In this document: piece after piece, positions 1 to 64,000 of the stretch
How positions within the stretch are numbered: position 1 is the first letter of the stretch
How the letters are laid out: the number at the start of each line of letters is the position of its first letter
DNA from: a virus
Lineage: Duplodnaviria > Caudoviricetes
DNA: 64,000 bases
IMG/VR virus record: IMGVR_UViG_3300028833_000066
Reading direction: 5' to 3' (one strand)
Made by a program: the position numbers and the translations under genes
The notes under the pieces: model-generated
Databases searched by the model: none
Seen by the model: the letters and a program-made list of their open reading frames with translations, nothing else
Told to the model about the DNA's origin: nothing

Positions 1-810
1 AGTTGAAGCGCCAGGAAAAACACCAAGATATTCTTTATTTATATCATAATAAGCATGTCTTTTATTGCCAGAAATATCACCGGTTGTAGTTATAGTGTAA
101 GTTTGATTTGGGATTACTTCGATATAATCACTTACGCTCATGCCTGATTGAGCCGTTAATTCTCCGGAGCCATTAATGCGCCGATAATTAGTAACGGTGC
201 TTTTATCAAACTTATTCTTCCCCAATACTCCGAACTCGTAGTCTGTTGTGGAGCCGTGGTAGGGTTCGTAGGCAATCGGATTATCCGTGCCTTCTATAAG
301 CATCATCTTACGTTGAGTAACATATTCTGGTGTAATTGTTGTGCCGCCGTTTGAATTACTAATCTGGACAGCAATATACGCAGTAGAAGACCAAGTCGCA
401 TTGACTTTTACATATTGAACTTGATTGCCATGAGTTCTTCTAAGAAAGTTTCCATTTGCATCGTATTCAATAATACTCATACTATTAGGCCGCTCAGCCA
501 TTGCAATAAGCGTAAACGATGTGCTGTTTACTCTAATTTTCTCAGAAATGCAACCATATTTAGCACCAGTATCAACATTGCCACTACCATTAGTCCAGCA
601 AGAATATATTATAGAGTTTTCGTTGAACAAATTGCTTTGACTCTACTCAACTTCCACTCCATCCCATCCCACAATCTCTCTCACATTTTTCGGACTAGGG
701 TCGCCTTCGCCCAACTGCTTCGGGCTAAAATGAACTTTCAAGCTCCTAATCGTGGCTTCAGTCGGACAATGGAATGATGCCACAGGCCCGCTATATTTTA
801 CAGTGCCCAT
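1..810 (-). CDS. Tail fibre/baseplate-associated protein (3' end runs off window; 1 TAG read as Gln)
   Basis: Missed by the ORF track. ATG at 810 overlaps the upstream stop; MGTVKYSGPVASFHCPTEATIRSLKVHFSPKQLGEGDPSPKNVREIVGWDGVEVE-TAG(643-645)-SQSNLFN... is open to position 1. PSPxNVRxIxGW and YEPY motifs are typical of gut-phage tail proteins. Confidence 0.75.
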
Positions 811-3686
811 GACATCACCGCCCCATAAATACCATCAGTTACACAAATTTCATATATTTTGTTAGTTTCAAGTGAGGTTGGGTCAAACCACTCGGGGAAC
901 TTTACAGTTGAAGGTATAGTTAAAACAGTTACGGTGCTGCCGCTAGTAAAGCGAACAATTGAAATGCCACTAGCTGGCGGCGTGAAGTTCAACGAAGTAA
1001 CTTCGCCGCAAACGTAGCGTGTGTTCTCAACTGCCGTAATTGTTGGGGTTGTGCCACTAACATTGACGGTGCCGGTGGAACCATCTTGAATGCCGAGCAT
1101 GGATTTGATGGAGGCTTTGGCGGAGTCGGTATAAGTACCAACTGCGTTGGAGCTGCTTGTCATTGTCGTATCACCGGCTGCTTTAGCCAAACCATAAAAA
1201 ACTGCTTTATGCTGGTATCTTGGTGTTAAAGCGATATATTGGTTATCTCCGGCTTTAACTGTCGCATCATTGATTTGTGACAAAATAAGATACCCGCTAT
1301 CTCCATTTTGTGTTACGCCAAACGATTGGTTGACTCTACAAACGCCATAGTTTCCAGACCCTGATGCGCCTAATCTTGGAATCTCTGCTATGCCATCGCT
1401 AATTACAGATGTCCCATTCATCTGTACATCATGTGGGAATCCCTCTCCAACATTCGTTTCTTCACAATTCGCATTCGCCCCATCCGTAATAATCGCGGCA
1501 TCTTGTGCTATCGCGGCGGTTGCTTTATATAACTTACCATTTGCCGCGAACACTTCGCCAATTCCATAAGCCTGTGCCGCGGTCATGTTGGGGTTAGTAG
1601 GTGCAAGCATTTGGGATATGCCGAGCATGGATTGAATTGCTTCTTTTTGAGCATCGGGGTAGGTGCCAACTGTTGTGTTTGCAATGTCTTTCATGTCGGC
1701 TCCCGCGGCTTTGGCGAGGCCGTAGAAGGTGGCTTCGTGCTGATGTTTCGGCACTATTGGTTGCGAGCCGTTCGTTCCAGTTTTTACGCCATTAGAGTTC
1801 GATGCGTATATGCAGAGACTTCCGTCGGATGAAAAAATGTCAATACCATAAGAACGGTGCGGCTTAACTACTCCGACAGAGGACAGAGTGGCTTTCGGCA
1901 CATTCGCCACGCCGTTCTGCAACACGCTCACGCCGTTGACCTGCACATCCTGCACCGGAACTTCAGGTACTTCATTAACAGTAATAAAACCCGCATCATT
2001 AGTCAATTCCGCGGTTGTACTTGGAATATGTGTATCACTTGGTAATGCTCCAACTTCCACCGCAGTATAACTTGGCTTTGTGGCTGCTTTCGCCCATTGT
2101 GGAACTGTTGGATCTGTTTCTGTATAAGAAGTTAAGTAGCCACTATCATTATTTAATTCACTTACCTTAGTTGGTAATTCACTTTTAAGAGCATAATCAC
2201 TTAAATCAATCTGCGTATTACCAACCATTTCCCAGTTATTATTAATATATACATACTCATCATACACATCATTGGTTTCTCCAGTTTTAGGAACTAAATA
2301 AATAGTATGAGTATTAATATCCTATGTTGGAAGTGATTGAACAACTGCCATATCAAAAGAGTTGATATTACCAATTGCTGTGCTAATAGCACTAGTAACG
2401 GTTGCGTTTGATGGTACATCAAGCATTGTTTGGATGGCTTGTTTGGCTTCATTTGTATATGTGCCGACTGCGTTATCAGACGCAGATTGCGTTGAATCAC
2501 CAGCGGCTTTAGCTAGGCCATAGAAAGTCGCTTCATGTTCATTATAAGAAACAATTGGTCTATATTGTTCTGATCCATTCTTTATCTGTAAACTAGAAGC
2601 AGATTTTGTGGACAAAAACATATTGTTTATCATCTGTAAACCGCCATTACCGATAGTTACAACACCAAAACTAGATGAAGATGCGATCGGTATATTCGCT
2701 GTACCATCTTGCCCTAAAATACTTGTTCCATTGACCTGTACATCCTTCACAGGCACATCGTCATCAGTAATATAACCAGCATCATTTTCAAATTCACTTA
2801 CATTAGTAGGAATAGTTCTTACCAATGCATCCATCTAAATAACAGATGCCGCAGCACTATTAGCACTTGATGCCGCACTATTCGCTGATGAGCTGGCGGC
2901 CGAAGCACTATTTGAAGCCACAGTAGCGCTATCGCTAGCTGCCGCCGCACTTGCGGTCGCTTCAGCAGCCTTGTTAGTTGCCGTAGTTGCTGCCGCCTAA
3001 GCACCACTCAGCGCCGTCTACGCCGCTGTATTAGCCGCAATAGCGCTATTCATCGCACTAATTGCGCCAGCCTTAGCACTATCAGCAGCAGTCGCAGAAT
3101 CGCTGGCGGCAGAAGCACTTGTGCTGGCACTTGTTGCCGCGTCTTCTGCTCGACCCGCATCAGCATTAGCCGCAGTTGCCACTGCACTAGCACTTTGTGC
3201 CGATGCTTCAGCCGCGGTGGCACTATTTGCCGCATCTGCCTTAGCCGCATTAGTCTCGCTCATTGCCGCCAACACAATATTCAACTGCTCCGGCGCCATA
3301 GTAGAGGTAGGTGCATCATCCGCCGTCAATAACGCATCACCTGTCTATCTAATTTCACAAACAGGTAGTTTAAAAGCCGCATAATAAGAATCAATTTCTG
3401 TTCCATCTATTAATTTATCATCAACAATTACAGGGTCTTTATAAAACTTAATATCCCATACGTAATCACCGACTGGTAGATTAACTGTGTCAGCATGAGA
3501 GAACTCAATCTATAATGCCTCACCTTCAATAGTTACAATCTTTTCAAAAACTTTCTTCTATGTTTTCTAATCAAAGATTGTAAATACTGATACATCACCA
3601 GTCTAGGCCGTGGCTAGTAAAGGCACGGTAAAAGTTCCCGTATCACCGCGTGGAATAATTAAGCGTCGCTGTATCAGCCTTATCAT
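798..3686 (-). CDS. Tail fibre/receptor-binding protein, 962 aa, with Ala/Ser-rich linker and internal repeats (code 15)
   Basis: ORF pieces 3018-3329, 2322-2834 and 798-2267 share one frame with an ATG at 3686 and are separated only by TAG (about 9); LPT-TAG-DINTHTIYLVPK; three DVQ(V/M)NG...FYGLAKAAG repeat units. Confidence 0.85.
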
Positions 3687-3820
3687 AGCTATCACCCGAC
3701 CTTATTATTTATTATTAAAAAAATGGGGATGTACTATAAGCACATCCTCTAACATTTTCAGTCATCAGAGACCTCTAAATTGAAAGTGATAGCCATAACA
3801 AAAAGTTATGATATTTTCTT

Positions 3821-4240
3821 TCAAAACTTGTAATGAGGTTTCTCTTCGCCAAAGAATTTCCACCGCAGTAAATCATCAAGTAAAATACATACGGCAGATA
3901 ATACTAGCCACGCAAGGCTAAATGGAATACAGCATTGGTCAAAGAAGAAATGACCCCATGTATGGCTGTAATCCCATATATTCAATTGTAATATTTTATT
4001 TAATAGCACTCCCGCAAGTCCTTCTGCCATTGTTACCAAGCACATACCACAAATACACTATTTACGGAAAGACCATTCCCACGGAATAACTTCATTAAAG
4101 TTTCCAATGATTAGCCCAAGCGCGCCGCCGAGTACATACATTGTCCAATGAGTTGGATGGCCTTTCCAGATCCATTCAAGAAAAAAATAAATAGCGCCAA
4201 ATATTACAAAAATGGCGCTATTTTTTAAAAAATTCTTCAT
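3821..4240 (-). CDS. Membrane protein, putative ABC-transporter permease-like family (139 aa, code 15)
   Basis: 4058-4240 and 3821-4045 join in frame over the TAG at 4058-4060; four hydrophobic segments; WDYS motif. Confidence 0.7.
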
Positions 4241-4974
4241 TGCTGTAATGACTTCAAAACATCAGATTGATATTCTTCAGGTAGGGGCATACCATAGGTT
4301 ACTGCCGCTATCTCTTCAATCGTATCTAATGAATTGATATAATTTTTAAGTGCATTATAGTATGTAGTATGATAAATCTTAAATGCCGTAGCTTGCGTCA
4401 CTATTGCTTGCATTTCTGCGTTAGAATAGAAGCGGCAAATCTCGCCGTCGGCATGGTATGGAATTGCTTCCATACCATTTGCCGCCATTGAGGATAAGGA
4501 GATAAGATTTAGTTGGTCTTGAGTGGTAAGGGAGAAATGTTCTACCTTGCCGCCGAGTTCAATGTCAAAACCTGCTTCAATTACTTGATTGCAGGTGCGG
4601 GACATTTCGTTTATTTTTGAAGTGCGAACGAAGTCAATAGTCATTGCGGCGTCAGCATCAATATTTTCTACTGGCTAAACATCCGGCACATCTTCCTCTA
4701 CTACATAAACTTCATTAGTTTCTAGACTCTATTTCAATACATTATATTCTACTTCATCAATTTCACGAATATTAGCATTTATAAAAGTATAGCTATCTGT
4801 CATCAGAGGACGCATCCAACTATCTCTATATAAACTGCCATTAAGTTCTATATATTCACCAGTTTCTACATCCGCTGTAATTAATATATTATGTCTAGAA
4901 AAGAAGCGCGAGAAGTTAGAGTCAGTAGCGACTCCAACTATCTCATTATTTAATATAATTTTAAAATAACGCAT
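4237..4974 (-). CDS. Tail-fibre-associated protein (DUF4376-like C-terminus), code 15
   Basis: GGAGG RBS before ATG 4974; two in-frame TAGs join 4729-4992 to 4237-4644; HFSLTTQDQLNL...PYHADG...LKNYINSLDTIEEIAAVTYG. Confidence 0.7.
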
Positions 4975-4988
4975 AATCTCAACCTCCA

Positions 4989-7900
4989 TCATATAGCCAA
5001 GCTATATACGATACTGCTAGTAGCACTAGTACCACGATTAGTGCTATTAACGTTACCATTGGAGCTGACTTGAATAAATTTGAAACGTGTTTGCTGACTT
5101 CCGGATAGAATTGAACGAGTCCACCATCCAGTTGCGGCAACCCATCCACCAGTATTACCTGTCGGTAATTTCAACGCAGGATAATTTGTAGAAGTATCAG
5201 TTGCTAATGTGATACCAGTATTTACATCAGTACTATCTACATACATAAATGGATAAGACGCGCTGTCAGAATTAACGACAATCAAAATATCACCGCGGCG
5301 TAAAGCCTTGTTTTGACCCGCAAGTACTGAATAAGCATTTTCCGTAGTAGCGGTAAAATTCGCTACAATTTTCTAATTAAAGATTAATGGAATATGCGGG
5401 AAACGAATATTAGCATATTGCGCATTTCCAGTAATAGTCTCAAAAGTAGAGCTTGCGCCATCAAGAACTGTAAATGTAGAAGCTTTATACCATGGGAATG
5501 GACCATTTGCTTCTGAACCATAATTACTTGCTGTTTCAGAAGTCTCGCGTAATTCACGGAAAGTTGGCGCAAAGATAAAGTCCTAACTAGTTTTATCTTG
5601 CGTTGTGATATTAAAGCCAGTGGTCATATTTACATTCTAATATAATGCTTCACGATAGTGAACCGTCTTTAATGTCATTGCAGACTATAAAATAACCGGG
5701 AGACTATCAAAAATACGAGTATTATAGAATTTCCGCAATGTAGAATTTTCCCAACTAATAGTTGTAACATTTGGTGTAAAAGAAGATCTCATTGGTTCTG
5801 TAAACATACCTGCATCGGAAGCATTTAATGCTGTTAGCGCAATATTATCAATATTAGTACTGTGCGCCGTAGTATTTTCAGAATAGTCTGCTACTGCAAA
5901 AGTCATAGTCTCATGACACCAGTTGGCTAAGCGCTAGCATTCGCTACGGCCCAAATCTTTATCCCAATAAGAAGCCGCATAGATTGTACCATAAGCATTA
6001 ATATGCGTATTATCTGGATTAATTAAACCGCCTAATACTAATTCCGCGTCAGAGGTTAAATCGCCTGCTTGCCAATAAAGTGTGTTTACTGCGGCGTTCA
6101 TATCAACCTTAAATCCACTAGCGTCAGAACCGCTATATACATATAAGTTTTTACTGCCAGCCTCATGTCGTAATACAACAATATGCCGATATTCGGTATT
6201 ATTATTTATCACACAAATATTCATAGATGAACTAGTAGTAGAATCAGTATCACCAAAACCAACACGTGGTACACGTGATGTTCCTTCCTCACGAGGATCA
6301 TAATATAGCTTAAAGCCAACCGTTGTACCATTAATAGTGGCTAAACAGGAGGCCAATATGGCTTCAATTGCGCTTTCAGAGCTACGTGTTCCTAACTTAT
6401 AATCTAGCATTAATGTAAATCCTTTCTCTGAATCTGCGAAAGGCTTAATACCAGTACGATAAACTGCGGCTGTATTCGCATCAAATGTTCTCATGCTACT
6501 TAATGACCATGTTGCATCAGGGCCATTATAACCCATCTATAATGCAAATCTATCCATAAGACCAAATGCTTCAGACCCACGAATATCAGCTAAACGAGAT
6601 GCTAAAAATAGTTTTTCTTCAACTGGGAAATCATCATTAGCCATTTCATTCATGTAGTTAATATTAGAACGTTGTAGCCAATGGCCATAAATATCATATG
6701 TGCCGCCAATTTCTGTAGGCGCAATATTAGTTGGTGAAACCGTCCAGCCGTCAAAGATACGATAAGAACATGTTTTAGCTACAGTATTAGCGCTAAATCC
6801 ACGAACTGTCTCATATCCTGCGGTGCGCATTTCACGAATTGTTGGAGCTACAATATTTGCTCCACCGCCATAAGGCTGCGCCTATTCATCAGTAGTTTCA
6901 GCAACCGCATTCGCATCCTCTGGCTCCAAGAACCATCTAATTTTGTATAATTGAGGTTCGGTACTAAATGTCGCAATAACAGTTAATTCTTCGTCATTTA
7001 CTGGATAGTCATCACGAGAGGCTACCGCATTTTCTGCAGCAATAGAAGACGTATGACCTTCAATAGTCCAACCAGAGTTGCGTTGATAAGTGCCGCCAGA
7101 AAGTAAAGTACCAAAGATATATTTACTACGAATATTAGGTTCTTTAGTTGGCGCGGCTTCAATTAACTAATATTCTGGATCACTATTCCATGGATCAGGG
7201 AACGCAGTGCCGCTATTAATATAAGTCTCATAAATTTGCGCTCCTTTAGTAACAACATCACCAGTTTCATCATCTATTATATCAGCATATTTATATATAA
7301 TATGACTTTGATTAAAGATATTTGCATTAGAAGTATCCCAGTCAACGCCAGGCCAAGCATTACGATAATTCTTAATTTCTTGGCTACCTAAAGCACCATT
7401 GATTTTAATTTTACCAGTAATTTCAATATCTTTTCCATTATTACGCTTCTTAAGCAATTCTTGTAAAATAGTAGTAGAATTTAACTCCCAATTAATTCCA
7501 AGCAAAGAAGTAGCATTTAACGTATCTACAATATCTTCAACTATACTCTTAGAATCAATTCCATTTGTATTTTCACATACAAAACTACTGATATAATCAT
7601 TACCAGCAAGAGTTAAATTAGTTAAATCATATAAATTACGTAGACCCAAAGATGTTAATGTATTAGGCAAAATAGCTTCAATTAACTTACCATTGGTAGC
7701 AAAAGTAACACCACGTAATCCAGTATTTTCAGCATAAAGCTTTTGTAAATTAATACAAGAACTTAAATCAAGATTACTAGTTAATCCTGTACAATTACGA
7801 AGATTTAATTCTTCAAGTAATGGGTTATTTCCTAAACCAACACTTGCGATAACCGCATTTTCATATCCGGCAGTATTATTGCCAAGCACTAATTTGCGTA

Positions 7901-10900
7901 GTTTACGTGCTTTACTAAAGTTATTATCACGAATATAACATGCTGATAAATCGCTCAATTCTTGAATACGAGAAGCACCATAAATAACAATCTATAGTGT
8001 ACTTGGGTCATCAATAGTAGCAGGAGGCGTAATATCATACTCTTGTCCTGCTTTAACCCTTTGAGAAGTTGGTGCTACATTACCATACATAACACGTAAA
8101 TACATGTCAGAATATGGAACAATTTTTAGCGTATAATTTGCAGGAACAACCGCGGCCGAAGCTGCGCTAGGTACGCCCAAACGTAAGTCAATTGTGTCTT
8201 CCAAGACAGCCGCCTATAGATATTTAGTAGCCATATAAATTTCCATATCACGTTCAAACTGACGGCGTTGATAACGTTTGCGTCCATTAGCCATGTCTCG
8301 TAAGAATGTAACATTTTTTACGTATTCTTGAGTTGTAGGATTATAGCTACCATCACGATATGGTCTAATATATTTACGTTCAATATCTAGACGCCATAAT
8401 TCTTCTGGGAACTGATTTTGCCAAGTGTCAAACTCATCAATTAAATTTTGAGCATTCCATGCCTGAACACTAACAGTAGATGAATACATATTAGCTAATT
8501 GAGTGCCCATAAGTCCTCTAATGCGGCGCCAGAAAACACTGCGGCCGGCATTATAAAGTAAAGCACTTGATCCTTCAATAAAGTCAATATCTTCTTTACC
8601 ATATGTAATATTTAAAATACCAGAGTTATCAATACCCAATGCAGTATCATTATCATAATCCCATAAATCAAAACGATAGCCATTATTGATTGCGGCTGCC
8701 GCATTATTAATAGTATAATTTTCTGCATCAGCCCCCATCTCTTCTGCCTCAGCTTCAGTAATATATGTTTTACCAAAGTGCCAGAATGAGTTTTTCGCAC
8801 GATTATCAATCATACTATAACGTTCTGTAAAGACATACCAATACAATGGAGATTCAACAATAAACCAGTTACCTAATTCTGCGGCAAAACGATCGTCTGG
8901 ACAAGTTACAAACCATGTATACATCTCAATCCATTTTTCTTTGTTAAGACGTTGCTAAGCTTTAATTTCCGCCTTATCCATAGTTTCACCATCTTTTGTT
9001 CCCATGTCATATCGGAACTCAAAAGAAGAATCCCAATTGGTAATTACATCTTTCTCTTCACCGGTGTCTTTATCAATTTTAGTTCCTGACACGTATCCAT
9101 CAACGCTTAAAGATTTACGAGCAAGATTGTTCTCATTATTCCATTCATCAGCAGTAATAGGATACTTCATATACTCCATACCTAAGTTTTCATAAGTAGT
9201 GGTAGTATGCGTATCATCAGTCCAATATACACCAGTCTAGAACATAGAGTTTGGTAAATTATTATCAGAAATTTCCACAACAAACTCGTTCAAATCAGTT
9301 GGATCATTAACACGAGTATTGTCGGTCTTTTTAGAATCGCCAATATTACCAATACCATAGAAATGCCACTCATTGTCTAAGAACTCTCTGTGCGCAGACA
9401 TATCTTGGCTACTTTCCTTTATGAAAATAACACAATTCTAGAACTCCATGCTATTCTTTACACGCGAATCCCTACGCTGTGCGGGAGTTTTATATGGCAA
9501 ATAACGATTATAACGCTTCTATAAAAGTGCATTATTAGCATTTTCAGAAGAAGCAATATTAACTTTAATATTAAACCAACTATTTTCTACTGATGTATCA
9601 CTTAAATTAATTTTTGCGTCTGCTCCAGTAAGAATAGTACCGTCAGCAAATTCAACCCTTGAAACGTAACCTTGTACTGTATTTTCTGGTATTTTACTTA
9701 CAACTGTATGTGTACCATCAAAACCAAAAATAATATCAATATTACGGCCCGCAGCACCATAACGATTAGAACTAGTACCTTGTCCTACATGGAAACCATT
9801 TGTAAAAGTCCAGTTATCATGTGAACGTCCATTACCTTGACGACATGTTACAGTAGTATTCTTCACATAATCTGCCTTATCATTGGTAAAATAAGGAGCT
9901 TCAATACAAATTACTTTCAAATCTGGGCAAGCCGCGACTACCGATTCTGGAGTTAATTTACCTTCTGTGTCATAAATTTGATTACGATTATAACGATCAA
10001 GCATCTCTTCAGGAGTGACAGCATCAGCATAGAAATTCTTTAAAATATTAGCGTCAGTTAATGCCGCACGATACACCTTCAATCTATAAATTGCTACATC
10101 ACAATCATCAGAACCAATAGTGATTGGTACTGGTTCAGACTGTGTTAAAATATGATCGCTATTATAGAGTAATGGTCTGGCTCCAACGCCATCTTCATAT
10201 GTCATAATGATAGAATCGCCAGTGAGCGGACTAATATTATATTCAAATTCGATACGGTCGTCTTCACTGTATGGCTACATTAAACTATCAGCAGAAGTAT
10301 AAATTTTTGCTTCATGTGCCCGCATATCAATACCAATCGGAGTACCATTATTTTCTGAAATACAACTTAAAATCTAGGCATTAACATTACGGACTTGTGA
10401 TACTTTAAAAATACACTTAAAGTTTGCACCAGTATTCGCACTGTCTAAGCCGAATAAATTAAAGTTAACGGTTGCACGATTACCGGCTTTTACACAAAAG
10501 TAAGTATTGCCATCTGCGTCAATCTAGTAGCCGCCATTGTTTAAATCAAAACCCTTAGATAGTGTTATAGACGTAGTGCCCGATGTCCAAGCTACTACTG
10601 ATTCTCCCGCGGCAACATTAGTATTTATTTCTGTATTAGAACGCCCAGCCGGATTAAAATCAAAAGCTAAATTGTCAGTAATTGGAGCAATTTCTTCAGG
10701 CAATTCAGTAACATTAAGACTAATTGTTACTTTAGCACTTCCGCATTCAATAGATAATGTTTCTGTTCCTACAGTTGTCGCACGATAAGCCCAAATATTA
10801 TCCATTTTATCTACAGTAAATGTACTAATAACCTAATCATTGCGTTTTAATGTAATCGTTGGATATTTATTAACTGGATCATATACTGTATATGGAATAT

Positions 10901-13247
10901 TTAAAACGCCATACTATGTCACATTAATTTGACCATAACGATAAGAACACCCAAGTAATGGCGTAGTTGAATTCTCATCTACATACATAACATCTTTATA
11001 AATATGTGGAATTGGAGTTTCTAATTCCTTTCCACCAGCAGTAGCTGTTAAGTATGCTTCTAATAAATAAGTGCCATGTGGTTTTGCAGGTAATTGATAT
11101 GGAATATTAGTGCCAGCACTATCAGAAGTAACTGTGGGTAGAGCTGTACCATCTAAAATAACATGTACGGTTTTAGAAATACTGCCAGTAGTACTGTATA
11201 CAAAATTAACAGTGTCATTCGCAGTATAAGCATAACTTTCATTAAAGTTAGATGTCATACTAATATTAACACGTTGTATTGTCCAAGTACGAGTTACTAA
11301 TGTACCAGTCTCATCAGTAACACTTAATGTAGCACTACGCTAAGTACCAACTGGGCAATAATTAGTTAAATCAAATGTTTTAAGCCCGTTATAAATATTA
11401 CCAGTTTCTACGGTAGATCCTCCAATACGCCACGCATAAGTACCAGAATAGCTACTACCAGTATCTTCATCAGTAGAATTATATTCTACTGTAATCTCTA
11501 ATTTATCTTCACTTAGGGCAATTACTGGTGATTTTGTAATTGGTGTAACAGTCAAATTAGAAGTCGCACTTTGTCCGCCACCGCCGCCCATAATCTAAAA
11601 ACGACTAACAAGAATCGGGTTACTGTGGTCTGTATCAGTCTTATCAACTTCATATAAAGAGAACATATTTTCTTGTGTAACTTCTTCATTGTTAATTGTT
11701 TCGGTTACTTTTCCATAAGTAGCATAATATCTCTTATCATCTGCGCCAAGTCCAGCAACTGCAGTATCAATTAAATTATTAATTTGTGTATTAGAGTATC
11801 TATCGCCGCCAATTTTATAAAACTGACCACGTATATAGCGATAATGTTCATACGCCCCTATAGTAGAATTAAATAAATAATAATCCATTTCTTCTGAAGC
11901 GTCCGCAGCCTGCGGCAATACATTTACAATTTCAGCGCTATTATTACCAGTACCGCCGCCACCAGCACCGCTAATTAATTCCCAATTATTATTAATATAG
12001 CGCCAATAATAATATTTATCATCATCAGCTTGAATTAAATAATCAGCATTTGCAGATGGTGATTCAATATTTGGAATGTCATTAGTATAATTGCTACCAG
12101 TTGCTGGTTTATCAACTACAATAGTATCTTTACCTTCTAATGTAGTTACTCTTCCAGTTAAAGCAGTTAAATCTGCTGCCGCAGCCTTAGTTGCTAAAGC
12201 ACTATTAACAGTTTCAGCAACTGCTAAAGTGTCTAAACGAGCGTCTAGATTAGCACTTTCACCACGAGCAGTTACAACTTCTGTGGCAATATCTTCAAGA
12301 TCATTTAATCTATTATCAGCATCAATACCCTCTAATGCCGCAACACGGCCACTTAATGAATTACCTTCATTATCGCCAATAGAAGTTTCTAATGCATCAA
12401 TACGCTGTGTTAAACCGCCCTTATCATTTTCATCGTTTTCATCTTTTGTATGAGAAATAGCAGTTTCAAGTGTATCAATACGGCTAGAATCAAGCTGACC
12501 TACTTCTGCTTTTAAATCAGCAACATCTTGTTCTAAATCGCTTAAATAGTCTTCTAATGTCTCCCAAACATTATCTTCATCACTGTCTAATGCACTCTTT
12601 AAAGCGTTTTCTAAAACTGCAATACGAGCAGCTAGAGCAGTCAATGAACCACTATCAACATCACTACCAGTAATAGTCTCAATCGCGGCTTCAAGTGCAA
12701 TGAAACGATCATTTAAATTAATGCCATTAGAGTTATTATTTCTAGAACGTAAAACAGCTTCAATAGCATCAAATCTAGAATCTAATGAATCAACATAGTC
12801 ATTTGCTGGATTTACTAGTTCAGAACCAGTTCTGTGAGCGTTTTGTATTTCACTAGATAAACTAGAAATAGTAGCATCTGCGCCAATCGCTGTATTGATT
12901 TGTGTAGTCAATGATTGTGCAGTAGGAATACTACCTTCCATACTATTTAAACGTGCTAACATACTTTCATGACTACCTTTGGCAGTATCAAGCATGCTTT
13001 TAACATTTGTCATATCTTGAGTTAATCCAGTAATGTTAGGAACGTCTAAATCATCTATGGCTCGTGCTAATGTTTTTACTCCTTCAGTGGCATTAATGAT
13101 ACCGGTGTCTATATGATTTAATTTCTTTATCGTAAGTTTTTCACCAGGCACCCAAGTACCGCTTTCTTCATTCTGAAGGTCGCCTTCAGGATCGCCAGTA
13201 CCAGCCCTAGAATAACTTAAAACTTTTAATTCTTCAATCTCAGCCAT
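4989..13247 (-). CDS. Giant virion/tail protein, 2752 aa: N-terminal coiled coil, CotH-kinase-like domain, leucine-rich repeats, LamG-like region, C-terminal DUF6273-like domain (code 15)
   Basis: 14 ORF-track pieces are in the same frame, separated by about 21 TAGs with no TAA/TGA seen; motifs [10 protein letters not shown]...[27 protein letters not shown]; AAGGAGG RBS; ends at TGA 4989. Confidence 0.85.
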
Positions 13248-13357
13248 AAACCTTTACCTCCTTATAAAATCGCATCATAAGATGCGTACTCCCTTATGAG
13301 ATAGTATCTCATTTCATTGTATGTGTAATAGGTCCTATAACGACCTATACTTTTTTC

Positions 13358-13386
13358 TTGCCATCGCAGAAAATAATAATTATAAT
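13358..13386 (+). promoter_or_regulatory. sigma-A/70-type promoter of the endolysin
   Basis: TTGCCA-17bp-TATAAT, 38 bp upstream of ATG 13425. Confidence 0.6.
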
Positions 13387-13424
13387 TTGTATTTATGCCA
13401 CTCTTTTATAAGAGGTGAAGAAAT

Positions 13425-14933
13425 ATGCTAATTTAGGTAAAAATAACTAGAACGGAGAATGCTAATTTCTTCGGCTGTAACATTGATGATATTGTAGAAG
13501 TTGAATTTGAAGAATATGTCGCGGCAGTAGTGGCATCAGAGTTTGCTTCTGGCGGCCCAGAGGCACTAAAAGCCCAAGCAGTAGCCAGCCGCACATTCGC
13601 TATGGCGCGTGGAGTATTAGATGGTAAGCCAATTTCAGACGCCTCATCAAAGGCACAAGCTTATAGAGCCCCACGTTATAGTAATAAATATTAGAAATGC
13701 ATTGATGCGACTAAGGCAACGGCGGGCCAAGTACTATTTTATGGTGGCAAACCCGCTAATACAGTATTTTCCGCAAGTAATGGCGGCCATACTGTATCAA
13801 GCCAAGAACGTTGGGGCGGTGTAAGAGGTTATTTACTATCATATCCCGACCCTTGGGATGCGGCCGCAGGCACTGGAAAAACTGGACATGGTGTAGGTAT
13901 GAGCTAGCGGGGTGCTAAATATGCGGCCAGCCAAGGTTTTGATTATAGATAGATATTAGATTTTTATTATCCAAACACCACTCTTATGAGTGAATATGGA
14001 ACAACAGAGGTGAGGGTAATGAGTGAGAAAGCAAAGAAAGTTGTAGAACTTGCTAAAAGCTATCTAGGCTATCCATATGTATTCGGTGCGTGGGGTGAAG
14101 CTTGTACACCAGCTAATCGCAAACGCAGAGCAAGAAGTAATCATCCAACTATTATTAGTAAATGTTAGGTACTTAATGGTACAAAAGGTGGAGCATGCGA
14201 AAAATGTAAATGGAATGATACAAAAATATTTGATTGCCGCGGCTTTACATATGATTGTCTAAAAGAAGCTGGAGCCGTTACTTTAGCTGGCGGCGGATGC
14301 ACTTCGCAATATAATCATAATCCCAACTGGGTTTAGAAAGGCGAGATTAAAGATATGCCTAATGTTGTATGTTGTGTATTCCAATATAATAAATCAACTG
14401 GTAAAATGGCACATACTGGCTTACATATAGGCGATGGTGATATTATCCATTGTTCTGTAAATGTATAGACTGGTTCTGTATCTGATAAAGCTTGGACACA
14501 CTATGCTATTCCAGTTGGACTATATGATGATAAAGAAATTAAAAATGCCGGGGAGGTAAAAGTTATGAGAACAGTAAAGAAAGGTTCTAAGGGAACTGAT
14601 GTTCAGCAACTTCAAACTATGTTAAAAGCGTTAGGCTATGATTGCGGTTTAGCAGACGGTGCTTTTGGTACAAAAACTGACGCAGCCGTTCGTGCTTTCC
14701 AACAAAAGGAAGGCTTATTAGTAGATGGTATAGTCGGCAAGCAAACTTGGACTTTACTTGAAAGTAGAGTTAAGCCTGCGGATGAAAAGCCTGTAATTAT
14801 TGAAGAGCCTGACGATGATGACAATGACAATACATTGATTGAAGAAGAACTAAATAACATTAAAGTTTTATTAACAGAGCTAGCAAATAGAGTTGATAAA
14901 CTTGAAATGAAAATAAAAAATGAGGGAGCCTAA
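13425..14933 (+). CDS. Endolysin, 502 aa: SpoIID/LytB lytic transglycosylase + NlpC/P60 peptidase + peptidoglycan-binding domain (code 15)
   Basis: GAGGTG RBS; EEYVAAVVASE..EALKAQAVASRTFA; GHGVGMS-TAG-RGA..ILDFYYP; YVFGAWG..FDCRGF..HTGLHIG; GSKGTDVQQLQTML..DGIVGKQTW; 7 in-frame TAG. Confidence 0.9.
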
Positions 14934-14952
14934 TGGCTCCCTCTTTATTTTT
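14917..14952. terminator. Bidirectional intrinsic terminator between convergent genes
   Basis: GAGGGAGCC-TAAT-GGCTCCCTC flanked by A and T tracts. Confidence 0.75.
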
Positions 14953-15363
14953 TTACGCATTTAGATATGCTTCAATTTCCTTACCACGCCGATTCTGGTG
15001 ATATGCGGCCTTCTTATTGTAATGTAGTAATCGTTCTAGCACATCCTGCAGTCGGGTATCACACTGATTTACCAGATACATAACTCGTGTCATAAATGCA
15101 TGGTCATACTTACCCTTTGCACGATTAAAAGCTAGTAGACGGCCAATATGCTCGTCAAACATGTCATTAGGTGCACACTTAGCAATACCGACAAACTTAG
15201 TCGGCATCTTGCCATGTGTATATAGAACCCTACTCTGGCCAGGAGCAGAAATTACAATGTCGCTATTTTCAAGATAATCAAACGCATCCCACTCACTGCA
15301 CTCAATAGTGCAAACAACCGTCCGCTTTTCCCTATTCACATAATACTTAGCTTCGTACTTCAT
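14953..15363 (-). CDS. Hypothetical phage protein
   Basis: ORF track; GIAKCAPNDMFDEHIGRLLAFNRA motif common in phage proteins. Confidence 0.7.
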   Translation of the reverse strand: MKYEAKYYVNREKRTVVCTIECSEWDAFDYLENSDIVISAPGQSRVLYTHGKMPTKFVGIAKCAPNDMFDEHIGRLLAFNRAKGKYDHAFMTRVMYLVNQCDTRLQDVLERLLHYNKKAAYHQNRRGKEIEAYLNA

Positions 15364-15369
15364 TATTAA

Positions 15370-15681
15370 TTACTCCTTTTCAAGTTCCTTCTGCCAATAG
15401 GCAATATCTTCATTAAAATAATCATAAAGAATATTTACACGCTCTTCATGAGACAGCGACCAAAATTTATTAATGCTCGCCCTGTCATTAGTCTTGGCGT
15501 TATAAAAGAAATGATACTGCTCCATAGCTTCAACCACGGCCGCAGGATTAATGCGTGCGTAATGCTCACCACGCTCTTCAACAAGATTCCAAAAAGTAAA
15601 GGGCTCACCATCCCAGTTAATCGGTTTAGCATCATCGTCTCCGTAAGCAAAGATAGCATCTGCGCCCTCATTATAAAACAT
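15370..15681 (-). CDS. Hypothetical protein
   Basis: ORF with AAGGAG RBS, operon-packed. Confidence 0.65.
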   Translation of the reverse strand: MFYNEGADAIFAYGDDDAKPINWDGEPFTFWNLVEERGEHYARINPAAVVEAMEQYHFFYNAKTNDRASINKFWSLSHEERVNILYDYFNEDIAYWQKELEKE

Positions 15682-15698
15682 TTGTTAATTATCTCCTT

Positions 15699-16106
15699 TT
15701 AATCAATTACTTCGTCAGATTCAATTAGCTGACAGATTTTATCATAATTATCATCGAGTACTGCGGTAAAGTAGTGGTCACGATAGGTACAGTCAAATTC
15801 ATCATCCACAGAACAGATAAAAAGGTCCTTATGAGCTTCTTCCCATTCCTTGCCGCCGCAAGCAATGTAGTTGCTGTCTGGATCAGTTTCATCATAGCCA
15901 CCGCCGCACCGCGTATGAATATAAATTACATCGCGGCCGCAATAAGTTCTCCATAGTGCTGCCTGTGGCCCATCGCCTTCGCAACTTTCAGGCGTCTCAT
16001 AACGCATAAAACGCACACCACGAGGCCGAGGAATAGGGCCATAGTGCTCTTGAATATAATCATTTACACGTTCATTCTTGCTAAATGCATATGCGTAAAG
16101 ATCCAT
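15699..16106 (-). CDS. Hypothetical protein
   Basis: ORF with AAGGAG RBS; YIHTRCGGG..DDEFDCTY. Confidence 0.7.
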   Translation of the reverse strand: MDLYAYAFSKNERVNDYIQEHYGPIPRPRGVRFMRYETPESCEGDGPQAALWRTYCGRDVIYIHTRCGGGYDETDPDSNYIACGGKEWEEAHKDLFICSVDDEFDCTYRDHYFTAVLDDNYDKICQLIESDEVID

Positions 16107-16117
16107 ATTAGTTCTCC

Positions 16118-16537
16118 TTATACGAGTTTTAAATGATAATAACCATCAACATCGGTATAATGAATGTGTTTAATACCCATGTTTTTCAAATATTCCATAC
16201 AGGAAGGACAGGGTTTAGATGGCCCCAGTTTCCCATTCTTAAATTCACGATAAACATAAATATGAACTTTAGAAAAGTCCAAATCAAGAAATTTTAGCTT
16301 TTCTACGGTACGCAACTCACTATGTGATTTAGCGGGCAAGTATCGGTTGCCTACGTTCTTGTACCTGAAACGATTGTATCGCTCCTGCATAGGATGCGTT
16401 CTGTCACTGTTACATCCCTTAGCCAAAATAGTCCCTTTGTAAACGGCCACACACCCAATCTGAACGCCATTAGCTCCAGTGTAATCGGCATTCTTACTTG
16501 CTTTGCGTGCGGCCTTAAACAGGTGAGAGTCATTCAC
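16118..16537 (-). CDS. Cytidine/deoxycytidylate deaminase-family protein
   Basis: Zinc-binding HSE...PCPSC motifs; IGCVAVYKG..AKGCN. Confidence 0.8.
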   Translation of the reverse strand: MNDSHLFKAARKASKNADYTGANGVQIGCVAVYKGTILAKGCNSDRTHPMQERYNRFRYKNVGNRYLPAKSHSELRTVEKLKFLDLDFSKVHIYVYREFKNGKLGPSKPCPSCMEYLKNMGIKHIHYTDVDGYYHLKLV

Positions 16538-16693
16538 TTCTTCTTCTTCCTCTCTCTTTGTTCCTTATAAAACGAATGATGTCTACTCATATAGTTCTTG
16601 TATCTAGACTTCTTATATGACTTACGATACGGCACGAAAGTTCCCATTCCATCATTCCAAGCATATAAAATGATTCGACTCATAATTCCTCCA

Positions 16694-16954
16694 TCAGTCG
16701 TGATTTCTCTTATTATCCACCTTCGACCCTAGTACGTTTACGTTCTTCCCATACTCACTCTTTCCCTCACTTTCTGTATTTATTATACCAGAAATTTCAC
16801 CATAAGTCAAATCATTATATAATTCTAAAATTATATCTTCATAATTGGAGAATGGAGTAGAGCAAAAATAGCAAACCTCTGTAACAGAGGGTTGCCGCAT
16901 ACGACAATTAGAGCAAACATAGCCCGAATTATTTTTAATCAAGTAGCCATACAT
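16694..16954 (-). CDS. Zinc-ribbon protein
   Basis: CSNC...CYFC. Confidence 0.6.
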   Translation of the reverse strand: MYGYLIKNNSGYVCSNCRMRQPSVTEVCYFCSTPFSNYEDIILELYNDLTYGEISGIINTESEGKSEYGKNVNVLGSKVDNKRNHD

Positions 16955-17148
16955 ATTTTTTCATAATCCTTTTCGCCGCAAGTCGGGCAATTACACACAG
17001 CATAAACTTCATTATAAGCAGTTGACATCATATGGTATTCAGTTTCCTCGGCATTCCAAATACAGCCGCACCTATCACAGAAGAACTGAACAATGTGGCG
17101 TTCTTCACGATAAGCCGTACCACGGTCGCCCTCACGAATAATCTCCAT
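16939..17148 (-). CDS. Zinc-ribbon protein
   Basis: CDRC...CPTC; AGGAG RBS. Confidence 0.65.
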   Translation of the reverse strand: MEIIREGDRGTAYREERHIVQFFCDRCGCIWNAEETEYHMMSTAYNEVYAVCNCPTCGEKDYEKICMAT

Positions 17149-17159
17149 TTTTATTCTCC

Positions 17160-17495
17160 TTAATTATGGTCTACAAGACCGCTATCATAGCCAATGCTTC
17201 CAATTTCAGGATCAGCAACTAGTACAACATTAGCATAATGAGTAAGATAATACTTACCGCCGATTAGTACTTGAACGACATCGCTTTCATCATAATCACG
17301 CCACTGTGTAACATAGCCACTAGCAATTTCCTGCCCATCTAGTTTAATATAGGCATAGTTAAACGTTTGTACGTCTTTGCCATAAGTTACGCGATTACCA
17401 GTAGTATGCTCTTCGCATCCACATAGTAGAAATACAACGCCAACGCATATTGCCACAAATGATACAATAATAATTATTTTATCTCTGCGTTCCAT
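17160..17495 (-). CDS. Putative lipoprotein
   Basis: N-terminal hydrophobic stretch ending in an LLCGC lipobox-like motif. Confidence 0.65.
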   Translation of the reverse strand: MERRDKIIIIVSFVAICVGVVFLLCGCEEHTTGNRVTYGKDVQTFNYAYIKLDGQEIASGYVTQWRDYDESDVVQVLIGGKYYLTHYANVVLVADPEIGSIGYDSGLVDHN

Positions 17496-17692
17496 ATTAT
17501 CCTCCCTTAAAATGGAGCAGCCATAGTATGACTTTCAGCTTCAATAGTAATCCTTAAGTCACCGGCGGCCGCAGATTTACTAAAACGAGTCATAATAGAC
17601 TGAACAATTATACAAACGTAATATTCTGGTACATTCTTAGCCACAATTTCATGTTCACATTTAATAGTATAAGTATTTTCTTCCATATTAAT

Positions 17693-17911
17693 TTACCTCC
17701 AATCGCTATTATATGCCTCATATTTATCTAGCATGTCTTTGCAATTCACTTCATTAGTATATTTTGTCTCATCATCATCTTCAACCGAGGACCAATTGTA
17801 CTTAATACCATGGCCGCCGGTTGCCACTATTTCACAAGGACCGCATTTACTTACCGTCGGTGCCCATACGCGGCCGCACTGTGGACAAATCCAACCATAT
17901 CTATTATTCAT
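17693..17911 (-). CDS. Small Cys-rich hypothetical protein
   Basis: GWICPQCGRVWAP. Confidence 0.6.
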   Translation of the reverse strand: MNNRYGWICPQCGRVWAPTVSKCGPCEIVATGGHGIKYNWSSVEDDDETKYTNEVNCKDMLDKYEAYNSDWR

Positions 17912-18255
17912 TCTCCCATTTCCTCCATATAATATACGCCTTTACCATGCTCCTTAGCATACGCAATTTCCGATTTAGTTGACGCACCAATATAACCATC
18001 TTTGTTAATAACATAAATTGCATCCGCCATATCAATCTTTCTCTTATGAATGTCGTCGAGCATTTCTTTCTGCTCGTCTGTAAATACATCACCTGCGTGG
18101 CCAAAACATCCTACGCTAATTACAATACATCCTTTGAGTGTAAGAATGCGATTAGCTTCTTCAAAGTAAGGTTTGAAGCGGGTACTGCCGCATAAGGTAA
18201 TTACAGGGTATCCGTGTTCCCATTTTAAATCAACTGTGTGTTCAAGCATTGTCAT
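17908..18255 (-). CDS. Nucleoside deoxyribosyltransferase-like/DUF4406-like protein
   Basis: ITLCGSTRFK...HKRKIDMADAIYVINKDGYIGASTKSEIAYA. Confidence 0.65.
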   Translation of the reverse strand: MTMLEHTVDLKWEHGYPVITLCGSTRFKPYFEEANRILTLKGCIVISVGCFGHAGDVFTDEQKEMLDDIHKRKIDMADAIYVINKDGYIGASTKSEIAYAKEHGKGVYYMEEMGE

Positions 18256-18616
18256 ATAACGCCTCCCAATTTAATGCCGTGCCGCAAACATAACAATTTG
18301 ATGCGTGCCAGTTAACTTCAGTTTGACACACTGGGCAATAAAAAGTAGGGGTACACATAACTGTATTTTTTTCGCCATAATATCTAGAAATATCCATTTT
18401 GGGCCTTGCTGTACATCTAGCTTCTGGTATAGAATCTTCTTCAATTAAAGGGCAGTCAGACATACGACGATGTGCCGAATCAAAAGTGTATCCAGCAGAA
18501 TGGTGTGAAATCCGACAATAAGGATAGTCACCCATTTCATCACAAGCAAAACAATCATCGCAACACTGCGGTATTGGCTTATTAATTTTAATCATTACAG
18601 AACCCCCAACATTCAC
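18242..18616 (-). CDS. Cys-rich zinc-ribbon protein
   Basis: CCDDCFAC, CPVC, CYVC..ALNW. Confidence 0.6.
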   Translation of the reverse strand: MNVGGSVMIKINKPIPQCCDDCFACDEMGDYPYCRISHHSAGYTFDSAHRRMSDCPLIEEDSIPEARCTARPKMDISRYYGEKNTVMCTPTFYCPVCQTEVNWHASNCYVCGTALNWEALYDNA

Positions 18617-18827
18617 ATAATTTATCTAGTGTTCTAAAGTCACCGCACCAGTCTGAATCAGAATTGACGCAGACTTCGCCACTATACCATTTACAATTAG
18701 CACAAGATGCTCGTGGTGCATTTCTAATTGAATCTTCATAAGACTTCCAATGCTTTGGCGGCCGAAGCCATCCATCAGTTATACCCATAACTTCTATTAG
18801 TAATTCATCACGGTCAATCAGTTCCAT
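18588..18827 (-). CDS. Cys-rich hypothetical protein
   Basis: MELIDRDELL start; CANCKW. Confidence 0.55.
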   Translation of the reverse strand: MELIDRDELLIEVMGITDGWLRPPKHWKSYEDSIRNAPRASCANCKWYSGEVCVNSDSDWCGDFRTLDKLCECWGFCND

Positions 18828-19134
18828 TTTGTTTATCAATCTCCTGTAATAATACTTTAAGAGTGACTTCAAATCCTGCTTTTACAAGCCATTTATATTT
18901 TGATACCCACTGTTCATGTTCCATAATACTAGTAAAAAAATCTTCTAATTGTTTTTCTTCTTTATGTAATTCATTAAATAGTTTACATATAAGATGATAA
19001 TCTACAATTGTATTATTCTTTTTAAAATCATCAATCATTTGTAAAATTTTATCACAACGTTGCTGATAAGGAGTATAAGAATCAAAGTCTTCTAATTGTA
19101 CGACTTCATTATAAATTGCGTCTAAATCATTCAT
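18814..19134 (-). CDS. Hypothetical protein
   Basis: ORF track, operon-packed. Confidence 0.55.
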   Translation of the reverse strand: MNDLDAIYNEVVQLEDFDSYTPYQQRCDKILQMIDDFKKNNTIVDYHLICKLFNELHKEEKQLEDFFTSIMEHEQWVSKYKWLVKAGFEVTLKVLLQEIDKQNGTD

Positions 19135-19288
19135 TATTTTTCACCATTCTACAGTATTTTCTTTTTCCTTAAGATAAAGAATCGCAAGCCGCAAAATCTG
19201 TGTATCTACATTTGTAGTATCTAATCCATCTGGGCCTAATTCTGTATAGTTATTAATTTCATTTTCTAATATTTCGATAATTCTTTCT

Positions 19289-19489
19289 TTAGTTGGCATC
19301 TACATCAACATCCCACCCAAACTGTGCATTCATTTTTTCTTGAAAGAACAATGTATTTTCATCATCTGGCAGCGGCCTAAAATCATTATCTACATGAGAA
19401 CAGAATTTACCTAGCCACTTTATAATACGCTTACGCTCTTCATTTCGCTCTGTTAGCATAATAAACAGACAGTCCTTTGTATTATCCAT
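19289..19489 (-). CDS. Hypothetical protein
   Basis: ORF track with RBS. Confidence 0.55.
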   Translation of the reverse strand: MDNTKDCLFIMLTERNEERKRIIKWLGKFCSHVDNDFRPLPDDENTLFFQEKMNAQFGWDVDVDAN

Positions 19490-19500
19490 TTATTACTTCC

Positions 19501-19710
19501 TCAATCTAATCTTGCTTCCCAATCGGCATGTGCATAACCCACAAAGCCGCACGTGCACTCATATTGATACTGCGCGGGCCAAGAAGTTAGAACTATATCA
19601 GTTCTTTCAAATAATGGTTTGCCGCATTTAGGGCATTCAATATCTGTTCGTACCAAATTAGTAAAAGCAGATGTATTTGGATACATTTCTTTAAAATCTT
19701 CCCACTTCAT
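19501..19710 (-). CDS. Zinc-ribbon protein
   Basis: CPKCG...LTSWPAQYQYECTCG. Confidence 0.65.
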   Translation of the reverse strand: MKWEDFKEMYPNTSAFTNLVRTDIECPKCGKPLFERTDIVLTSWPAQYQYECTCGFVGYAHADWEARLD

Positions 19711-19966
19711 TCCAATTCAACCTCTGTCCACATGTATTACAAAAACGCTGACCATTCATAGCAAGAGCTTTACATTCCGGGCATAGAAATAGAAGAACCC
19801 CTTCACCCATATAAGCGTGGATTAGCGGCTTGGCGATACGCCGCCGAATAGATTCAATTGCTATCTTATATGCTTCAGTTACATTACTATAATCTATAAA
19901 CTCGTCCAGACAACGATTCTTTTCACTTTCCATAATTTTTTCCGCAACATTAAGTTCCATTTTCAT
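19691..19966 (-). CDS. Zinc-ribbon protein
   Basis: CPEC...FCNTCGQRLNW. Confidence 0.6.
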   Translation of the reverse strand: MKMELNVAEKIMESEKNRCLDEFIDYSNVTEAYKIAIESIRRRIAKPLIHAYMGEGVLLFLCPECKALAMNGQRFCNTCGQRLNWNEVGRF

Positions 19967-19974
19967 TCTCCTTA

Positions 19975-20520
19975 TTATTTCATTAACATAGAACGACACA
20001 CGCCGTGAAACTTCGCAAGCCCATCTGAACGAATTGTTTCAAGTAATTCAACAATCAGTTGCTCCGTCTCAGGGTGAAAGTGCCGTCCTTTTCTGACCTT
20101 ATTATAATAGTCCAGCGGCGCTTCTTGTGTCCACTTTTCGCCGCTGTATACCTTTCCGGCCCCAATCCAGTCACATACCATTTCAATTACATACTTGACT
20201 GGAATCTCATGCGGGAAGACTTCGCCTGTTTCATTATCATAATCACACCAATATTCCCAGTGGTGTTTGTTATGTGATTTGTGATGAAGCCAAGCATTAG
20301 AATACCCTACTGCTTCCTTTTCTGCTTCAATTGGGCTTCTGTCTCCTTGAAAATATCGCGCGGATGGTATAAATTCTGCTACACTAAATTTTGACAAATC
20401 ATGTACAACACCTTGCCACCAAATGCCGCACGCTTTACATTCCTGATAAACGACAGCCTTGTGCTTACAAATGGTCTTAAAATGTCTCCACGCCTTTCTG
20501 AAATCATTCATCCTTCTCAC
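19975..20520 (-). CDS. HD-domain-like protein (DUF5662-like)
   Basis: HK...HDLSKFS...AWLHHKSHNKHHWEYW...EMVCDWIGA. Confidence 0.75.
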   Translation of the reverse strand: MRRMNDFRKAWRHFKTICKHKAVVYQECKACGIWWQGVVHDLSKFSVAEFIPSARYFQGDRSPIEAEKEAVGYSNAWLHHKSHNKHHWEYWCDYDNETGEVFPHEIPVKYVIEMVCDWIGAGKVYSGEKWTQEAPLDYYNKVRKGRHFHPETEQLIVELLETIRSDGLAKFHGVCRSMLMK

Positions 20521-20812
20521 TCCTGTCTACAAAGTCTCCAATCTCCACGCTGTTATAATAGTCTTCCGTTACGTTCCACCATTCGCCGCCGTTTTCATTT
20601 TGAACATATATACGCCACATCTGCGGATGATGAATGTATCGGGGAATAATTCTTGTCTGTTTGTTCACAATCGTAATAAGCGGCGAATATACTTGCCGTG
20701 CCGGAGTATACTGCTTATCGGTAACTGTACCGTAATCAATACTACTTTTACATGCCGTTAAAAGTAATACGCAGATAGACAGGATAACGGCAATTATAAT
20801 CCTCTTCACCAT
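20504..20812 (-). CDS. Putative lipoprotein
   Basis: LLLTAC lipobox; similar to 21712-22056 (W.V....Y....IGD.V). Confidence 0.65.
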   Translation of the reverse strand: MVKRIIIAVILSICVLLLTACKSSIDYGTVTDKQYTPARQVYSPLITIVNKQTRIIPRYIHHPQMWRIYVQNENGGEWWNVTEDYYNSVEIGDFVDRSEKDE

Positions 20813-21102
20813 TTTATTTTCCTTCCACAAGTAGAGCAATATGTATCAAATCGACAAATCAAATCGCCGCAATTCCCACAAGTAGTTCCATTAACATTAT
20901 AATCTGGTTCCACAGGCTCTTTCAACTCACACACATCACACCAACGCTTTTGTGCCATACGAAGAATATCCTTGGCATCATACGACAACTTGCTCATCAT
21001 ACCTTGTGTGATCTCACATATCACAATCTGATACTGCGTTAAAGCATAATTAACGCCCTCTGGGGTCAGCCCATGATTCTCTGCAACTTCTTCAAGTGTC
21101 AT
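20806..21102 (-). CDS. Zinc-ribbon protein
   Basis: EPVEP...CGNCG..YCSTCGRKIKW. Confidence 0.6.
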   Translation of the reverse strand: MTLEEVAENHGLTPEGVNYALTQYQIVICEITQGMMSKLSYDAKDILRMAQKRWCDVCELKEPVEPDYNVNGTTCGNCGDLICRFDTYCSTCGRKIKW

Positions 21103-21382
21103 CCCACTTCACCTCCATCTTCGCACCGCAATATGGGCAGTACGGATATAGCGGAGCATCTTCATCCAGTTCATGCTCCGGTTGCCTTTTACATATGGAA
21201 CAATGACAATCATCATATGATGGATGTATCCAGAACGCTTTCTTCGGTATCACAGGCTCCTTCTCTTCCAGCAGTTCTTTTTTAAGACATCTCAATGCTA
21301 ATTCAGCTTTCCACTGCGGTTCTTCTTGTGCTTCCTTAATCATCTCGTCAATTAGTATTGAGATTTTTTCTTTATCAGTCAT
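21092..21382 (-). CDS. Zinc-ribbon protein
   Basis: CSIC...YCPYCGAKM. Confidence 0.6.
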   Translation of the reverse strand: MTDKEKISILIDEMIKEAQEEPQWKAELALRCLKKELLEEKEPVIPKKAFWIHPSYDDCHCSICKRQPEHELDEDAPLYPYCPYCGAKMEVKWDDT

Positions 21383-21388
21383 TCCACT

Positions 21389-21715
21389 TTACCACCTTTT
21401 CGCATCAGCACAGAACCAATCACCAGAAGTTTTCATCCCCTCTGATTCCAATTGGCAGTTAATTGGATCATGCCAGTATTTACAGTCCTTACACCGAACA
21501 ACAAGTTGTCTATCTTCAATAGCAATAGCGCAGTTTTCACAATTATCCCGCTCTTGGAGCAAAGTAAGGACATCATTAAATAAAAGCCGACTACATTGTT
21601 CATACGTCCAATAAGGACATAAATCGCCATTTATTATACAACCGTTCTTATGATGTATCATTCCTTTAATAACTCTTTCTCTATCGGGCATTCTGCTCAC
21701 CTTTCGTATCGTCAT
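21389..21715 (-). CDS. Cys-rich hypothetical protein
   Basis: VVRCKDCKYW...WFCADA. Confidence 0.6.
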   Translation of the reverse strand: MTIRKVSRMPDRERVIKGMIHHKNGCIINGDLCPYWTYEQCSRLLFNDVLTLLQERDNCENCAIAIEDRQLVVRCKDCKYWHDPINCQLESEGMKTSGDWFCADAKRW

Positions 21716-22056
21716 GGCTTAACTTCTTTTTTCTCCACCCAATCACCTATAGACATTGTTTCATATACAGTGTCTGACACATCCCATGTACCTACTATGC
21801 AGTCATTTGATTGAATCTTTATCCAACATGCGTATTGTCTCGCATAACGGCCCGGAGTATAGCGACCCATGTCAATAATCACGCCCTCCGTAATTAAGTC
21901 ACCGGATTCAGGCTCAGCCGCCCAAGAAATCAAGAGTATAAAGCCGCCAATTATAGCAATGAATACGATTGCCTCGCAGACTTTCTGCCAAAAATCGTTG
22001 TAATAGCACCATTCTTTGAACCGATACCATCGCGATGGTTTTTCATACTTCCACAT
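21712..22056 (-). CDS. Membrane-anchored hypothetical protein
   Basis: One TM segment (AIVFIAIIGGFILLISWAA). Confidence 0.6.
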   Translation of the reverse strand: MWKYEKPSRWYRFKEWCYYNDFWQKVCEAIVFIAIIGGFILLISWAAEPESGDLITEGVIIDMGRYTPGRYARQYACWIKIQSNDCIVGTWDVSDTVYETMSIGDWVEKKEVKP

Positions 22057-22378
22057 TCCATTTTACCGCCTTTCCGCAATTTGGGCAGTAATTGTACTGT
22101 CCATGGAACAGCACATTATCACCGAGCATTTCCTGATGTTCCAGACGGTAACCGCAGTTTCCGCACTTCCATGTGTCTATATCCATTACAGGCTCCACAG
22201 GTTCTTGCTCCCGGAAATAGTGTTCTACTGCCTGCTTTACTCTAAATGATGAGATTAATTTGCTCCCATTTGTATATACATAGTCACTATCTTCAAAACT
22301 ATAGTCATCAATGAAATCCATAATGTTATCAGGGAAACTCATACAATCAGACATCCTCGCGCACCTCATCACATCCAA
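22043..22378 (-). CDS. Zinc-ribbon protein
   Basis: EQEPVEP..CGNCG..YCPNCGKAVKW. Confidence 0.6.
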   Translation of the reverse strand: MDVMRCARMSDCMSFPDNIMDFIDDYSFEDSDYVYTNGSKLISSFRVKQAVEHYFREQEPVEPVMDIDTWKCGNCGYRLEHQEMLGDNVLFHGQYNYCPNCGKAVKWNVEV

Positions 22379-22628
22379 GCAACACCTTTAGAGAGCTCAT
22401 CAAATTTGAAATAGCATCTTGTTTTCTCTTTGGCATTACTTCCAAATATTTGTTTGTCAGTATGTATGGACACCACTTAGGAGGGTTTTTGTCCAAATCT
22501 ACTATGAACGATCTAATATCCAATTGCTTCCAGTCTTCTGGTATCGCCGGATTCGTGCATACCGGAACATCAAACACTCGTTTCGCATAAAAGCATTCTC
22601 CACAATTATTTGGAACCTTCAACCTCAT
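22347..22628 (-). CDS. Cys-rich hypothetical protein
   Basis: PNNCGECF..PKWCP. Confidence 0.55.
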   Translation of the reverse strand: MRLKVPNNCGECFYAKRVFDVPVCTNPAIPEDWKQLDIRSFIVDLDKNPPKWCPYILTNKYLEVMPKRKQDAISNLMSSLKVLLGCDEVREDV

Positions 22629-22763
22629 CCCACTTATCTCCTTCGGTTTTTCAAATGTCCCGCTCAGTTTTTAAACATCCACACAATCAATGCTACAATC
22701 GCCACTGCACAAGCCAACATTATAATCGTAAACATGATCGGGCCGACCCAATTATTGAACCAA

Positions 22764-23105
22764 TCAGGCATCGCCACTTACCTCCGTATCTTTCAACGTC
22801 CAGCAATTTACATGCTCAACTTCAATGCATTTTGTGTTCCATGGTCCCGCAGAATCATGAATGTACTCTTCCCATAGTTTATAAGCACAATCCGGCGAAC
22901 AGGCATCAAAGTGCTCGTAGCTATCCACGCTATCATTTCCCCAATCATTATGATGCGTTGTGACTTCATAATAGTCATAAATTGGCTCTCCACATTTGTG
23001 CGGATTGGTAGTCGGCAGAATCTCTTTTCCACAAACATCGCATTTCTTACCAACAATACATTCCCGCATAACAACAATCTTCTTGGCCTCAATTACGTCT
23101 GACAT
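22764..23105 (-). CDS. Hypothetical protein
   Basis: CDVCG...HHNDWGNDSVDS..CSPDC. Confidence 0.65.
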   Translation of the reverse strand: MSDVIEAKKIVVMRECIVGKKCDVCGKEILPTTNPHKCGEPIYDYYEVTTHHNDWGNDSVDSYEHFDACSPDCAYKLWEEYIHDSAGPWNTKCIEVEHVNCWTLKDTEVSGDA

Positions 23106-23108
23106 CGT

Positions 23109-23348
23109 TTAATCCTCCAGCTTATTCCACTTTACCGCCTGTCCACATTCATTACAGTAATGATAATAGCTTTTACATATAGCACCGCATTGTGGACAAC
23201 AGAGTTCTCCATTACATAGCCACATTTTCTGCGGCGTTGCAAAAAGAGTAATTTCATCATATAATGTTGAATAAGCAAAATGTGTTAATTCATCAATATT
23301 ATGAAGCGTATTTAATACATCAAAAATTGTCTCAATATTTGTGCCCAT
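23109..23348 (-). CDS. Zinc-ribbon protein
   Basis: CPQCG..YCNECGQAVKW. Confidence 0.6.
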   Translation of the reverse strand: MGTNIETIFDVLNTLHNIDELTHFAYSTLYDEITLFATPQKMWLCNGELCCPQCGAICKSYYHYCNECGQAVKWNKLED

Positions 23349-23637
23349 ATTAATACTCCCAATCATATTCTTTTTCAAAACGTATACCGCAAGTAGAGCA
23401 ACCAAAGCCTATGCGGTCGCAGTCTTCGCATTCTTCATGATTTTTGGCATTTACAATATTCATGAAGAAAGTATAAGAACCACATTTTTCAGGTGGATTA
23501 ATTTCACAAGCGACAGAAGAATATTTATCACATATTGCGGCCAAAGGACACAACATTTTTTATCACTCCGTTGTAATTTATAGTATAAGTAATGTCAGTT
23601 CGCTACCTCTATAAGTTTCACTTGCCTATGGCCGCAC

Positions 23638-23835
23638 TCAAATTTCATAGCCGCACTCCAATTGTTCAAAACACTCATAACAGACCCATCTTGCCCAATA
23701 GTGGTCTTTTTCAGGAAGAGTATAAATAAATAATTCTCTGGTAGGCTTGCCGCAAATGCTACAAAAAGGATACTTAATACGTAACTTTAATAGCTCATCG
23801 GTTGTTTTATTTATAAGCTCATACAATTCATTCAT
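23638..23835 (-). CDS. Zinc-ribbon protein
   Basis: CSIC...CYEC. Confidence 0.5.
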   Translation of the reverse strand: MNELYELINKTTDELLKLRIKYPFCSICGKPTRELFIYTLPEKDHYWARWVCYECFEQLECGYEI

Positions 23836-24020
23836 AAATTACCTTCGGCCGCAAGTCGCTTATCAACCATAAAAACTAGCCCATCCCAATACTTCATATT
23901 ATCTACTTCTTCTCTATATTCTTCATACTCATCAGAAAAATAATCATACCAAGGAACTTTGTACTCATCTGCTAGGTCAATCAGATACCACAGTATCTGA
24001 ATCATTCTTTGGTCTGTCAT
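23832..24020 (-). CDS. Hypothetical protein
   Basis: AAGGAG RBS before ATG 24020. Confidence 0.55.
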   Translation of the reverse strand: MTDQRMIQILWYLIDLADEYKVPWYDYFSDEYEEYREEVDNMKYWDGLVFMVDKRLAAEGNL

Positions 24021-24160
24021 CCCAATCAATCTCCTTGCCGCACTGAGGGCATTTAGTATCAAACACAGTTACATGGCGGCCGCAGTTGCCGCACATCCAC
24101 ATACCGGGGATAGTTTCAATCCACTTGCGCGGCTTTACTTTATCTTCCATTTTAAACTCC

Positions 24161-24409
24161 TTATGCTATCATAAAGAATAGCTTCCACAACCAAGGATGC
24201 TTCTTTACTTTATAATAAACGTCCTTCATAAGAGCATAATTTACAGTTTGAAAATTACCAGTATCAGTAATCCATCCATTTTTACTAATGAATAGTCCTT
24301 GAATAAAGCGGCTGAACTGTAAATACTCTTCATCAGTATTGTATCCATTTAGCTGTGTATAAGCCTTTTCAAACTTATCCATAGCATCATTAACACGTTC
24401 AGTATCCAT
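24161..24409 (-). CDS. Hypothetical protein
   Basis: ORF track, TGATG coupling. Confidence 0.6.
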   Translation of the reverse strand: MDTERVNDAMDKFEKAYTQLNGYNTDEEYLQFSRFIQGLFISKNGWITDTGNFQTVNYALMKDVYYKVKKHPWLWKLFFMIA

Positions 24410-24687
24410 CAGTCATCCTCCCAACTGATTTTCCATCCCTGACGTACAGGTTCGTGTGTTGCATCAACATACTTAGAAACGGCATAGCCACTGCCGCCAA
24501 GCATGGTGCGGACGCTGCGAGGAATATCATCCATTACAACGCACTGATATTCGCCTTCCTTAATAGCGGCTAAAATAGCATTTTTAACGATCTCAATGAT
24601 GGGATCAACTTTGGTAGACACAACTTCCTTAGTTTCTTCATGAGCCTGACTTGCTCTCATAAACATTTCCATTATACATTCCTCCAA
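24409..24687 (-). CDS. Hypothetical protein (similar to 24672-24932 and 30330-30596)
   Basis: I..AIKEGEY...GY.V...ISW pattern. Confidence 0.6.
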   Translation of the reverse strand: MEECIMEMFMRASQAHEETKEVVSTKVDPIIEIVKNAILAAIKEGEYQCVVMDDIPRSVRTMLGGSGYAVSKYVDATHEPVRQGWKISWEDD

Positions 24688-24932
24688 TTAATAACAGTAT
24701 ACCTGCCACGAGCCATACTAAATTCTTGTGTTACGCTATAACCAAGTTTTTTAAGTTCAGCTTCGTTTTCAGGATATATAACTCCAGCAATATAAGAAAA
24801 TTCACCCTGTTTGGCATGTGCTTCAATTTGCCTTAGAATAAAGTTAAGCCGCCGCTCACATAATTTATCATACGTGGGTTTAGTAATGTTGTAAGCTTCC
24901 TTAGCATTTAGCATACGGATTGCTCCTTTCAT
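24672..24932 (-). CDS. Hypothetical protein
   Basis: IEAHAKQGEF..LKKLGYSV..INW; sigma-A promoter at about 24945-24972. Confidence 0.6.
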   Translation of the reverse strand: MKGAIRMLNAKEAYNITKPTYDKLCERRLNFILRQIEAHAKQGEFSYIAGVIYPENEAELKKLGYSVTQEFSMARGRYTVINWRNV

Positions 24933-24995
24933 TCTTATACTTATATTATACTCTAATTTTAAGAAAAGTCAAATATTTCGCGGCGGAGCCGCCAT

Positions 24996-25214
24996 ATTTT
25001 TATTTTTTATTTTTATTTTATATTTATTATATACATATATTTATATATATTTATTACTCTTACCAAAATGGCGGATGAAACTACCAAAATGGTGGTTTGA
25101 AAAATGAAACCACCAAAATGGTGGCTGAAACTACCATTTTGGCTGGTTCAAAACGCCAATTTGAATGCAATGGAAACCACCATTTTGGTGCCTTCATTCA
25201 AACCTCCAATTTGG
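24996..25214. repeat. Iteron-like repeat array with adjacent AT-rich tract (putative origin)
   Basis: CCA(W)3TGG units at 25062, 25083, 25112, 25133, 25179 and 25206, most preceded by GAAAC(T/C)A; nearly pure A/T at 24996-25056. Confidence 0.65.
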
Positions 25215-25575
25215 CGGTTTCAGTAACTGCCTTGGTGGCAATAGGAGTAAAATTATATACATTCTTTTTATCTTCTACTTTATTTAAATACCCACATTCT
25301 TCTAATTCAGTAAAAGCTCTTCTGGCACTAGTTTCACTAACTCCAAAACTTTCATATATATCTACTGGTGAGAACTCAACTTGCCCTTTGCCATCCCACT
25401 TTAAAAAATATAACCATACTTTAAAAGCAGTATGTGATAATATTTTACTAGCAGCCATAATATATTTCCAACTAGTAGAATATAAAAACTGTTCTCCTTT
25501 ATTTTGCGGTTCATCACTATGTATTTGTTTTACATTTGTAATATAAACTAATTTCTGATTAGCGTAATTCGCCAT
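25198..25575 (-). CDS. Winged-HTH replication-initiator-like protein
   Basis: LSHTAFKVWLYFL...GVSETSARRAFTELEECGYL. Confidence 0.65.
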   Translation of the reverse strand: MANYANQKLVYITNVKQIHSDEPQNKGEQFLYSTSWKYIMAASKILSHTAFKVWLYFLKWDGKGQVEFSPVDIYESFGVSETSARRAFTELEECGYLNKVEDKKNVYNFTPIATKAVTETAKLEV

Positions 25576-25609
25576 AATATCAACCCCTGTATTTCATTGG
25601 AATAAAAGA

Positions 25610-25783
25610 TTAGTGTTTTTCACTAATAAATTCGCGTGCCTTTTCACGCAATTCAACTGTCTCTTCAAAATAATAAACATTTAATTCAGGATGTTTATAA
25701 TTTTTCTCAATCTTTACAACCTTAAAGCCTGCCTTTTCTAACTTATAGGCGATACGGCGAGAAAAAATTGGATATAGTTTCAT
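25610..25783 (-). CDS. Small protein, DUF5659-like (57 aa)
   Basis: Below the ORF-track cutoff; MKLYPIFSRRIAYKLEKAGFKVVKIEKNYKHPELNVYYFEET; AAGGAG RBS. Confidence 0.6.
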   Translation of the reverse strand: MKLYPIFSRRIAYKLEKAGFKVVKIEKNYKHPELNVYYFEETVELREKAREFISEKH

Positions 25784-25797
25784 TGGTATCAGTCTCC

Positions 25798-26013
25798 TTA
25801 GAATTGAATAATGTTGTTTATCATTTCTTTATATTGTTTAAGTCCTTCGCGCAAGTTAAGTAATTTACTACCTGAAGGCATTGATACGTCATTAATATAA
25901 TTAAAAATACTTCCAACAGAACAATGACACATTTCTGCTAGAACATTTAACTGAACATGGCCTTCATTTACTAGCCGTTTTAAAATTTCTAATTCTTGAA
26001 ACATATTCATCAC
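25798..26013 (-). CDS. XRE/Cro-like HTH protein
   Basis: LNVLAEMCHCSVGSIFNYINDVSMPS. Confidence 0.65.
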   Translation of the reverse strand: MMNMFQELEILKRLVNEGHVQLNVLAEMCHCSVGSIFNYINDVSMPSGSKLLNLREGLKQYKEMINNIIQF

Positions 26014-26165
26014 CTCATATATTTAGTTGCGGCCTTACCATTACTCTATACTATTTTCTACAAAATTATAGAAAAATTTTTCAATTCATAAGACAAATTG
26101 TCCAAACATTGGACTTTTTTGTCTTTTCTCTATCACTTTTTGCTAGTTAAAAATAAAAGGGCAGA

Positions 26166-26647
26166 TCATCCCTGCCCCATTAAAATTTTATATCCTTCCT
26201 CAATATCCACGTCTCTCAATCCTTCACTATACAGCGGCACCACCAAATGTGCCGTTACTTTGGTCTCGGGCGGGTAATCACGAATATCATTATCATCGTC
26301 AAAAATAACAAAATTATCGCAATTTTCATGGTTATGTACCCATTCCATAATCTGCTGGCCGCGGCCCATTCTTGCGTTATCATTAGTCGTACCATAAATA
26401 TATAGCCCATACAGAGCAAGTTGCTGTTCAAGCCAAGCTATATTTGAACAACCAGTACGCCAAGATGAGCACAACACAATACGTGCTCCAGTCTGTTTTA
26501 CAAGACGTTTCAGCCGCATAATACAATCCTGGTCAAGTAGCCCATAGGTCCACCATTCCTTGAAACCATTGTTAGTACAATACTCATTAAAGTTAGTTGA
26601 GTTTAGGACGCCATCAACTAAACGTCCAAGAAGATAAACTTGGACAT
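26166..26647 (-). CDS. HAD-family phosphatase (HAD_SAK-like) interrupted by a 5-nt insert inside the DxD motif
   Basis: MSKFIFLDV | TAGTT | DGVLN...IVLCSSWR...RGQQI..W..FVIFDDD; the downstream part is in frame with ORF 26166-26519. Confidence 0.7.
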
Positions 26648-26652
26648 TTATA

Positions 26653-26979
26653 TCACTCTCCTTTATCTTCTTTTACCTTAAAGGTATAAATATCGCCTTC
26701 AACGTCAATCAGTTCATAATTCTCATATACTTCCTTAAACGGCATTGTGTCACTAACTGTGGCACGAACAATCGGATAACGATGGGATGTAAAGGTGGCT
26801 AATGCACCAGCAGTTGCTACGATGATTCCGACAAAACATAGAACTGCGGCTACTGCCTCACTATCCTTTAAAGCTAAAAGAAATAAACCTAAACATACTA
26901 CACCAAAAACGCACAAGACTACACCTAGAAAAATACTAGGTTCGTCTCCTTTAAACCCTTCATACAAAATAGTCATCAT
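26653..26979 (-). CDS. Membrane protein (2 TM)
   Basis: Two hydrophobic segments. Confidence 0.6.
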   Translation of the reverse strand: MMTILYEGFKGDEPSIFLGVVLCVFGVVCLGLFLLALKDSEAVAAVLCFVGIIVATAGALATFTSHRYPIVRATVSDTMPFKEVYENYELIDVEGDIYTFKVKEDKGE

Positions 26980-26980
26980 A

Positions 26981-27196
26981 TCACCCCTTACAAACTTTAA
27001 CTTCATCTTCACGCTGTCGAATGTAGAAATCAGCACCGCAATTAAGACATAGGCAATATGTTGTATGCCAATTAGGATCTTTGCTTACGATTTCCCCATT
27101 CTTGTAAACAACAGGACTATACAGAGCGGTACTAACAGTATAGCGTTCCTGATAATAACTAGCACCGCAAGTAGGACACTTAATTTCCATCCTCAT
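26981..27196 (-). CDS. Zinc-ribbon protein
   Basis: CPTC...CLNC. Confidence 0.6.
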   Translation of the reverse strand: MRMEIKCPTCGASYYQERYTVSTALYSPVVYKNGEIVSKDPNWHTTYCLCLNCGADFYIRQREDEVKVCKG

Positions 27197-27464
27197 TTAC
27201 TTCCTCATAAGTTTTCTCAAAAATGTCAGGGCGGCAGCCATAAATCTCTCCATCAACGCCCTTGACAATGTAATAACCCTTATTAACGTGCATCTCGCCT
27301 TCAAGGGTATTCAGCACCAGCACCACATTAGGCAGGTCCGGAGCAATCCCATTATACTGATAATGAATCAGTGCATTGGGACCTGCGAACTCCTTGACTT
27401 CCTTAATATTCTCACCAGTCCAACGAATAGCCTCAATAGTTACCGGAATCTTACGATACTTCAT
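27180..27464 (-). CDS. Conserved phage protein (PGDYG-like family)
   Basis: MKYRKIPVTIEAIRW...TLEG.M...YIVKG..GE.Y.C.PDIFEKTYE. Confidence 0.75.
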   Translation of the reverse strand: MKYRKIPVTIEAIRWTGENIKEVKEFAGPNALIHYQYNGIAPDLPNVVLVLNTLEGEMHVNKGYYIVKGVDGEIYGCRPDIFEKTYEEVNEDGN

Positions 27465-27527
27465 ACCTAGTATCTCCTTTCTTCTTTCTATATATATTAT
27501 AACATAATTTTAATAGAAGTCAAATAA

Positions 27528-27863
27528 TTAGCCAAAATGAATCCAGTTATCAAGGTTTAGAAATTCAATAGACTCAGCACCATCATACTCATGAATACGC
27601 CAATAAGCACCTGCACTGACCCACTCCAATTGTAAAGTACGCCAATTAGTCTCTGAAACATAAGTGTGCGGATAACCATTTGCCGCCAGCCACTCCTTAA
27701 CCTCATCAAGATGGCTATACTTATGTTCAAGCCAATACTCAATTACCTTGCGGTCGTAAGCCAGAGCTTCATCACTCCATGAGCTCCATCCTGCACCAAA
27801 GCCTGCGGAAACAAGCACGCCATAACGCTTATGAGTGTCATCTTCCCAATACAAATCAACCAT
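27528..27863 (-). CDS. Conserved phage hypothetical protein
   Basis: VLVSAGFGAGWSSW...IHEYDGAESI. Confidence 0.7.
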   Translation of the reverse strand: MVDLYWEDDTHKRYGVLVSAGFGAGWSSWSDEALAYDRKVIEYWLEHKYSHLDEVKEWLAANGYPHTYVSETNWRTLQLEWVSAGAYWRIHEYDGAESIEFLNLDNWIHFG

Positions 27864-27876
27864 TTGCGTTCACTCC

Positions 27877-28068
27877 TTACATCATAAAGCAATCCATATA
27901 ATCAGGTTCAAGCCCGAGCACATCTGCAATGATGTCCGCAATATCATCATACGACGCATTATCAGCCATTGCCTCAGAAATCTCGTTCTGGCACTCTTCC
28001 ACAATATTTGCGGCTTCAAGCCAACTAATTCCGTCACGCCGCATAAGAATCTCAATAATCTCTCTCAT
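27877..28068 (-). CDS. Small helical protein (tandem paralog 1)
   Basis: IIEILMRRDG...LGLEPDY. Confidence 0.65.
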   Translation of the reverse strand: MREIIEILMRRDGISWLEAANIVEECQNEISEAMADNASYDDIADIIADVLGLEPDYMDCFMM

Positions 28069-28079
28069 ATTATTCTCCT

Positions 28080-28283
28080 TTACCACTGAAAAAACGCATC
28101 TAAATATTCAGGTCCTAACTTCAAATTGCGCCTAATAACGTCTTCGGCTTCCTCAACCATAGGTATAAGGCCGCTAGTATAATCATCTACTTCTTCTTGC
28201 GTCCGCTTAATAAGATCCCAAGCATCATCAAGTGTCATATGGTCACGCTTCATTAGAATCTTAACAATATCATGTTTCTACAT
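28080..28283 (-). CDS. Small helical protein (tandem paralog 2; TAG right after the start)
   Basis: ATG TAG KHDIVKILMKRDHMTLDDAW...LKLGPEYLDAFFQW TAA. Confidence 0.6.
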
Positions 28284-28455
28284 ACTCATCATCCACCCTT
28301 AAATTAAGACCAAGCATATCGTGAAGATACATCAGTTCAAGCACAGGTTCTTTCTTAATCTGTGCCAAGCACTTATCTACCTTAATTGCCGCTTCCTCTT
28401 CACTCATACCCTTTATCTTCATAATCTCAATTAGTTCCTCTCTACTCCAAATCAA
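28270..28455 (-). CDS. Small helical protein (tandem paralog 3)
   Basis: LIEIMKIKGMSEEEA...MLGL. Confidence 0.5.
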   Translation of the reverse strand: MIWSREELIEIMKIKGMSEEEAAIKVDKCLAQIKKEPVLELMYLHDMLGLNLRVDDEYVET

Positions 28456-28879
28456 CGTCTGTCTCCTTATCTAGCGGCTACGCCCAGCATCGCCACGTCT
28501 TACCATACATCTTCAAACTATACCAATGTAATCGCGAATTATTATCACGCAAATATACCTCATTAATAAATGGGGGATATATTTTTGATAAGACCCAGCC
28601 GCAAGCCAGCGGCGAATTATCTAGCGGCTCAAACCATAATGGTGCTCCTTTTAGTGCCTTTTCACGCACTTCATCTTTACTTAATAAATGCTAACTAGTA
28701 GCCTCTAAATACTAATATACATCATTAAACAGCCGCAAATCATCGCATACATACGACGGCTCATTAGAGCCATCATCAATTGGTATAGCATAACCAAAAG
28801 GGCAATTGGCACAATAGTTGCGAGAATTACGCCAAGAGTTGAGAAAGCATTTAAGTGCCAGTAGTAGTTTGCTTTTCAT
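28427..28879 (-). CDS. Hypothetical protein (code 15, 4 TAG)
   Basis: ATG 28879 is in frame with ORF 28478-28669 through TAGs; CANCPFGY; YGKTWRCWA. Confidence 0.55.
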
Positions 28880-29054
28880 TTTTAATCACCCCATCATAAT
28901 TTAATTCAAATAATACATGCTCCTTACTTTTACAGATGGGGCAATAAATAAAGTGGTCTTCATATATGTCGTTAGTTTGATAGGTAAGTAATGCGTTACA
29001 GTTAGAGCAAGTCCATAAGAAAGCTGGTCTATTTTTTAATATAACCTGTACCAT
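28851..29054 (-). CDS. Zinc-ribbon protein
   Basis: CSNC...CPIC. Confidence 0.55.
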   Translation of the reverse strand: MVQVILKNRPAFLWTCSNCNALLTYQTNDIYEDHFIYCPICKSKEHVLFELNYDGVIKNEKQTTTGT

Positions 29055-29058
29055 TTTC

Positions 29059-29553
29059 TTAATCCCATAAAGCAGAAAAATATTGGCTCAGCTCACTCAT
29101 CACAGCTTCAAAATTTTTCTGGGCTTCGGCCGCAATCTTCTGTGCCTCATTATAATAATTTTCAAAAGCCTGTGATGATCCCTTATAGCCGCCAACCTGC
29201 CAGTTATCAAGCTCATCCCTATATAGCGGCCAATATTTATTAACTTTGTCCTGCTCTTCCTCATTCATCATCTTAATAGCGGCCGCAGCCTTATTCAGCC
29301 ACGCAGTCCATTCTTCTGGCGTTTTAAACAAACTATCCGGCCAGCCGCTATGATGATCTGCTAAATGTTTAAGTGCTTCAGACATTACATCAGAAAACCA
29401 ATTATCCAAATTCCATACATCACAGTCAGCATATCCTCTAACAACACGCTGCCTAGCCCACTTCAAACATTTCCACTTATCCCCAATCCATTCAAATGGA
29501 TGCCGCAAGTAATAGCGGGGTCTATGACCAAAATACTTCATCACATTACTCAT
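29059..29553 (-). CDS. Conserved phage hypothetical protein
   Basis: QRVVRGYADCDVWNLD...YFSALWD. Confidence 0.7.
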   Translation of the reverse strand: MSNVMKYFGHRPRYYLRHPFEWIGDKWKCLKWARQRVVRGYADCDVWNLDNWFSDVMSEALKHLADHHSGWPDSLFKTPEEWTAWLNKAAAAIKMMNEEEQDKVNKYWPLYRDELDNWQVGGYKGSSQAFENYYNEAQKIAAEAQKNFEAVMSELSQYFSALWD

Positions 29554-29584
29554 CTACATTCATCCTTTATATTCTAAAATGAAA

Positions 29585-30346
29585 TTACGCATGGTAGCCA
29601 GCATAGTCAATCAGCACAAGCCTACCACCAATCCAGCCCACGTTGTTGCAATGTAAATCATTGACGCACCATTCATTTAAAAAGCTACTAAGCTCCGCAT
29701 ACACAACTTCACCATACTCATGAACAAAGCTAGCGGCAACTTCTTCCGCACGTTCCATAAGGGGGCTATCATACGATTTCGCAATTTCACCCTCTTCATC
29801 TTCATACTCATCACAAGTCCAACCAACATTGTTGGCTTTCTCATAAGCATACAGCGGCAACTTAATAGTAACTTCCCGCATATCCTCTTCATTTAAACCC
29901 ATTTCATTTACCATGCGGCAAAAGCTACTTTCACTCATATCGTAGCAAGCATCTTCATCATCATTCTCATAAATAAGAGAGGTAGGATAAGCCTTAATAG
30001 TCTTCACATAAGTGCCTAAATAATACGGCTTAACAAAACACTTGCTAAGGTTAGCCGCAATAGCCGCTTCATAAATGCTAACTTCAGCCGCACAAGGACT
30101 TACCTCATCCTCATACCCATCCAAATCAAACTTAACAACTTCATCCCATTCCGAATCCGCAATTACACCACGGGTAGCACCGCAATGCATCGAAATATTG
30201 CGGGGTGCGTTATACCCATAACTCAACGAGTCCTCATCCTCCAAAGAGAAGGGGCTCTGAAAATAAAATGCGAAAAACTTATTATCCTCAATCATCTGAT
30301 CCAAAATGGAAATGAAATGCTGAAAAGTCTTATTCAAGGTACTCAT
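29585..30346 (-). CDS. Protein-kinase-like protein
   Basis: GATRGV..VVKFD..E..IY...DLHCNNVG...VLIDYAG. Confidence 0.7.
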   Translation of the reverse strand: MSTLNKTFQHFISILDQMIEDNKFFAFYFQSPFSLEDEDSLSYGYNAPRNISMHCGATRGVIADSEWDEVVKFDLDGYEDEVSPCAAEVSIYEAAIAANLSKCFVKPYYLGTYVKTIKAYPTSLIYENDDEDACYDMSESSFCRMVNEMGLNEEDMREVTIKLPLYAYEKANNVGWTCDEYEDEEGEIAKSYDSPLMERAEEVAASFVHEYGEVVYAELSSFLNEWCVNDLHCNNVGWIGGRLVLIDYAGYHA

Positions 30347-30596
30347 AGCTCCTTCCCCAGCTCACATCATAACCAACATCGTCATTGCCAAGCACCATAA
30401 AGTGCTCTTCTCTCAACCACTCAACATTAGCTTGCCACAATGCATCAATATGAACAGCGTAATTGCCATCTGCGGCTTCAAGTTCTATTAGCCGCCGCAC
30501 ATAAGTGCGTTCCCACATTATTAGTCCATGAATACTCACGCCATGAAGTTGAGTTCTTGCTTGTTTCGTAATGCACCGAACTTGATCTTTCCACAT
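30330..30596 (-). CDS. Hypothetical protein
   Basis: AAAGGAG RBS; promoter TTGACT..TATAAT-like at 30628-30655. Confidence 0.6.
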   Translation of the reverse strand: MWKDQVRCITKQARTQLHGVSIHGLIMWERTYVRRLIELEAADGNYAVHIDALWQANVEWLREEHFMVLGNDDVGYDVSWGRSYEYLE

Positions 30597-30923
30597 AGAA
30601 GGAACTCCTTTCTTTCTTTCTAAAAATATTATACTACAATTTTTGAAAAAGTCAAATAATTTAGTTAAGTGAGAAACCTCTAATGTACAAAAAAGATACG
30701 AAAGGTAAGAGAAAATAGCCATCGTATTGAGGTAGGGCGGAACCTTTGCGAATTTAAAGTAGGTGGCAAAAATTGGGTGTGGTCATTTTCGATTAGATAG
30801 TGGTTGATTTTGGGGTAGTGCCTCAAATTTTGACTTTTGTCAAATATTTTTCTGTGAAATTTGGTGCCAAAATTTACCATTTTTGACAAATTTATCCAGC
30901 TCTCCGCACAACTGGCTAGGGAG

Positions 30924-31072
30924 CCGCTTCGCGGCACGGCGTAGTAAATTTTACTTTCCGTAATCCCGCTTCGCGGGATTACTCCAAGTAAAATTTACTA
31001 CTTATATATATAATAGAAAATTTATTGCTTTTTTTTGACCACCTTATACAGGGGGAGGGGGGTGGTCAAAAA
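30924..31072. other. Long inverted repeats in a divergent intergenic region (origin or packaging candidate)
   Basis: GTAGTAAATTTTACTT..GTAATCCCGC-TTC-GCGGGATTAC..AAGTAAAATTTACTAC (30941-31001); TTTTTGACCACC-17-GGTGGTCAAAAA (31032-31072). Confidence 0.6.
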
Positions 31073-31172
31073 TCGACAAGAATTTATTTGCTACAAATCA
31101 ATTTATATTGTAATGAAAAATGACAATACATGCTTGTTATTTTTCACTCAACTTTGCGCGAAAATCAACTAC

Positions 31173-31201
31173 TTGACTTTTTCTAAAATTTGTGTTATAA
31201 T
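31173..31201 (+). promoter_or_regulatory. sigma-A promoter with extended -10
   Basis: TTGACT-17-TATAAT with TGn. Confidence 0.75.
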
Positions 31202-31225
31202 ATAACCAAAGAAGGAGGGAGGCGT

Positions 31226-32581
31226 ATGAGTGATTTAATAACTTAGACAGTCAGCGATTTATAGGATTAGAATAAATTATTTTTTCGCCGCGGCTACTAT
31301 AATATACTCGACTGCGGCGTCCGCACCGGTAAAACCTATTGGGCCGTTAATAACTTAACTCAATTTACACGCGATGGTTAGTTAAATCGTATTTTGTTTC
31401 TTACAGATACTACAGCTCTTAAAGATTAGATTATTTAGGAGTATGATAATTGTGCTGATGTTGATGTGTTTTGGGAAAATAAAAGTGGTTGGGGCGAGTA
31501 GAAAAATAAGATTGGAGTAATGTGCTACTAGGGCCTTGGCTAGCGGGCTATGCGCGAAAACCTAGCTTTTCTTGAAGACATTGATGTTATATGTTGGGAC
31601 GAATGTGATAGTATATTTAACTTTGCGACGCAAGCGTTTGCCAAAGCTAGGAATACAGACTTCGCCCGCAAAACTATGAGTAATGCGGAAGTGCTTGCGG
31701 CAATACAAAGCTTCTCAACCAAGCGTGAGTATATGCCACTGGTTCTTCTCGGTGAATGGGAACAGATTATACTTGAAGGCCGCATTATGTGTATTGGCCT
31801 CTCCGCTACTCCGGAGCGAGCTAAAGCTTTTTACTATTCATTAGTAAGTGCTAGTTATGAAGGTAAGTTAGAGATGGGCTATCGTATGGCCAATGACATT
31901 TACTTCTATAACTTGGCTGACCATGTGCGAAAGCTTAGTCCAGCTCCTGATCGCGGATATTGGTGTTATTCACCGTATATTGAACCTAACCAGGGCATCG
32001 TAGCTATTGCGAAAGCCAATGGCTTCAACGCAATTGAGCTACATTCGCTTAACAATAGAGATAAGCCAATGACAGACGAATAGATGCGGGTATATAACAC
32101 TATCGTCACTACGGGGATGGTGCCTTTGGAATACAATTTTATTGTCGTTAATAAAGCTATGGAACGCGGCATAACTATAATAGATAAACGCTTTGATAAT
32201 GTAATCATTGATAGCTATGACGCGGCTGAACGTGAACAAGCAGCTCGTTAGACTTTTACTTATTAGCGGCATTTAAAAGCTTTTGCTCCTGAGGTCCCGT
32301 CAGAATTTCTTGGCGTGTGGCTACCTGTAGATAAGTGTAGAGAATTAGCTGAGTATATGGCGGTGCCTGAATTAGATAAGACTAATAAAAACAGCAATCG
32401 TATCATGACTTGGAATAAGTTAAAAGATTGTCTGCCTATGATTGGCTATACGGTTGAAGGTAAGCGAAAAAGTTTAAATGGTAAGGTATAGCAATGCTAT
32501 TTTATAACTGGTGAATGGCATGATGTTGAATTAAAAGATAATAATTTCCTCGCACTTGTAGATGCATAGATGAATAAATAA
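31226..32581 (+). CDS. SF2 (DExD-box) helicase-like protein, 451 aa (code 15, 14 TAG)
   Basis: AAGGAGG RBS; Walker A CGVRTGKT; motif Ia TTALKD-TAG; MCY-TAG; Walker B ICWDECD; motif III GLSATP. Confidence 0.85.
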
Positions 32582-32638
32582 AAAGTATAGATTTTTGATT
32601 TTTTAAGGAGGTAGTCAAAAATCTATACTTCTTTTTTT
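32579..32638 (+). terminator. Hairpin/terminator after the helicase gene
   Basis: AAGTATAGATTTTTGA...TCAAAAATCTATACTT followed by a T run. Confidence 0.55.
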
Positions 32639-32714
32639 TAAAAAAAATACTTTCCCATTATATTATAAAATAAATTTAATTATTTGTCAATAATTAAATA
32701 AATGGAAAAATTTT

Positions 32715-32835
32715 CCAGCTTCTCCACCTTTGCATCCCAGCTCCTCCACGTTGGTAAAATTTTCCAGCTCCACCCAGCTCCCATAAGCCCAGCTCCCAGC
32801 TTCTGACCCAGCTCCTGCGGGCTGGCTCCGCCTGG
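32715..32835. repeat. CCAGCT short-repeat cluster at the left edge of the promoter island
   Basis: 7 copies of CCAGCT plus 3 CTCCAC in 120 bp. Confidence 0.65.
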
Positions 32836-33076
32836 AAAATTTTTATAAATTTGTAAAAATTTGGCTGCCGGCAAATATTTGACTTGTGTCAAACACTTGA
32901 CAAAAATAGTTAGTTAGTCATAACTAACTCCTAAAAAATTTTTTTATTTGGGGCTTGACAACTTGACACGAATGTGATATAATGGTAGAGGTGGGAGAGT
33001 ATCTGGCGGCGCCGGCAGAATTTTGTGCCGGCATGATTTTTATGTCGGCAAAGAAAAAAAGGGTAGTTTCCTACCC

Positions 33077-33316
33077 TTATTCGCGATAGTCATCATAGAT
33101 TTCAATACTGTAAGGAATAGCCACAACTTCATGTGCGTCTACATCATGAGCACAACATCCTTGAGTAATTTCAATGTCTTCATTGAAAGCAAAGTTTCTT
33201 CCAATAATCAAGGGATGCTTTTGCTTGTGCATAAAATTTACCAATTCTTCAACGGTAGAGAAATTCTTTATTCCCATGTAGTAATCAGAAGAGGTGCGAG
33301 TGAGAACAAATTTCAT
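33077..33316 (-). CDS. Hypothetical early protein
   Basis: Own promoter, RBS and terminator; IEIYDDYRE C-terminus. Confidence 0.7.
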   Translation of the reverse strand: MKFVLTRTSSDYYMGIKNFSTVEELVNFMHKQKHPLIIGRNFAFNEDIEITQGCCAHDVDAHEVVAIPYSIEIYDDYRE

Positions 33317-33478
33317 AATGAATCCTTTCTGGTTTTAAGGACTGTCCTTGTCCTCTTTCATCTTTTATTATATTCATTTTATTTTATTTGTCAATACCTT
33401 TTTGAAAAAATTTTATGCCGGCACGAAAAAAGGGTAGTTTCCTACCCTTATGGTTCAACTTCAATATCATAGGCACTA

Positions 33479-33733
33479 TTAACAAATCTCTTTTTCATTT
33501 TTATACCATTTGTTTGTATCTGCGTAAGAAGGAAGTTTGTCAATATGGGTTATACGATTACAGGCGAGAGGAGGACATTCCATCATTTCATGAGCACGCC
33601 ATTCTGTGATTCGTGTGCCTTGAATGATAGGAGTATCATTTTTGAAATAGATAGTACCTACGCCTGTAACGGTTACGCGAACATAAGAGGGATGTTTTTC
33701 GTAGGCTTCAATTTGCTTGCGGATTTTATTCAT
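33479..33733 (-). CDS. Hypothetical early protein
   Basis: Own promoter and RBS. Confidence 0.6.
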   Translation of the reverse strand: MNKIRKQIEAYEKHPSYVRVTVTGVGTIYFKNDTPIIQGTRITEWRAHEMMECPPLACNRITHIDKLPSYADTNKWYKNEKEIC

Positions 33734-33857
33734 ATGATTGCTCCTTTCGGTTTGTGAGGTTTCCTTCCTCTTTCATCTTCTATTATACTCACTTTATTTT
33801 ATTTGTCAATACCTTTTTTGAAATTTTTGCCGGCGTAAAAAGGGCAGTTTTCTACCC

Positions 33858-34010
33858 TTACAGAATCACCATTTCACCATTCTGGTCTTTAACGCACTGG
33901 ATAAAGGCACCCGCCATGATGAGTTCATTCTGACGCTTGCGTGCTTCTTCAATGGTTGCGGCACGAGCAAAGTCCATGCGGTTATTGAGAATATAATAGA
34001 TTGTGTACAT
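33858..34010 (-). CDS. Small early protein (50 aa)
   Basis: AAGGAG RBS; MYTIYYILNNRMDF... Confidence 0.55.
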   Translation of the reverse strand: MYTIYYILNNRMDFARAATIEEARKRQNELIMAGAFIQCVKDQNGEMVIL

Positions 34011-34037
34011 TTTTTATTTCTCCTTTCTAACAACTGA

Positions 34038-34247
34038 TTAGAAACCTAAGATAAATGAAAGTTTTAAGGGAAAAGAAGTATTACAATCTGGACACTTGAT
34101 ATAATAATCAATATGATTGCGTGTATCTTTTTTCCAATGAATTTGCGGATCATCTGCGGTAAATTCAAAGACACACCCACACGCACATTTGATTGTGCAA
34201 ATTTTGACAAGATTATTTTGTTTTTTACCATGCTGAAGGATTTTCAT
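34038..34247 (-). CDS. Zinc-ribbon protein
   Basis: CACGC..CPDC. Confidence 0.65.
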   Translation of the reverse strand: MKILQHGKKQNNLVKICTIKCACGCVFEFTADDPQIHWKKDTRNHIDYYIKCPDCNTSFPLKLSFILGF

Positions 34248-34270
34248 TTTATTTCTCCTTTCTGATTAGG

Positions 34271-34489
34271 TTAATCGCCAACGATTGCTTCTGTCAAATC
34301 CATCCAATCATCATAACGTTCAAGAATCTTAACGTCTGTGGGTTCAAATACGCCTCCGCAACAACCACAAATTACGTTCGTGATAGTTTCACCATCGCCA
34401 CCAATGATAGCAATGCCACCGAAGATGTTGGTTTCACCTTCATTGATGAAGTCAGGATTGATGACTTCAAATTTTACTTGCTGATACAT
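34271..34489 (-). CDS. Hypothetical early protein
   Basis: VICGCCGGVFE; own promoter. Confidence 0.7.
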   Translation of the reverse strand: MYQQVKFEVINPDFINEGETNIFGGIAIIGGDGETITNVICGCCGGVFEPTDVKILERYDDWMDLTEAIVGD

Positions 34490-34622
34490 ATGTACATTCC
34501 TTTCTGGTTTAGAGTTTTCCTTCTCTTGATTACAATTAGATTATACCATAAATTTTAAGAATGTCAAGTGTTTTTTTGAAAAATGTGCCGGCCAAAGAGT
34601 TAGATAAATCTAACTCTTTTTA

Positions 34623-34904
34623 TTATAGCAATGCGGCAATAGCATTATCTACCGCTTCTTTATATCTTTCACCCAGACGAGCCGCTACAGCCTTGATAAG
34701 TTTGAGCGAAGTTGCGGGGTCGCTGAGAAAAGTTTCAATGGCATAGTCATCGCTATAATATACATGAAGATCTTCATGAAGATTACGCAAGAATTTACTG
34801 TCCCACGGGTTATAAATATCATTCTGTTCAAGCAAGTTCTCAACAATAGTGTCAATGTCGTCAGGCGTGATGGTCAGGGTGACAGTCTTGGTGATATTTT
34901 CCAT
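34623..34904 (-). CDS. Hypothetical early protein
   Basis: Own promoter and RBS. Confidence 0.65.
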   Translation of the reverse strand: MENITKTVTLTITPDDIDTIVENLLEQNDIYNPWDSKFLRNLHEDLHVYYSDDYAIETFLSDPATSLKLIKAVAARLGERYKEAVDNAIAALL

Positions 34905-35077
34905 TGTTTTGTCCTTTCTGGTGTTAAGGATTTTCCTTTCCTTTTTACAAGTAAATTATACCACAGATTAGAAAAAAGTCAAGAGTTTTTTGAGTTAGCG
35001 GCAACTAAATTTTATGCCGGCCAAGTTAGTCATAACTAACTTGCGGCAAAAAGAAAAGAGGGCCGAAGCCCTCTGCC

Positions 35078-35413
35078 TCACGCGAGGCGGTAGGTGTTGG
35101 GCTTGCCCTCAATCTTGACGATGCGATCAGCCCAGTTGTGGGTCAGACCGTACTGGATCTTACCCTTGGTGAAACCCTCAGGCAGATTAGCCTCAACCTG
35201 CTCGAAGATCTCCGCCACGGTCAGCGGGGCAGTCGTGAGGGCGAAGACACCGCGGACGATGTCCCACGCGGTCTCATAGCCCGCGTCCTTCTCGGCCTTG
35301 GCGACTGCACCCTTATTCAGTTCGGCTTCGAGTTCGGTCTTGATTTCGTCAATATTGGTCACGGTCTCACCATTGAGGAAGGAAACGAGAGACTTGATGG
35401 TGGCAATACGCAT
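35078..35413 (-). CDS. Winged-HTH-like early protein, paralog A1
   Basis: LTVAEIFE..FTKGKIQYGLTHNWADRIVKIEGKPNTY. Confidence 0.75.
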   Translation of the reverse strand: MRIATIKSLVSFLNGETVTNIDEIKTELEAELNKGAVAKAEKDAGYETAWDIVRGVFALTTAPLTVAEIFEQVEANLPEGFTKGKIQYGLTHNWADRIVKIEGKPNTYRLA

Positions 35414-35620
35414 AGTAGATACCCTTTCTGGTTTTTGAGACTGTCCTTGTCTTTTCATTTATATTCTACCACATTTCGTGGAGAATGTCAAGCATTTTTT
35501 AGGAAGTTGCGGAAGGTTTAACAGTCCCAATTACGCATTACCGCCCAACTAATGCCACCGCTTACATCCTTATTATAGCACAGGATTTGCTGTTTGTCAA
35601 GGGCTTTTTGAAGATTTTTT

Positions 35621-35775
35621 GTTTCAAGGTTTGCTACTTGTGGGCTCGAACTACTCTTACGCCATTTCCAATTACCAACCGAAGGAGTAGCAGAGAGAGG
35701 AGAACCAAGTTGAACGGTATTGTAGGTTTGACTGGGCGTCACCATCACCAGATGGAGCACTCTCTCCCTTGGAAC
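35621..35775 (-). ncRNA. Candidate small RNA with paired ends
   Basis: Promoter 35782-35809; 5' GUUCCAAGG pairs with 3' CCUUGAAAC; no convincing ORF. Confidence 0.4.
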
Positions 35776-35884
35776 AATTATATTATATCATAATTTGCCA
35801 GAAAGTCAATTACAAAAGTGTTAAGATTTTATTACAATTATATTAACAGGCCGGCTCAGTTAGATACAACTAACATAAGAGCAA

Positions 35885-35991
35885 AGAGAAGGGGAGGAAT
35901 CGAACCTCCCTTGGTTTACCACAACCTACGGCGAATCGAACGCCCTACGACACCTTTCGGGTATCTGCTGTTACCAGTGAGCCACTTCTCT
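35885..35991 (-). ncRNA. tRNA-like RNA with acceptor stem, D-like arm and two T-loops, but no canonical anticodon arm
   Basis: AGAGAAG/CTTCTCT stem; TGGCTCACTGGTAACAGC; GGCG-TTCGATT-CGCC; GGGAGG-TTCGATT-CCTCCC; promoter at 36150-36177. Confidence 0.65.
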
Positions 35992-36238
35992 TTTAATTGT
36001 GAAGAATTTTGGCTGTCCCTCGGGTGCCTTGTATCATTCTTCACAGTTCCGTATAGGGACTTGCAAGTGAGGTTGTCTGTGAGGATGCCTTACCCCGAAT
36101 GACTTATCAGGGGCCTCGTTCCGTTTTCCTCTCCCCTTGGAACAATTACATTATACCGCAATTTTGAGAATTGTCAAGTGGTTTTGAAAAAAAAGATTGC
36201 TAAGTTTTTAACAACCCGTGACCGGCAAAAAAGTTAGA

Positions 36239-36454
36239 TTACTCTAACTCTTCTTCTTCCTCTTTATAATATTTTTGATTGTCCTCAAAGCACTCTTTTG
36301 CGAAAAAGCAAATACCATGATGGTTGAGATAACAATGGGCACAATGATGATTATTTTGGATACATTTAGCAAGGTATTCATTTAATACTTTTATTGTTAA
36401 TTCCTCTTTATATATGGCTTCGATTTGTCGCTGTAACTGTTTTTCATTCATCAT
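36239..36454 (-). CDS. Small Cys/His-rich protein
   Basis: CAHCYLNHHGICFFAKEC. Confidence 0.55.
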   Translation of the reverse strand: MMNEKQLQRQIEAIYKEELTIKVLNEYLAKCIQNNHHCAHCYLNHHGICFFAKECFEDNQKYYKEEEEELE

Positions 36455-36728
36455 CACTATTATCCTCCATCGTATCTTCATATCCGTATACATCGCCTGC
36501 CCACCGAATTTCATCTTCTGCAAAATCCGTAGGGGCATCGGGGTCAACATCATCTGCGGCGAGCCAATCTTCCCAACTCTCCCAGAATGCACCCCAGTCA
36601 TCGCAATCTTCCATCGGGTCATCAATGTGACAAATACCCATCTGGTCGCAGTAGGGGCAATCGCCATAGGCATTCACGGGGCAGTAGGTATAGTCGCCAT
36701 TGTAGGTTCCCTTTTTCACATCACGCAT
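36444..36728 (-). CDS. Acidic Cys-rich protein
   Basis: CPVNAYGDCPYCD..CHIDDPMEDCDD; GGAGG RBS. Confidence 0.65.
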   Translation of the reverse strand: MRDVKKGTYNGDYTYCPVNAYGDCPYCDQMGICHIDDPMEDCDDWGAFWESWEDWLAADDVDPDAPTDFAEDEIRWAGDVYGYEDTMEDNSDDE

Positions 36729-36903
36729 TTTTCTTTTCCTCCATTTTCATTTTATGATTTCTCCAAATTTTAGCATAGAAGACTACTTTTTCAGGATATT
36801 GTATTTTTGAAAAACCTTCACAAACCTGATAGAAAGTATCAACATAGATAGCATGGCAATGCTTACAGAGAAACTTGATGATCGTATTTATAATGGTGGT
36901 CAT
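36721..36903 (-). CDS. Hypothetical early protein
   Basis: AAGGAGG RBS; promoter 36926-36954. Confidence 0.55.
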   Translation of the reverse strand: MTTIINTIIKFLCKHCHAIYVDTFYQVCEGFSKIQYPEKVVFYAKIWRNHKMKMEEKKNA

Positions 36904-37094
36904 TGTTCTTCCTCCTTTACGCTCTCATTATAGCATTGTTTATACCATTTGTCAAGAGTTTTTCTTGCGGTTTTACGAAGTTTTTTCTTTAAGCGACGAC
37001 GTGCGGGAGTGCTTTGATCTATCCATTGACGACACCCTGTATTCAAATCCCAAGCTGCAAGTTCATCATGATATTTATGCTCGTTCTTACGCAT
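36900..37094 (-). CDS. Basic hypothetical protein
   Basis: AAGGAGG RBS; promoter 37117-37146. Confidence 0.55.
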   Translation of the reverse strand: MRKNEHKYHDELAAWDLNTGCRQWIDQSTPARRRLKKKLRKTARKTLDKWYKQCYNESVKEEEQ

Positions 37095-37168
37095 TTATTA
37101 TCCCTCCTTACATGCCTATTATAGCATACATAGGAAAGTTAGTCAAGCCTAATTTTTTCGCCGGCACC

Positions 37169-37444
37169 TTAACGGCTATAATTAAGGATGTCACGACCTT
37201 CCTTAAAGTCATAGATAGAAATCATAGTGCAGTCTTTGTCATATAGATAGATAGCGGCGGCTTGAAGTAAAGCAATAATATCGTCACCGCATTCACTCTT
37301 ACCGTTCTGGCCGTATACCGTAATCATTTGATACCGATGCTTCTTATCACGAAGCTGCTGACGCAAAGAATCATTTTCAAGACGTAACTGGTCAAGTTCC
37401 TCTTCCAATTCGCTAATACGCAGGCTCATTTCAAATTCATCCAT
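37169..37444 (-). CDS. Coiled-coil early protein
   Basis: Own promoter and RBS. Confidence 0.65.
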   Translation of the reverse strand: MDEFEMSLRISELEEELDQLRLENDSLRQQLRDKKHRYQMITVYGQNGKSECGDDIIALLQAAAIYLYDKDCTMISIYDFKEGRDILNYSR

Positions 37445-37542
37445 CGTGATTCCTCCTTAGTTATTTCTTCTTACAGTTTGATTATATCATAAAGTAGACA
37501 GTTAGTCAAGACTAATTTTCTTGCCGGCGGCAAATGGGAACA

Positions 37543-37746
37543 TTAGTTCCCATTCGCACGACTGACAGAAAGGTCTACCAGTTCATAAGAACGCTCAATA
37601 TCAAACCGACAGCCGCATTTATCACAACGACATGACCACCACTGTGCGGCACCATCCAGTCCGCTAAAATCATCACCGTAATCTTCAATGGTATAATCTT
37701 CCGAACCACACACGGGGCAAGCCTCTTTGTCAAAATTTTTACGCAT
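37543..37746 (-). CDS. Zinc-ribbon protein
   Basis: CPVC...CDKC. Confidence 0.65.
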   Translation of the reverse strand: MRKNFDKEACPVCGSEDYTIEDYGDDFSGLDGAAQWWSCRCDKCGCRFDIERSYELVDLSVSRANGN

Positions 37747-38131
37747 TTTCCTGTGCCTCCTTTTCCTTTTCCTTGGCTTCACGCTTAGCCTTGTCGCGGG
37801 CGATCTTCTCTTCCTTTGCCTTGACCTTTTCGGCTTTCTCAGCCTGCTTGGTGTTGTAAGCATTGATTTCGTTCTGCATCAGTTCGCGGGCAGTCATGTC
37901 TTCGCGTTCCTCTGCTACGATGACGCCTACGCGGCAATAGCGTTCGACGCCATTTTTATCGGTCAGAATGCAACCCCACTGTCTATCATTGATTCTGCGA
38001 TACTCTGCATTATCTGTCCAAAAGGCATTGGGTTTAACACCATTAACAGAAGCAGAGTCCAGGTCAAAAATTTCAGTGAAGATACGGTCACGGAGGTCAG
38101 CATCAACAACAGTCTTCGCAATCTTCGCCAT
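37739..38131 (-). CDS. Early protein with Lys/Ala/Glu-rich tail, paralog B1
   Basis: KAEKVKAKEEKIARDKAKR; similar to 44245-44619. Confidence 0.7.
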   Translation of the reverse strand: MAKIAKTVVDADLRDRIFTEIFDLDSASVNGVKPNAFWTDNAEYRRINDRQWGCILTDKNGVERYCRVGVIVAEEREDMTARELMQNEINAYNTKQAEKAEKVKAKEEKIARDKAKREAKEKEKEAQENA

Positions 38132-38435
38132 AGAGATTCTCCTTTCGGTTTGTAGGGTGTCCTTCCCTTGATTACAGTTAGATTATATCACACATTTTGA
38201 TTATTGTCAAGAGATTTTTCAGAAGTTTCTGAAAATTTTTGTGTCCTCTCCGCATAAGCCAACCCTCTGGGGTGCTTATGCACGTGCGTTTCTTTACCGC
38301 CCCACCGAAGATTTCTTCGGGATGGTCGTCACATCCTCTTGACATTATTGATTATACCTGATGCCAAGACTTTTGTCAAGTAGTTTGTGCGATTTTCTTT
38401 TGTTAAGTTTTTCACAAGCGGGGCCGGCATAATAG

Positions 38436-38888
38436 TTAGTTATGACTAAACAACTGTGCTTCAAAGTCACGGGCAAGTTTGCGGTGTTCATAGGTGGCAA
38501 GCCAATTAATAGCCCATTCAGTGGCTATATATTCAGAAGGAATGTCAAAGTATACACTGAAAGCCGCGTCACGCTTAATCTCGTCATCCTCAATCCAATC
38601 AATTTCTTTGCGGGTTGCCCAATGTCCTAACTCGTGGAGGATAGCAAGAGTAATGTCAGAGAAATTATTTGCGAGAGGACAACGATTGACAAAATCTTCA
38701 CGAAATGCAACGTCCTCTTCTTCGGGTATGTAATTAATAACAGAGGGCACAAGCAAACGCGGGTTTGGCTTGTTATTAATATCCATTCCCCAATTATTGC
38801 TCATTCGCTTGCGTGCGATTGTTACGCGGTCGCCAATGGCCTTGCTTGCAAACTCGCGGATTAATTGAATCTGCATCATCTTTATCAC
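38436..38888 (-). CDS. HExxH metallopeptidase-like protein
   Basis: ILHELGHW...E..A..WA. Confidence 0.65.
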   Translation of the reverse strand: MIKMMQIQLIREFASKAIGDRVTIARKRMSNNWGMDINNKPNPRLLVPSVINYIPEEEDVAFREDFVNRCPLANNFSDITLAILHELGHWATRKEIDWIEDDEIKRDAAFSVYFDIPSEYIATEWAINWLATYEHRKLARDFEAQLFSHN

Positions 38889-38953
38889 TCCTTACACCCG
38901 TATTATATCACGCACAATAGAGTTAGTCAAGTATAACTTTGCCGGCGGCTGTC

Positions 38954-39205
38954 TCAACCCGCATAGAGTTGAGACAGAAAGTAGAGGTTGAGGACAATGC
39001 TGGAAAAATGAAGCAAGAAGTCATTTACATGGCGGTTCTGGTTAGTAAAGTCCTTAAAGATACCAATAAGAGCAATGCCAAGGCCGAACCAAGCAGAGCC
39101 GAAACCGCAAGTGATGATGAGAACAACATTGAGAACCATGCCCGCAGCACGCAAGTCCTGCCATTCAAGTTTATAAGGGGCATAAAGATTAAAGAACTTA
39201 CGCAT
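38954..39205 (-). CDS. Small membrane protein
   Basis: Hydrophobic segments; own promoter. Confidence 0.6.
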   Translation of the reverse strand: MRKFFNLYAPYKLEWQDLRAAGMVLNVVLIITCGFGSAWFGLGIALIGIFKDFTNQNRHVNDFLLHFSSIVLNLYFLSQLYAG

Positions 39206-39519
39206 CTGGATTTCCCCTTCCCTTTTGTTCATCTATATTATATACTAATTTTTGATTTTTGTCAAGAGTCAATTTTGAAGTCCGCCACTCAATCGGGGCT
39301 ACCCGCTCATCCTCTTGCAGTGGGGTTCTCTTCCTCTTGACATCTTGATTATAGCATATAATGTGAGGTTAGTCAAGCCTAATTTTTATGCCGGCGACAG
39401 TTAGTTATGACTAAATAACTATTATGATAAAAAAAGAAAACCACCCCGAAGGGTGGCAAGGATGGGTTATTTCTCACCAATTACGCGACGCCAGAGATAG
39501 TGGCAACCTTGCGGGAGGC

Positions 39520-39852
39520 TTACGCCTTCCGATAGGCGTTGACCTTACCCTCAACCTTGACGACCTCGCCCGCCCACTGGTGGGTCAGAGCGTAGGACAG
39601 CTTGGACTTGGTGAAGTCCTCGGGAACCTCACCCTCGATGGCTTCCCACAGTTCAGCCACAGTCAGCGGAGCCTCAGTCAGCCCAAACTGAGCGAACACG
39701 ATGGGCTTAGCGGCTTCGTAGATTGCGGCCTTAGCAACCTTTACCGCATCGCCGCGATGAATTTCGCGGTTCAGTTCGTCCATAACCTCGGCGTTGTCGT
39801 AGTTGTAGTTGGTCAGAGCAGTGTAGATGGCATTCAGAGTAGCATTCTTCAT
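39520..39852 (-). CDS. Winged-HTH-like early protein, paralog A2
   Basis: LTVAELWE..FTKSKLSYALTHQWAGEVVKVEGKVNAY. Confidence 0.75.
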   Translation of the reverse strand: MKNATLNAIYTALTNYNYDNAEVMDELNREIHRGDAVKVAKAAIYEAAKPIVFAQFGLTEAPLTVAELWEAIEGEVPEDFTKSKLSYALTHQWAGEVVKVEGKVNAYRKA

Positions 39853-40334
39853 AGGGCAATTTCCTTTCTGGTTTTTAAGTGTTTTCCTTCACTTGATGTC
39901 TTTATTATATCATGGATTTGGGAGTTTGTCAAGGGGTTTCGCAAACTTTTTTCGCCCATTATGTTTGCTGGTGGCCAAATGTTTCTGTTTCCATGCGTTT
40001 TGTCTCTGTTGACTTTCGGCAACCACCTTGACTTGTCAGTGTGACTCCCTCACCTGACAATATTAATTATACTCTAATTTTGATTTTTGTCAAGCATTTT
40101 TTGAAAATTTCTTTGATAAATTTTTGACAATTGATGGTTATGTAGTCATAACTAACCGCCGCGCCGGCACGAAAAAAGGGTAATTAGATACCCTTCTTTA
40201 CAGAATCCTACACCAGAAAGCCGCGAGAAGAAGCCCCAAAAAGTAGTGAAGAATTATAGGTTTATCATCTTTGCGGCAAGCATTAGCGGTATATACTATC
40301 CAGACAAGAGTAAGCACGATGGCAATTGCAATTT

Positions 40335-40778
40335 TCATTTTATTACTCCTTTCAGTACGCGGATGATTTCGTTAGGGGTGAAAGCGCCATCGCCCCATGC
40401 CTTGCGGTTCGGTTCCTCATCATCGAATAGGATGCCACCACCGCAAGCGGTGCGCTTGTCAGTACCATAGCGGACAATCTTGATTTCGTCCCATTCCACA
40501 GAAGGCAGATGCTTATGAAGCCATACCATTTTAGCAAGGGCAATCTCGCCATTGTAGAGATCAGAGCCACCACGGGAAGTCCACGAGATGATACCGATTT
40601 CATAACCATTCGCCTGTACCCTGTGAAGAAGCCGAGCGAGATATGCCATATTCACAAGGGGCTTCGCGATGTCGTAGGGACGAGTATCTTCATTGATAAG
40701 ATTTTCAAGCCACCCTTCCACGCCGTAGAGGTCAGCAATCGTTCCGTCCATGTCGAACCAAATAGTCATTTCTGACAC
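40335..40778 (-). CDS. HAD-superfamily 5'(3')-nucleotidase-like protein, paralog C1
   Basis: IWFDMDGTIADLY...ILFDDE. Confidence 0.8.
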   Translation of the reverse strand: MSEMTIWFDMDGTIADLYGVEGWLENLINEDTRPYDIAKPLVNMAYLARLLHRVQANGYEIGIISWTSRGGSDLYNGEIALAKMVWLHKHLPSVEWDEIKIVRYGTDKRTACGGGILFDDEEPNRKAWGDGAFTPNEIIRVLKGVIK

Positions 40779-41059
40779 CTTCCTTTCTTGGTGTAATTAT
40801 ATTATACTCTATTTTTAGATTTTGTCAAGGGGTTTTAAGAAAGAATTTTGATTACGCATCTTTCTTCTTTCCGAACGTGGGCAATTTGATAAAGCCAAAT
40901 GCGAATAATTTGACTCAATTTCAGTTCGCGGATTGTCTGCTGTCCTTTGCAATTACGGAGATAAACTTTCATTCTTGGCACCTTCCTTTCATCCTTATTA
41001 TATCATATTGGTAGTAGTTAGTCAAGCCTAACTTTTCTGCCGGCGCCGAGGCGGCAGGC

Positions 41060-41776
41060 TCAAAGAGCCCACCGCTGTTCGATGTCATCGGGTTCAAGTT
41101 CTGCTTCGCGTTCCATTGCCTTGTGCATCCGCACGCACGCCGCGAAAATTTGTGCTTCAATCTGTACATCTTCAAGACCAGTGTGTGATTCAGTGAAGTT
41201 ATTGTCGCCAGTGAGGAATCGCCACAGAATTTCGGCGGTCTTGCGAACCTGCGGGACCTTATGCTTGGTCATATAACCATTTTCCTTGCAGAAAGCCACA
41301 TAATCAGCACGCTTGCAAATGGTATCCGTGGCCATCTTCATAGTGTCCCACACAGGCAAACCATAGGGGAAGAAGTACCGCCGCTTGCTCTTGGTCTGAT
41401 ACCGCATAGTGGTGTTCATTGTCCGCACATCAAACCGTGCATTGTGGGCAAGGATAGCCTTAACTTTGTAGTCTTCACAATCTTGCCGAAGCTGACGCCA
41501 AATGCCCCAAGTGTTGCGGACAATACGCTTGCCCTCGCGGATGTCCTGCTTGTACTGCGGGATTTTATCAGCAAAGAATGCTTCATTCATAGCCTGCGGC
41601 ATTTCGTAGAACACATCGCTATTCACGAACGAACGTTCGCAATATACCTTTCCTTCATTATCTACGATAGCCCAACCGCTATCATACACTTGACCGCTCG
41701 TGAGGTCAAGCTGACCCTTCTCATCCTTGGGAGTGTTGCAAGTCTCGCCATCAAACACAAGATACAGTTCCTTCAT
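41060..41776 (-). CDS. DEDDh 3'-5' exonuclease, paralog D1
   Basis: FDGET; AHNARFD; HTGLED. Confidence 0.8.
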   Translation of the reverse strand: MKELYLVFDGETCNTPKDEKGQLDLTSGQVYDSGWAIVDNEGKVYCERSFVNSDVFYEMPQAMNEAFFADKIPQYKQDIREGKRIVRNTWGIWRQLRQDCEDYKVKAILAHNARFDVRTMNTTMRYQTKSKRRYFFPYGLPVWDTMKMATDTICKRADYVAFCKENGYMTKHKVPQVRKTAEILWRFLTGDNNFTESHTGLEDVQIEAQIFAACVRMHKAMEREAELEPDDIEQRWAL

Positions 41777-41887
41777 TTCGTCTTACCCCTTTCATTCGGT
41801 ACAGTCTTATTATACATTAGGGGAGGGGCTTTGTCAAGAGTTTTTTCAAACTTTTTTCAAATTTTCGGCCGGCGAAAAATGCGAAAA

Positions 41888-42412
41888 TTACATTTCCGCA
41901 TCCCACCCGTAGTCAATCACTACGGGCTTGCCCTTGTAATAGCCCACATTGAACTCGTGGAGGTCGCAAATGTTCTCCGTGAGCCAGTCATATTCTTCAT
42001 CGGTCACATAATCGCCCCAATACCGCCATTCGTCACCAACGCCATTGATACGCGGCATAATGGACACGATGCGGCCACCGATCGCCATCACGGTAGTTTT
42101 GGCGAGCAGATAGGCATAACCCGCATCAACCGCACGGGCATAGACTTCCTGCTCGGTAGAGTTATCACCCGCACGGCAACCACCGAAATCATCAAGCCAA
42201 TCTTCCGCGGGAGTAAGGTCAAACTTGATGACATAATCTGCACGCATAATGGCAATACGGGACACGCCGTGAGCATAGTTAAGCGGACGACTATGGGTAG
42301 AATTGTAATCTTTAATAGCTTCTTCAAAATCAGCAAGGGTAGAGCATGCAGAGAACAGGCGGACGAGCAGAGCGGCGAATTTAGCGGCACGAACTTCGTA
42401 AGTGTTCTTCAT
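41888..42412 (-). CDS. Protein-kinase-like protein
   Basis: HGVSRIA..VIKFD..EQEVY...DLHEFNVG..VVIDYG. Confidence 0.7.
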   Translation of the reverse strand: MKNTYEVRAAKFAALLVRLFSACSTLADFEEAIKDYNSTHSRPLNYAHGVSRIAIMRADYVIKFDLTPAEDWLDDFGGCRAGDNSTEQEVYARAVDAGYAYLLAKTTVMAIGGRIVSIMPRINGVGDEWRYWGDYVTDEEYDWLTENICDLHEFNVGYYKGKPVVIDYGWDAEM

Positions 42413-42608
42413 CTTGATGTCCCCTTTCATTCGGTACATCTTGATTATACAATAACGGGGTACAAATGTCAAGGGGTTTTTGAAAAAAAGAGCAAGAAAT
42501 TTTCGTGCCGGCACGATTTTAAAATGCCGGCAGGTTAGTCATAACTAACTAACTATTATGAAAACAAAATAAAATGCCACCCGATAGGGGTGGCATTTCA
42601 GGTGAGCC

Positions 42609-42947
42609 TTACACCTTGAGGGTGTAGGTGTTCACCTTGCCAGTGGTCTTAATCACGCGGTCAGCCCACTGGTGACCGAGGGCATAGGTCAGCTTGCCCT
42701 TGGTGAAGTCAGAACCGACCTTGCCATCAAGGCTGTCAAAGATTTCGGCAACGGTGGCGCCTTCGGTCGCAGTAGCGAGAACCTCACGAACCGCGTTCCA
42801 GTTGTCCGCGTAAACCTGAGCCTTCGCGGCCTTTGCGGCATCACCGCGATGGAGTTCGGCGTTAACCTCAGCGAGAATGGCATCCTTGTTTTCGAAGTCA
42901 ACAGTGGACAGGACAGAAGCGATGGTGGACAGAGTGATGTTCTTCAT
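42609..42947 (-). CDS. Winged-HTH-like early protein, paralog A3
   Basis: ATVAEIFD..FTKGKLTYALGHQWADRVIK. Confidence 0.75.
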   Translation of the reverse strand: MKNITLSTIASVLSTVDFENKDAILAEVNAELHRGDAAKAAKAQVYADNWNAVREVLATATEGATVAEIFDSLDGKVGSDFTKGKLTYALGHQWADRVIKTTGKVNTYTLKV

Positions 42948-43206
42948 ATAGAACCTTCCTTTCTCGTTTGTTTACGCGGTGTCGTTCCGCAATCTTTTTT
43001 TTGTGTTCCTCTTGGAACATCTTTATTGTATCACACCTTGCGGTGTTTGTCAAGAGGTTTTTCAAACTTTTTTTGGGGTGGGCATCCTGCCCTCGGCTTG
43101 CTTTCCCCTCCTGACATATTCTATTATACTCAGATTTTAAATTGTGTCAAGCATTTAAGAGCAAAAAGATTGACAACTTTTTAACAAGCCGCCGGCATAA
43201 TTGGCG

Positions 43207-43359
43207 TCAGTCATCATACTGACGCCCTTTGTGCTTTGGGGGCTTCCGCCGTTTATCGGGGATAATTTTAGTCACAGGGGAAATGGAACCCCAGTCACCG
43301 CGGATAGAGCGGACAATTTCAAATTGGGATTTAACCTGAGCCTTACGCTTCATTTTCAT
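43207..43359 (-). CDS. Small basic protein (50 aa)
   Basis: AAGGAGG RBS; IRGDWGSISPVTKIIPDKRRK. Confidence 0.6.
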   Translation of the reverse strand: MKMKRKAQVKSQFEIVRSIRGDWGSISPVTKIIPDKRRKPPKHKGRQYDD

Positions 43360-43450
43360 TGCCTCCTTCTTGGTACATTTTGATTATATCATAGTCAAAG
43401 CATTTTGTCAAGAGGAAATTTTCGGCTGGCCAAAAAGGATGCGTAATTTT

Positions 43451-44104
43451 TTACGCATCCCAGTTGAGACAAGTGGCATAAATGCGGGCTTCAATTTCAG
43501 TATCGCCAACGCCAGTATGCTCCTCCTCAAAATCAGTATTTTGAGTAAGGAATCTCCAAATTGCTTCCGCTGTTGCTCGCGGTCTCGGGATGGCGTGGTT
43601 GGTCATCAAACCATTTTCTTTACAAAAGGTTATATATTCATCAGTTTTACAAATGGTATTTCGTGCCAGTTTCATGGTATCAATTACAGGCATATTGTAC
43701 GGGATGAAATAACGTTTTTTGCTTTTAGTTTGATAACGCATAGTAGCATTGAGTACTCGAATATCGAAAGACGCATTGTGAGCGATGATAGCTTCAACAT
43801 GCCACTTGTCGCACAAGTCTCGGAAAATCTTATACATTCCCCAACTATCCGTGACTGTATATTTTTTGTCCCAAATGTCCCGCCAATACTGCGGAATCTT
43901 ATCCGCAAAATAAGCATCTTTCATCGTCTCGGGCATAGAGATGAAAACATCACGATTGATCACGGGCACAACTTCAAGGGTCTTGCCCTCGTCATTAATG
44001 ACGCGGAAGCAAGCGTCATAAACCTGCCCATCATCTGAAAATAGTTTACCATTAATTTTATAAGTGTTTGCGGTTTCAGTGTCCACGACCATTTTATTGC
44101 CCAT
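43451..44104 (-). CDS. DEDDh 3'-5' exonuclease, paralog D2
   Basis: VDTET; AHNASFD; HTGVGD; shares TMRYQTKSK.RYF with D1. Confidence 0.8.
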   Translation of the reverse strand: MGNKMVVDTETANTYKINGKLFSDDGQVYDACFRVINDEGKTLEVVPVINRDVFISMPETMKDAYFADKIPQYWRDIWDKKYTVTDSWGMYKIFRDLCDKWHVEAIIAHNASFDIRVLNATMRYQTKSKKRYFIPYNMPVIDTMKLARNTICKTDEYITFCKENGLMTNHAIPRPRATAEAIWRFLTQNTDFEEEHTGVGDTEIEARIYATCLNWDA

Positions 44105-44244
44105 TTTAGAAAGCCTTTCTGGTTTGGGAGGTGTCCTTCCTCTTTTCAATGATGATTGTATCATATTTGTGCGAGTTTGTCAAGCCTAACTTTTTGGCCG
44201 GCGAGGTTAGTTATGACTAACTATTATATATAAAAAAATGGGGA

Positions 44245-44619
44245 TTACTCCCCATCCTTTTCGGCCTTCTTCGCGGCCTTTTCGGCACGCCGCTTGGCGT
44301 CAGCCGCGATCTTCGCGGCTTTCTTTTCCTCGGCGACCTTGTGCTTCTCGGCCTTTTCGGCACATTCGCGAGCGTAGCCATCCGCGGCGGCGTAGCCATC
44401 GTAGGCATTGTAGCCACCTTTACCGTTTCGAGTACCGCGAGGAGTAGAAACTTTTACCACAATCCACGCATCATCGCCCTCAGCGTCAACGCAAGGCAGG
44501 GCAATTTCATTGGAACTCACGCGGAGGACTTCTTCATCAGACAGAAGCCCGATGAACTTGTCAAGGAAGGAAGCACGGAGAGCGGATTCGATAGCAGTCT
44601 TAGTCATAGCCATAAGCAT
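44245..44619 (-). CDS. Early protein with Lys/Ala/Glu-rich tail, paralog B2
   Basis: KAEKHKVAEEKKAAKIAADAKRR. Confidence 0.7.
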   Translation of the reverse strand: MLMAMTKTAIESALRASFLDKFIGLLSDEEVLRVSSNEIALPCVDAEGDDAWIVVKVSTPRGTRNGKGGYNAYDGYAAADGYARECAEKAEKHKVAEEKKAAKIAADAKRRAEKAAKKAEKDGE

Positions 44620-44894
44620 TTCCTTTCTGGTTTTTAAGAGTTTCCTTCTCTTATGTCTTGATTATACTACAGAGTGGAGGTTTTGTCAAGAGGAATTTTT
44701 TATCATCGTGAGGAGGTGTCCCTCATCCTCTTGACAATTATTATTATACTCAAAATTTGATTTTTGTCAAGTATTTTTTTCTATGAATATTTATAAATTT
44801 TTTGTATAATTATGCACTGCCGGCACGAAAGTTAGTAATGACTAAATAACTATTGTATGCGTCAAAAGAAAAAAGACCCCGAAGGGTCTTTTAC

Positions 44895-45227
44895 TCACCG
44901 CAGGCGATACACATTACCGCCCTTGGTCTGCTCAACGCTCACAGCATCGTTCCAGTAGTGCAGGAGAGCATACTGTACCTTACCCTTGGTCATGCCATTG
45001 GGCAGAGTATCGCCACAGCTCTCCATCAGCTCCGACAGCGTAGCTCCATCAGTAGCCAGCTTCAGCTGTCCAAGCACCAGCTCGCGGGCCGATTCATACA
45101 GCTCCCGATTCGCAGCAGCCTTCTCGGCATTGCGATTCAGCTCCCGCATCAGCTCCGCACGGGCATCCGCCATCTCAGGCACGTTCTCAAGGAAGGAAAC
45201 AAGGGACTGCATAGTGGTCTTCTTCAT
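44895..45227 (-). CDS. Winged-HTH-like early protein, paralog A4
   Basis: ATLSELME..MTKGKVQYALLHYWND. Confidence 0.75.
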   Translation of the reverse strand: MKKTTMQSLVSFLENVPEMADARAELMRELNRNAEKAAANRELYESARELVLGQLKLATDGATLSELMESCGDTLPNGMTKGKVQYALLHYWNDAVSVEQTKGGNVYRLR

Positions 45228-45620
45228 AGTGATATCCTTTCTGGTTTTTAGGACTTTTCCTTGTCCTCTTTACATCTTGATTATACCACAGTTTTGAGGT
45301 CTTGTCAAGTGTTTTTTGAAACTTTTTTTTCGTTTGCGGCAAGATTTCCGTGGCCTTTGGAATCTTGGGAGAGCAGTCCATCTTGCCGCATTCTTTCGGG
45401 TGGTGCCCCTCTGTCCTCCCGACACTTTATATTATACTCGGATTTAGGTTTCTGTCAAGTGTTTTTCGCAAAAAGTTTTGTAAAGTTTTTAACAATGTTG
45501 TTAGTTAGTTATAGCTAACTCGGCCGCCGGCAAAAGAGTTAGTTTCAGCTAACTCTCGTAATTATGCCGGCAGAAAAGTTAGTCGCAGCTAACTTTGCCG
45601 ATAAAAAAACTGACAGCGGC

Positions 45621-46070
45621 TTACGCCACCGCCAGCCCCGCCAGCGTCTTTTCGTTGGTCAGTTCAGCTCCGTCAAACTTGATTTGGAGCTCCCGCCCGT
45701 TCAGGCTCAGGTCTCCGGCCACCCAGAAGGGAACGCTATCCTTGACCCAGTGCTGACCAGCCAGCTCGGTGATGATCCGCTCAAAGTTCTCGCCCTTGTT
45801 GTGGTGGGTGTCAGCTTCCAGATCCTCGGCCTTGCCGATGATCTTGGCCAGCCCCTTGGCAATCAGGGCCAGCTTGTCAGCTTTCGCGACGCGGATGCGA
45901 ATCTTGGCCATGCCGCCCCGCTTGCTGGAAGCGTGGTCCAGCTTCAGCACGGCGTCAGGCAGCTCGGGCAGCTCGGCGGCGAACAGTTCGCCGTGGTGGA
46001 CAAAGCCGAGGACATAAGCATCAGCGGCAGAATGGGCTTCGTAGGTGTTCAGCATCTCTTCGCGGGTCAT
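45621..46070 (-). CDS. Early protein, paralog E1 (possible PD-(D/E)XK-like fold)
   Basis: NKGENFE..PFWVAGDL..QIKFDGA; AGGGAGG RBS. Confidence 0.7.
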   Translation of the reverse strand: MTREEMLNTYEAHSAADAYVLGFVHHGELFAAELPELPDAVLKLDHASSKRGGMAKIRIRVAKADKLALIAKGLAKIIGKAEDLEADTHHNKGENFERIITELAGQHWVKDSVPFWVAGDLSLNGRELQIKFDGAELTNEKTLAGLAVA

Positions 46071-46595
46071 CGTGGTGGCCTCCCTTGCTTTCATCTTACA
46101 AGTAGATTATACAGTGCCGGACCGATTTTGTCAAGAGGTTTTTTGAAAAAAGTTATTACATTTCTGTTAAGATTTTATAGACTTTTCGTAATACTTTTGT
46201 AATAGTTTCGTGCTTTAACGTGTTAAAGCGGAGATACCTCGGCAGGTGAGGTATCCCACGGTGGAGGTACTTCGGCAGGTGAGGTATTGCCGGCAAAGTA
46301 GTTAGTGACAACTAATCTGGTTAGTCATAACTAACTCTTATAATACTTATTTAGTCATAACTAACTCCGCGAAAATAGTTAGTTAGTTATAACTAACTTA
46401 AAAAATCGCACCCTCGCCGTGGGTCCGACCGGTTCTCCGCTCCTCTGGTTATAGTATAGCACACTATGGAAAAATGTCAAGAGGTTTTCAAAAATTTTTT
46501 GAAAAAATTTTGCCGGCAAGATTTTGAAAAAAGTGCTTGACAAGTCCGGACAAGTATGTTATAATCAAGATGTAAAGAGAAGCAAGGAGGAAGAA

Positions 46596-46760
46596 ATGAT
46601 GAAGAGTTTCGAGGTTGAAATTAGCTGGGTAGAGGCTCATGGTTTCCGTTATGTGGTGAAGGATGGCAAGCTGTATTGGCAGACCGCGATTCAGACCGCG
46701 GAGATGGACGAGGATGGTCATATTGTATGGCATGAAAAAGAATATTTTAATCTTCTGTAA
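46596..46760 (+). CDS. Small early protein
   Basis: Promoter 46537-46565; AAGGAGG RBS. Confidence 0.65.
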   Translation: MMKSFEVEISWVEAHGFRYVVKDGKLYWQTAIQTAEMDEDGHIVWHEKEYFNLL

Positions 46761-46832
46761 AACCTCTTGACAAAACATTGACCGTCTGTTATAATCAAGA
46801 TGTACCAAAGAGATAGAAAGGAAGTAGGAACA

Positions 46833-47048
46833 ATGTACAAAACTACTTGGATTATCAGTGATGAAAGTGACGAGGGTATCTATCAGACAGAATTGACCTT
46901 GTATCATTTCGGAAAAACTCCCAAATTTCCCAGTTGGTACATGGAAGAAAATCACTCTTACGTGATTGAAATGGTTTGGAATTTCAAATTGATTGTTCGT
47001 CCTTCAATCTTCTTTAAGTGCCTGACCCATCAATACATTATCAAGTAA
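46833..47048 (+). CDS. Small early protein
   Basis: Promoter 46768-46795; RBS. Confidence 0.55.
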   Translation: MYKTTWIISDESDEGIYQTELTLYHFGKTPKFPSWYMEENHSYVIEMVWNFKLIVRPSIFFKCLTHQYIIK

Positions 47049-47124
47049 AAAAGTACTTGACAAATCCGGCAACCTGTGCTATACTTAGATCGTACCAAGG
47101 GAAGAACAAAAGGAGGATCACAAA

Positions 47125-47433
47125 ATGATCACCATGCGTCATCTGCTGACCCTGAAAGAAAACGACGGCATGACCCTGAAAAACGGCGAGATGATCACTT
47201 ATAAAAGCGGCTGGCAAGTAGCCACCGAAGGCGTGGAATGTGTAAGTCCGAAGGATGCCATGCGTGCGATTAAGCAGTATAACGGCACTTGCGGCGTGTG
47301 GTACGCTGGCGGTATCTACTACATTGACAAAAGCCACCGCGTGAGCACGAAACGTGAGGCCATGGAGATCGGCCGCAAGTGCAAGCAGATTTCCGTCCTG
47401 CGCTGGCATGATATGGGACTTGTCTACTGCTGA
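47125..47433 (+). CDS. Hypothetical early protein
   Basis: AAGGAGG RBS; own promoter. Confidence 0.75.
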   Translation: MITMRHLLTLKENDGMTLKNGEMITYKSGWQVATEGVECVSPKDAMRAIKQYNGTCGVWYAGGIYYIDKSHRVSTKREAMEIGRKCKQISVLRWHDMGLVYC

Positions 47434-47551
47434 GCAGTAGGCCGGAAAAATTTCTTTGAAAAAGTTTTGAAAAAGTGCTTGACAAATAATCGGGAATATG
47501 TTAATATATAGTCACCGGGAGGGACCCCGGAAGATAAAGGAGGAAACGAAA

Positions 47552-47719
47552 ATGACTCACATCAACAACCTGCCCCACACCTTCCGCGCTTGGATTGTCG
47601 CCCGTGAGGTTGATGGCGAGCTGTGGTTCTGGGGGTCTTGGGACTCCCGCGAGGCCGCGCAGGCCGCGGCGTGGGATATCGGCGGCGTGGTCGTGTCCCG
47701 CGACTGGGTGGAGGCCTGA
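47552..47719 (+). CDS. Small early protein, paralog F1
   Basis: WIVAREVDGELWFWGSW. Confidence 0.7.
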   Translation: MTHINNLPHTFRAWIVAREVDGELWFWGSWDSREAAQAAAWDIGGVVVSRDWVEA

Positions 47720-47913
47720 GCCTCCACCCCGGCACCGGATCCACCGGCGCCGTTTTTTATGCCGGCACAAAAGTTAGTTATGACTAACTGATTCGGATCG
47801 GCGGTTAGTTATAACTAACCGGAGTATGTTGCCCTGGCGCTCGGCTGAAAAAAGTTTTTAAAAAACTTTCAAAAACCTCTTGACAAACCCGCGAAAGTGT
47901 GGTAAGATTAAGA

Positions 47914-48022
47914 TGTACCAAGGGAAGAGAGAAGAAGAAAACAACCTCTCCCAAGCGCATAACTTGGTGAAGTAAAATCAAAACTCTCTACCAAACAGAC
48001 GAAACTTTCTTCCCTTGGTACA
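47914..48022 (+). ncRNA. Candidate sRNA closed by a perfect 15-bp terminal stem
   Basis: Promoter 47880-47908; TGTACCAAGGGAAGA...TCTTCCCTTGGTACA; no ORF. Confidence 0.55.
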
Positions 48023-48094
48023 CAAAAACCTCTTGACAAACCGGCCGCAATGCGCTATAATAAGACTGTAAAGAGAAGCAAGGAGGAAACACAA

Positions 48095-48271
48095 ATGCTG
48101 AACACCGAAGAAATCCGCAACGTCCCGACCTACGCCTACGGCCATCCCTATTGGGTGGTGCGCGAGGCGGACGGCGAGTACTGGTTCTATGGCGCGTATG
48201 ACACGCTCGCCCGCGCTCGCGAGGTGGCCGCGATGGTGGACGGCCTCCCCGTGGAGAACCCCGCGGCCTGA
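48095..48271 (+). CDS. Small early protein, paralog F2
   Basis: WVVREADGEYWFYGAY. Confidence 0.7.
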   Translation: MLNTEEIRNVPTYAYGHPYWVVREADGEYWFYGAYDTLARAREVAAMVDGLPVENPAA

Positions 48272-48529
48272 CCCGCCGCGGGTCTTTTTTTGCCCGGATC
48301 GCCGGCATGAAAAAAGTTTGGAAAAATTGCAAAAAGGGCTTGACAGACTTGACATATCATGCTATAATAAGGATGGTGGAGGAGGGCCCAACTATATAAG
48401 TTAGTCATAACTAACTAAATTGCCGGCGAAAAAGTTTGCGGAAAATGAAAAAACCTCTTGACAATTCCGGCAAGATATGCTAATATATAGTCACAGGGAG
48501 GAACCCTGGAAGATAAGGAGGAACGCAAG

Positions 48530-48691
48530 ATGCTGACTGAAAATTCTGGAAAGTACGAAATCCTTGGTTATCTCGTGGAAAATGGCTTTGACCTCGGTGA
48601 CATGACAATGGATGAATGGGCTACGGCCTACACCATGGAGGAACTGTGGGGCATCGTCCAGTATATGCTCGGGCAGGTGGAGGACTGGTAA
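48530..48691 (+). CDS. Small acidic early protein (53 aa)
   Basis: AAGGAGG RBS; promoter 48458-48485. Confidence 0.6.
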   Translation: MLTENSGKYEILGYLVENGFDLGDMTMDEWATAYTMEELWGIVQYMLGQVEDW

Positions 48692-48764
48692 GTCCTTCGC
48701 AATCTCGAAAAAAAGTACTTGACAAAATACACCTTATCCTGTATAATTAAGATGTAGAAAGGAA

Positions 48765-49202
48765 GTGCTCACAATGACGATCTGGTTCGACATGGATGGC
48801 ACAATCGCTGACCTGTATGGTGTGAACAACTGGCTTGACTATCTGCTTGCCCACGATGCTACACCTTACAAGGTTGCAAAGCCTCTTGTCAATATGAACG
48901 TGCTTGCTCGCAAGCTGAACGCTTTACGTAAGCAAGGTTACAAGGTTGGTATCATCTCTTGGCTGAGCAAAAACAGCACTGCCGAATATGACAACGCCGT
49001 GACCTTGGCAAAGCGTGCTTGGCTGGCTGAGCACTTGGCAAGCGTGGCCTTTGATGAGATCCGCATCGTCTCCTATGGTGTGAATAAATGGCAAGCCTGC
49101 GGTGAAGGAATCTTATTCGACGATGAAGAGAAAAACCGCAAGGATTGGAAAAACGACGCCTTTGAACCTTGCCACATTATGGAAGTCTTGAAGAGCCTGT
49201 GA
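48765..49202 (+). CDS. HAD-superfamily nucleotidase-like protein, paralog C2
   Basis: IWFDMDGTIADLYGV...ILFDDE. Confidence 0.8.
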   Translation: MLTMTIWFDMDGTIADLYGVNNWLDYLLAHDATPYKVAKPLVNMNVLARKLNALRKQGYKVGIISWLSKNSTAEYDNAVTLAKRAWLAEHLASVAFDEIRIVSYGVNKWQACGEGILFDDEEKNRKDWKNDAFEPCHIMEVLKSL

Positions 49203-49791
49203 CAAGGTTCTTTTTTTATAATAGTACGGTTAGTCATAACTAACTCGCTTGCCGGCATTAAAAAAGAGTAACCACTACATGGTTACTCTTTTGCCTTGTC
49301 ATTGGCAAGGGCAAGGGCAAACGCCTGCATGATGAAGCCGATCACAACACCTATAAGCCACCAATCACACCGAGACAGATAGCACATAAGCCCGCAAATA
49401 GTGCTGAGGAAGACGCCGAGATAGCCCATCATTTTAGCCCCTTCTTTCCTTTGGTTTCACCTATATTATATCAGAAATTTTGTAAAAGTCAAGTAATAAT
49501 TTTGTAATAGGTGGAGGATTCTGCTCCGAAAAGTCTACCGGCAAATAATAAGAAAAAAGGGCTTGACAAAATCGCCGGCATAATGTATAATAAAGATGCA
49601 CCGGAACGGAGAGACAGGGGAGAGTGAAGACATGAGTTAGTTATAACTAATTACCTTTTCGGCACTGGTGGAGGCTCAAAAAAAATTTTTGAAAAATGAA
49701 AAAGTGCTTGACAAGTCCGGCATTGTGTGCTATACTTTAATCACGGTGGAGGGAGACCGAAGCCGAATAGAAAGAAAAGGGGACTTCAAAA

Positions 49792-50010
49792 ATGACTATC
49801 CGCGAATACTTCGACACTATCTATGCCACCGAGGATTTTGAGGACGCCGCCGACTATGAGCGGACTATCTACCACTGCATGGAAGAGGACTTCGACGACT
49901 TCACTATGTGGGCAGTGGAAAACGGCATTGACCTGACCGCCACCACTGAAATCATGGGCGAAACCGTGCCCGTGTTGCTCGCGTGGGCGTGGGATATGTG
50001 CGAAGAGTGA
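49792..50010 (+). CDS. Highly acidic small early protein (possible DNA mimic)
   Basis: D/E-rich 72 aa; own promoter. Confidence 0.65.
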   Translation: MTIREYFDTIYATEDFEDAADYERTIYHCMEEDFDDFTMWAVENGIDLTATTEIMGETVPVLLAWAWDMCEE

Positions 50011-50256
50011 AAACCCTTCGCCTTTTCTTTTTTTGTAAAAAGTGCTTGACAAGTCTGCCGGTCTGTGCTATACTATCATCAGAGGAAGGGAAAACGCTTC
50101 GGACCAACGGCGGACCTGCCCATTTTTATTTTTGACTATCTTTGATCTTTGTGGACTATGGGCAAAAACTTTTTTCGTAAAAATGCAAAAAAGGGCTTGA
50201 CAAGTTTACCGGCAAGGTGTATAATCAGGGTGAAGATAAGGAAAGGGGACATCACC

Positions 50257-50709
50257 ATGATGAACACTCTGCTGACCGCCTACAACAAGCTGACTGCCGC
50301 CACCATCTACTTTATCGGCTTCGTCCTCTCCGGCACCGTCTACGGTGGCTATTTCACCGAAATTCCCACCGCCGCCCTGAAACTTGACCACGAAAGCACC
50401 GCCCGCGGCGGCGCGGCGAAAATCCGCATTCGCTTTAATAAGGACTTAAAGCTTGCCCTCAAGGCACAAGGCAAAGTCAAAGCCCTTGCCACCATCGAAG
50501 CACTTGCCGCCGACCCCCGTTATAACAAAGGCGACAACTTTGAGAAGCTGATTGCTGAACTGAACGGCATTCAGTGGGCGAAAAACTCTGACCCCTTTTG
50601 GGTCGCTGGAGACCTTGAAATCAACGGCGAACAGGTACAAGTCAAGTTTGACGGTGCGGAACTGGTGAATGAAAAATCCCTCCGCAAAGCCCTGACGGTT
50701 GCCGCCTGA
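50257..50709 (+). CDS. Early protein, paralog E2
   Basis: NKGDNFE..PFWVAGDL..QVKFDGA. Confidence 0.7.
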   Translation: MMNTLLTAYNKLTAATIYFIGFVLSGTVYGGYFTEIPTAALKLDHESTARGGAAKIRIRFNKDLKLALKAQGKVKALATIEALAADPRYNKGDNFEKLIAELNGIQWAKNSDPFWVAGDLEINGEQVQVKFDGAELVNEKSLRKALTVAA

Positions 50710-50843
50710 GTGGCAACCTTCTTTTTTTATTTTTTCATAATAGTTACTTAGTTATCACTAACTCGCTCGACTTTAATGCTTTAATGCAATGAAGTGGAGG
50801 AAAACTATTCGCGTCAATTTACACGCTTTAATGCGTTAAAGAG

Positions 50844-50976
50844 TTGTTAAATTTTTAACAATCGCCCCACCCTCATGTTTTCTTCAATACTTTAATGCAT
50901 TAAAGTGGGTCTGCGGCAGAATACTTATTTAGTTATAACTAACTCGCTCGATGCTATATTGTTAAATTTTTAACAA
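50844..50976. promoter_or_regulatory. Two perfect Rex-like operators (TTGTTAA-N4-TTAACAA)
   Basis: 50844-50861 and 50959-50976; degenerate copies at 36197, 38400, 40113, 43170 and 45478. Confidence 0.6.
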
Positions 50977-51463
50977 GCGGCCCACCTTTATGGTTTAGCA
51001 CTTTAATGTGTTAAAGTGGAGGCACCTGTAACACTTTTGTAACAAATTAAAATCCTGCTTAGTCGGCCGGTATCGTTATAAATCCATAATATTTGAAAGG
51101 TGGAGGGTGGTTCTTGTTCGCGTTTTATTTTTCAAAATAAGCATACCCCCGCCCGCGGAAAAGGATTTATAATTGTTACACCCCACAGTGAAATTTTGTA
51201 ACATTTTTGTAACAAATTCGGACCTACCCTAGCTTCCAGGTGCTAGCTTCCAGCATTTTCCAGACCCCGGGGGCTAGCTTTCGGGATTTTTTGAAAAGTT
51301 AGTCTAGACTAACTAGGGGCGTGCCCAAATTCCACCAACTTTTTTAAAAAATAACTTAAACCACCAACTTTTAAAAATAACCTTCAAAACTAATACTCAA
51401 ACACTTGACAATGCCAAGCCCGATATGTTATAATTTAATCAAGGCAAAGAGGTGTTGAAACAA

Positions 51464-52792
51464 ATGAAAAAAGCTTATTCCCTTGATTATTCAATAGAAC
51501 GCGATACAGACCGTACCGCCGCTATCTATGATATACTTGATCGTTTGGACAAAGTGCCAAGTAATACAGAACTTGAACAAATGGCCAACTACATACTTTA
51601 TGGTAAAGATGAAAATGATTAGAATACGGTACAAAGAAAAGAAATAACTGACTCCAACAAGAGATACGGCTCCTTTAAAACTATGGATGACAAACTTCTT
51701 TCATTGGATGAAATATTAGATAATCCAATGGCAGATCATCAAATTTTGGAGCAAAGATATAAACCCTCAGTTTACAAAAAGCCAAAGCCGCATATTGATA
51801 TGCCGAAATATGATAAAAAGACGGGGGCCCTAATAGACCCTGGCGATTCCGACATTCCGTACATGAAAGAACTATGGGACTCTATTAATAGAATGGAACA
51901 TACCGTTGCGGTAAATGAGGGGAAAATTGCGGCCGACGATACTACTCCCATTCTTAAAGATGATTATCGCCTTTATTAGTTAAAGCATTGGCTAATTGAC
52001 TTACGGCGCCACCAATATTATTTGAAGGATGTATATAAACCTGAATTACACTTTTTAGGTATGGATCATCCAAAGCCCCAATTTTACGATTGGACCTCTG
52101 ATGCATTTTACTGGATTTCACGTGACGAGTGGCAAAAAAAGGTTGACAATTCATTAGTACATTATATTTCCAAAAACATTGATGACTATGAGAAACGCAT
52201 TAATCCTTATACTGGAAAAGAAGAAATTAAGTGGGTTGTACGCGAACACCATTTTGATTGGGAAAACCCCGCACATGTAAAGGCTTTAATAAATTGGTAT
52301 GAACCATTGTATGATTAGCTATATGAAAAATTAGATACTTATGGCCGCACCTTAATATGGGACTTTGAACGCTATCGTAAAATGGCCAATTTTTCAGAAG
52401 TAAGAAATTTTATTTTAGAACTAAAAATTCATCGCACTCCTTATAGTGAAATAGTTGAGTTATTACAAAAAACTTATGGACTAAAATATACTGAAAATTA
52501 TTTATGCACAATTTTATCAAAAGAAATACCAGAAAAAATAGCACAAACAGCATAGAAATGGCGCCTTATTGTTGAGACACCCGAAGACGAGTTAAAAGAA
52601 TGTTATACGTGCGGCCGCAAGCTACCACGACACAAACTCTTCTTTGTGTGTAATAAAAACAGAAAGGATGGTTTCTCATCTAATTGTAAAGAATGTGAGA
52701 AATTACATCGTATTGAAAGAGGAGGTCAAAGTGTAGATGACTAGCGAAATAAAGAAACGCAAGTGCTTAAAATGCAAATAGGAAAAACCTGA
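51464..52792 (+). CDS. Hypothetical protein with C-terminal zinc finger, 442 aa (code 15)
   Basis: GAGGTG RBS; pieces 51683-51979 and 52022-52318 join via TAG; CYTC...CKEC. Confidence 0.75.
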
Positions 52793-53669
52793 ACATGCGT
52801 TTTAGCCTACTAAATCTCCATTCTTTCCGGGCCATCGTTCTCTTATTTGTACAAGCTGTTTGGAAACGTTAATACATTAGGATAATTTAAATGAAGTTGA
52901 TGCGCTTTGCCGCTATTTAGACTTGCCGCTGGATCTTAATAAATGGACTTAGCTGTATGATATACATAAAGATCATACATTATCAGCTTATTTTAATACA
53001 TTGCTTGATGATAGGTATGCGGCCATAAGCTGGGCCGATGAAAATGAGCGCTGGCGGCTAGCCCGTGAAGAAGGCACTATAGATGATGAAATAGATAAAA
53101 TTTCTGAATCTAAGTTGAAGAGACTAAAAAAAGATTGGTCTCCATCATATACTAAAGATGAACTATTATTTTTAGAAGATTATTATAATTAGATTATTGC
53201 CACTTAGAATGTTTCAACTCCAATCTTAAAATCACGTGCCCGTGATCTTTGTGAATTAACATTGCGTGCGAAAAAAGCTATGCGCGAAGGCTTAGATGTA
53301 AAAAAGGATATGGACGCTATCGCGGCTATAATTAAGGATTGTAAGTTTGAGGCTAATAATGCTAAAAATGCGGCCGACTTTGAATCCGTTGGAGAACTTA
53401 TGGTTTATTATGGAAAAAAGGGCTGGCATCCAAAATGGCACACAGAACCGCAAGATTCAATGGATTTTATGATGTAGAATATTTAGAACTACTTAAAGCG
53501 GCTAGTTATAAATGAAGGTAATTTTGCTGAACAAGTAGAAGATAAAAAAGCTCGTTATAATATGACTGAGCGTCTAGAAGAAATTGAAAATGAAGCAGTT
53601 GAATTTGATGATACTGCTGATATAGAATATGAGGGCGAAGATGAACTCGTCGGTGATTTAAATGAATGA
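52737..53669 (+). CDS. Zinc-finger protein upstream of the terminase (possible small terminase), 310 aa (code 15)
   Basis: GGAGG RBS; CLKC..CTSC; in-frame TAG joins; position in the gene order. Confidence 0.7.
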
Positions 53670-55449
53670 GAATACTGATGTTTGTTATAGAGATGGTATT
53701 CCAATTGAGAAAGGCGTAGTTCTTACTCGTGAATTTTTAGACGCTAATTAGGAACTTTTTACTAATTATCTAAATTATTGGTTACTTTATCCAGATTTAT
53801 TTTTAGATGCTATATAGGATTCAGATGATGCTAAACACTTTCATTTACTGCCTTTTTAGCGTATTTCACTTCGTGCTTCAATGCGTTATCGTTATCATTT
53901 CTGGACCGCGACACGTGCTACTTCTAAATCTTTTACAGCATATTTAAGTGCGGTTGTGCGCGCAGTGTTATTACCTAATTCAACTATAATGATTGCTTCT
54001 GATGTAAAAGGAACAGTTATTAAAATTGCTTAGGCTAAGTTTGAAGAAATATTCAAACATTGGCCTTTATTGCGTAAAGAATTAACTGTTAGAGCTGAGG
54101 ATGGTAAAACAGGTCAAAAGGCTAGCGGCAACTACTATGAATTGTGGTTTAAGAATGGTTCAATGATTTCTGTTGTATCCAAAGACACTTCTCGTGGTTT
54201 AAGAGCTACTGCTGCGATTCTTGAAGAAGCCGCTCTTATTGAAGAAGTCCCATATAATGAAGTTCTACTACCGCAAATGAATATTAAAAGAAGAGAAGTT
54301 GATGGCACTTTAAATCCAGAAGAACCATCTGCGGCTCAAATATTTATTACTACTAGTGCCGAACGTACAGTATTTATGTATTAGAAACTTATAGAAATAA
54401 CCATTAATGCTGTCTTGCGGCCAGATGAGTATTTTTCTTGGGGCCTATCATATGAGGTCCCCTTACATTATGGGCTTTTAGATAAAGCAACCTTATTAGA
54501 CCAGCGTTATTCTTCTACGGTGAGTGAAGAATCATTTTCTCGTGAAAATTTATCAATTTGGACTGGTAATAATAAAGATGCGTGGTTGGATTCTCGCAGA
54601 CTTAATAAGCGTCGTACTTTATTAAAATGTGAACGTAAAGCATAGGAGAATCCGCCTAACCCCAATACTTTTTATATAATAGGGGTTGACGTAGCTAGAT
54701 ATTCCGCGAATACGGCTATTATGGTTTTTAAAGTTTTGCCGCAATCTGAAGGCTTTAAGAAAAACTTAATTTATACCGAAGTAATACACGGCGCTAACTA
54801 TATAACTGATTAGGCACCCCGTCTTAAAAAATTAATTTCTCTATTTTAGCCAAGAGAAATTGTTATCGACGGTAATGGCCCTGGTATTGGTTTATTAGAT
54901 GCTATGGTTGTTCCGTCATTTGATGCTAAAACAGGAGAACAATTCCCCGCATATTATGTTTTTAATAACGATCATCATTTGCCACCAGAAATGAAAGTAG
55001 AATCAGAAGAACCCAAACCAGAGTATAGAGCCATTATTTATGACATTAAGGCTGGTTCATCTAATGATGACTTAATTCATTCTAATTTCTTTTCACAAAT
55101 TAATAATGGTACAGTATCATTATTAGCAAATGAACGTATTGTAAAAGATAAATTAGTCTAGACTAAAAAAGGCTAGCGTATGTCATTGTATGATAGACGA
55201 GTTTATTTAATGCCATATGAAATGACTTCGCGGCTAGTAGATGAATGTAATAATTTGCGGTTGAAGCCTACTGGTATTTAGAATCAATTTAAAGTAGAAC
55301 GCATTTCTAAGTCTATTGAAAAGGACCGTTTTTCCGCGATGGAGTATGGACTTTACAGAATAAAGTATTATGAAGATAAAGCGGCAAAGCGAAAAATGCG
55401 GAAACATATATCAGATTTTACTTTCTTTACTTCACATAAGAGGGGGTGA
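53662..55449 (+). CDS. terL: Terminase large subunit, 595 aa (code 15)
   Basis: Q-motif LLPF-TAG-R (53857); Walker A TRATSKS; Walker B AILEEA; nuclease GVDVAR, IDGNG, KDRFSA. Confidence 0.9.
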
Positions 55450-56996
55450 GTAATTTGGGCGATGAAAAAAGGAACTTTAAGTCCTATAAAAAATTAATAG
55501 CAGAAAGAGCGCCATTAAATGAGCGTTCGTATTCTAGAGGTTGGTATAAAAATGCAGAATCAGTATCAAGAGACTTCAATATTGAAGAAATTGAAGAAAT
55601 TATTTGTTCAGGTGATACGATACATTTGCGTGAGCTCTCTCGTTTTTATTATAGAACTAATAGTAGTTATAGAAATAACATTGATTTCCTAGCTCATTTA
55701 CCATTATATGATACTGCCGTAATTCCAGTATATTAGCCTGGCAAGGGCTCTGAAACATAGATGATGAAGGCATTCTATAATGCTTGCGAATTTGTAGAAA
55801 ATTTAGATTTACCTAATGCTCTTTCTCATATTACTACTGAATGGTTAATTAATGGCGTATATTATGGGATATTAAGAACTTCAAAAGATAAAGTAACAAT
55901 TTAGGATTTACCGCTACAATATTGCCGCACTCGGTTTAAGGATTTCAATAATTTAAATATACTAGAATTTAATTTAAATTATTTTATGAAATTTACCGAT
56001 GAGAAAACCAGAAATGAAGTAGTTTCTACTTTCCCAGAGGTCGTTTAGACAGCTTGGAAACAATGGAATCGCGGAAAGAAACAAACCGATCCTTGGGTAA
56101 TGATAGAAGCTGGCGGCGGAGGGGTATGTTTCAGTTTTACAACAGATGGCGTGCCTCCTTTAATTGGTAGTATTCCAGAACTAAAAAAACTTGCCGATGC
56201 TATTAAACGCGAAGAAAAGCGTGATGAAAATGAATTACATAAATTATTAATTCAAGAAATGCCAATTGATAGTAATGGTCAATTAGTATTTGAATTAGAA
56301 GAAGTAGCAGATATACATTCATCTGTTGCTTCTATGTTAGAGGATTTAGATACTGTTGATGTATTAACTACATTTGGAGAAGCAAAACTTGAAAGTGTCC
56401 AAGACAGTTCGGCTGCTACATAGTCTGCGGATAGAATTGAAAAATATAAAAATAATGCTTGGGATGCTCTTGGTCGTAGTCATATTTTATTTAATCCAGA
56501 TGGCAGTGCTGCATTAGATTATGCTATTAAAAAAGATGAGAGTCTTATGAATGGATATTTAAATTAGTATGAAACTTGGATTAAATTTCATATTAATGAT
56601 AAATTTGCACGTACCAATCTTACGTTTGACTTTGAAATTTTACCAATTACAGTATTTAATCGAGAAGAAATGCAAGGTGTATATTTCCGTGGAGCCCAAT
56701 ATGGCTATTCAAAGATGCTTGCGGGTGTAGCTATGGGTGTAAAGCAGCGTGATCAATTAAGCTTAATGCACTTTGAGAATGATATTCTTGAAATGTCTAT
56801 TAAAATGATTCCTTTACAATCTTCTTACACTACATCTGGTATTCCTGGTCAATAGACAGGAAATTCTTCTTCATCAGCACAAAATACTATAACATAGAAG
56901 TCAAGTGACAACACTAATAATACAGGTGGTCGCCCTGAACTTCCTGACGATAAAAAATCAGAAAAAACTCAGGCAAATATTGCGGCCGCTGGATAA
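55446..56996 (+). CDS. Portal protein, about 515 aa (code 15)
   Basis: Follows terL; pieces join via TAG; C-terminal PLQSSYT...GGRP. Confidence 0.8.
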
Positions 56997-57007
56997 GAGG
57001 GATAATT

Positions 57008-58291
57008 ATGGATAGAAAAATACCAGTTTATTTTGATGTCTAGGTTATGAACTCACCAATAACCGCGATTTCCAGTACTGAACCTAATTTAGGGCGATTG
57101 AAGGTTGCTGTGTTCACTAAATACGCTAACCGCAATGGATCATATATTACTGATGCTGTTGCTGAATAGCTTATTGCGAGTGCCACTCGCGGCAACACTC
57201 CTGTTGTAGGTTTCTTTGATCCAGAAACACAAAGTTGGGCTAGTCATACTGGTCCTACTTTAGCTAATGGATATGGTTATGTTGAAGAGTTTCTTGGGTG
57301 GGAACCTTTAACAGATACCGATGGTGTAACTCGTGATTATGCAATCTTTTCTGTAGTTTTATTTACAGAATATTTTGCAGAGGCACAAAAAATTTTGGGA
57401 CAACATCAATCAATGGAACTTGATCCTAATAGTATTACTGGAGATTGGGGAGAAATATCCGGTGAATATTATTATATATATAAAACCGCCAAGATGTTAG
57501 GTTTTTGTATAATTGGTGAGCACGAACCTTGTTTTTCTGTATCTTCATTCTTTTCTAAAAATGATGAAGCATACGCGAATCAATTTGATAAGTTTTCTTC
57601 ACTTTTGTCATCTTTAAAGGAACGAGTTGAAGAGGCTGATAATAATGCAAAAGGAGGAGAACAAATTATGGATCCAACTTTAGAAAATCAAGAAGTTGAA
57701 GTTGAAGTTGTAGAAGAAAATGTTGAAACTCCTGCGGAAGAACCCGTAGTTGAATTTGAAAACAATGAAGAAGAAGTTGTTGAGCCCGTGGAAGAGCCCG
57801 TTGCAGAGGTTGAGGAAACTCCCGCTGAAGACGAAGAAGAGCCTGCGGCTGAGCCTACTGAATTTGAAGCACTACAATCTCAATTTAATCAGCTTCAAGA
57901 GCAATTTAATGAGTTAAATACCAATTATGAAGCCGCACAAAATCGGGTAACAGAATTAGAAACTGCGCATGCGGCCGAAATTGAAACTTTAAATAACACT
58001 ATCGCGAATTTACAGGCATCTTTATCTAACTATCAAGCACAGGCAATTGCCTCTGAAAATGCTCGTAAAAATGCTTTAGTAGAAAAATATGAAAAAATTA
58101 TCGGAGAGGAAGAAATTAGTGAAATTAAGAACAAGACTAATGACTTCTCCTATGATGAATTGGAAAGTAAGTTGGCAATTACATTTGCTAACAAACAGCT
58201 CAATAGTGTGGAAGAAAGCCCGGTGGTTCCACTCTTAGAGCCAGAAGAATCTCAATTCGCCTTACTTATGAAGAAATATCGTAAAAATTAA
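57008..58291 (+). CDS. Prohead protease/scaffold fusion, 427 aa (code 15; internal start at 57668)
   Basis: NRNGSYI, QSMEL, GFCIIG..EPCF; acidic coiled-coil C-terminus; internal AAGGAGG-ATG. Confidence 0.8.
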
Positions 58292-58305
58292 GGAGGGAAT
58301 AAGTT

Positions 58306-58887
58306 ATGGCTGATTACAATAGATTTCCTGTTGAACAGTATGCCACTCTTGAGCTAAATCAGGTAGCTTTCCCAAAGACTGGCATGGTAGTTTCTCAGAC
58401 TCCACTTGGCACTGCTTTCACCAAGGATGCTCCTTGCGAGAATGGTATGTGGGTTGTAGCTGACAAGGCTGCTGGTGCTATTAATGCTCCTGCCGCTGCT
58501 ACTGACAAGCCAATTGGTATTGTATATACTGCTGAGAAAGAATATGACATTTTCCATTATGGTCTAAAGACCTTCGGCCGCAAGATTGCTGGCGATTATC
58601 CTCGTGTAGGTATTTTAGGTATTGGTGATACTGTAACTACTAATTGCTTACAATATAGTACTTCTGTATTTGCTGATGATGCTGCTCTAGATACATATCT
58701 AAAGGGCGATTTAACTACTGCTCCTGCTTATGTAATTATTGATGTTACAACTGGTGCAAAAGCTGCTGTTCCTACACTTGTAAAGGCTCTACCACAGAAT
58801 TATGCTGGTGCTTATGGCAGAGTCGTAAAATATTACACTGTACCTAACGGCGAAAAGGGCGTTAAGTATCAGATGGTAAGAGTATAA
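58306..58887 (+). CDS. Capsid decoration/head protein
   Basis: Lies between scaffold and MCP; ELNQVAF..CENGM; TAG-free. Confidence 0.7.
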   Translation: MADYNRFPVEQYATLELNQVAFPKTGMVVSQTPLGTAFTKDAPCENGMWVVADKAAGAINAPAAATDKPIGIVYTAEKEYDIFHYGLKTFGRKIAGDYPRVGILGIGDTVTTNCLQYSTSVFADDAALDTYLKGDLTTAPAYVIIDVTTGAKAAVPTLVKALPQNYAGAYGRVVKYYTVPNGEKGVKYQMVRV

Positions 58888-58902
58888 TGGGAGGTGCGAA
58901 CT

Positions 58903-60021
58903 ATGAATAATCTACAAATTTTAATGAATGGTGTATTCGGCCGCAAGGTTCCTGCTGAGTTCGCTGCCGCCGACTATGATTATGAAGCTGCTCTACATGA
59001 TGAGCTAGTAAAGCTTCTTTGTGACGATAAGGGCAAGTTTAGCCGTTCTAAGTATCGTCGTAATAAGGTTGAACTATTTGAACTTCTAGAACAGAATCTA
59101 GAAGAAGTACTCCCACGCAGCGTTGGTTCTGCCCTAGATATGTTCTGCGAGATTATTCACGTAGGACAGGGCGATCGTCTTGAGTTCCGTGTAACCAAGG
59201 GCAAGCAGCGTGGTCGCCAGTTCGTAACTCGTGCTACCGAGTCTGGCAACTATGAGACTTTCCGTCTTGATCGTGATCGTTTCGACATCTGGACCCAGGC
59301 TATTGGTGGTGCCGGATATGTTGATTTCGAGCGTTATCTTGATGGCGTTGAAAATATGTCTGATATTTATGAAGTAATTCAACAGGGTATTGTTGACCGT
59401 ATCTTTGAAATGGTTCAGGAAGCTCTACTACAGACTTGGAATCTAGCTGGCCGTCCTGCCGCTAACAAGGTTGTTGCTACTAACTTTGACCCAGCCGCTA
59501 TGGTAAAGCTTTGCAATACCGTTGCTGCTTATGGTGCTCCAGTTATCTATTGCACTCCTGAGTTCGCTGCTGAAATGACCAATGCTATCGTATATGCTAG
59601 CTCCAATCCTTCTGCTGTTGGCGTAAAGATTTCTGATGTCGATATGCAGGAAGTTCGTGATCGCGGCTACATCGGCAAGTTCCGTGGCGTACCAGTAGTT
59701 GTACTACCACAGTCCTTCACTGATGAATTTAATACCAAGACTGTTATGAATCCTTCTTTCGCTTATGTTATGCCTACTGGCCAAAACAATAAGATAGTAA
59801 AGCTAGGTTTTGAAGGTTCTCCTTACTTCCGTGAATGGGATGACCATGAAGGCGACAATAGCATTGACCTACAGGGTTATGTAAAGTGCGGCGTTGCTGT
59901 AGTTGGTACTCCTAACTATTGGGGAATTTATTACAATGCTGCTATTGATGCTGGTGAGTGGGAAGCTTATAATATGAGCCTACTTTCTGCCGCTGAAAAG
60001 ACTGCTGCTGGTAAGAACTAA
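58903..60021 (+). CDS. Major capsid protein
   Basis: About 372 aa, highly biased codons, position in gene order, GYIGKFRGVPVVVLP; followed by a terminator. Confidence 0.85.
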   Translation: MNNLQILMNGVFGRKVPAEFAAADYDYEAALHDELVKLLCDDKGKFSRSKYRRNKVELFELLEQNLEEVLPRSVGSALDMFCEIIHVGQGDRLEFRVTKGKQRGRQFVTRATESGNYETFRLDRDRFDIWTQAIGGAGYVDFERYLDGVENMSDIYEVIQQGIVDRIFEMVQEALLQTWNLAGRPAANKVVATNFDPAAMVKLCNTVAAYGAPVIYCTPEFAAEMTNAIVYASSNPSAVGVKISDVDMQEVRDRGYIGKFRGVPVVVLPQSFTDEFNTKTVMNPSFAYVMPTGQNNKIVKLGFEGSPYFREWDDHEGDNSIDLQGYVKCGVAVVGTPNYWGIYYNAAIDAGEWEAYNMSLLSAAEKTAAGKN

Positions 60022-60036
60022 TAATAATTATATAAT

Positions 60037-60066
60037 CGGGCGGGATTAATTCCCGCCCGAGCTTTG
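60037..60066 (+). terminator. Hairpin after the major capsid gene
   Basis: TCGGGCGGGA-TTAAT-TCCCGCCCGA. Confidence 0.65.
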
Positions 60067-60088
60067 AGTTAAAAGGAGGAATATTATT

Positions 60089-60532
60089 ATGGATAAAATT
60101 ACACTTAAGAACGTAAGTTCTGCAACAGTAGTTGTGAGCTTACCTGATATTCGTTTTAATCGCACTTTAGCACCCGGGCGCATCGTAACGGTAGAAAAAG
60201 ACATTTATGAAGAAATGATGTTTGATACCGGTATTCAAAATTTACTTCATGCTGGATATATCCGTTTTGATGGTGTTCCAGAAGATGAAGAAACTGTAGT
60301 TGTTGACGACGTGCTAGAGTATAAAGAAATTGAAAAAATGATTGATGATCGTGATATTACAGCATTTGCTAAGTTTATTCCTAATGCTACAATGGCAGAA
60401 AAAGAAACTGTAGTAAAGTATGCTGTAGATAGTAATGTAACTGATAATGCTTTTACCGCTCTAATTAAGAAATATTGCGGCGTAGATGTTATCAACGCAA
60501 TTGCGATTAAGCATCAAGCTGAAGAGAAGTAA
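60089..60532 (+). CDS. Hypothetical head-associated protein
   Basis: AAGGAGG RBS. Confidence 0.75.
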   Translation: MDKITLKNVSSATVVVSLPDIRFNRTLAPGRIVTVEKDIYEEMMFDTGIQNLLHAGYIRFDGVPEDEETVVVDDVLEYKEIEKMIDDRDITAFAKFIPNATMAEKETVVKYAVDSNVTDNAFTALIKKYCGVDVINAIAIKHQAEEK

Positions 60533-60535
60533 TAA

Positions 60536-61018
60536 ATGGCTACTCCCTTTTTGAAAATATATGATGCCTTTTTGGCTAGTATTACAGCTGATGAATGGAC
60601 ACTGGAAGAGGAGTTAGCAATTGTAGAGCGGGATTGGCAAGAGCTCCTAAATAAGGCAGTGTTCCGTTTTAAATATCCTCGTGTTGATTTAACAATTGAA
60701 GAAGTTGGAGAATCTACAGAGGAAGGATTACCACCACCCAAGCAATTTAAAGGCGATTTAGGCAATGATGAAATTCAACTTTTAGCTTTATATATGAAGC
60801 ATGAGTGGGTTAAGCGTTGTGTCGCTAGTTGGGAAAATATTCGTCAGTTATATGCCGATAAAGATTTTTCACAAGCAAATCATTTAGATAAATTAAATAA
60901 ATTAGAAGCAGCCATTGCGTTAGAGATTCATAAAGCCGAAGGTATTTATGACCGCTCTCGTAATAAACGGCCAGCTGATTTATTTAAGAAGTTGGCGGGT
61001 AAAAAGAATGTCGTATGA
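60536..61018 (+). CDS. Putative head-tail adaptor
   Basis: ATPFLKIYDAFL..EIQLLA.YM..EW..DFSQANHL; position in gene order. Confidence 0.65.
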   Translation: MATPFLKIYDAFLASITADEWTLEEELAIVERDWQELLNKAVFRFKYPRVDLTIEEVGESTEEGLPPPKQFKGDLGNDEIQLLALYMKHEWVKRCVASWENIRQLYADKDFSQANHLDKLNKLEAAIALEIHKAEGIYDRSRNKRPADLFKKLAGKKNVV

Positions 61019-61289
61019 TGTAACATTTCAGGGCTATAAGGATAAACTTAAAGGAAGACTTTATGGATTGCTTTGTGAAAAAGAAAAAGATGGAGAGTGG
61101 GAAAAATTTCTTGATTCAATTATTATTGAACTAGAAGGGCTTGGCCCAAATTCCATCAATTATTGGGCTTTAATCGGCAAGTTAAATTCATTACATCATT
61201 TATCTTATGATTACTTTCGTAAGACTATATTTGAATGTATGAATTTAATTGGCGGGCTTGAGCAGACAAGGAATCTTGAAGATGAGTAA
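61008..61289 (+). CDS. Hypothetical protein
   Basis: Overlapping start ATG 61008. Confidence 0.65.
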   Translation: MSYDVTFQGYKDKLKGRLYGLLCEKEKDGEWEKFLDSIIIELEGLGPNSINYWALIGKLNSLHHLSYDYFRKTIFECMNLIGGLEQTRNLEDE

Positions 61290-62508
61290 TTATTATAGCG
61301 TTTATTAGTCTAGAATAAATCATCTTGGAGAATCTACTGCTGAACGAATACGTAATGGTGGTATTAGATCATTTAATAAATGGATGGCGGAATCTCCACA
61401 TACAGTAAGGAACTTATCAGTTGAACGCGGCATTTATTTTGACGGTATTATTTTAACTAATAAGGATAAAGAATACGAAAAAATAATGTTCTTAAATGTA
61501 GCTAATGATATTCCACTCAAAGTTGGAGATATTATGAACTGGACTCTTGATGACAAGTCTATTGAAAAATGGATTATTGTACAAGAGGAGAAAAAAGTAA
61601 ATGGAACGTATAGAACGTTCTGGATAATTAGATGCAATTATCTATTAAAATGGATTGATAATAGTGGTCATTTATTACAATCTTGGGCTTATGTTGTAAG
61701 TTCTGTTGATAGTAAAATTAAAGGTAATTATAGAACTTGGAATGCTATGATAACACCATAGCCAAATAAGTATGCGGAAATTTTAATGCCTTATTATCCA
61801 ATAGACCGTGCTACTAATTTTATAGTATAGGATGAGTCTTGGCATACTATTGAATGTGATTTTACAAGTGTTCCAGGAACTATTTATATATCATTGACTG
61901 AAAACAAAGTCAATTTAATTTATGATGATTTGGATAATGATATTGCTGATGTTGATAAGCGTGCAGTATATCAAGTCGTAACGCCGCCAATTGTAGAAAA
62001 GTTTGCTATTGGTAGCCCAATTAATCCTACCTTGACCATTATAAAAAATGGTCAGCCGCTGGTATTAGATAATCTTAATTATGAATTAAGAAGCAAAAAT
62101 AATGCAGTTGCTAAAGTGATTAATGGAACATTAATGGCGATAAGCGAAGGTGAAGCAGAAATTTATATTTATTTCCCTGACTTGCCTGAAACTGAAGAAT
62201 AGAAAAATTCTTTAACTTTTACAATTGAGGTATCCGCTGAAGAGGAAGTTGTTTCGTATTATATTGAAGGCCCAGATAAAATTAGACTTAATCGTAAGGC
62301 TACATATATATTGAAGTCTTCAAGTGAAAGTGAAGCAACAAATGTAATATTTTCACTTAATAATGATTTAGCTGAAATTATTTCTAGCACTGCTAATGAA
62401 TGTATTATTGAAGCAAATGAAAGAAATGTTTTAGGTGAGTGTATACTAACAGCTAATATTAATGAATAGCAATATACAAAATCAATTCAAATCATTCCAA
62501 TATGGTAA
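61282..62508 (+). CDS. Putative head-closure/neck protein with Ig-like C-terminus, 408 aa (code 15)
   Basis: 61384-61761 and 61894-62202 join via TAGs; RCNYLLKW. Confidence 0.7.
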
Positions 62509-62518
62509 GGTGATATAT

Positions 62519-63046
62519 ATGGCTGAACCTTATGTTGCTGGATAGCGTCGTTTCGCTGTAATGGGGCTTAATACTTTTAAGATTGCTAATAAATTAATGA
62601 CTAATTAGCGTATTTGTCGTCTTTTAAAATATCAAACACGCAATCCATTTGTTGATATAGATCCTGTTACAAAAAAGCCGCAACCAGATGTAGACGGTGC
62701 GGACTTAATTAATAGACAATTATTAATTGTTCCTAAAATATATGATGATAGTGTAGAAAAAATGTCGTATATTGTTTCTGTATTTGATGACTTTGTAGTT
62801 AATCAATTAAATCCAGAATTTAAAACTTCAACTGTTCGTTTTGATATTGCTTGTCCATATGATGAATGGATGTTAGATGATAAGTCTTTGCGTCCATATT
62901 TAATTATGCAAGAAATTGATATTTTATTTAATGAACAGCAATTAGCGGGAATAGGCACTCTTCAATTTTGGAGAGCTGATACTTTAACATTATCACCTTG
63001 GATTGGTGGTTATTCAATGAGGTATAAAATTAATGAATTTAACTGA
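62519..63046 (+). CDS. Putative tail terminator/neck protein (code 15)
   Basis: ATG 62519 is in frame with 62762 via TAGs; RPYLIMQEID..GIGTLQF. Confidence 0.65.
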
Positions 63047-63806
63047 TAATGAAATCTTAAAGTTTCAACGCGGAACTCCTATATTTCTTGAAGATATATG
63101 TGCTATTTATCCTGCTAAACTTGGAGAAATAATAGATATTGGATATGATGAATTTTAGAAATATTTAGGAATAATAATTGCAGAAAAGCCTACTGCGAAA
63201 GGTGATAATCAAGAAATGGCTTCTTTATTAGAAAATATTACAGATTTTTAGTATTTACTTTTAATGTCATCTTTAGACAAAACAACAAATACTTTATTAA
63301 AGTCAGCTTTTAGATTTTTTACTCATGAAGAAGCAACTTTTATATTAGACCCGCCGCAAATCATAGTAGGACCAATAGAAGAAAAACACATATTAACTGA
63401 AGAAAAATTTTCTGATTTTTAGCGTATTATTAGGAGAATGTACTTCATAGAACAAGAAGGCGAAGAGATTATTATTAATCAAAACGATTCTCCCGCTACT
63501 AAAAAATTAAAGATGTAGATGCGTGCTAATAGAGAAAAAGTACGTCAGGCCAAGGCACGTAAAGCTGCACGAGAAAAATCAGATTTAAAATTTTCAGATT
63601 TACTTGGTAGTGTAACTATCAATAATTGCGGCTTAAATATGGATAATATTTGGAATATTACCTATTATGCTTTTCACGATCAACTTAAACGAATGGGTTG
63701 GCGTGATTAGTTTGATATTAATAATAGAGCCGCAATGGCCGGCGCCAAAATTAAAAAGGAGCAATTGAAGCACTGGATGCGTTCAATTGCATCAAATGAT
63801 AAATAA
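63033..63806 (+). CDS. Hypothetical structural-module protein, 257 aa (code 15)
   Basis: In frame through TAGs to TAA 63806. Confidence 0.7.
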
Positions 63807-63826
63807 TTATAAAGGGGGTAACTCAT

Positions 63827-64000
63827 ATGGCTGTAAATATTTTTGATAAGTATGGCATAAAAGAAGTTGCTAACGTATATTTTGAAGCTCTAGACGACGA
63901 TCCTGCCGCTGGCGTATATGCTGGTGATATCGTTCTATTCCTAGACACTTTAAAGGTTTCTACCATTGAGACAACCGCTGAGACCACTGATGCTACTGGT
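63827..64000 (+). CDS. Probable major tail (tube) protein, partial
   Basis: YGIKEVANV..LFLDTLKVSTIETTAE; highly expressed codon style. Confidence 0.6.
   Translation, partial: MAVNIFDKYGIKEVANVYFEALDDDPAAGVYAGDIVLFLDTLKVSTIETTAETTDATG

Follow-up and report, generated by a model that had tools for sequence, protein, structure and literature searches.

A candidate natural stop-hop in the catalytic motif of a phage HAD_SAK_2 phosphatase gene

To our knowledge, the use of translational bypassing has been established in very few natural systems: gene 60 of phage T4 and its homologues, one lineage of yeast mitochondria, and a single gene of a Streptomyces phage. The classic hoppers include valine tRNA, and O'Connor et al. 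reportedly described hopping by tRNA-Val in 1989. Synthetic stop-hops are inefficient, at ~1%. In gene 60, a stop codon follows the take-off codon, the take-off and landing codons match, and a 5' stem-loop has been proposed to pull the mRNA forward (PMC5009743). A 2016 review describes short stop-hops in synthetic constructs only (PMC5009743). In full-text searches of the literature, we came across neither an account of bypassing in HAD genes nor a paper that names the HAD_SAK_2 Pfam family.

The HAD_SAK_2 phosphatase locus described here resembles the synthetic Escherichia coli stop-hops of +5 and +6 (Weiss, Dunn, Atkins, and Gesteland, 1987, as cited in PMC5009743) in its succession of a codon, a stop, and a matching codon, with one residue for the whole stretch. 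Those constructs were artificial and of low efficiency, whereas the present arrangement is natural, conserved, selected, and accompanied by a co-varying predicted hairpin. With the terminase-gene bypass of Streptomyces phage Hau3 (PMC10732093) it has in common a short natural phage gap, a slow A-site codon, and local RNA structure, but in Hau3 the A-site codon is the rare sense codon UUA, the gene is a terminase gene, and the host is of high GC content. Furthermore, bypassing in Hau3 has been demonstrated by mass spectrometry in E. coli, whereas our case is a prediction from sequence. The mitochondrial byps of Magnusiomyces capitatus (Lang 2014; Nosek 2015; both as cited in PMC5009743) are likewise short inserts of varied length with an imperfect, two-out-of-three match between take-off and landing, comparable to that of our alleles with a GCC landing triplet. 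According to the same review, however, these mitochondrial inserts are 27 to 55 nt long, occupy many sites in each genome, and depend little on context, whereas here there is one site with a specific upstream hairpin. The +1 frameshift of prfB, the RF2 gene, is similar in that an A-site stop acts as a sensor and slow decoding lets the P-site tRNA re-pair; it differs in shifting by +1 onto an overlapping codon, in having an upstream Shine-Dalgarno sequence, and in being autoregulatory, and the gene discussed here encodes no release factor.

The gene lies in a window of 64,000 nucleotides, the whole stretch of DNA analyzed, which is one end of a 179,585-bp virus record (an uncultured phage of ~180 kb). 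It is on the minus strand, as are all of its features given below, and its catalytic motif is interrupted by TAG plus two bases. A Shine-Dalgarno sequence, GGAGAG (26656..26661), is found 8 nt upstream of the ATG (26647-26645), within the final codons of the upstream gene, which stops at TGA (26655-26653); the leader GGAG(AG)TGAT is common to all alleles with a comparable gap. The first coding piece (26621..26647) consists of nine codons, ATG followed by TCC AAG TTT ATC TTC TTG GAC GTT, and encodes Met-Ser-Lys-Phe-Ile-Phe-Leu-Asp-Val, which includes strand 1 and, from HAD motif I, the nucleophile Asp. Its last codon, GTT (26623-26621), is the putative take-off codon. TAG (26618..26620), which would occupy the A site at take-off, begins the 5-nt coding gap TAGTT (26616..26620), recognized from the sequence and from alignment with relatives, and the putative landing triplet, GTT (26618-26616), overlaps the G of TAG. 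The second coding piece (26169..26615; 149 codons, ending at the last sense codon) begins with GAT GGC GTC CTA AAC, where the resume codon GAT is the second Asp of DxD, and holds the remainder of the HAD_SAK_2 domain, including CSSWR and FDDDND. Its frame is offset by 2 nt from that of the first piece and is closed by TGA (26166..26168). The first-pass annotation had described the GAC GTT TAG TT GAT layout on this strand, and both the layout and its coordinates were confirmed from the sequence. A strong terminator-like hairpin with a T run (26148..26178) overlaps the phosphatase stop codon, which suggests that this gene is the end of a transcription unit.

When the 5 nt are skipped, the product contains FIFLDVDGVLN, motif I of the HAD phosphatases, identical to that of intact relatives, which are 158 residues long (P0002, 99% identical; P0003, 86%). 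Only in this way does the window allele give the motif, hhhhDxDG, with both Asp residues in one chain. The earlier proposal that removing the 5 nt restores this motif in frame with an otherwise intact gene held up: the 149 codons are open, and Pfam HAD_SAK_2 (PF18143) matches the second piece alone with an E value of 1e-19 and 71.7 bits (cut-off, 27.5) across profile positions 8 to 138 of 139. The second piece also matches PHROG 1818, and the whole genome has only this one HAD_SAK_2 gene. If TAG is instead read through, frame 0 stops early, as had been expected, after four more codons (Leu-Met-Ala-Ser) and a TAA. The downstream frame is open for 19 codons 5' of the Asp codon in the window and has no ATG, GTG, or TTG between an upstream TAA (26675-26673) and that codon; the next start in this frame is an internal Met at 26519. 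Searches of a phage GenBank collection found no close relative, and a sequence search of solved structures gave no match. Pfam found nothing in the neighboring open reading frames, which are small and, in the window as in relatives, have no nuclease domain.

Close relatives found by protein search are either intact or have been called as 117-residue truncations or with a foreign N terminus. Alignment of the DNA of the relatives called truncated or with a foreign N terminus revealed the same GAC GTT TAG plus two bases. A pattern scan of metagenomes recovered two more GAC GTT TAG alleles and also an equal break in a different HAD_SAK_2 gene, 30% identical, on a 178-kb contig and in its own promoter-like context; this gene was the only gap allele outside clade 1 that the TAG-NN scan recovered, the other matches being unrelated and due to chance. 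Among the relatives of this second gene, six have the gap and others are intact, with up to ~96% identity to the gap alleles. Forty-three IMG/VR loci were fetched irrespective of the break: four carry the gap (L020, L021, L024, and L030), 38 have an uninterrupted DxD[G/T/S], and one more has Asp-Ile-Asp-Glu. A recurrent insert at the same DxD position of homologous phage HAD genes, which the first-pass annotation had raised, was thus found in 16 sequences besides the window. The resulting 17 gap alleles come from independent assemblies and fall into four well-supported subclades, in a family whose clades are ~30% identical to each other. Pattern searches of IMG/VR gave no match to the exact 31-nt sequence and only two chance matches to any 5-nt insert at Asp-Val/Asp-Gly. 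A variable-gap pattern run against 596 Gb of prokaryote genomes gave 12 matches, all in unrelated ordinary frames, and identified no host or prophage.

TAG sits directly 3' of a Val or Ile take-off codon in 17/17 alleles, and what follows varies: gaps of 5, 7, and 23 nt occur in five forms, TAGTT, TAGTC, TAGCC, TAG plus 4 nt, and TAG plus 20 nt. The triplet before GAT is a Val codon in 13 of the 17 (GTT in 10, GTC in 2, GTA in 1) and GCC in the other 4 (L004, L011, L060, and L061). Eleven alleles pair a GTT take-off codon with a Val triplet, four pair GTT with GCC, and two (L020 and L030, ATT TAG TT) pair ATT with GTT, where the take-off tRNA could form a G-U pair at codon position 1. Codons that match at take-off and landing, as claimed earlier, are therefore present in the window (GTT/GTT) but are not universal. 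In both alleles with longer gaps, L021 (GTT TAG plus four bases ending in GTC, 7 nt) and L024 (GTT TAG plus twenty bases ending in GTA, 23 nt), the landing triplet is clear of TAG and the gap ends in a Val codon like the take-off GTT, an outcome with a chance probability of ~1/256. The frame shift needed is +2/-1 for 5 and 23 nt and +1 for 7 nt. A simple frameshift cannot join the pieces of the 23-nt allele, where the downstream frame is closed within the gap by a TAA that lies two codons ahead of the Asp. The three gap lengths therefore exclude one common frameshift and fit a hop. As far as the sequences tell, a putative hop from the Val or Ile codon to the triplet before GAT is the only route that gives the canonical motif in every allele. 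Other routes considered give either no correct DxD motif or the wrong frame: reinitiation after TAG, a pair of consecutive +1 shifts, and an 11-nt hop that leaves GAC and lands on GAT.

Both pieces bear the marks of purifying selection. All 17 second pieces are full length, with neither stops nor indels. Among the gap alleles of clade 1, the 32 codons that separate the gap from the first internal Met have a dN/dS of 0.02 to 0.35 (8 synonymous changes and 1 nonsynonymous in L004 versus L011), and these low values indicate that translation in the downstream frame includes the codons immediately 3' of the gap. In the rest of the gene dN/dS is 0.13 to 0.29, equal to that between two intact alleles. 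For gap-allele bodies overall it is 0.11 to 0.29, with dS between gap alleles reaching 1.4 to 1.7, and gap-gap pairs of the second clade have a dS of 0.8 to 1.7 and a dN/dS of 0.15 to 0.19. The selection on the downstream frame at issue in the first-pass annotation is thus purifying (dN/dS, 0.02 to 0.35), and the relaxed selection and further lesions 3' of the break that mark a pseudogene are not seen in the 17 bodies. Changes in the first piece all fit the first frame, being synonymous or Val/Ile (ATG/GTG, TCC/TCT, ATC/ATT, TTG/TTA, GAC/GAT, and GTT/ATT), whereas the same changes read in the downstream frame are radical (Arg/Cys, Gly/Arg, Leu/Phe, and Asn/Ser).

An alignment of 2.2 kb of the window with the intact-allele contig L001, from an otherwise near-identical phage, has 43 differing columns, 33 of which are inside a 54-nt patch (26618..26671). 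When the second pieces are placed on a protein tree, intact alleles are scattered among gap alleles, and the gap state needs at least seven changes. The confinement of differences to the patch and the number of changes on the tree together indicate that the 5' module has been swapped between phages; judged from these alignments, gap and intact alleles are exchanged by short-patch recombination. The argument from selection is slightly weakened by this exchange, since a body may recently have carried an intact 5' end.

Folding and compensatory pairs predict a 10-bp hairpin (26621..26648) that covers both the start codon and the take-off codon; it is the strongest signal at the locus and had not been noticed at first pass. 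Its 5' arm, AAUGUCCAAG (26648-26639), contains the AUG and pairs with the 3' arm, CUUGGACGUU (26630-26621), which ends with the take-off codon; the loop is 26638-26631. A 76-nt fold of the window allele has an energy of -19.6 kcal/mol (z = -3.6, with 0/200 shuffles as good), compared to -7.8 (z = -0.4) for an intact allele. For the 42 nt ending at the take-off codon, the window gives -12.6 kcal/mol, the gap alleles give -6.1 to -12.6, and intact alleles give -1.3 to -7.4. All gap alleles have the predicted hairpin, which intact alleles lack or form less stably. Codon usage is allele specific: Phe-Leu-Asp is encoded by TTC TTG (once TTA) GAY in 17/17 gap alleles, compared to TTT CTT GAY in 8/8 intact alleles examined, and within clade 1 Ser2 is TCC or TCT in gap alleles versus AGT in intact ones. 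The building of a hairpin that ends at the take-off codon would explain these synonymous choices. With the arms in register, 103/119 positions are paired, versus 36 to 69/119 when one arm is slid by 1 to 3 nt; pairs were counted with our own script anchored on the arms, which MAFFT could not align across clades. Compensatory changes include C-G to U-A in L030, through TCC to TCT together with TTG to TTA, and G-C to A-U in L061-63; L020, L024, and L060 have G-U intermediates. Whether it is G or A, the base that opens the take-off codon pairs with the U of AUG. Two other stems found in the window, one of 5 bp (GGACG/CGUCC) around the gap and one of 7 bp (UAGUUGA/UCAACUA) that begins at the stop, are not kept in the TAGCC alleles or in other clades and were therefore left out of the proposed signal. 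Between the Shine-Dalgarno sequence and the true start (26648-26656), the window has a tiny start-stop unit, GTG ATA TAA; the same place has ATG TAA in L004, L020, and L024 and ATG TAG in L012. Such a unit, overlapping or abutting the true ATG, might modulate initiation on a hairpin-sequestered start.

Comparison with T4 gene 60 and its homologues in MobA cassettes (Huang 1988; Manning and Atkins, bioRxiv 10.1101/2022.08.31.505936) reveals several shared features: UAG after the take-off codon, a landing codon for the same tRNA, a hairpin 5' of take-off, a gap inside a conserved enzyme motif, and the coexistence of alleles with and without the gap. L024 further resembles gene 60 in having a CC-tetraloop-GG hairpin whose 5' side includes the take-off codon and, ahead of the landing codon, an AU-rich stretch. 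Its 23-nt gap folds into GUUU-A-GCCC GAAA GGGC-AAAU, in which CCC-GAAA-GGG begins right after TAG and is followed by the AU-rich stretch and the landing codon. This layout matches that described for the gene 60 take-off stem-loop, the tip of which is CC-tetraloop-GG with GNRA variants. The differences are also clear. The gene 60 gap is 50 nt long (the shortest reported is 20) compared to 5 nt here, the enzyme is a topoisomerase rather than a HAD_SAK_2 protein, and the nascent-peptide signal of gene 60 lies 14 to 30 residues from the P site, for which the chain of 9 to 10 residues made here is too short. Neither the window nor its relatives have a nuclease gene near the gap, so the locus is not a member of the MobA homing-endonuclease cassettes. 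The 5' stem-loop of gene 60 has been proposed to refold as it leaves the ribosome and so to propel the first bypass steps; the hairpin described here is in the right position for such a role and, by analogy, may play it.

Given the gene anatomy, the recurrence of the gap, the purifying selection on both pieces, and the allele-specific, co-varying predicted hairpin, we estimate a probability of roughly 70% that the locus uses a programmed short translational bypass, a natural, conserved, and minimal stop-hop with its own RNA signal. The hop suggested at first pass thus gains support from the recurrence, the selection on the downstream frame, and the gap lengths of 5, 7, and 23 nt. Under the proposed mechanism, initiation at the ATG (26647) would be followed by translation of nine codons, which would melt the hairpin that they form. 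Peptidyl-tRNA-Val would then be on GUU in the P site, with UAG in the A site, and slow decoding of UAG would allow the codon-anticodon pairing to come apart. The hairpin, refolding behind the ribosome, could help to pull the mRNA forward, and the tRNA would re-pair 5 nt downstream on the GUU composed of the G of UAG and UU, with decoding resuming at GAU. The product would be a single 158-residue HAD_SAK_2 phosphatase with the canonical Asp-Val-Asp-Gly. We infer here the occurrence of the hop, its efficiency, and the hairpin as its driver, and several observations count against them. The GCC landing triplet of four alleles would pair with tRNA-Val at only two of three positions, and two alleles would take off from ATT and land on GTT. 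With a nascent chain of only 9 to 10 residues, the essential nascent-peptide signal of gene 60 could have no counterpart acting in the same way, and part of the selection on the body could date from times when it had an intact 5' end.

The 5-nt insert might instead simply inactivate the gene, with the 54-nt patch having spread this null allele by recombination onto bodies that recently carried intact 5' ends. We regard this as unlikely, even though the body of the window gene is identical to that of an intact-allele phage, with differences confined to the patch, the gap and intact alleles are interleaved on the tree, and the phage may be able to do without the gene. An inactive allele would not retain a Shine-Dalgarno sequence, an ATG or GTG start, an open frame of 9 to 10 codons, and TAG at a fixed place, nor would it retain Val as the landing triplet where the gap is 7 or 23 nt long or a hairpin with compensatory changes. 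There is no second lesion in the 17 bodies, even between gap alleles at a dS above 1, and the gap itself has diversified into five forms. Among the alternatives listed at first pass, a plain pseudogene is accordingly improbable, and assembly error is excluded by recurrence; an origin from a mobile element is possible and would be compatible with a hop. A sequencing or assembly error has a negligible probability, although the record is metagenome-derived, given that the same gap is found in 16 other sequences, from different samples and assemblers, next to allele-specific substitutions.

We also attach little credence to another mode of decoding, either a -1 (or +2) frameshift near TAG, which would add two residues between the Asp residues, or initiation in the downstream frame, which would give a pseudo-enzyme lacking the nucleophile Asp. 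The 19 open codons upstream of the Asp in the window would suit such decoding, and in some relatives (P0004 and P0022-24) the downstream frame does contain an ATG, which gene callers use. On the other hand, no slippery heptamer is present, a shift of +1 would be needed for the 7-nt gap but of -1 for the 5- and 23-nt gaps, and the TAA in the 23-nt gap is in the target frame. Initiation in the downstream frame would have no start codon in the window or in L004, L011, L021, L024, and L030; in these five relatives the frame is closed by a stop with no later start. The substitutions 5' of TAG are radical in that frame, and motif I, which all intact relatives retain, would not survive two extra residues or a lost Asp. 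Equally hard to credit is a regulatory leader, in which the short open reading frame, hairpin, and TAG serve as an off-switch or attenuator and the phosphatase is either not made or made truncated from the internal Met. The predicted hairpin does sequester the start codon, and the internal ATG does give a 117-residue open reading frame annotated by gene callers (P0008, P0011, and P0012), but purifying selection acts on the 32 codons between the gap and the internal Met just as it does on the others, and a product starting at that Met would lack motif I and strand 1.

If the stop-hop operates as proposed, the locus would offer a natural series of 5-, 7-, and 23-nt gaps at one site, with the intact alleles as built-in controls. 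The small co-varying hairpin can be mutated and restored, so that the minimal requirements of a hop would be testable in a 60-nt cassette, as would the proposed driver role of RNA refolding behind the ribosome. For annotation, the consequence is that gene callers give truncated 117-residue proteins, or a false N terminus without the catalytic Asp.

TAG appears to be a sense codon in much of the genome. With TAG read through, the window has frames of 2752 codons (21 TAG) and 965 codons (9 TAG), and the whole genome (G000) has a 4974-codon frame with 153 TAG and others of 2754, 2089, and 1849 codons. Of five gap-bearing phage records, at least four appear TAG-recoded (the window genome, G001, G002, and G004), and G003 is ambiguous in a crude test. 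ARAGORN called 22 tRNAs in the genome, including Val(TAC), and no suppressor. A tRNA-like gene outside the window, at G000:C1 ~101,720-102,110 (L082:2323-2710), has a 297-nt insert after anticodon position 35, in which Rfam at the gathering score called no group I intron; when the insert is removed, ARAGORN calls a 91-nt tRNA with anticodon CTA (an amber suppressor) and a long variable arm. From these features the suppressor tRNA would be of class II and so Ser-, Leu-, or Tyr-like rather than Gln-like. TAG thus appears to be reassigned, and the amino acid need not be the Gln considered at first pass.

A more speculative extension of the stop-hop reading, which we consider possible but doubtful, is that the hop acts as a sensor of the phage's code switch, so that the state of the genetic code would set when an early enzyme is made. 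While UAG was unreadable, ribosomes would hop and phosphatase would be made. The suppressor tRNA would first have to lose the 297-nt insert in its anticodon loop; once it was active, UAG would be read and synthesis would stop at the TAA four codons later.

The phosphatase gene is surrounded by a block of small minus-strand genes, in which 46/49 open reading frames end in TAA or TGA. Two small genes within this otherwise TAG-free block, at 28427-28879 and 18242-18775 (minus), have apparent in-frame TAG codons, four and one, respectively, and the block is therefore not strictly standard-code. Elsewhere in the window, the region 32,000-51,500 is GC-richer (0.41 to 0.49, compared to ~0.37 elsewhere) and has only short open reading frames, on both strands; little is gained in this region when TAG or TGA is taken as sense, in contrast to the flanking late genes, which are rich in TAG. 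An Rfam tRNA match at L082:1556-1744 (G000:C1 ~100,955-101,143) covers model positions 1 to 71 and spans 189 nt; ARAGORN made no call there, and the span of the match suggests a second tRNA with an insert, of ~117 nt.

Follow-up and report, generated by a model that had tools for sequence, protein, structure and literature searches.

The window analysed here, a stretch of 64,000 nt, belongs to a phage with a genome of 179,585 bp (the whole phage, about 180 kb). It is a gut or rumen phage in which TAG is read as an amino acid, and its sequence suggests a siphovirus-like phage of anaerobic Bacillota. The terminase is 32-36% identical to those of Geobacillus E3, SPbeta-like and phAss-1 phages, an anaerobic NrdD is encoded, and neither an integrase nor a resolvase was found in the genome. 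Positions 32662..51434 form, on both strands, a putative early-gene island of 18.8 kb, which contains 46 promoters (at most one mismatch), 36 TAG-free ORFs, 30 operator palindromes, seven Rex-like boxes, and 30 GCCGGC sites.

The island has a GC content of 41-49%, compared to 32-40% outside. None of its 36 ORFs contains an in-frame TAG, and TAG is also absent as a stop codon (TAA 21, TGA 15), while 91 in-frame TAG codons are present in 10 large ORFs outside the island. Both the elevated GC content and the lack of in-frame TAG codons had been part of the original observations, and they were verified, the latter across all 36 ORFs. Because the island genes are written wholly in the standard code, they should be translatable before TAG is reassigned by the phage. 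The combination of TAG-free island ORFs and TAG-rich late genes fits the published model of early and late recoding (10.1101/2021.08.26.457843). The sequence evidence supports the view of a modular early array of the host-takeover type, comparable to that of SPO1, in a TAG-recoded phage.

Promoters of the two arms

The window contains 31 exact copies of TTGACA-N16-18-TATAAT, versus 0.05 expected from shuffled sequences. All of them are located at 32662-51434, and genome-wide there are 40 in 179,585 bp, so that 31 of 40 lie inside the island. When one mismatch is allowed the number in the island rises to 46; 38 of these have an upstream A-tract (-48 to -38), 27 an extended -10 motif (TGn), and 32 a spacer of 17 bp. 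The analysis thus showed about 46-50 predicted promoters of near-maximal sigma-A design, with a UP-like A-tract, TTGACA, 17 bp, TGn, and TATAAT, in agreement with the earlier claim that almost every gene has its own near-consensus promoter with an A-tract.

As noted earlier, the array diverges at about 46.5 kb, namely, at P46480(-) and P46537(+), which are 57 bp apart. This divergence point (46289..46536) is flanked by a cluster of five operators (46300-46398), and the minimum of the cumulative GC skew falls on it. The minus arm (32662..46480) has promoters with at most one mismatch at 32662-32690, 33367-33394, 33782-33809, 34540-34567, 34955-34982, 35463-35491, 35572-35600, 35782-35809, 36150-36177, 36927-36955, 37118-37146, 37481-37509, 38182-38210, 38351-38379, 38902-38930, 39237-39265, 39348-39376, 39904-39932, 40066-40093, 40801-40828, 40997-41025, 41809-41837, 42444-42472, 43025-43053, 43123-43150, 43383-43411, 44155-44183, 44661-44689, 44743-44770, 45280-45308, 45431-45458, 46106-46134, and 46453-46480. 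The promoters of the plus arm (46537..51434) are at 46537-46565, 46767-46795, 47057-47085, 48033-48061, 48340-48368, 48719-48747, 49563-49591, 49708-49736, 50046-50074, 50197-50225, and 51405-51434, and three weaker ones with two mismatches and an A-tract are at 47479-47507, 47880-47908, and 48458-48486. The plus arm also harbors a reverse unit on the minus strand (promoter 49465-49492, ORF 49283-49432). At the left edge an isolated plus-strand promoter (32955..32983) is predicted to drive a short transcript ending at a GCCGGC hairpin terminator (33010-33041).

About 15 promoters are not directly followed by an ORF, but at least nine of them are the upstream member of a tandem pair without a terminator in between, so that their transcription probably continues into the next gene. 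Only three to five promoters are candidates for driving stand-alone RNA genes.

Genes, small RNAs, and turnover of the cassettes

The promoters drive the 36 small ORFs, which are mostly orphans, and several non-coding RNAs. Many units share a stereotyped 5' hairpin, a ribosome-binding site, and a closing terminator. The class A cassette, typified by 44895..45227(-), is composed of A-tract, promoter, 5' hairpin, AAACCAGAAAGGA ribosome-binding site, ORF, and terminator. The palindrome and GCCGGC of the stereotyped spacers do recur, but a clear intrinsic terminator was found for only about 14 of the 36 ORFs, and thus not every unit is self-contained.

Several ORFs have paralogs within the island. 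The 110-aa ORF at 44895..45227(-) belongs to a family of four (35078-35413, 39520-39852, and 42609-42947). The first gene of the minus arm encodes 149 aa (45621..46070, minus strand; paralog 50257-50709 on the plus strand), and its family is the most widespread one in the islands of relatives (33 loci); a PD-(D/E)xK-like fold is a weak lead for this protein. A 217-aa DEDDh-exonuclease-like ORF (43451..44104, minus strand; phrog_20187, weak matches to DNA polymerase exonuclease) has a paralog at 41060-41776(-), and a 144-aa NT5C-type 5'-deoxyribonucleotidase (40335..40769, minus strand) has one at 48774-49202(+). The other TAG-free ORFs of the minus arm are located at 33077-33316, 33479-33733, 34038-34247, 34271-34489, 34623-34904, 36239-36673, 36444-36728, 36721-36903, 36900-37094, 37169-37444, 37543-37863, 37739-38131, 38436-38879, 38954-39205, 40815-40952, 41888-42412, 43207-43359, and 44245-44613, and none of these matched a Pfam family above threshold. 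Those of the plus arm are at 46596-46760, 46833-47048, 47125-47433, 47552-47719, 48095-48271, 48530-48691, and 49792-50010.

The predicted presence of sRNAs in the array is partly supported: a conserved family of about 55 nt, whose members are preceded by a promoter, has 18 copies in 12 contigs, but most ORF-less promoters are the tandem upstream promoters. One member, S1a (46398..46452, minus strand, about 50 nt), has its own promoter (46453-46480), an invariant core (GGACCNACGGCG), and a T-run. Its paralog S1b (50075..50135, plus strand) is preceded by its own promoter at 50046-50074, and has a different location in the relative G001. An ORF-less transcript of about 265 nt (35882..36149, minus strand) is predicted to start from P36177 and to end with a tRNA-like element, consisting of a D-arm-like part and a GGTTCGATTCC T-arm, and a terminator; ARAGORN did not call a tRNA for this element.

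Comparison with relatives revealed the gain and loss of cassettes that had been predicted to occur at the spacers. G001 (about 75-80% identity) carries 59 promoters along with 26 operators on 23 kb, and its alignment with the phage shows insertions, deletions, and replacements of whole cassettes as well as one translocation; the borders of these changes are located at promoters, the ends of ORFs, and operator spacers. For example, G001 contains a whole extra cassette at the operator triplet at 45503..45594. This whole-cassette shuffling resembles the PeSL cassettes of T4. A relative with 97% identity has no cassette change over 11.4 kb, and thus turnover is not very fast. A single GC-rich island is also present in each of the distant complete relatives G003 and G005, where it carries 24-34 exact promoters and 25-51 operators.

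The spacer palindrome and the Rex-like boxes

The recurring spacer motif AGTTAG-N6-CTAACT was found 30 times in the window at one mismatch or less (0.13 expected), exclusively at 32908-51314. Its full form is the 18-bp palindrome AGTTAGTYA|TRACTAACT, and 12 of the 30 sites have exact arms. GCCGGC, of which 30 of 47 genomic copies are inside the island, usually lies 5 nt from the operator.

At six promoters the operator overlaps the -35 region. These are the class C operators at 37137..37154 (fused to the -35, TTGACTAACT, of P37146(-)), 37500..37517 (P37509(-)), 38921..38938 (P38930(-)), and 41016..41033 (exact arms; P41025(-)), and one member each of two pairs: at 39367..39416 the site 39367-39384 (two mismatches) is fused to the -35 of P39376(-) and followed by GCCGGC and the site 39399-39416, and at 44174..44222 the site 44174-44191 is fused to that of P44183(-) and followed by GCCGGC (44197-44202) and the site 44205-44222. 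Such fusions number five to six in this phage (G000) and seven in G001, and none was found in the distant relatives G003 and G005.

Two further promoters have an operator at +30 to +45, i.e., 48399..48416 (exact arms, 31 nt 3' of the P48340 -10 and upstream of P48458) and 49635..49652 (44 nt 3' of the P49563 -10 and upstream of P49708). Elsewhere operators lie behind a terminator and 59-78 bp 5' of the next -35, and most sites are at about -95. Single operators are at 32908..32929 (two overlapping registers, 32908 and 32912, immediately 5' of P32955), 34598..34615 (exact arms), 35858..35875, 36232..36249 (exact arms), 42533..42550 (between the terminator 42562-42600 and P42472), 44830..44847 (after the terminator 44862-44893), and 49228..49245 (after the terminator 49191-49220). 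Pairs are at 34993..35041 (34993-35010 and 35024-35041, with GCCGGC 35016-35021 between) and at 47772..47820 (47772-47789, exact arms, and the weaker 47803-47820, after the terminator 47730-47760). Three exact-arm operators at 45503..45594 (45503, 45537, 45577) alternate with GCCGGC (45526, 45566), and the cluster of five (46300, 46319, 46349, 46377/46381) lies downstream of S1a. A hub without genes and promoters (50740..51320) contains three operators (50746, 50927, 51297) and two perfect Rex boxes (50844, 50959), together with CTTTAA-N4-TTAAAG palindromes (three copies) and TGTAAC-N5-TGTAAC repeats (two copies).

The exact 18-mer is present in at least 120 Bacillota genome stretches, with one copy each, which is intergenic in all but about six cases, where it falls within a long ORF. 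The genes that begin no more than 250 bp from these bacterial sites encode FeoA (17 loci), ABC exporters (11), DUF3793 (9), DtxR-family repressors (7), ZIP transporters (7), DUF2325 (5), FeoB (4), and GpmA (3). In five host genomes sites precede the genes for ABC exporters, for binding lipoproteins, and for an NrdI-like flavodoxin, and in G006 and G008 the site directly precedes a DtxR-family gene. Single intergenic copies beside genes for metal uptake and repressors identify the palindrome, by genomic context, as the operator of a host Fe/Mn-sensing repressor of the DtxR/MntR family. No protein of the phage or its relatives has a DtxR domain above threshold.

Rex is a redox-sensing repressor of the host. 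Seven boxes of the phage island match the published clostridial Rex consensus: the two perfect ones of the hub, three with one mismatch, at 36197..36214 (about 20 bp 5' of the P36177(-) -35), 38400..38417 (upstream of P38379(-)), and 45478..45495 (P45458(-)), and two with two mismatches, at 40113..40130 (P40093(-)) and 43170..43187 (P43150(-)). Five of the seven are imperfect and A/T-rich, and are located where UP elements also lie. Taken together, the proposed presence of host operators is supported by genomic context for the main palindrome and by the published consensus for the Rex boxes.

Proposed coupling to the host metal sensor and competing explanations

We somewhat favor the explanation that the island is a takeover array in which operators of a host repressor couple the early programme to the metal status of the host, and in which cassettes turn over by recombination. 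During infection, the metal-loaded host repressor would bind the phage operators. Because six operators overlap a -35 region, the bound repressor would repress these promoters; at +30 to +45 it would act as a roadblock at two promoters, and operators behind terminators could insulate cassettes. The early programme would thereby respond to host metal, and perhaps also redox, status, while the host regulon would simultaneously face competition for the repressor from the numerous phage sites. Recombination that moves whole cassettes would change the gene content, as in T4 PeSL. Several points argue against this explanation. The operator is placed to occlude RNA polymerase at only six of about 48 promoters, about -95 is an odd place for repression, G003 and G005 lack the fusions of operator and -35, and the stereotyped distance between operator and promoter could simply be inherited from a spacer module that was copied.

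A pure decoy is less likely, yet has to be considered seriously. The operator copies would then mainly sequester the host DtxR/MntR-family repressor (and Rex), so that the entering and replicating genome would derepress host Fe/Mn uptake (feoAB, ZIP, ABC) and redox genes. Each phage genome brings 30 sites (12 with exact arms), versus 1-12 exact-arm sites per whole host genome. In addition to the operator clusters of three and five, the promoter-free hub with its three operators and two perfect Rex boxes, and an array in G005 (about 19 operators with a period of about 44 bp in 750 bp devoid of genes and promoters, plus eight nearby), would be more readily explained by a sponge or nucleoprotein role than by cis-regulation. 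If so, a possible benefit would be the supply of the anaerobic ribonucleotide reductase system of the phage, which does encode NrdD, but this benefit is conjectural. Moreover, a sponge does not need sites that are restricted to the island, stereotyped within the cassette, and fused to the -35 at six promoters.

The real binder of the palindrome could also be a phage protein, for example, a 124-aa winged-helix protein or an island orphan. Such a protein would switch early transcription off or organise it, in the way that MrpR acts at the SPBRE sites of SPbeta and gp71 at the L5 stoperators, and the resemblance of the palindrome to the host operator would have arisen by mimicry or by chance. Where phage early regions carry many copies of a repressor site, the repressor is usually the phage's own (SPBRE/MrpR: PMC10516654). 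The gene for the winged-helix protein is TAG-free, has its own perfect promoter, and is conserved in G000, G003, and G004, and the GCCGGC adjoining the operator is specific for phages (63 of 314 viral sites versus 0 of 137 host sites), which hints at a partner on the phage side. We nevertheless regard this as rather improbable, because the identical 18-bp site is used across many Bacillota beside metal and DtxR-family genes. Furthermore, the winged-helix match is generic and sub-threshold (MarR_2, 20 bits), its BLASTP comparison with a DtxR-like host protein gave E = 7.9, G005, with the largest array, lacks an ortholog (its best matches are different winged-helix proteins), and no MrpR-like tyrosine-recombinase fold was found in the genome. 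It is very improbable that the repeated spacer, with its terminator, palindrome, GCCGGC, and promoter, serves chiefly as a substrate for PeSL-type shuffling by recombination or as a structural element such as origin iterons at the divergence point, without a role for a host regulator: cassette indel edges do fall in spacers and operator clusters do coincide with the GC skew minimum, but the switch of the coding strand explains this minimum equally well, the sites span 18 kb rather than one locus, and the exact match to the operator of a host regulon would be left without explanation.

The array of host operators in such an early region is the new part of the finding. Given the operators between its cassettes, the first genes of this phage are probably linked to the metal sensor of its host or interfere with it.

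The probable early-gene island of a recoded phage

The window corresponds, in reverse complement, to bases 1-63,975 of a virus record of 179,585 bp (G000). Outside the island at 32662-51434, TAG is read as an amino acid, which is exemplified by an ORF of 2752 aa with 21 TAG codons and by the genes for the terminase, a portal-like protein and other structural proteins, which are read through at 2-11 TAG codons each. The G000 terminase shares 32-36% identity with its counterparts in Geobacillus phage E3, in SPbeta-like Bacillus phages, and in phAss-1, a recoded gut phage (PMC10607447). Across the whole genome no match to the Phage_integrase fold or to Resolvase was found, and an anaerobic ribonucleotide reductase is encoded. 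Because of the TAG-bearing genes, the relatives of the terminase, the lack of an integrase or resolvase, and the anaerobic reductase, G000 is a large, TAG-recoded, probably virulent phage of anaerobic Bacillota. The region 43000-47500 has no nucleotide match among GenBank phages. ARAGORN called no tRNA within the window. Outside of it lies a block of 22 tRNA genes (G000:C1:92245-106766), and a tRNA with a CUA anticodon was not found by ARAGORN.

The window contains 31 exact copies of the promoter TTGACA-N16-18-TATAAT, compared to 0.05 expected, and all of them are located within the island; the number for the whole genome is 40. When up to one mismatch is allowed, the island contains 46 promoters, 38 of which have an A-tract at -48 to -38, 27 an extended -10 motif (TGn), and 32 a spacer of 17 bp. 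The two arms diverge between the promoters P46480(-) and P46537(+). The GC content is 41-49%, compared to 32-40% outside. None of the 36 island ORFs (45-238 aa) contains an in-frame TAG or ends with TAG (TAA 21, TGA 15), while ten large ORFs outside the island have 91 in-frame TAG versus 166 CAA plus CAG codons. The palindrome AGTTAG-N6-CTAACT occurs 30 times with up to one mismatch (0.13 expected), exclusively in the island, and GCCGGC is about 10-fold enriched, with 30 of its 47 genomic copies in the island. All these results exceed chance by far and are in agreement with the original prediction of an array of near-consensus promoters that diverges near 46.5 kb, has spacers with a recurring palindrome and GCCGGC, is richer in GC than the rest of the window, and is free of in-frame TAG.

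Along both arms the same order recurs in the sense of transcription, i.e., ORF, intrinsic terminator, palindrome, GCCGGC, in some cases a Rex-like box, one or more promoters, 5' UTR, and the next ORF. The ribosome-binding sites are also stereotyped (AAACCAGAAAGGA or GGAGG). Class A promoters combine an A-tract with a 17-bp spacer and, in most cases, TGn; downstream of them come cAAGATGTAaag, a short 5' hairpin, and AAACCAGAAAGGA as ribosome-binding site. Class B promoters have a 16-bp spacer with an internal AAAAT and are followed by TGTCAnGAGG, 50-110 nt without ORF or terminator, and then a class A promoter. The two promoters form a tandem, and the class B promoters do not represent sRNA genes. 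In the six class C promoters the -35 box TTGACT lies inside the palindrome (TTAGGC-TTGACT-AACT), with GCCGGC just upstream. The units had been predicted to be self-contained, but a clear terminator is present behind only about 14 ORFs, and the remainder form units of two or three genes. Likewise, about 15 promoters indeed have no ORF directly downstream, but at least nine of them are the upstream members of tandem pairs.

In the rest of the genome the promoters follow a second dialect, AATAT-TTGACT-16/17-TATAAT-ATATAT, with an A-tract in only 7 of 44 cases. The genes behind it contain TAG and include replication, nucleotide and tRNA genes, e.g., the ResIII helicase gene at 31190-32581 with 14 TAG codons. 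Therefore, the island represents a distinct transcription class. About 30 occurrences of the second dialect were observed outside the island, nearly all on the same strand, e.g., at 24945-24972, 27496-27523, 30628-30655, and 31173-31201 of the window.

Most island ORFs have no Pfam or PHROG family. The recognized products are two NT5C-type deoxyribonucleotidases and two DEDDh-exonuclease-like proteins; a match to a Lar-like zinc ribbon stayed below threshold. The nucleotidases and the exonuclease-like proteins are pairs of paralogs, and further paralog families comprise two proteins of 149 aa and four of 110 aa, which points to duplication of cassettes. The 149-aa family has no sequence match in the PDB, and a search of the Atlas yielded only leads below 0.9, to PD-(D/E)xK families.

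UP-type A-tracts, consensus hexamers, a 17-bp spacer, and TGn characterize the strongest promoter class for sigma-A/sigma-70 polymerase. The early genes of recoded phages need to be readable in the code of the host (10.1101/2021.08.26.457843). Because the island combines promoters of this strongest class with ORFs that are readable in the host code, we infer that it is the gene set that is expressed first. The presence of TAG-free ORFs in a TAG-recoded genome lends indirect support to transcription by the unmodified host RNA polymerase within the first minutes. The proposed titration of this polymerase by the island promoters is plausible.

The spacer palindrome and its probable link to host metal regulation

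In full, the palindrome has 18 bp and reads AGTTAGTYA|TRACTAACT. When each prokaryotic species was represented by one genome, a scan found it in at least 120 bacterial stretches, with one site each. Among the matches listed, nearly all are from Bacillota (Clostridia, Erysipelotrichia, Anaeroplasma, and Bacilli MAGs), and about 95% are intergenic, with about six sites inside a long ORF. Genes starting at most 250 bp from the site were assigned to families and confirmed with Pfam. Among the matches listed, these encode FeoA (17 loci), ABC exporters (11), DUF3793 proteins (9), repressors of the DtxR/MntR family (Fe_dep_repress plus Fe_dep_repr_C, 124-153 aa; 7), ZIP transporters (7), DUF2325 proteins (5), FeoB (4), and a GpmA-type phosphoglycerate mutase (3). 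Five bacterial genomes were analyzed whole with a looser pattern, and its occurrences precede ABC exporter genes as well as genes for substrate-binding lipoproteins and an NrdI-like flavodoxin. DtxR-family proteins are encoded in each of these genomes, and two (G006 and G008) have a site directly upstream of a DtxR-family gene. Because the intergenic sites adjoin metal genes as well as the gene of the repressor itself, the palindrome is predicted to be the autoregulated operator of a regulon under a metal-sensing repressor of the DtxR/MntR family, which would respond to Fe2+ or Mn2+. The spacing of the half-sites differs from that of the classical DtxR/IdeR box, and the repressor would therefore belong to a distinct subfamily. 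The original prediction of host operators in the array is thus supported, as regards the identity of the main palindrome, by the genomic neighborhood of the bacterial sites.

Clusters of the palindrome in G007 and G008, two cultured Bacillota, were considered as prophages. However, these regions are not dense in promoters and encode no island proteins, but represent neighborhoods of iron-uptake genes. At 1.92-1.97 Mb of G007:C4 and on G008:C3/C5 (L239-L245) the operator marks clusters of iron-uptake-type operons, which encode ABC exporters, binding lipoproteins, and regulators of the AraC and TetR types. These clusters outline an undescribed DtxR-family regulon.

GCCGGC is typically located 5 nt from the operator, often between two operators that are 31-34 bp apart (e.g., at 44197, 45526, 45566, and 48422). 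It adjoins none of 137 host copies of the operator, compared to 63 of 314 viral copies, and is an addition on the phage side.

No DtxR-family protein was found at family thresholds in the phage or in three complete relatives. The best matches to PF01325 have 12.6-19.5 bits, below the cut-off, and are generic winged-helix proteins. One of the candidates, a winged-helix protein of 124 aa, was rejected as a DtxR homolog, with E = 7.9 in a BLASTP comparison with a host DtxR-like protein. It is encoded outside the window (G000:C1:136260-136634; L223:1432-1806) by a TAG-free gene behind a perfect TTGACA-17-TATAAT promoter, is conserved in the relatives G003 and G004, and has a tail rich in Ala, Lys, and Glu, which is similar to the tail of the product of the island ORF 44245-44613. 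The genome also encodes two HTH_3 proteins, for which no link to the palindrome sites was found.

A second host-type site is represented by TTGTTAA-N4-TTAACAA, which matches the published clostridial Rex box. Two exact copies and five with one or two mismatches are present, compared to 0.89 expected, and all are in the island. Both exact boxes lie in a hub at 50740-51320, which is free of genes and promoters and contains three operators and other repeats. Between each of the five imperfect boxes and the -35 box of the class B promoter that follows there are 19-20 bp, and none of the seven island boxes overlaps a promoter, as would be needed for repression by Rex. The hub also contains three copies of CTTTAA-N4-TTAAAG, a fourth being near 46225. 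This motif (CTTTAATGNNTTAAAG) is not proposed as a further host operator, because it had 16 matches versus 8 for the control in 151 Lachnospiraceae genomes, and no regulon was recognized. Further repeats in the hub and at 46140-46290 are two TGTAAC-N5-TGTAAC and two direct repeats CTAGCTTCCAG, and two repeats GATACCTCACCTGCCGA are located near 46250-46290.

Relatives, cassette turnover and non-coding units

In IMG/VR, 88 stretches contain the palindrome; many of them are from rumen and gut contigs of 165-182 kb, and most of the 88 are also dense in perfect promoters. Two complete distant relatives, G003 (169 kb) and G005 (181 kb), were read whole. Each has one island, which contains 34 of 38 exact promoters and 25 of 25 operators in G003, and 24 of 31 exact promoters and 51 of 51 operators in G005. 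Both islands have more GC and less TAG than the rest of their genomes. In one arm of G003 the distance from the start of the operator to the -35 box downstream is 63-78 bp in 10 of 10 cases, which is similar to the 59-78 bp in the window. A fusion of operator and -35 box is found in neither G003 nor G005. In G005, about 19 operators with a period of about 44 bp form an array of 750 bp without gene or promoter (G005:C1:109426-110180; L279:9426-10180), which is located where the early arms diverge, and eight more operators follow about 600 bp upstream. Because G003 and G005 have kept the operator array although the island proteins of the relatives are only 35-60% identical or unrelated, the array is, as judged from these genomes, a conserved trait of the phage family. 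In a contig of 26.8 kb from an Acutalibacteraceae MAG bin (L179, JAZQHA010000217.1), a stretch of 8 kb comprises 16 near-consensus promoters together with 3 operators. This contig is probably from a related phage, and its binning gives a weak hint at Oscillospirales as hosts.

Gain and loss of cassettes at the spacers had been predicted, and this is borne out by one pairwise comparison. A relative with 97% identity is collinear over 11.4 kb without a sizeable indel. In G001, a relative with 75-80% identity, the architecture is kept (23 kb contain 59 promoters, 26 operators, and 35 copies of GCCGGC), and the differences comprise indels, replacements, and one move. A stretch of 83 bp in the window corresponds to 804 bp in G001, where one promoter and a 150-aa paralog are inserted inside a triple-operator spacer, and 72 bp correspond to 3173 bp with about nine promoter-ORF units. 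Conversely, 1599 bp of the window with four cassettes correspond to 301 bp, and 674 bp with non-coding RNA cassettes to 114 bp. The cassette of the sRNA S1b is on the other side of the neighboring gene in G001. Nearly all edges of the differences coincide with promoter starts, ORF ends, terminators, or operators, suggesting that, at least for this pair, turnover occurs by recombination of whole cassettes at the spacer motifs.

The predicted sRNAs were found in part. Most promoters without ORF are explained by the tandem arrangement, but the promoters at 46453-46480(-) and 50046-50074(+) each have a conserved element of some 55 nt under their control, S1a (46398-46452) and S1b (50075-50135). 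The element has an invariant core GGACCNACGGCG and a T-run. Twelve viral contigs contain a total of 18 copies, all with a promoter of their own and with two to three copies per phage (further contigs: L011, L019, L029, L032, L036, L038, L045, L069, L071, and L081). In relatives, S1 is followed by a different palindrome, AAGTTGTACGTACAACTT. RNAalifold yielded a weak consensus of -1.4 kcal/mol with one covarying helix of 3 bp, and the folds of single sequences are no better than those of shuffled controls; despite the three covarying base pairs an overall fold is not established. Rfam contains no family with a match in the window at gathering thresholds, and at E<=1 the island has none except for a chance miRNA match; S1 is absent from Rfam. 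In addition, P36177 drives an ORF-less transcript of about 265 nt (35882-36149(-)) with a tRNA-like element at its end. This element has an acceptor-like stem AGAGAAG/CTTCTCT, a D-arm-like GCTCACTGGTAACAGC, and two T-loops GTTCGATTC, and it was called by neither ARAGORN nor Rfam.

Predicted repressor binding, known systems and significance

The metal-loaded host repressor would be expected to occupy the 30 island sites. At the six class C promoters it would occlude the -35 box, and at two promoters with sites at +30 to +45 it would block elongation. Elsewhere it would be bound between a terminator and the UP element that follows, and it may thereby keep read-through off the next promoter. The fusions with the -35 box and the fixed positions favor such a role as sensor or insulator. 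However, the sites might also soak up the repressor, because 30 sites per incoming genome, multiplied by replication, would compete with the 1-12 exact sites of the host regulon. The latter role is favored by the operator arrays in gene-free regions, and the two roles may be combined. The most far-reaching version is that a family of large TAG-recoded Clostridia phages titrates the metal and redox repressors of the host with 25-50 DtxR/MntR-family operator copies and Rex boxes in its first-expressed region, thereby reprogramming host regulons without any phage protein, while the same sites read the metal state. We regard this as a tentative proposal that is rather unlikely to hold. To our knowledge, host takeover by sponging of transcription factors has not been established for any phage.

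Operators of host global regulators at phage promoters, by which a host signal steers phage genes, are not without precedent. The tox operator of corynephages is under the control of host DtxR, LexA is the repressor of the Bacillus phage GIL01, and NtcA and PhoB boxes are present in cyanophages. In the tox case, as predicted here, the regulator is of the DtxR family. However, in these examples specific genes have a single site or a few, in contrast to 25-51 sites per genome across the whole early region, some of them in gene-free arrays and conserved across a phage family.

Short sites that are repeated 10-30 times between early genes are also known for repressors of phage origin. Stoperators of mycobacteriophage L5 are bound by gp71 and act as roadblocks between genes. 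In SPbeta, the short repeated element SPBRE in early intergenic spaces is bound by the phage repressor MrpR (PMC10516654). Both phages are temperate and encode the repressor themselves, whereas G000 has no integrase, MrpR-like protein, or DtxR homolog. A master-repressor system of the SPBRE/MrpR type was rejected, because no match to the tyrosine-recombinase fold expected of such a repressor was found in the genome and the site is, by its genomic context in bacteria, the operator of a host regulon.

With respect to its architecture the island resembles the host-takeover module of SPO1, which is outlined as a cluster of some two dozen small early genes, organized in numerous short operons and mostly encoding orphan proteins, with ribosome-binding sites of the very-highly-expressed type and promoters of this type that are used by the host sigma-A polymerase (1998, cited in PMC6873191). 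The proposed SPO1-type modular early array fits well with 46 strong promoters for 36 densely packed small ORFs with strong ribosome-binding sites, and no protein homology between the island and SPO1 was found. In contrast to SPO1, the promoters are about twice as many (46-50 in 18.8 kb), the island is, as far as can be told, apparently outside of any terminal redundancy, about 30 host-type metalloregulator operators are present, and the island is the standard-code part of a TAG-recoded genome. The second analogue are the PeSL (promoter-early stem-loop) of T4-type phages, mobile regulatory cassettes with composite motifs of terminator and early promoter that flank small orphan genes in hyperplastic regions and at which whole units are inserted, deleted, or replaced between relatives (PMC2839356, PMC4122927). 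The island likewise has terminator-promoter motifs flanking small ORFs, and G001 differs by whole units; this comparison refers to architecture alone. Host group and sequence differ, and the island spacer additionally contains a predicted protein-binding palindrome and GCCGGC.

Thus, numerous strong promoters and the shuffling of cassettes have precedents in phage early regions, and single operators of host regulators on phage genes as well as multi-copy operators of phage repressors are likewise known. New, as far as we found, is a family-wide array with tens of host metalloregulator operators inside the early region; the literature yielded no published case of such an array, conserved in a family, in a phage of the virulent type. 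The operator and regulon of an uncharacterized DtxR-family type are defined here in uncultured Clostridia. The promoter dialect together with the absence of TAG offers a clean marker of the pre-recoding gene set in amber-recoded phages, and about 46 promoter, UTR, and terminator parts of natural origin and near-consensus design become available. If the sites act as a sponge, the phage would use its own DNA as a weapon and take over the host by titrating a transcription factor. If the host repressor binds, these abundant phages of gut and rumen would sense the iron or manganese status before they commit to the early program, or, alternatively, the incoming DNA alone would derepress metal uptake of the host. 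Either outcome, if true, would tie phage infection to the metal homeostasis of anaerobic Bacillota in a new way.

Follow-up and report, generated by a model that had tools for sequence, protein, structure and literature searches.

Regulatory Sites Comparable to the Phage Palindrome

In corynephage beta, a temperate phage, the tox promoter is controlled by host DtxR through one operator serving one gene. The MntR, ScaR, SloR, and PsaR operators of Bacillota are palindromes, often occupied by paired dimers, that lie over the -35 or -10 elements of metal-transporter promoters. The virulent Bacillus phage phi29 carries a handful of Spo0A boxes in its early promoters and origins, and we know of no proposal that these boxes have a titration role. 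In lysogeny, the stoperators of mycobacteriophage L5 and the conserved inverted repeats of phiC31 are occupied by a repressor that the phage itself encodes. T4-type PeSL cassettes are small early genes, each with a strong promoter and a terminator, with regulatory modules at their junctions. Titration of a regulator is exemplified by the E. coli datA locus for DnaA and by the Fur titration assay. Repeated decoy sites have been described in yeast (PMC3322331), the DtxR family has been reviewed (PMC11672702), and there is genetic evidence that DicA binds Oc, an operator in the E. coli Qin prophage (PMC3441716).

The window analyzed here is a stretch of 64,000 nucleotides from a phage genome of approximately 180 kb with a gut or rumen source, in which an early island carries many copies of the palindrome AGTTAG-N6-CTAACT, hereafter the box. 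In the literature, we found no description of this box, nor of a decoy array for a host metalloregulator that a phage carries naturally. As in corynephage beta tox, a putative host DtxR-family operator is found at phage-borne promoters in a phage that lacks such a repressor; however, there are 32 boxes here (17-80 in relatives), spread across the early region of a large, integrase-free phage, and most are not positioned to repress. The 6-bp core between the arms also differs from the canonical DtxR/IdeR box, which is 19 bp long with another arm spacing, while the palindromic form and the MntR-like regulator adjoining bacterial copies recall the MntR, ScaR, SloR, and PsaR systems. Similar to the Spo0A boxes, these would let host physiology gate the phage through early-region sites bound by a host master regulator, but phi29 has few sites, another regulator, and no tandem arrays. 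L5 and phiC31 likewise have 20-30 scattered intergenic sites, some over promoters and many not, whereas the sequence here is that of an operator of a host regulon, in a phage lacking an integrase. The inner 16 bp of the box (GTTAGTCATAACTAAC) are identical to Oc, which is also a palindrome for a homodimer, yet DicA belongs to the XRE type and comes from a proteobacterial prophage, and the Bacillota context of the box, with no DicA relative in the phage, points to the DtxR family. In datA, the Fur assay, and the yeast decoys, many high-affinity sites compete with promoters for a limited protein, as the boxes may do, though those sites are chromosomal or artificial. The arrangement of early small-gene cassettes with repeated regulatory modules at their junctions is shared with T4-type PeSLs, none of which, to our knowledge, contains a host-operator palindrome.

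Count, Confinement, and Conservation of the Box

A pattern scan of the window found 12 exact sites, every one within 32912-51314, compared to zero in 100 shuffles. When up to two mismatches were allowed, 36 of 41 window matches (2.7 expected) fell in the island, and merging of matches offset by 4 nt left 32 distinct island boxes, bearing out the claim of more than 20 copies confined to 32.9-51.3 kb. Across the whole 179.6-kb genome, 30 of 31 boxes with at most one mismatch lie in the stretch matching this interval, whereas the reversed pattern yields 1 match. The boxes had been described as essentially intergenic, with a few touching stop codons; indeed, called genes contain 0/32 and two boxes (36232 and 38434) overlap a stop, which in an island that is 61% coding has P ~8e-14. 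Part of this avoidance is forced, since the TAG and TAA of the arms put stop codons in two of the three frames of either strand. Aligned boxes carry 1.3-2.0 bits per position in the arms, 0.6-1.4 in the core, and ~0.1 in the flanks, in agreement with the predicted conserved 6-bp arms and variable core, and the core sequences listed in the original prediction are correct. Because the arms are conserved and the flanks are not, the copies are not recent duplicates of a longer repeat.

Related phages of ~170-180 kb retain 17-80 boxes per record, and in both complete relatives whose positions were listed, the boxes lie within one ~20-kb island. One relative (L066) has ~38 boxes arranged head-to-tail with 20-25-bp spacing in an array without a consensus promoter; next to it come four perfect DnaA boxes, which in turn precede a gene of the P1 family described below. 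Another (L084) has 39 matches in 1.6 kb (at most one mismatch, register-shifted duplicates counted). Many cassettes in relatives are flanked by boxes on both sides. Box clusters adjoin P1-family genes in many relatives, a placement that an autoregulated phage protein would equally produce.

Organization of the Early Island

32912..51314, early island holding the boxes, with ~45 consensus sigma-70 promoters

Paralogous cassettes make up the mosaic island, which has a G+C content of 0.41-0.49 and uses the standard code (no in-frame TAG). Minus-strand genes occupy 33.0-46.1 kb and plus-strand genes 46.5-50.7 kb, and the cumulative GC skew reaches its minimum at 44-46 kb. At six of the ~45 consensus promoters, all of the TTGACT-17-TATAAT type, a box lies over the -35 element with its center at -34; the proposal that the boxes silence the whole early island was therefore an overstatement. 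TCAAGC-type cores read GCTTGA on the opposite strand and thereby supply TTGACT as the -35 element of minus-strand promoters. This fusion, a point absent from the original prediction, also occurs in relatives. The six boxes and two upstream partners are as follows:

37137..37154, minus strand, box over -35 (center -34) of the TTGACT-17-TATAAT promoter of the 64-aa gene 36900-37094
37500..37517, minus strand, box over -35 (center -34), promoter of the 91-aa gene 37169-37444
38921..38938, minus strand, box over -35 (center -34), promoter of the 147-aa gene 38436-38879
39367..39384, minus strand, box over -35 (center -34), promoter with no ORF after it
39399..39416, partner box upstream (center -66), 32 bp from 39367, directly after a terminator hairpin
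41016..41033, minus strand, box over -35 (center -34), promoter of the 45-aa gene 40835-40972
44174..44191, minus strand, box over -35 (center -34), promoter of the 217-aa gene 43451-44104 (phrog_20187)
44205..44222, partner box upstream (center -66), 31 bp from 44174

The remaining 26 boxes occupy cassette junctions, helically phased pairs or clusters, or a gene-free stack. Spacings between boxes concentrate at 19-20 and 30-34 bp (two or three helical turns), and many boxes are directly 3' of terminators, ahead of the next promoter. Most lie at positions -54 to -104, which is not classical for a repressor and where they could serve as roadblocks or as sites of another protein. The two predicted clusters are real, with three boxes at 45503-45594 and four at 46300-46398:

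32912..32929, junction box at the left island edge
34598..34615, junction box adjoined by GCCGGC
34993..35041, box pair 34993 and 35024 at positions -54 and -84 of promoter 34982 (minus strand), spaced by 31 bp, with an intervening GCCGGC
35858..35875, junction box adjoined by GCCGGC
36232..36249, junction box sharing bases with the stop codon of gene 36239-36454
38434..38451, junction box whose arm TAA is the stop codon of gene 38436-38879
42533..42550, junction box with a terminator on one side and GCCGGC on the other
44830..44847, junction box with a terminator on one side and GCCGGC on the other
45503..45594, three exact boxes (45503, 45537, 45577; spacings 34 and 40) directly downstream of P1 gene 45621-46070
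46300..46398, four boxes (46300, 46319, 46349, 46381; spacings 19, 30, and 32) at the divergence point
47772..47820, box pair 47772 and 47803, 31 bp apart, on the plus arm
48399..48416, box centered at ~+32 downstream of promoter 48340 (plus strand), GCCGGC next
49228..49245, junction box with a T-run before and GCCGGC after
49635..49652, box at ~+45 downstream of promoter 49563 (plus strand), with a matching layout in relative L012 at 5498
50746..51314, three boxes (50746, 50927, 51297) in a stack without a called gene or consensus promoter

The cluster at 46300-46398 is flanked by promoter 46480 (minus strand) and the P1 promoter 46134 (minus strand). In the gene-free stack (50.7-51.4 kb), Rex-like and HisR-like palindromes stand alongside the boxes. 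A companion motif, GCCGGC, also missed in the original prediction, lies within 5 nt of 22 of the 32 boxes and is 5 nt from each box of the 45503-45594 cluster, while it is absent beside bacterial boxes among the matches listed.

The Same Box in Bacterial Genomes

Exact matches to the 18-mer occur at at least 120 bacterial loci, mostly in Bacillota. Of 121 bacterial sites, 114 are outside ORFs of at least 100 aa, compared to 80/123 and 55/67 for two control palindromes. The 148 flanking ORFs include FeoA (11), FeoB (8), DtxR-family proteins (7), DUF3793 (7), ZIP (5), flavodoxin (3), and Nramp (2), and the 25 commonest flanking families listed, the rarest of which has 2 members, contain no regulator family other than DtxR. 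The search upstream of feo- and mnt-type genes suggested in the original prediction was positive, as FeoA, FeoB, DtxR, ZIP, or DUF3793 adjoins the box at 40 of 110 loci versus 0/93 and 0/54 in controls (0/147 together). Boxes stand directly upstream of feoA/feoB, ZIP, Nramp, flavodoxin, and DUF3793 genes and of the MntR-like repressor's own gene. They also occur immediately 3' of -10 elements, as illustrated by L105 and L137, where dtxR and feoA form divergent pairs. The nearest solved structures to the adjoining regulator are MntR (E 1e-15 to 1e-13), followed by DtxR, IdeR, SloR, and ScaR. Since the box adjoins bacterial metal-uptake and repressor genes, a host metal-dependent repressor most likely uses it as its operator, and the metal sensed may be Fe or Mn. 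This context supports both the earlier likening of the box to DtxR/MntR sites and the suggestion that the boxes act as a sponge for such a host regulator. Complete bacterial genomes, 2.5-4.3 Mb in size, contain 5-23 matches each (reversed control 2-13), and one phage genome's box count equals or exceeds that of several chromosomes of candidate hosts.

Phage Proteins and Alternative Explanations

No DtxR-family protein is encoded in the phage genome or in 88 related viral loci. The phage families of interest are listed below:

45621..46070, minus strand, P1-family gene (149 aa) with both box clusters flanking it and a paralog at 50257-50709 (plus strand)
50257..50709, plus strand, the other P1-family member (150 aa), with the gene-free stack immediately downstream
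35078..35413, minus strand, winged-helix paralog (111 aa) with siblings at 39520-39852, 42609-42947, and 44895-45227, all on the minus strand

The P1 gene at 45621-46070 is a candidate for a strongly controlled target or an alternative box binder. The four paralogs are candidate phage-encoded DNA binders, with a predicted C-terminal winged helix (pLDDT 93) that weakly matches MarR, ArsR, and PerR folds. These paralogs were the candidates for a phage repressor in the original prediction, but nothing connects them to the box.

On balance, we favor the interpretation that the palindromes are operators of a host MntR-like member of the DtxR family, with a few acting as true operators and most as a decoy for the host repressor. 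It is possible, though less probable, that they act purely in cis, coupling early transcription to metal status through six directly repressed promoters, with the other boxes auxiliary, cooperative, or roadblocks and titration of the host regulon negligible. The six boxes built into -35 elements with both arms retained agree with this, the partner boxes 31-32 bp upstream are helically in phase and suit cooperative binding, and a protein bound directly after a terminator could stop read-through; however, the box number is far above six occludable promoters, and neither the arrays of ~38 boxes nor the stack at 50.7-51.4 kb has a consensus promoter, the latter also lacking a called gene. We regard as rather unlikely a network of phage-owned operators or stoperators bound by a phage-encoded dimer, either a winged-helix paralog or P1, in which the host-operator match would reflect convergence or mimicry that competes with the host repressor. 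Both families are present in 5/5 relatives tested, one has the predicted winged helix, and in many relatives P1 genes have box clusters directly beside them, the pattern of autoregulated genes. Yet P1 has no recognizable DNA-binding fold, the 18-mer marks a coherent metal regulon in bacteria without these phage proteins, and it stays constant while P1 identity drops to 24-40%, which better fits a conserved host protein.

Alternatively, the clustered boxes might serve as origin iterons or a centromere-like partition site for P1 or another initiator or organizer of the phage. Clusters at the divergence point and skew minimum (44-46 kb), 20-bp phasing like that of iteron arrays, and the succession of array, DnaA boxes, and P1 gene in L066 would suit such a role, but we consider it improbable, given that gene orientation switches just where the skew is lowest, the window has zero perfect DnaA boxes, most boxes are single over 18 kb at cassette junctions and in promoters, and in bacterial metal regulons the sequence plays a coherent role of its own. 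The identity of GTTAGTCATAACTAAC to the core of Oc, also found in the MG1655 sequence, and the presence of two small XRE proteins (64 and 71 aa) in the phage would be expected of an XRE/DicA-type operator. This is very unlikely, as neither XRE protein aligns to DicA, both XRE genes are distant from the boxes, and no XRE family is among the 25 families commonest beside Bacillota boxes. Least probable of all is a shuffling site or cassette boundary for a site-specific recombinase: the island mosaic and the box-flanked cassettes of relatives would accord with it, but the 179.6-kb genome encodes no tyrosine or serine recombinase, six copies work as promoter parts, and conserved arms around a free core are the pattern of a protein operator, so that the suggested tyrosine-recombinase site gains no support.

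Proposed Interaction with the Host Repressor

With ~32 copies of the probable off-switch site of host iron/manganese uptake genes in an 18-kb early region, the phage probably senses the host metal-sensing repressor and may also soak it up. If the boxes are host operators, a metal-loaded repressor dimer would sit on each box in a metal-replete cell. At the six early promoters, the box covers ~-43 to -26, and bound repressor would block sigma-A region 4, keeping them off until metal drops or repressor runs out. Elsewhere, ~26 boxes lie between terminator and promoter, in phased pairs and clusters, or in DNA without a called gene, where they cannot occlude promoters; they would most likely form a high-capacity repressor sink. 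Phage replication would multiply the boxes and pull repressor away from the feoAB, ZIP, Nramp, and flavodoxin promoters of the host, leading to more metal import, and with rising genome copies the same titration would free the six phage promoters.

A palindromic box in the early island

The window contains 12 exact copies of the palindrome AGTTAG-N6-CTAACT (the box), every one within the early island at 32912-51314, and none appeared in 100 shuffles. With up to two mismatches there are 41 matches against 2.7 expected, 36 of them inside the island, and merging of matches offset by 4 nt leaves 32 distinct box sites. The phage genome comprises 179,585 bp, is rated complete by CheckV, and contains the window as its positions 1-63975, reversed. 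Over this whole genome at up to one mismatch, the island holds 30 of the 31 boxes, and a reversed-pattern control gives a single match. Information content reaches 1.3-2.0 bits in the arms and 0.6-1.4 in the core, compared with about 0.1 in the flanks; selection therefore acts on the arms, and recent duplication of a longer repeat does not account for the copies. In an unbiased count of exact-arm palindromes, the box family was the sole strongly enriched one in the island. The box is an inverted repeat of the form suited to a homodimer, as expected of a repressor operator: its arms are conserved and its core is free to vary. None of the 32 boxes lies in the interior of a called gene and two overlap a stop codon; since 61% of the island is coding, a wholly non-coding placement has P ~8e-14, a value to be read with the caveat that TAG and TAA in the arms shut two of three frames per strand. 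The original prediction of more than 20 island-limited, essentially intergenic copies with conserved 6-bp arms, a variable core, a few contacts with stop codons, and groups at 45503-45594 and 46300-46398 is thus borne out, the groups consisting of three and four boxes, respectively.

That prediction also hinged on conservation of the arms in related phages, and the exact 18-mer AGTTAGTYATRACTAACT was found in 88 IMG/VR contig stretches, many of them from contigs of 130-182 kb. At least five boxes are present in 40 of these 88 viral loci. Whole related records carry 17, 25, 35, 51, and 80 boxes (reversed control 0), and in two complete relatives with terminal repeats every box falls inside one stretch of ~20 kb. 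Some relatives have expanded the box into arrays: ~38 head-to-tail copies spaced mostly by 20 bp and sometimes by 25 in the viral locus L066, 39 matches within 1.6 kb in L084 (up to one mismatch, register-shifted duplicates counted), and an array with a period of ~45 bp in L018. Distances between boxes in relatives peak at 19-20 and 31-34 bp, corresponding to two or three helical turns, and adjacent boxes in the window are 19, 30-34, or 40 bp apart. By megablast, 12 kb of the island had no match among cultured phages, and when the L066 array was used in a distant search, only one unannotated faecal phage contig matched. The L066 array region also holds repeats of AAAGTCAAAG, and four perfect DnaA boxes TGTGGATAA are arranged as a direct repeat at L066:4842-4915 (IMGVR_UViG_3300037400_003374), between the array and the promoter of a gene of the P1 family, a family of phage proteins described below.

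Promoter architecture of the island

The island has a raised G+C content (0.41-0.49). Its small genes, ~38 in number, use AGGAG ribosome sites and switch from the minus strand (up to 46.1 kb) to the plus strand (from 46.5 kb). It contains ~45 near-perfect TTGACA-17-TATAAT promoters, most followed by a terminator, and is a dense early region built of single-gene cassettes. Within this layout the boxes take the following positions.

Positions of the boxes in the island
37137, 37500, 38921, 39367, 41016, and 44174: boxes covering the -35 hexamer, centred at -34
39399 and 44205: second boxes, full palindromes, 31-32 bp upstream of two of the -35 boxes
Between a cassette terminator and the next promoter: further boxes, centred at -54 to -104
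45503-45594: cluster of three boxes immediately downstream of gene 45621-46070 (-)
46300-46398: cluster of four boxes at the divergence point, upstream of gene 45621-46070 (-)
50.7-51.4 kb: gene-free stack of three boxes (50746, 50927, 51297), with neither a called gene nor a consensus promoter

The six boxes over -35 elements carry the core GCTTGA on the gene strand, which places TTGACT, a 17-bp spacer, and TATAAT in register; this fusion of box and -35 element is seen again in relatives. A role as a general promoter element was rejected, as the box is present at only six of the ~45 consensus promoters. Likewise, an RNA hairpin was rejected, given that the arms are conserved in sequence beyond complementarity and the -35-type cores are not self-complementary.

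A second short motif, GCCGGC, lies within 5 nt of 22 of the 32 boxes, often at exactly 5 nt, and 29 of its 32 copies in the window are in the island (span 32867-49574). Its usual place is between the T-run of a terminator, which it directly follows, and the next box or UP element, and it also occurs at junctions without a box, between terminator and following UP element. It is found in only some related phage lineages, with GGCCGGCC in its place in some, and is absent beside the bacterial boxes whose flanks were listed.

Seven minus-strand consensus promoters (38379, 39376, 40093, 43150, 44770, 45458, and 46480) have no ORF after them and lead into 60-120-nt leaders with the common start GTCARGAGGA..., which have no match in Rfam. 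These leaders may form a family of small RNAs. A search of the window for tRNA and Rfam families returned none.

The box in bacterial genomes

When the exact 18-mer was sought in 185,579 bacterial and archaeal genomes, it was found at at least 120 bacterial loci. The matches listed are mostly from Bacillota, including Lachnospiraceae, Oscillospiraceae, Erysipelotrichaceae, Anaeroplasma, and Clostridium. Two culturable species, Clostridium sporogenes and Mediterraneibacter hominis, are among the carriers of boxes. Among them, 114 of 121 boxes lie outside ORFs of at least 100 aa and 112 of 121 lie within 250 bp of a gene start, frequently directly after the -10 element. The 148 flanking ORFs of the matches listed include FeoA (11), FeoB (8), ABC exporters (8), DtxR-family proteins with both PF01325 and PF02742 (7), DUF3793 (7), ZIP (5), DUF2325 (5), flavodoxin (3), and Nramp (2). 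No regulator family besides DtxR appears among the 25 commonest box-flanking families listed, the rarest of which has two members. The original prediction had noted a likeness to DtxR/MntR-family boxes and proposed a search upstream of feo/mnt genes; that search supports the likeness, as FeoA, FeoB, DtxR, ZIP, or DUF3793 genes adjoin the box at 40 of 110 loci among the matches listed, compared with 0/93 and 0/54 (0/147 in total) for two control palindromes that were processed in the same way. The controls also lie inside ORFs more often than the box does (43/123 and 12/67).

A pattern of autoregulation is seen at seven loci among the matches listed, where the PF01325+PF02742 gene faces the box. 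At the bacterial loci L105 and L137 the box separates the repressor gene from a divergent feoA, and the closest solved structures to this repressor are MntR, then DtxR, IdeR, SloR, and ScaR. Genes for MntR-like repressors in box-bearing Bacillota genomes lie, for example, at L105:3258-3644, L137:1846-2217, and L150:6067-6438. Given the promoter-region placement, the metal-gene neighbours, and this similarity, the box is most likely the operator of an MntR-like, metal-dependent repressor of the DtxR family that would control the uptake of ferrous iron and other metals in anaerobic Bacillota. In the canonical 19-bp DtxR/IdeR box, TTAGGTTAGCCTAACCTAA, a single base lies between the GTTAG and CTAAC arms; the phage box shares these arms, but has 6 bp between them.

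Boxes also cluster in some bacteria. In Massilicoli timonensis, ~12 boxes occur in 47 kb (L217-L219; G003:C4:1920000-1975000), next to genes such as those for ABC exporters and AraC-type, TetR, and Trep_Strep genes. This stretch has the appearance of an island that the host repressor controls through its boxes, probably with a transport-related role. A prophage nature was rejected for the clusters in this genome and in a second one (G002), which have no proteins in common with the phage; among their neighbours are ABC exporters and also AraC-type regulators, of which one is fused to a periplasmic binding domain.

Candidate binding proteins

No DtxR-family gene was found in the phage genome, where the best PF01325 score, 12.6 bits, fell short of the cut-off and PF02742 had no match, or in the 88 related viral loci. 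Therefore, the natural binder of the phage boxes is predicted to be the repressor of the host. It is possible instead that the phage encodes the binder, with the boxes serving as operators of a phage-owned repressor of the stoperator/CIR type. The candidates are four winged-helix paralogs of ~110 aa (the A family), whose modelled C-terminal winged helix (pLDDT 93) weakly matches MarR, ArsR, and PerR folds, and the P1 family, which adjoins box clusters in many relatives; both families were found in five of five relatives tested. However, the box stays constant across phages while their P1 proteins drop to 24-40% identity, and it marks a coherent regulon in bacteria without these phage genes.

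The P1 proteins of the phage are encoded at 45621-46070 (-) (149 aa) and 50257-50709 (+) (150 aa), and the family has 2526 uncharacterised homologs. Neither P1 nor the A family has a match in Pfam or PHROGs. Invariant E97, D120, and Q129-x-K131 in P1 form a PD-(D/E)XK-like pattern, and low-scoring atlas leads are Hjc, PDDEXK_14, and Mrr_cat, which hint at a divergent PD-(D/E)XK nuclease; this is a lead only, because the AlphaFold model of P1 has no fold match in the PDB (Foldseek, VIA-align) despite a pLDDT of 94. Bacterial reference genomes, searched for host assignment, contained no P1 relative, and no prophage copy was found in reference genomes.

A text search of the literature for the exact box string gave one relevant match, a study of DicA in Escherichia coli, whose operator Oc equals the inner 16 bp of the box (PMC3441716). 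This identity shows that a homodimeric repressor can bind a site of this kind. The phage has two paralogous XRE modules, both outside the island (window 25610-26013 (-) and G000:C1:125431-125801 of the phage genome, equal to L093:1438-1808). In each, the gene for a small XRE helix-turn-helix protein (of 71 or 64 aa) precedes a gene for a protein of 57 aa. Neither XRE protein aligns with DicA, and their genes have no nearby box.

Possible roles of the boxes

If the host repressor is the binder, its metal-loaded form would occupy the boxes and, at the six promoters, block the -35 element. Boxes elsewhere could not occlude a promoter and probably act as a repressor sink, a reading favoured by the number of boxes, their phasing, the promoter-free arrays of relatives, and the gene-free stack. 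At the same stringency, whole bacterial genomes of 2.5-4.3 Mb have 5-23 matches (reversed control 2-13), and thus one phage genome would add the sites of several chromosomes or more. Replication would multiply the boxes further, and the resulting titration would derepress host metal import and free the six phage promoters as genome copy number rises.

Other palindromes share the gene-free stack: window 50780-51230 holds four CTTTAATG-N2-TTAAAG palindromes, two copies of TTGTTAAATTTTTAACAA, and two TGTAAC-N5-TGTAAC repeats. Both control palindromes of the bacterial scan were drawn from this stack. One, TTGTTAA-N4-TTAACAA, lies in bacteria upstream of genes for thioredoxin-like [2Fe-2S] ferredoxins, the placement that Rex boxes have in Clostridia, and ACTTTAATGYRTTAAAGT precedes genes for amino-acid binding proteins and a HisRS-like gene; each signal is weak (a cluster of six). 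By bacterial context, the TTGTTAAATTTTTAACAA type is Rex-like and the CTTTAATG type belongs with the amino-acid and HisRS-like genes, both weakly. A tentative and rather doubtful extension is that the island as a whole is a protein-free host-takeover device, in which replicating DNA with operators of several host regulators would soak up repressors, derepress metal-uptake, redox, and amino-acid regulons, and time a subset of phage promoters. The regulators would apparently be an MntR/DtxR-type metal repressor together with Rex and a HisR-like repressor.

The main rival to titration is a sensor-only role, in which the boxes serve only to sense host metal, some of them as auxiliary or roadblock sites; box number, phasing, and the promoter-free arrays and stack favour the sink. 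That the clusters form an iteron-type replication origin or a partition site is possible but weak. The succession of box array, four DnaA boxes, and P1 gene in L066 speaks for such a site. Against it, a perfect DnaA box is absent from the window, where near-matches are only modestly in excess (31 against a shuffled mean of 21, with 31 reached by 3 of 100 shuffles), and the palindromic boxes are mostly scattered, unlike the repeats of an iteron-type origin. The tyrosine-recombinase core or shuffling site of the original prediction is unlikely, because the 179.6-kb genome lacks a tyrosine or serine recombinase: PF00589 and PF00239 had no match in it, and controls did.

Phages borrow host regulators at single promoters, the classic case being DtxR at diphtheria tox, and phi29 carries Spo0A boxes, which are operators of a host regulator on phage DNA. 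In contrast to these single cases, tens of boxes are present here. Dispersed operator sets are known from the L5 stoperators and the phiC31 inverted repeats; these serve phage-owned repressors, whereas the box is a putative operator of a host metalloregulator. The literature searched for phage-borne decoys or MntR boxes in phage gave no precedent, and an array-expanded, clade-wide set of tens of such putative operators was not found in it. In a clade of large gut and rumen phages with recoded stop codons, the operator of a host metalloregulator would be present in tens of copies, which in some cases form tandem arrays. Should these arrays titrate the repressor, the phage could reprogram the uptake of iron or manganese by its host with DNA alone, in a manner invisible to gene-based searches for auxiliary metabolic genes. 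For the bacteria, comparative genomics defines a candidate operator and regulon (feoAB, ZIP, Nramp, flavodoxin, and DUF3793) of a widespread MntR-like repressor in anaerobic Bacillota.

TAG recoding and other phage genes

TAG is a sense codon in the late and replication genes (window 1-13253, 31187-32581, and 51434-64000). Reading TAG as Gln opens a frame of 2755 aa at 4989-13253 with 21 TAGs inside, and the helicase-like gene at 31187-32581 contains 14. In-frame TAG is almost absent from the early island (none at 33-51 kb) and from the small-gene block at 14.9-30.9 kb, and no suppressor tRNA was found in the window. To the right of the island, the recoded genes are a sigma-factor-like gene, then terminase and portal. 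The sigma-factor-like gene (51434-52792 (+), phrog_5767) directly follows the island as the first of the late module, which suggests that a phage sigma factor takes over after the host sigma-70 promoters have been used.

Several island genes are paralogous. The phrog_20187 paralogs lie at 41060-41776 (-) and 43451-44104 (-); the latter encodes a product weakly similar to exonuclease subunits of DNA polymerase and has one of the six box-covered promoters. NT5C-like (HAD) deoxyribonucleotidase paralogs occur once per island arm, at 40335-40769 (-) and 48774-49202 (+), and this protein is the one most widely common to other box-bearing viral loci (33-34 loci).

Follow-up and report, generated by a model that had tools for sequence, protein, structure and literature searches.

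Gene-less promoters in the early region of an uncultivated rumen phage: tandem promoter pairs and a minority of conserved non-coding elements

Introduction

What do strong promoters produce when no gene follows them? The question arises repeatedly for a 180-kb uncultivated phage from sheep rumen, whose early-gene block holds a series of such promoters. The first-pass annotation of the window (the whole stretch of 64,000 nt of phage DNA analysed here) had listed twelve of them and read their products as an arsenal of small RNAs (CsrA or ribosome decoys, antisense or anti-defence RNAs) or as empty cassettes acting as RNA polymerase sinks; in the opposite case, tandem promoters would merely add 5′-UTRs to the mRNA of the gene that follows.

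About 45 stereotyped cassettes make up the block between 32.6 and 51.4 kb. In each, an A-rich tract precedes a consensus sigma-70 promoter, which is followed by a purine-rich leader and a small gene and then by a terminator, the palindrome AGTTAG-N6-CTAACT and GCCGGC. The block would represent an early, host-takeover-type region depending on the host RNA polymerase. The takeover module of phage SPO1, in the available part of its description (PMC6873191), is likewise a cluster of early genes, most of them small, that are served by the host polymerase and whose promoters and ribosome sites are of the highly expressed type, and the early small-gene cluster found here is of the same type. Protein searches gave no match between the SPO1 takeover proteins and the window proteins. 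One window protein, exonuclease-like, has matches of about 32% identity in Enterococcus phages of the Herelleviridae. The palindrome and GCCGGC borders and the gene-less promoters are features of the present block that this part of the SPO1 account (PMC6873191) does not describe.

Materials and Methods

Promoters were scored by the number of matches, out of 12, to TTGACA-N16-18-TATAAT; promoter use was judged from the consensus match only. The association with gene families was computed over 376 promoter-led genes, counting orphan upstream promoters (P1) at up to 250 nt. The RNA evidence consists of assembled rumen metatranscriptome contigs from two studies, which break at repeats and are no proof of single molecules, of transcript ends or of relative amounts; RNAs shorter than about 100 nt would escape standard libraries, and short species arising from processing or hairpin-less termination could go unseen.

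Results

The promoter scan found 29 perfect 12/12 promoters within the 19-kb block at 33-52 kb, where about 0.007 would be expected at random by our own arithmetic, and 91 sites scoring at least 9/12 against 34 ± 6 in shuffled sequences. All twelve listed stretches proved real: each lies directly 3′ of a promoter scoring 11-12/12, and in each case another such promoter precedes any Shine-Dalgarno (SD)-led ORF. Two units outside that list, P47880 (+, 47915-48022) and P36177 (-), bring the total to fourteen (Table 1). The claim that the units hold no credible ORF stood as well, since SD-led ORFs of at least 10 aa were absent from every unit under the standard code and with TAG or TGA read as sense, with the exception of one GTG frame. 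This 80-aa frame (35760-35518) crosses promoter P35600, and its sole tblastn matches are translated promoter sequence. The Rfam covariance models gave no match at gathering score; at E values up to 5 they returned chance-level rows only, none of them in the orphan units.

Table 1. Gene-less promoter units of the early block and associated genes.
Feature	Coordinates	Strand	Remarks
P45458 then P45308	45309..45458	-	P1 of pair upstream of 110-aa gene 45227-44895
P44770 then P44689	44690..44770	-	P1 of pair upstream of 122-aa gene
P43150 then P43053	43054..43150	-	P1 of pair upstream of 112-aa paralog 42947-42609
P40093 then P39932	39933..40093	-	P1 of pair upstream of 110-aa gene 39852-39520
P39376 then P39265	39266..39376	-	P1 with 57-nt stem-loop
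P38379 then P38210	38211..38379	-	P1 upstream of 130-aa gene; structured spacer (z -2.6)
P35600 then P35491	35492..35600	-	P1 upstream of 111-aa paralog 35413-35078
P35809 and ORF-less 175 nt	35601..35809	-	Unstructured (z +0.25)
P47880 then P48033	47880..48032	+	P1; outside the first list
P46480 and family A copy 1	46396..46480, element 46396-46449	-	Invariant block TCGGACC-N-ACGGCG
P50046 and family A copy 2	50046..50135, element 50078-50131	+	Inverted relative to copy 1
149-aa protein gene after family A	45621..46070	-	Paralog 50257-50709 (+)
P49563 and family B	49563..49707, element 49597-49635	+	Conserved 37-nt polypurine transcript
Near-empty cassette	48340..48457	+	P48340, about 20 nt, cassette-end palindrome, GCCGGC, next promoter
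P36177 and tRNA-like non-coding RNA of about 260 nt	35880..36177	-	T-arm-like terminator 35910-35892
110-aa family gene	39520..39852	-	Winged-helix-like C-terminus
110-aa family paralogs	44895-45227, 42609-42947 (112 aa), 35078-35413 (111 aa)	-	Behind tandem promoters, like 39520..39852

The shared 5′ starts GTCARGAGG and GTTCCAAG were present in the units. The reported purine and GGA richness was confirmed, mainly for the first 25 nt (72% purine); whole units contain 58% purine and 3.2 GGA per 100 nt, compared with 53% and 1.4 in coding sense strands and 74% and 6.4 in ordinary coding leaders. The composition of the 5′ ends matches that of ordinary coding leaders, which have an SD-like tract and in many cases a hairpin at the 5′ end; in the units this tract lies near the 5′ end with no start codon. 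CsrB/RsmZ sponges carry many GGA motifs, displayed in hairpin loops. The units share with them GGA motifs in a non-coding transcript, but each carries one to four, most of them located in the single-stranded 5′ tract, and they are less dense than in normal leaders (3.2 versus 6.4 per 100 nt); the features of CsrA or ribosome decoys are absent.

Folding was better than in shuffled sequences in only three of twelve units, 40093- (z -3.0), 38379- (z -2.6) and 47880+ (z -5.9). The P40093 RNA carries its hairpin at the 5′ terminus, the two ends of the 109-nt P47880 RNA pair in an 18-bp stem, and in the 47-nt P44770-P44689 spacer a small hairpin masks the SD-like GAGG; in several P1 RNAs the SD-like tract is predicted to pair with a C-rich stretch downstream. 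Comparison of the 39376- stem-loop with L002, a relative 75-85% identical to the phage, showed that four of six differences form two compensatory pairs and that none breaks a pair. Together with the three structured spacers, these changes suggest something more than a passive spacer.

In nine to ten units the promoter is followed on the same strand by a second one, both scoring 10-12/12, at a -35-to-(-35) distance of 81-209 bp and never below 81 bp. No terminator was found between P1 and P2 in the window's short spacers. Among 104 distinct orphan spacers from 39 related sources a terminator-like site occurred in 14, of which 11 were in spacers longer than 120 nt. L002 has orphan promoters at matching syntenic places, the 38379- unit being missing there, and its spacers are unrecognisable past the first 12 nt or so, indicating that tandem spacers diverge freely. 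The 116-nt P45458-P45308 spacer, which has no terminator, has positional homologs in L002 and in a second relative, L005; the 175-nt stretch behind P35809, sought in relatives, was not found there, and it is bridged by RNA contigs.

An orphan P1 precedes 17 of 25 genes of the 110-aa family (including all four window paralogs, each with a P1-P2 pair), 8/10 of the 72-aa, 7/10 of the 122-aa and 14/37 of the 150-aa family. It is absent from the exonuclease genes (0/10) and from five other families (0/7 to 0/9), and accompanies 26 of 193 genes matching no window protein.

Transcription was followed on the metatranscriptome contigs. Contig ends tagged with Illumina adapter, at 40045 and 40039, fall within the P40093 transcript as predicted, 14-20 nt from its start; the contig ending at 40039 and another ending at 40045 extend through the second promoter P39932 to 39460-39463, just above the terminator stem of the 110-aa gene (39457-39440), and a separate contig end at 39891 is close to the P39932 start. 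A further contig (47934-48195) joins the P47880 RNA to the next gene (58 aa). These contigs bridge P1 and gene, a continuity of assembly that does not prove single molecules. The contigs also include natural variants. One contig of an RNA run omits the P35600 spacer (joint 35499 to 35564); another variant joins 39919 to 40085 with 4 letters between, fusing P1 and P2 into a single hybrid promoter with exact 17-bp spacing and no spacer left; and many other RNA-run joints connect promoter regions from different cassettes.

The remaining units differ. Family A was recovered as 31 distinct variants in about 30 related phages, every one immediately following a promoter and sharing an invariant 14-mer whose middle base is free, 13-24 nt from the transcript start, followed by a conserved TGC-NN-(A/T)T(T/C)TTTAAG; neither a conserved structure nor a reading frame was found in the family. 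In copy 1 the block is followed by TGC, a T-run and then four AGTTAG palindromes, and the T-run and weak hairpin downstream of this copy make partial termination possible; copy 2 lies ahead of P50197 and the paralogous 150-aa gene. A homolog of the 150-aa protein, 40-98% identical, is the next gene at at least 22 family A loci; its predicted fold matches nothing. A search for mimicry of CRISPR repeats found none, pairs of the 14-mer at array-like spacing turning up only in unrelated high-G+C tandem repeats. The family B transcript ends at the AGTTAG cassette-end palindrome, upstream of P49708 and an acidic 72-aa gene. In both families conservation of the core exceeds that of the neighbouring proteins. 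Only 36177- has a terminator of its own, family A having a T-run only; the P36177 RNA shows an adapter-tagged contig end at 36129 and the block's highest RNA contig depth.

Discussion

We consider it probable that the early region combines three kinds of gene-less promoter, namely P1s, conserved dead-end units and near-empty cassettes. The first kind would comprise about nine units, 45458, 44770, 43150, 40093, 39376, 38379 and 35600 on the minus strand and 47880 on the plus strand, to which 35809- probably also belongs. As no terminator separates P1 from P2, transcription from P1 would run on across P2 and yield an mRNA for the same gene with a longer leader, and we infer this read-through to be the main fate of the P1 RNA. 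The 81-209 bp spacing would leave room for two polymerases side by side, and the likely effect would be to double, approximately, the promoter dosage of certain early genes with very high expression. The P1 RNA would also bring a protected 5′ end of its own, an SD-like purine tract and/or a 5′ hairpin like those of ordinary leaders, which may benefit stability. For about nine of the fourteen units the evidence indicates the case opposed to the sRNA reading, that of mere tandem-promoter 5′-UTRs (no terminator, unconserved spacers, bridging contigs).

Tandem strong promoters are known from phage T7 (A1-A2-A3), from the early promoters of SPO1 and SP82 and from the P1-P2 of bacterial rrn operons. 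The likeness lies in two or more consensus promoters for the host sigma factor, in one orientation, about 80-200 bp apart, terminator-free and serving one gene, with the downstream promoter contained in the upstream transcript. Unlike those systems, the design recurs here about ten times in one 19-kb block, is tied to particular small-gene families across related phages, and gives each P1 its own SD-like tract at the 5′ end, in many cases together with a hairpin. In Bacillus, polypurine, SD-like 5′ stabilisers (those of the SP82 early leader, ermC and gsiB) protect downstream RNA via ribosome binding, according to the available part of PMC7509114, citing Hue, Cohen and Bechhofer 1995. The P1 RNAs resemble them in the SD-like purine tract near the 5′ end, sometimes with no start codon, but in several the tract is predicted to be paired, and a stabilising role would be by analogy.

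The second kind would be a few short dead-end units in which the sequence itself is conserved, family A (46480- and 50046+) and family B (49563+). These conserved non-coding elements imply that a minority of units may be functional RNAs or transcribed signals; most likely, they act in cis, as transcribed signals tied to the next gene rather than as trans-acting sRNAs. More tentatively, family A, and perhaps B, might represent a novel type of unstructured signal, about 55 nt long, coupled to a promoter and widespread in rumen phages. A conserved partner, which could be the adjacent 150-aa protein of unmatched fold or a host factor, would recognise its 14-mer in the RNA or in the DNA.

For family A only, another reading, which we hold as possible and short of an even chance, is a promoter-proximal signal acting on polymerase or DNA: a nut/boxA-like site, a recognition site of the 150-aa protein, or an R-loop-primed origin, in which the promoter would be followed by a G+C-rich block and then an A+T-rich unwinding stretch. 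The invariant 14-mer at variable distance, with no structure and no frame, agrees with this, as do the linkage to the 150-aa gene and the conserved core after the 14-mer, which we take to recall the boxA sequence CUCUUUAA. In phage lambda, pR′-6S RNA and nut/boxA combine a strong promoter with a short transcribed signal, which is conserved, and a stop region rich in T; family A shares this layout, and by analogy the next gene might encode the cognate factor. However, family A lacks a boxB-like hairpin and resembles boxA at 7/8 bases in some variants only, its T-rich part runs into the left arm of the palindrome that follows, no antiterminator homolog was identified, and with an unmatched fold DNA or RNA binding by the 150-aa protein is only putative. 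An origin would fit the genome-wide cumulative GC-skew minimum beside copy 1 and the outward-pointing copies, but gene orientation confounds the skew, and most related contigs place the element in a co-directional promoter array and not at a divergence point.

The third kind, one or two near-empty cassettes such as 48340+, would be left by module-shuffling recombination. The early suggestion of empty cassettes fits 48340+ and 49563+, which run straight into the cassette-end palindrome. Its extension to all units, as neutral debris of unequal recombination among repeated modules that would at most titrate RNA polymerase, appears unlikely. Freely evolving spacers, presence or absence between relatives (in L002 both 38379- and the whole of 36134-35460 are missing), contig joints between cassette promoter regions, the fused single promoter and the immediate cassette end behind P48340 speak in its favour; yet P1s are strongly tied to certain gene families across phages with proteins only 35-50% identical and absent from others, the spacing never falls below 81 bp, and the family A and B cores outdo neighbouring proteins in conservation.

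Slightly less likely still is an arsenal of discrete trans-acting sRNAs (decoy, antisense or anti-defence), released before the next promoter by termination or processing, for although the strong promoters, ORF-less units, three significantly structured units, two compensatory pairs in the 39376- spacer, conservation of families A and B and the 36177- RNA with its terminator and high contig depth could be so explained, nine units have no terminator, spacers are unconserved even in the 75-85% identical relative, contigs bridge P1 and gene, a spacer-less variant exists in nature, Rfam matches are absent, GGA motifs are less dense than in normal leaders and family A has no conserved structure. 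The original sRNA claim is unsupported for most units; conserved non-coding elements are genuine in the two family A units and in the family B unit.

Strong gene-less promoters in phage early regions need not mean sRNA genes: most of those found here belong to a conserved double-promoter design specific to gene families, which helps to annotate uncultivated phages and to read their expression hierarchy. The candidates deserving experiments are the invariant 14-mer, present in about 30 rumen phage variants, the linked protein of unmatched fold and the polypurine family B. If the proposed signal class is real, family A could control read-through, prime replication or regulate takeover genes.

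Strong promoters without a reading frame

The first-pass annotation had proposed about a dozen orphan promoters, i.e. strong promoters with no ORF before the next promoter, producing short purine- and GGA-rich RNAs that would act as an sRNA arsenal or represent empty cassettes. In a unit-by-unit map all 12 listed ORF-less stretches behind promoters were borne out: the next promoter lies 47–312 nt after the predicted start of each unit (named here by promoter position and strand) with no SD-led ORF between, and two further units, P47880 (plus strand) and P36177 (minus strand), answer the same description. No SD-led ORF of at least 10 aa was present in any unit, whether with the standard code or with either TAG or TGA taken as a sense codon, apart from one GTG frame of 80 aa in 35809-, which crosses the promoter P35600 and whose sole tblastn matches are translated promoter sequence. 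Rfam gave no match on any unit, at gathering score or at E up to 5, and ARAGORN found no tRNA and no tmRNA over the window. The shared 5′ words of the orphan transcripts are real. Their purine and GGA richness is at the level of ordinary leaders: the first 25 nt are 72% purine, and the overall GGA density is half that of coding leaders.

The interpretation is supported in part: a minority of the units have conserved non-coding elements, but the sRNA reading is not supported for the majority. Most units are best read as 5′-UTRs of tandem promoters, the outcome that the annotation itself had set against its proposal. The empty-cassette claim survives for 48340+, in which the cassette ends about 20 nt after the promoter and which is effectively an empty cassette.

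Organization of the early block

The genome holding the window is 179.6 kb long, circularly assembled, with a G+C content of 36.8%; the phage contig is present in sheep-gut DNA runs, and 30–68% of its sampled words occur in sheep-gut metatranscriptomes. Between 32.6 and 51.4 kb we counted 47 promoters scoring at least 11/12 against TTGACA-N16-18-TATAAT, 29 of them perfect, versus just six in the other 45 kb of the window, and early transcription diverges at about 46.5 kb. A megablast of the block against the phage GenBank collection gave no match. Since the block consists of small genes, most of them of unknown family, and its exonuclease-like protein is approximately 32% identical to proteins of Herelleviridae phage (Enterococcus), the block resembles an SPO1-type host-takeover early region, described as made of small genes whose promoters and ribosome sites are like those of highly expressed ones (PMC6873191).

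The cassettes follow a constant order: A-rich upstream tract, promoter, purine-rich leader, ORF, often a terminator, an AGTTAG-N6-CTAACT palindrome and GCCGGC. The palindromes have fixed arms and a variable centre and occur at cassette ends, almost only in the block (window 32900–51320), and 30 of the 47 GCCGGC sites of the genome are inside it, at cassette ends as well. The cassette-end palindrome suggests a site for a dimeric DNA-binding protein, or a hairpin. Related phages carry another palindrome at the same place, of 18 bp and built on GTTGTAC.

Coordinates of features in the window
Feature	Position	Strand	Remark
150-aa family gene	45621–46070	-	
150-aa family gene	50257–50709	+	
AGTTAG-N6-CTAACT palindrome	46381–46398		example
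AGTTAG-N6-CTAACT palindrome	45503–45594		example
AGTTAG-N6-CTAACT palindrome	48399–48416		example
Exonuclease-like paralogs, two copies	41060–41776 / 43451–44104		52% identity
NT5C-like nucleotidase paralogs, two copies	40335–40769 / 48774–49202		58% identity; opposite arms
Gene-free hub (palindromes, direct repeats)	46140–46400		at early-transcription divergence
tRNA-like RNA of P36177	35880–36143	-	260 nt, own terminator
Terminator stem of 110-aa gene behind P39932	39457–39440		

Probable tandem promoters of particular gene families

Seven independent lines (terminators, spacing, synteny, gene families, RNA contigs, a fused variant and other joints) argue that most units are tandem promoters, an upstream P1 and a downstream P2 feeding one gene, and not sRNA genes. 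The short spacers between P1 and P2 have no intrinsic terminator, and at their 3′ end comes the A-rich tract that lies upstream of the following promoter; across 39 related sources, a terminator-like site was found in 14 of 104 distinct orphan spacers, 11 of these 14 being longer than 120 nt. The distance from one -35 to the next is never below 81 bp, so that both promoters could be occupied simultaneously. In the syntenic relative L002 (75–85% nucleotide identity) orphan promoters stand at the same places, with spacers unrecognisable against those of the window beyond the first ~12 nt. Compared with the close relative L001, the window diverges by 0.7% within orphan segments, by 1.5% in the remaining intergenic DNA and by 4.3% in coding DNA; this divergence is patchy and not decisive.

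Among 376 promoter-led genes from 35 sources, scored for an orphan P1 at most 250 nt upstream, such a promoter precedes 17 of 25 genes of the 110-aa family, 8/10 of the 72-aa, 7/10 of the 122-aa and 14/37 of the 150-aa family, none of the 10 exonuclease genes, none in five other families, and 26 of the 193 genes matching no window protein. Orphan promoters are thus tied to particular gene families. In the window the double promoter stands before all four paralogs of the 110-aa family, whose predicted fold is of high confidence, with weak but consistent winged-helix matches; a single-sequence search of IMG/VR with the 110-aa protein gave no match, and its homologs come from loci reached by other routes.

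The RNA evidence consists not of reads but of assembled metatranscriptome contigs, which prove neither single molecules nor an abundance rank and miss short RNAs. Within these bounds, the contigs give direct hints in favor of the tandem-promoter reading. Ends tagged by Illumina adapter at 40045 and 40039, from two studies, fall 14–20 nt inside the predicted P40093 RNA, and the contig ended at 40039, along with another ending at 40045, spans P39932 and the whole 110-aa gene, down to 39460–39463, just above the terminator stem of the gene; a separate contig end at 39891 is near the P39932 start. The P47880 RNA is joined to the next gene by contig 47934–48195. In parts of the plus-strand units contig cover is low or absent, which is uninformative because short RNAs are not captured.

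Contigs from RNA runs also carry a joint that links 39919 and 40085 across four letters and makes a single hybrid promoter of the P40093 -35, an exact 17-bp spacer and the P39932 -10. This fused promoter is a natural variant lacking the 165-bp orphan unit. A second RNA-run joint skips the 35600- spacer, and many further ones link promoter regions of different cassettes, which fits frequent recombination among cassette repeats.

Units with conserved or structured sequence

Units 46480- and 50046+ are paralogs in inverted orientation and share a non-coding element, family A; behind each of them stand another promoter and then one of two paralogous genes, of 149 or 150 aa. Scanning IMG/VR and metagenome contigs by pattern yielded 31 distinct variants, all of them immediately downstream of a consensus promoter, with TCGGACC-N-ACGGCG invariant and followed by NNNN-TGC and a T-run. 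The element has exactly two copies in the genome, pointing outward. In at least 22 loci a gene for a 150-aa homolog comes next; these homologs are 40–98% identical, hence the element is far better conserved than the protein.

In the search for a CRISPR-repeat mimic, array-like matches to the element came only from unrelated high-G+C repeats, and a role as first promoter at the divergence point holds in the closest clade only, most relatives being arranged otherwise. No complement of family A was found elsewhere in the window. As a structured RNA or terminator the element fails, RNAalifold giving no covarying pair and a hairpin forming in some variants only. A peptide reading was rejected: 6 of the 31 variants have no ATG upstream of the block, and in the others the ATG falls in all three frames (12, 9 and 4); three four-fold-degenerate sites of the best frame are invariant. 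Since there is neither a conserved structure nor a consistent frame or start codon, and these degenerate sites do not vary, the constraint acts on the nucleotides themselves. Our best guess is that family A would work in cis as a transcribed signal, tied either to read-through or to the 150-aa gene; alternatively, it may be an R-loop origin or a site recognized by a protein. The cumulative GC-skew minimum of the genome falls at about 46.0 kb in window coordinates, at the gene-free hub where early transcription diverges and beside the first family A copy. This hub is a possible replication origin, but the skew signal is confounded with gene orientation.

The 150-aa protein itself is modeled at pLDDT 95.6, with no PDB fold match by Foldseek or VIA-align, no Pfam or PHROG family, and ESM Atlas matches to hypothetical viral clusters only. 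Invariant E97, E102, D120, Q129 and K131 lie on a predicted helix-strand-strand pattern that, on our reading, may recall a PD-(D/E)xK nuclease core.

Family B, in 49563+, is a 37-nt polypurine transcript ending at the cassette-end palindrome, ~92% conserved in the related sources L009 and L020, while the adjoining 72-aa protein is 54–74% identical to homologs in L007 and L009. In L009 (4050–4290) a pair of family B promoters face each other with only two palindromes separating them, so that the sequence there forms a long inverted repeat.

Six positions distinguish the 39376- spacer from its L002 homolog; two compensatory pairs account for four of them and no pair is broken, although the downstream genes differ between the two phages. 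It is the sole tandem spacer with evidence, from this comparison, of a selected structure. An IMG/VR scan with its 33-nt pattern returned zero matches although L002 holds it, and a shorter pattern matched 7 nt into the locus. The miss may be a storage-boundary effect, by which straddling matches would escape the scan.

The tRNA-like RNA of unit P36177 lies on the highest-depth RNA contigs of the block in three runs, and an adapter-tagged contig ends at 36129, 14 nt within its predicted transcript. Joints to 36056 place the first ~90 nt of this RNA before other promoters in variant phages.

Proposed working of the double promoters

New here are the gene-family-specific conservation of double promoters, the fused promoter that occurs as a natural variant, and two non-coding elements that are conserved and match nothing in Rfam. 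The P1 RNA has the same 5′ module as the coding leaders, an SD-like purine tract, often within a predicted 5′-terminal stem (e.g., 40093-, 47880+ with an 18-bp stem, 38379- and 44770-). According to a review, the downstream RNA is stabilized in Bacillus by SD-like tracts that are not productively translated, one of them from the SP82 early leader (PMC7509114, citing Hue et al., 1995). Stem-loops at the 5′ terminus likewise stabilize mRNA, although the example among the references of this review comes from E. coli. By analogy, the SD-like tract or the 5′ stem of the P1 RNA may stabilize the RNA downstream. Both P1 and P2 would fire, and the P1 RNA would read through P2, thereby enlarging the mRNA pool of a few heavily used early genes.
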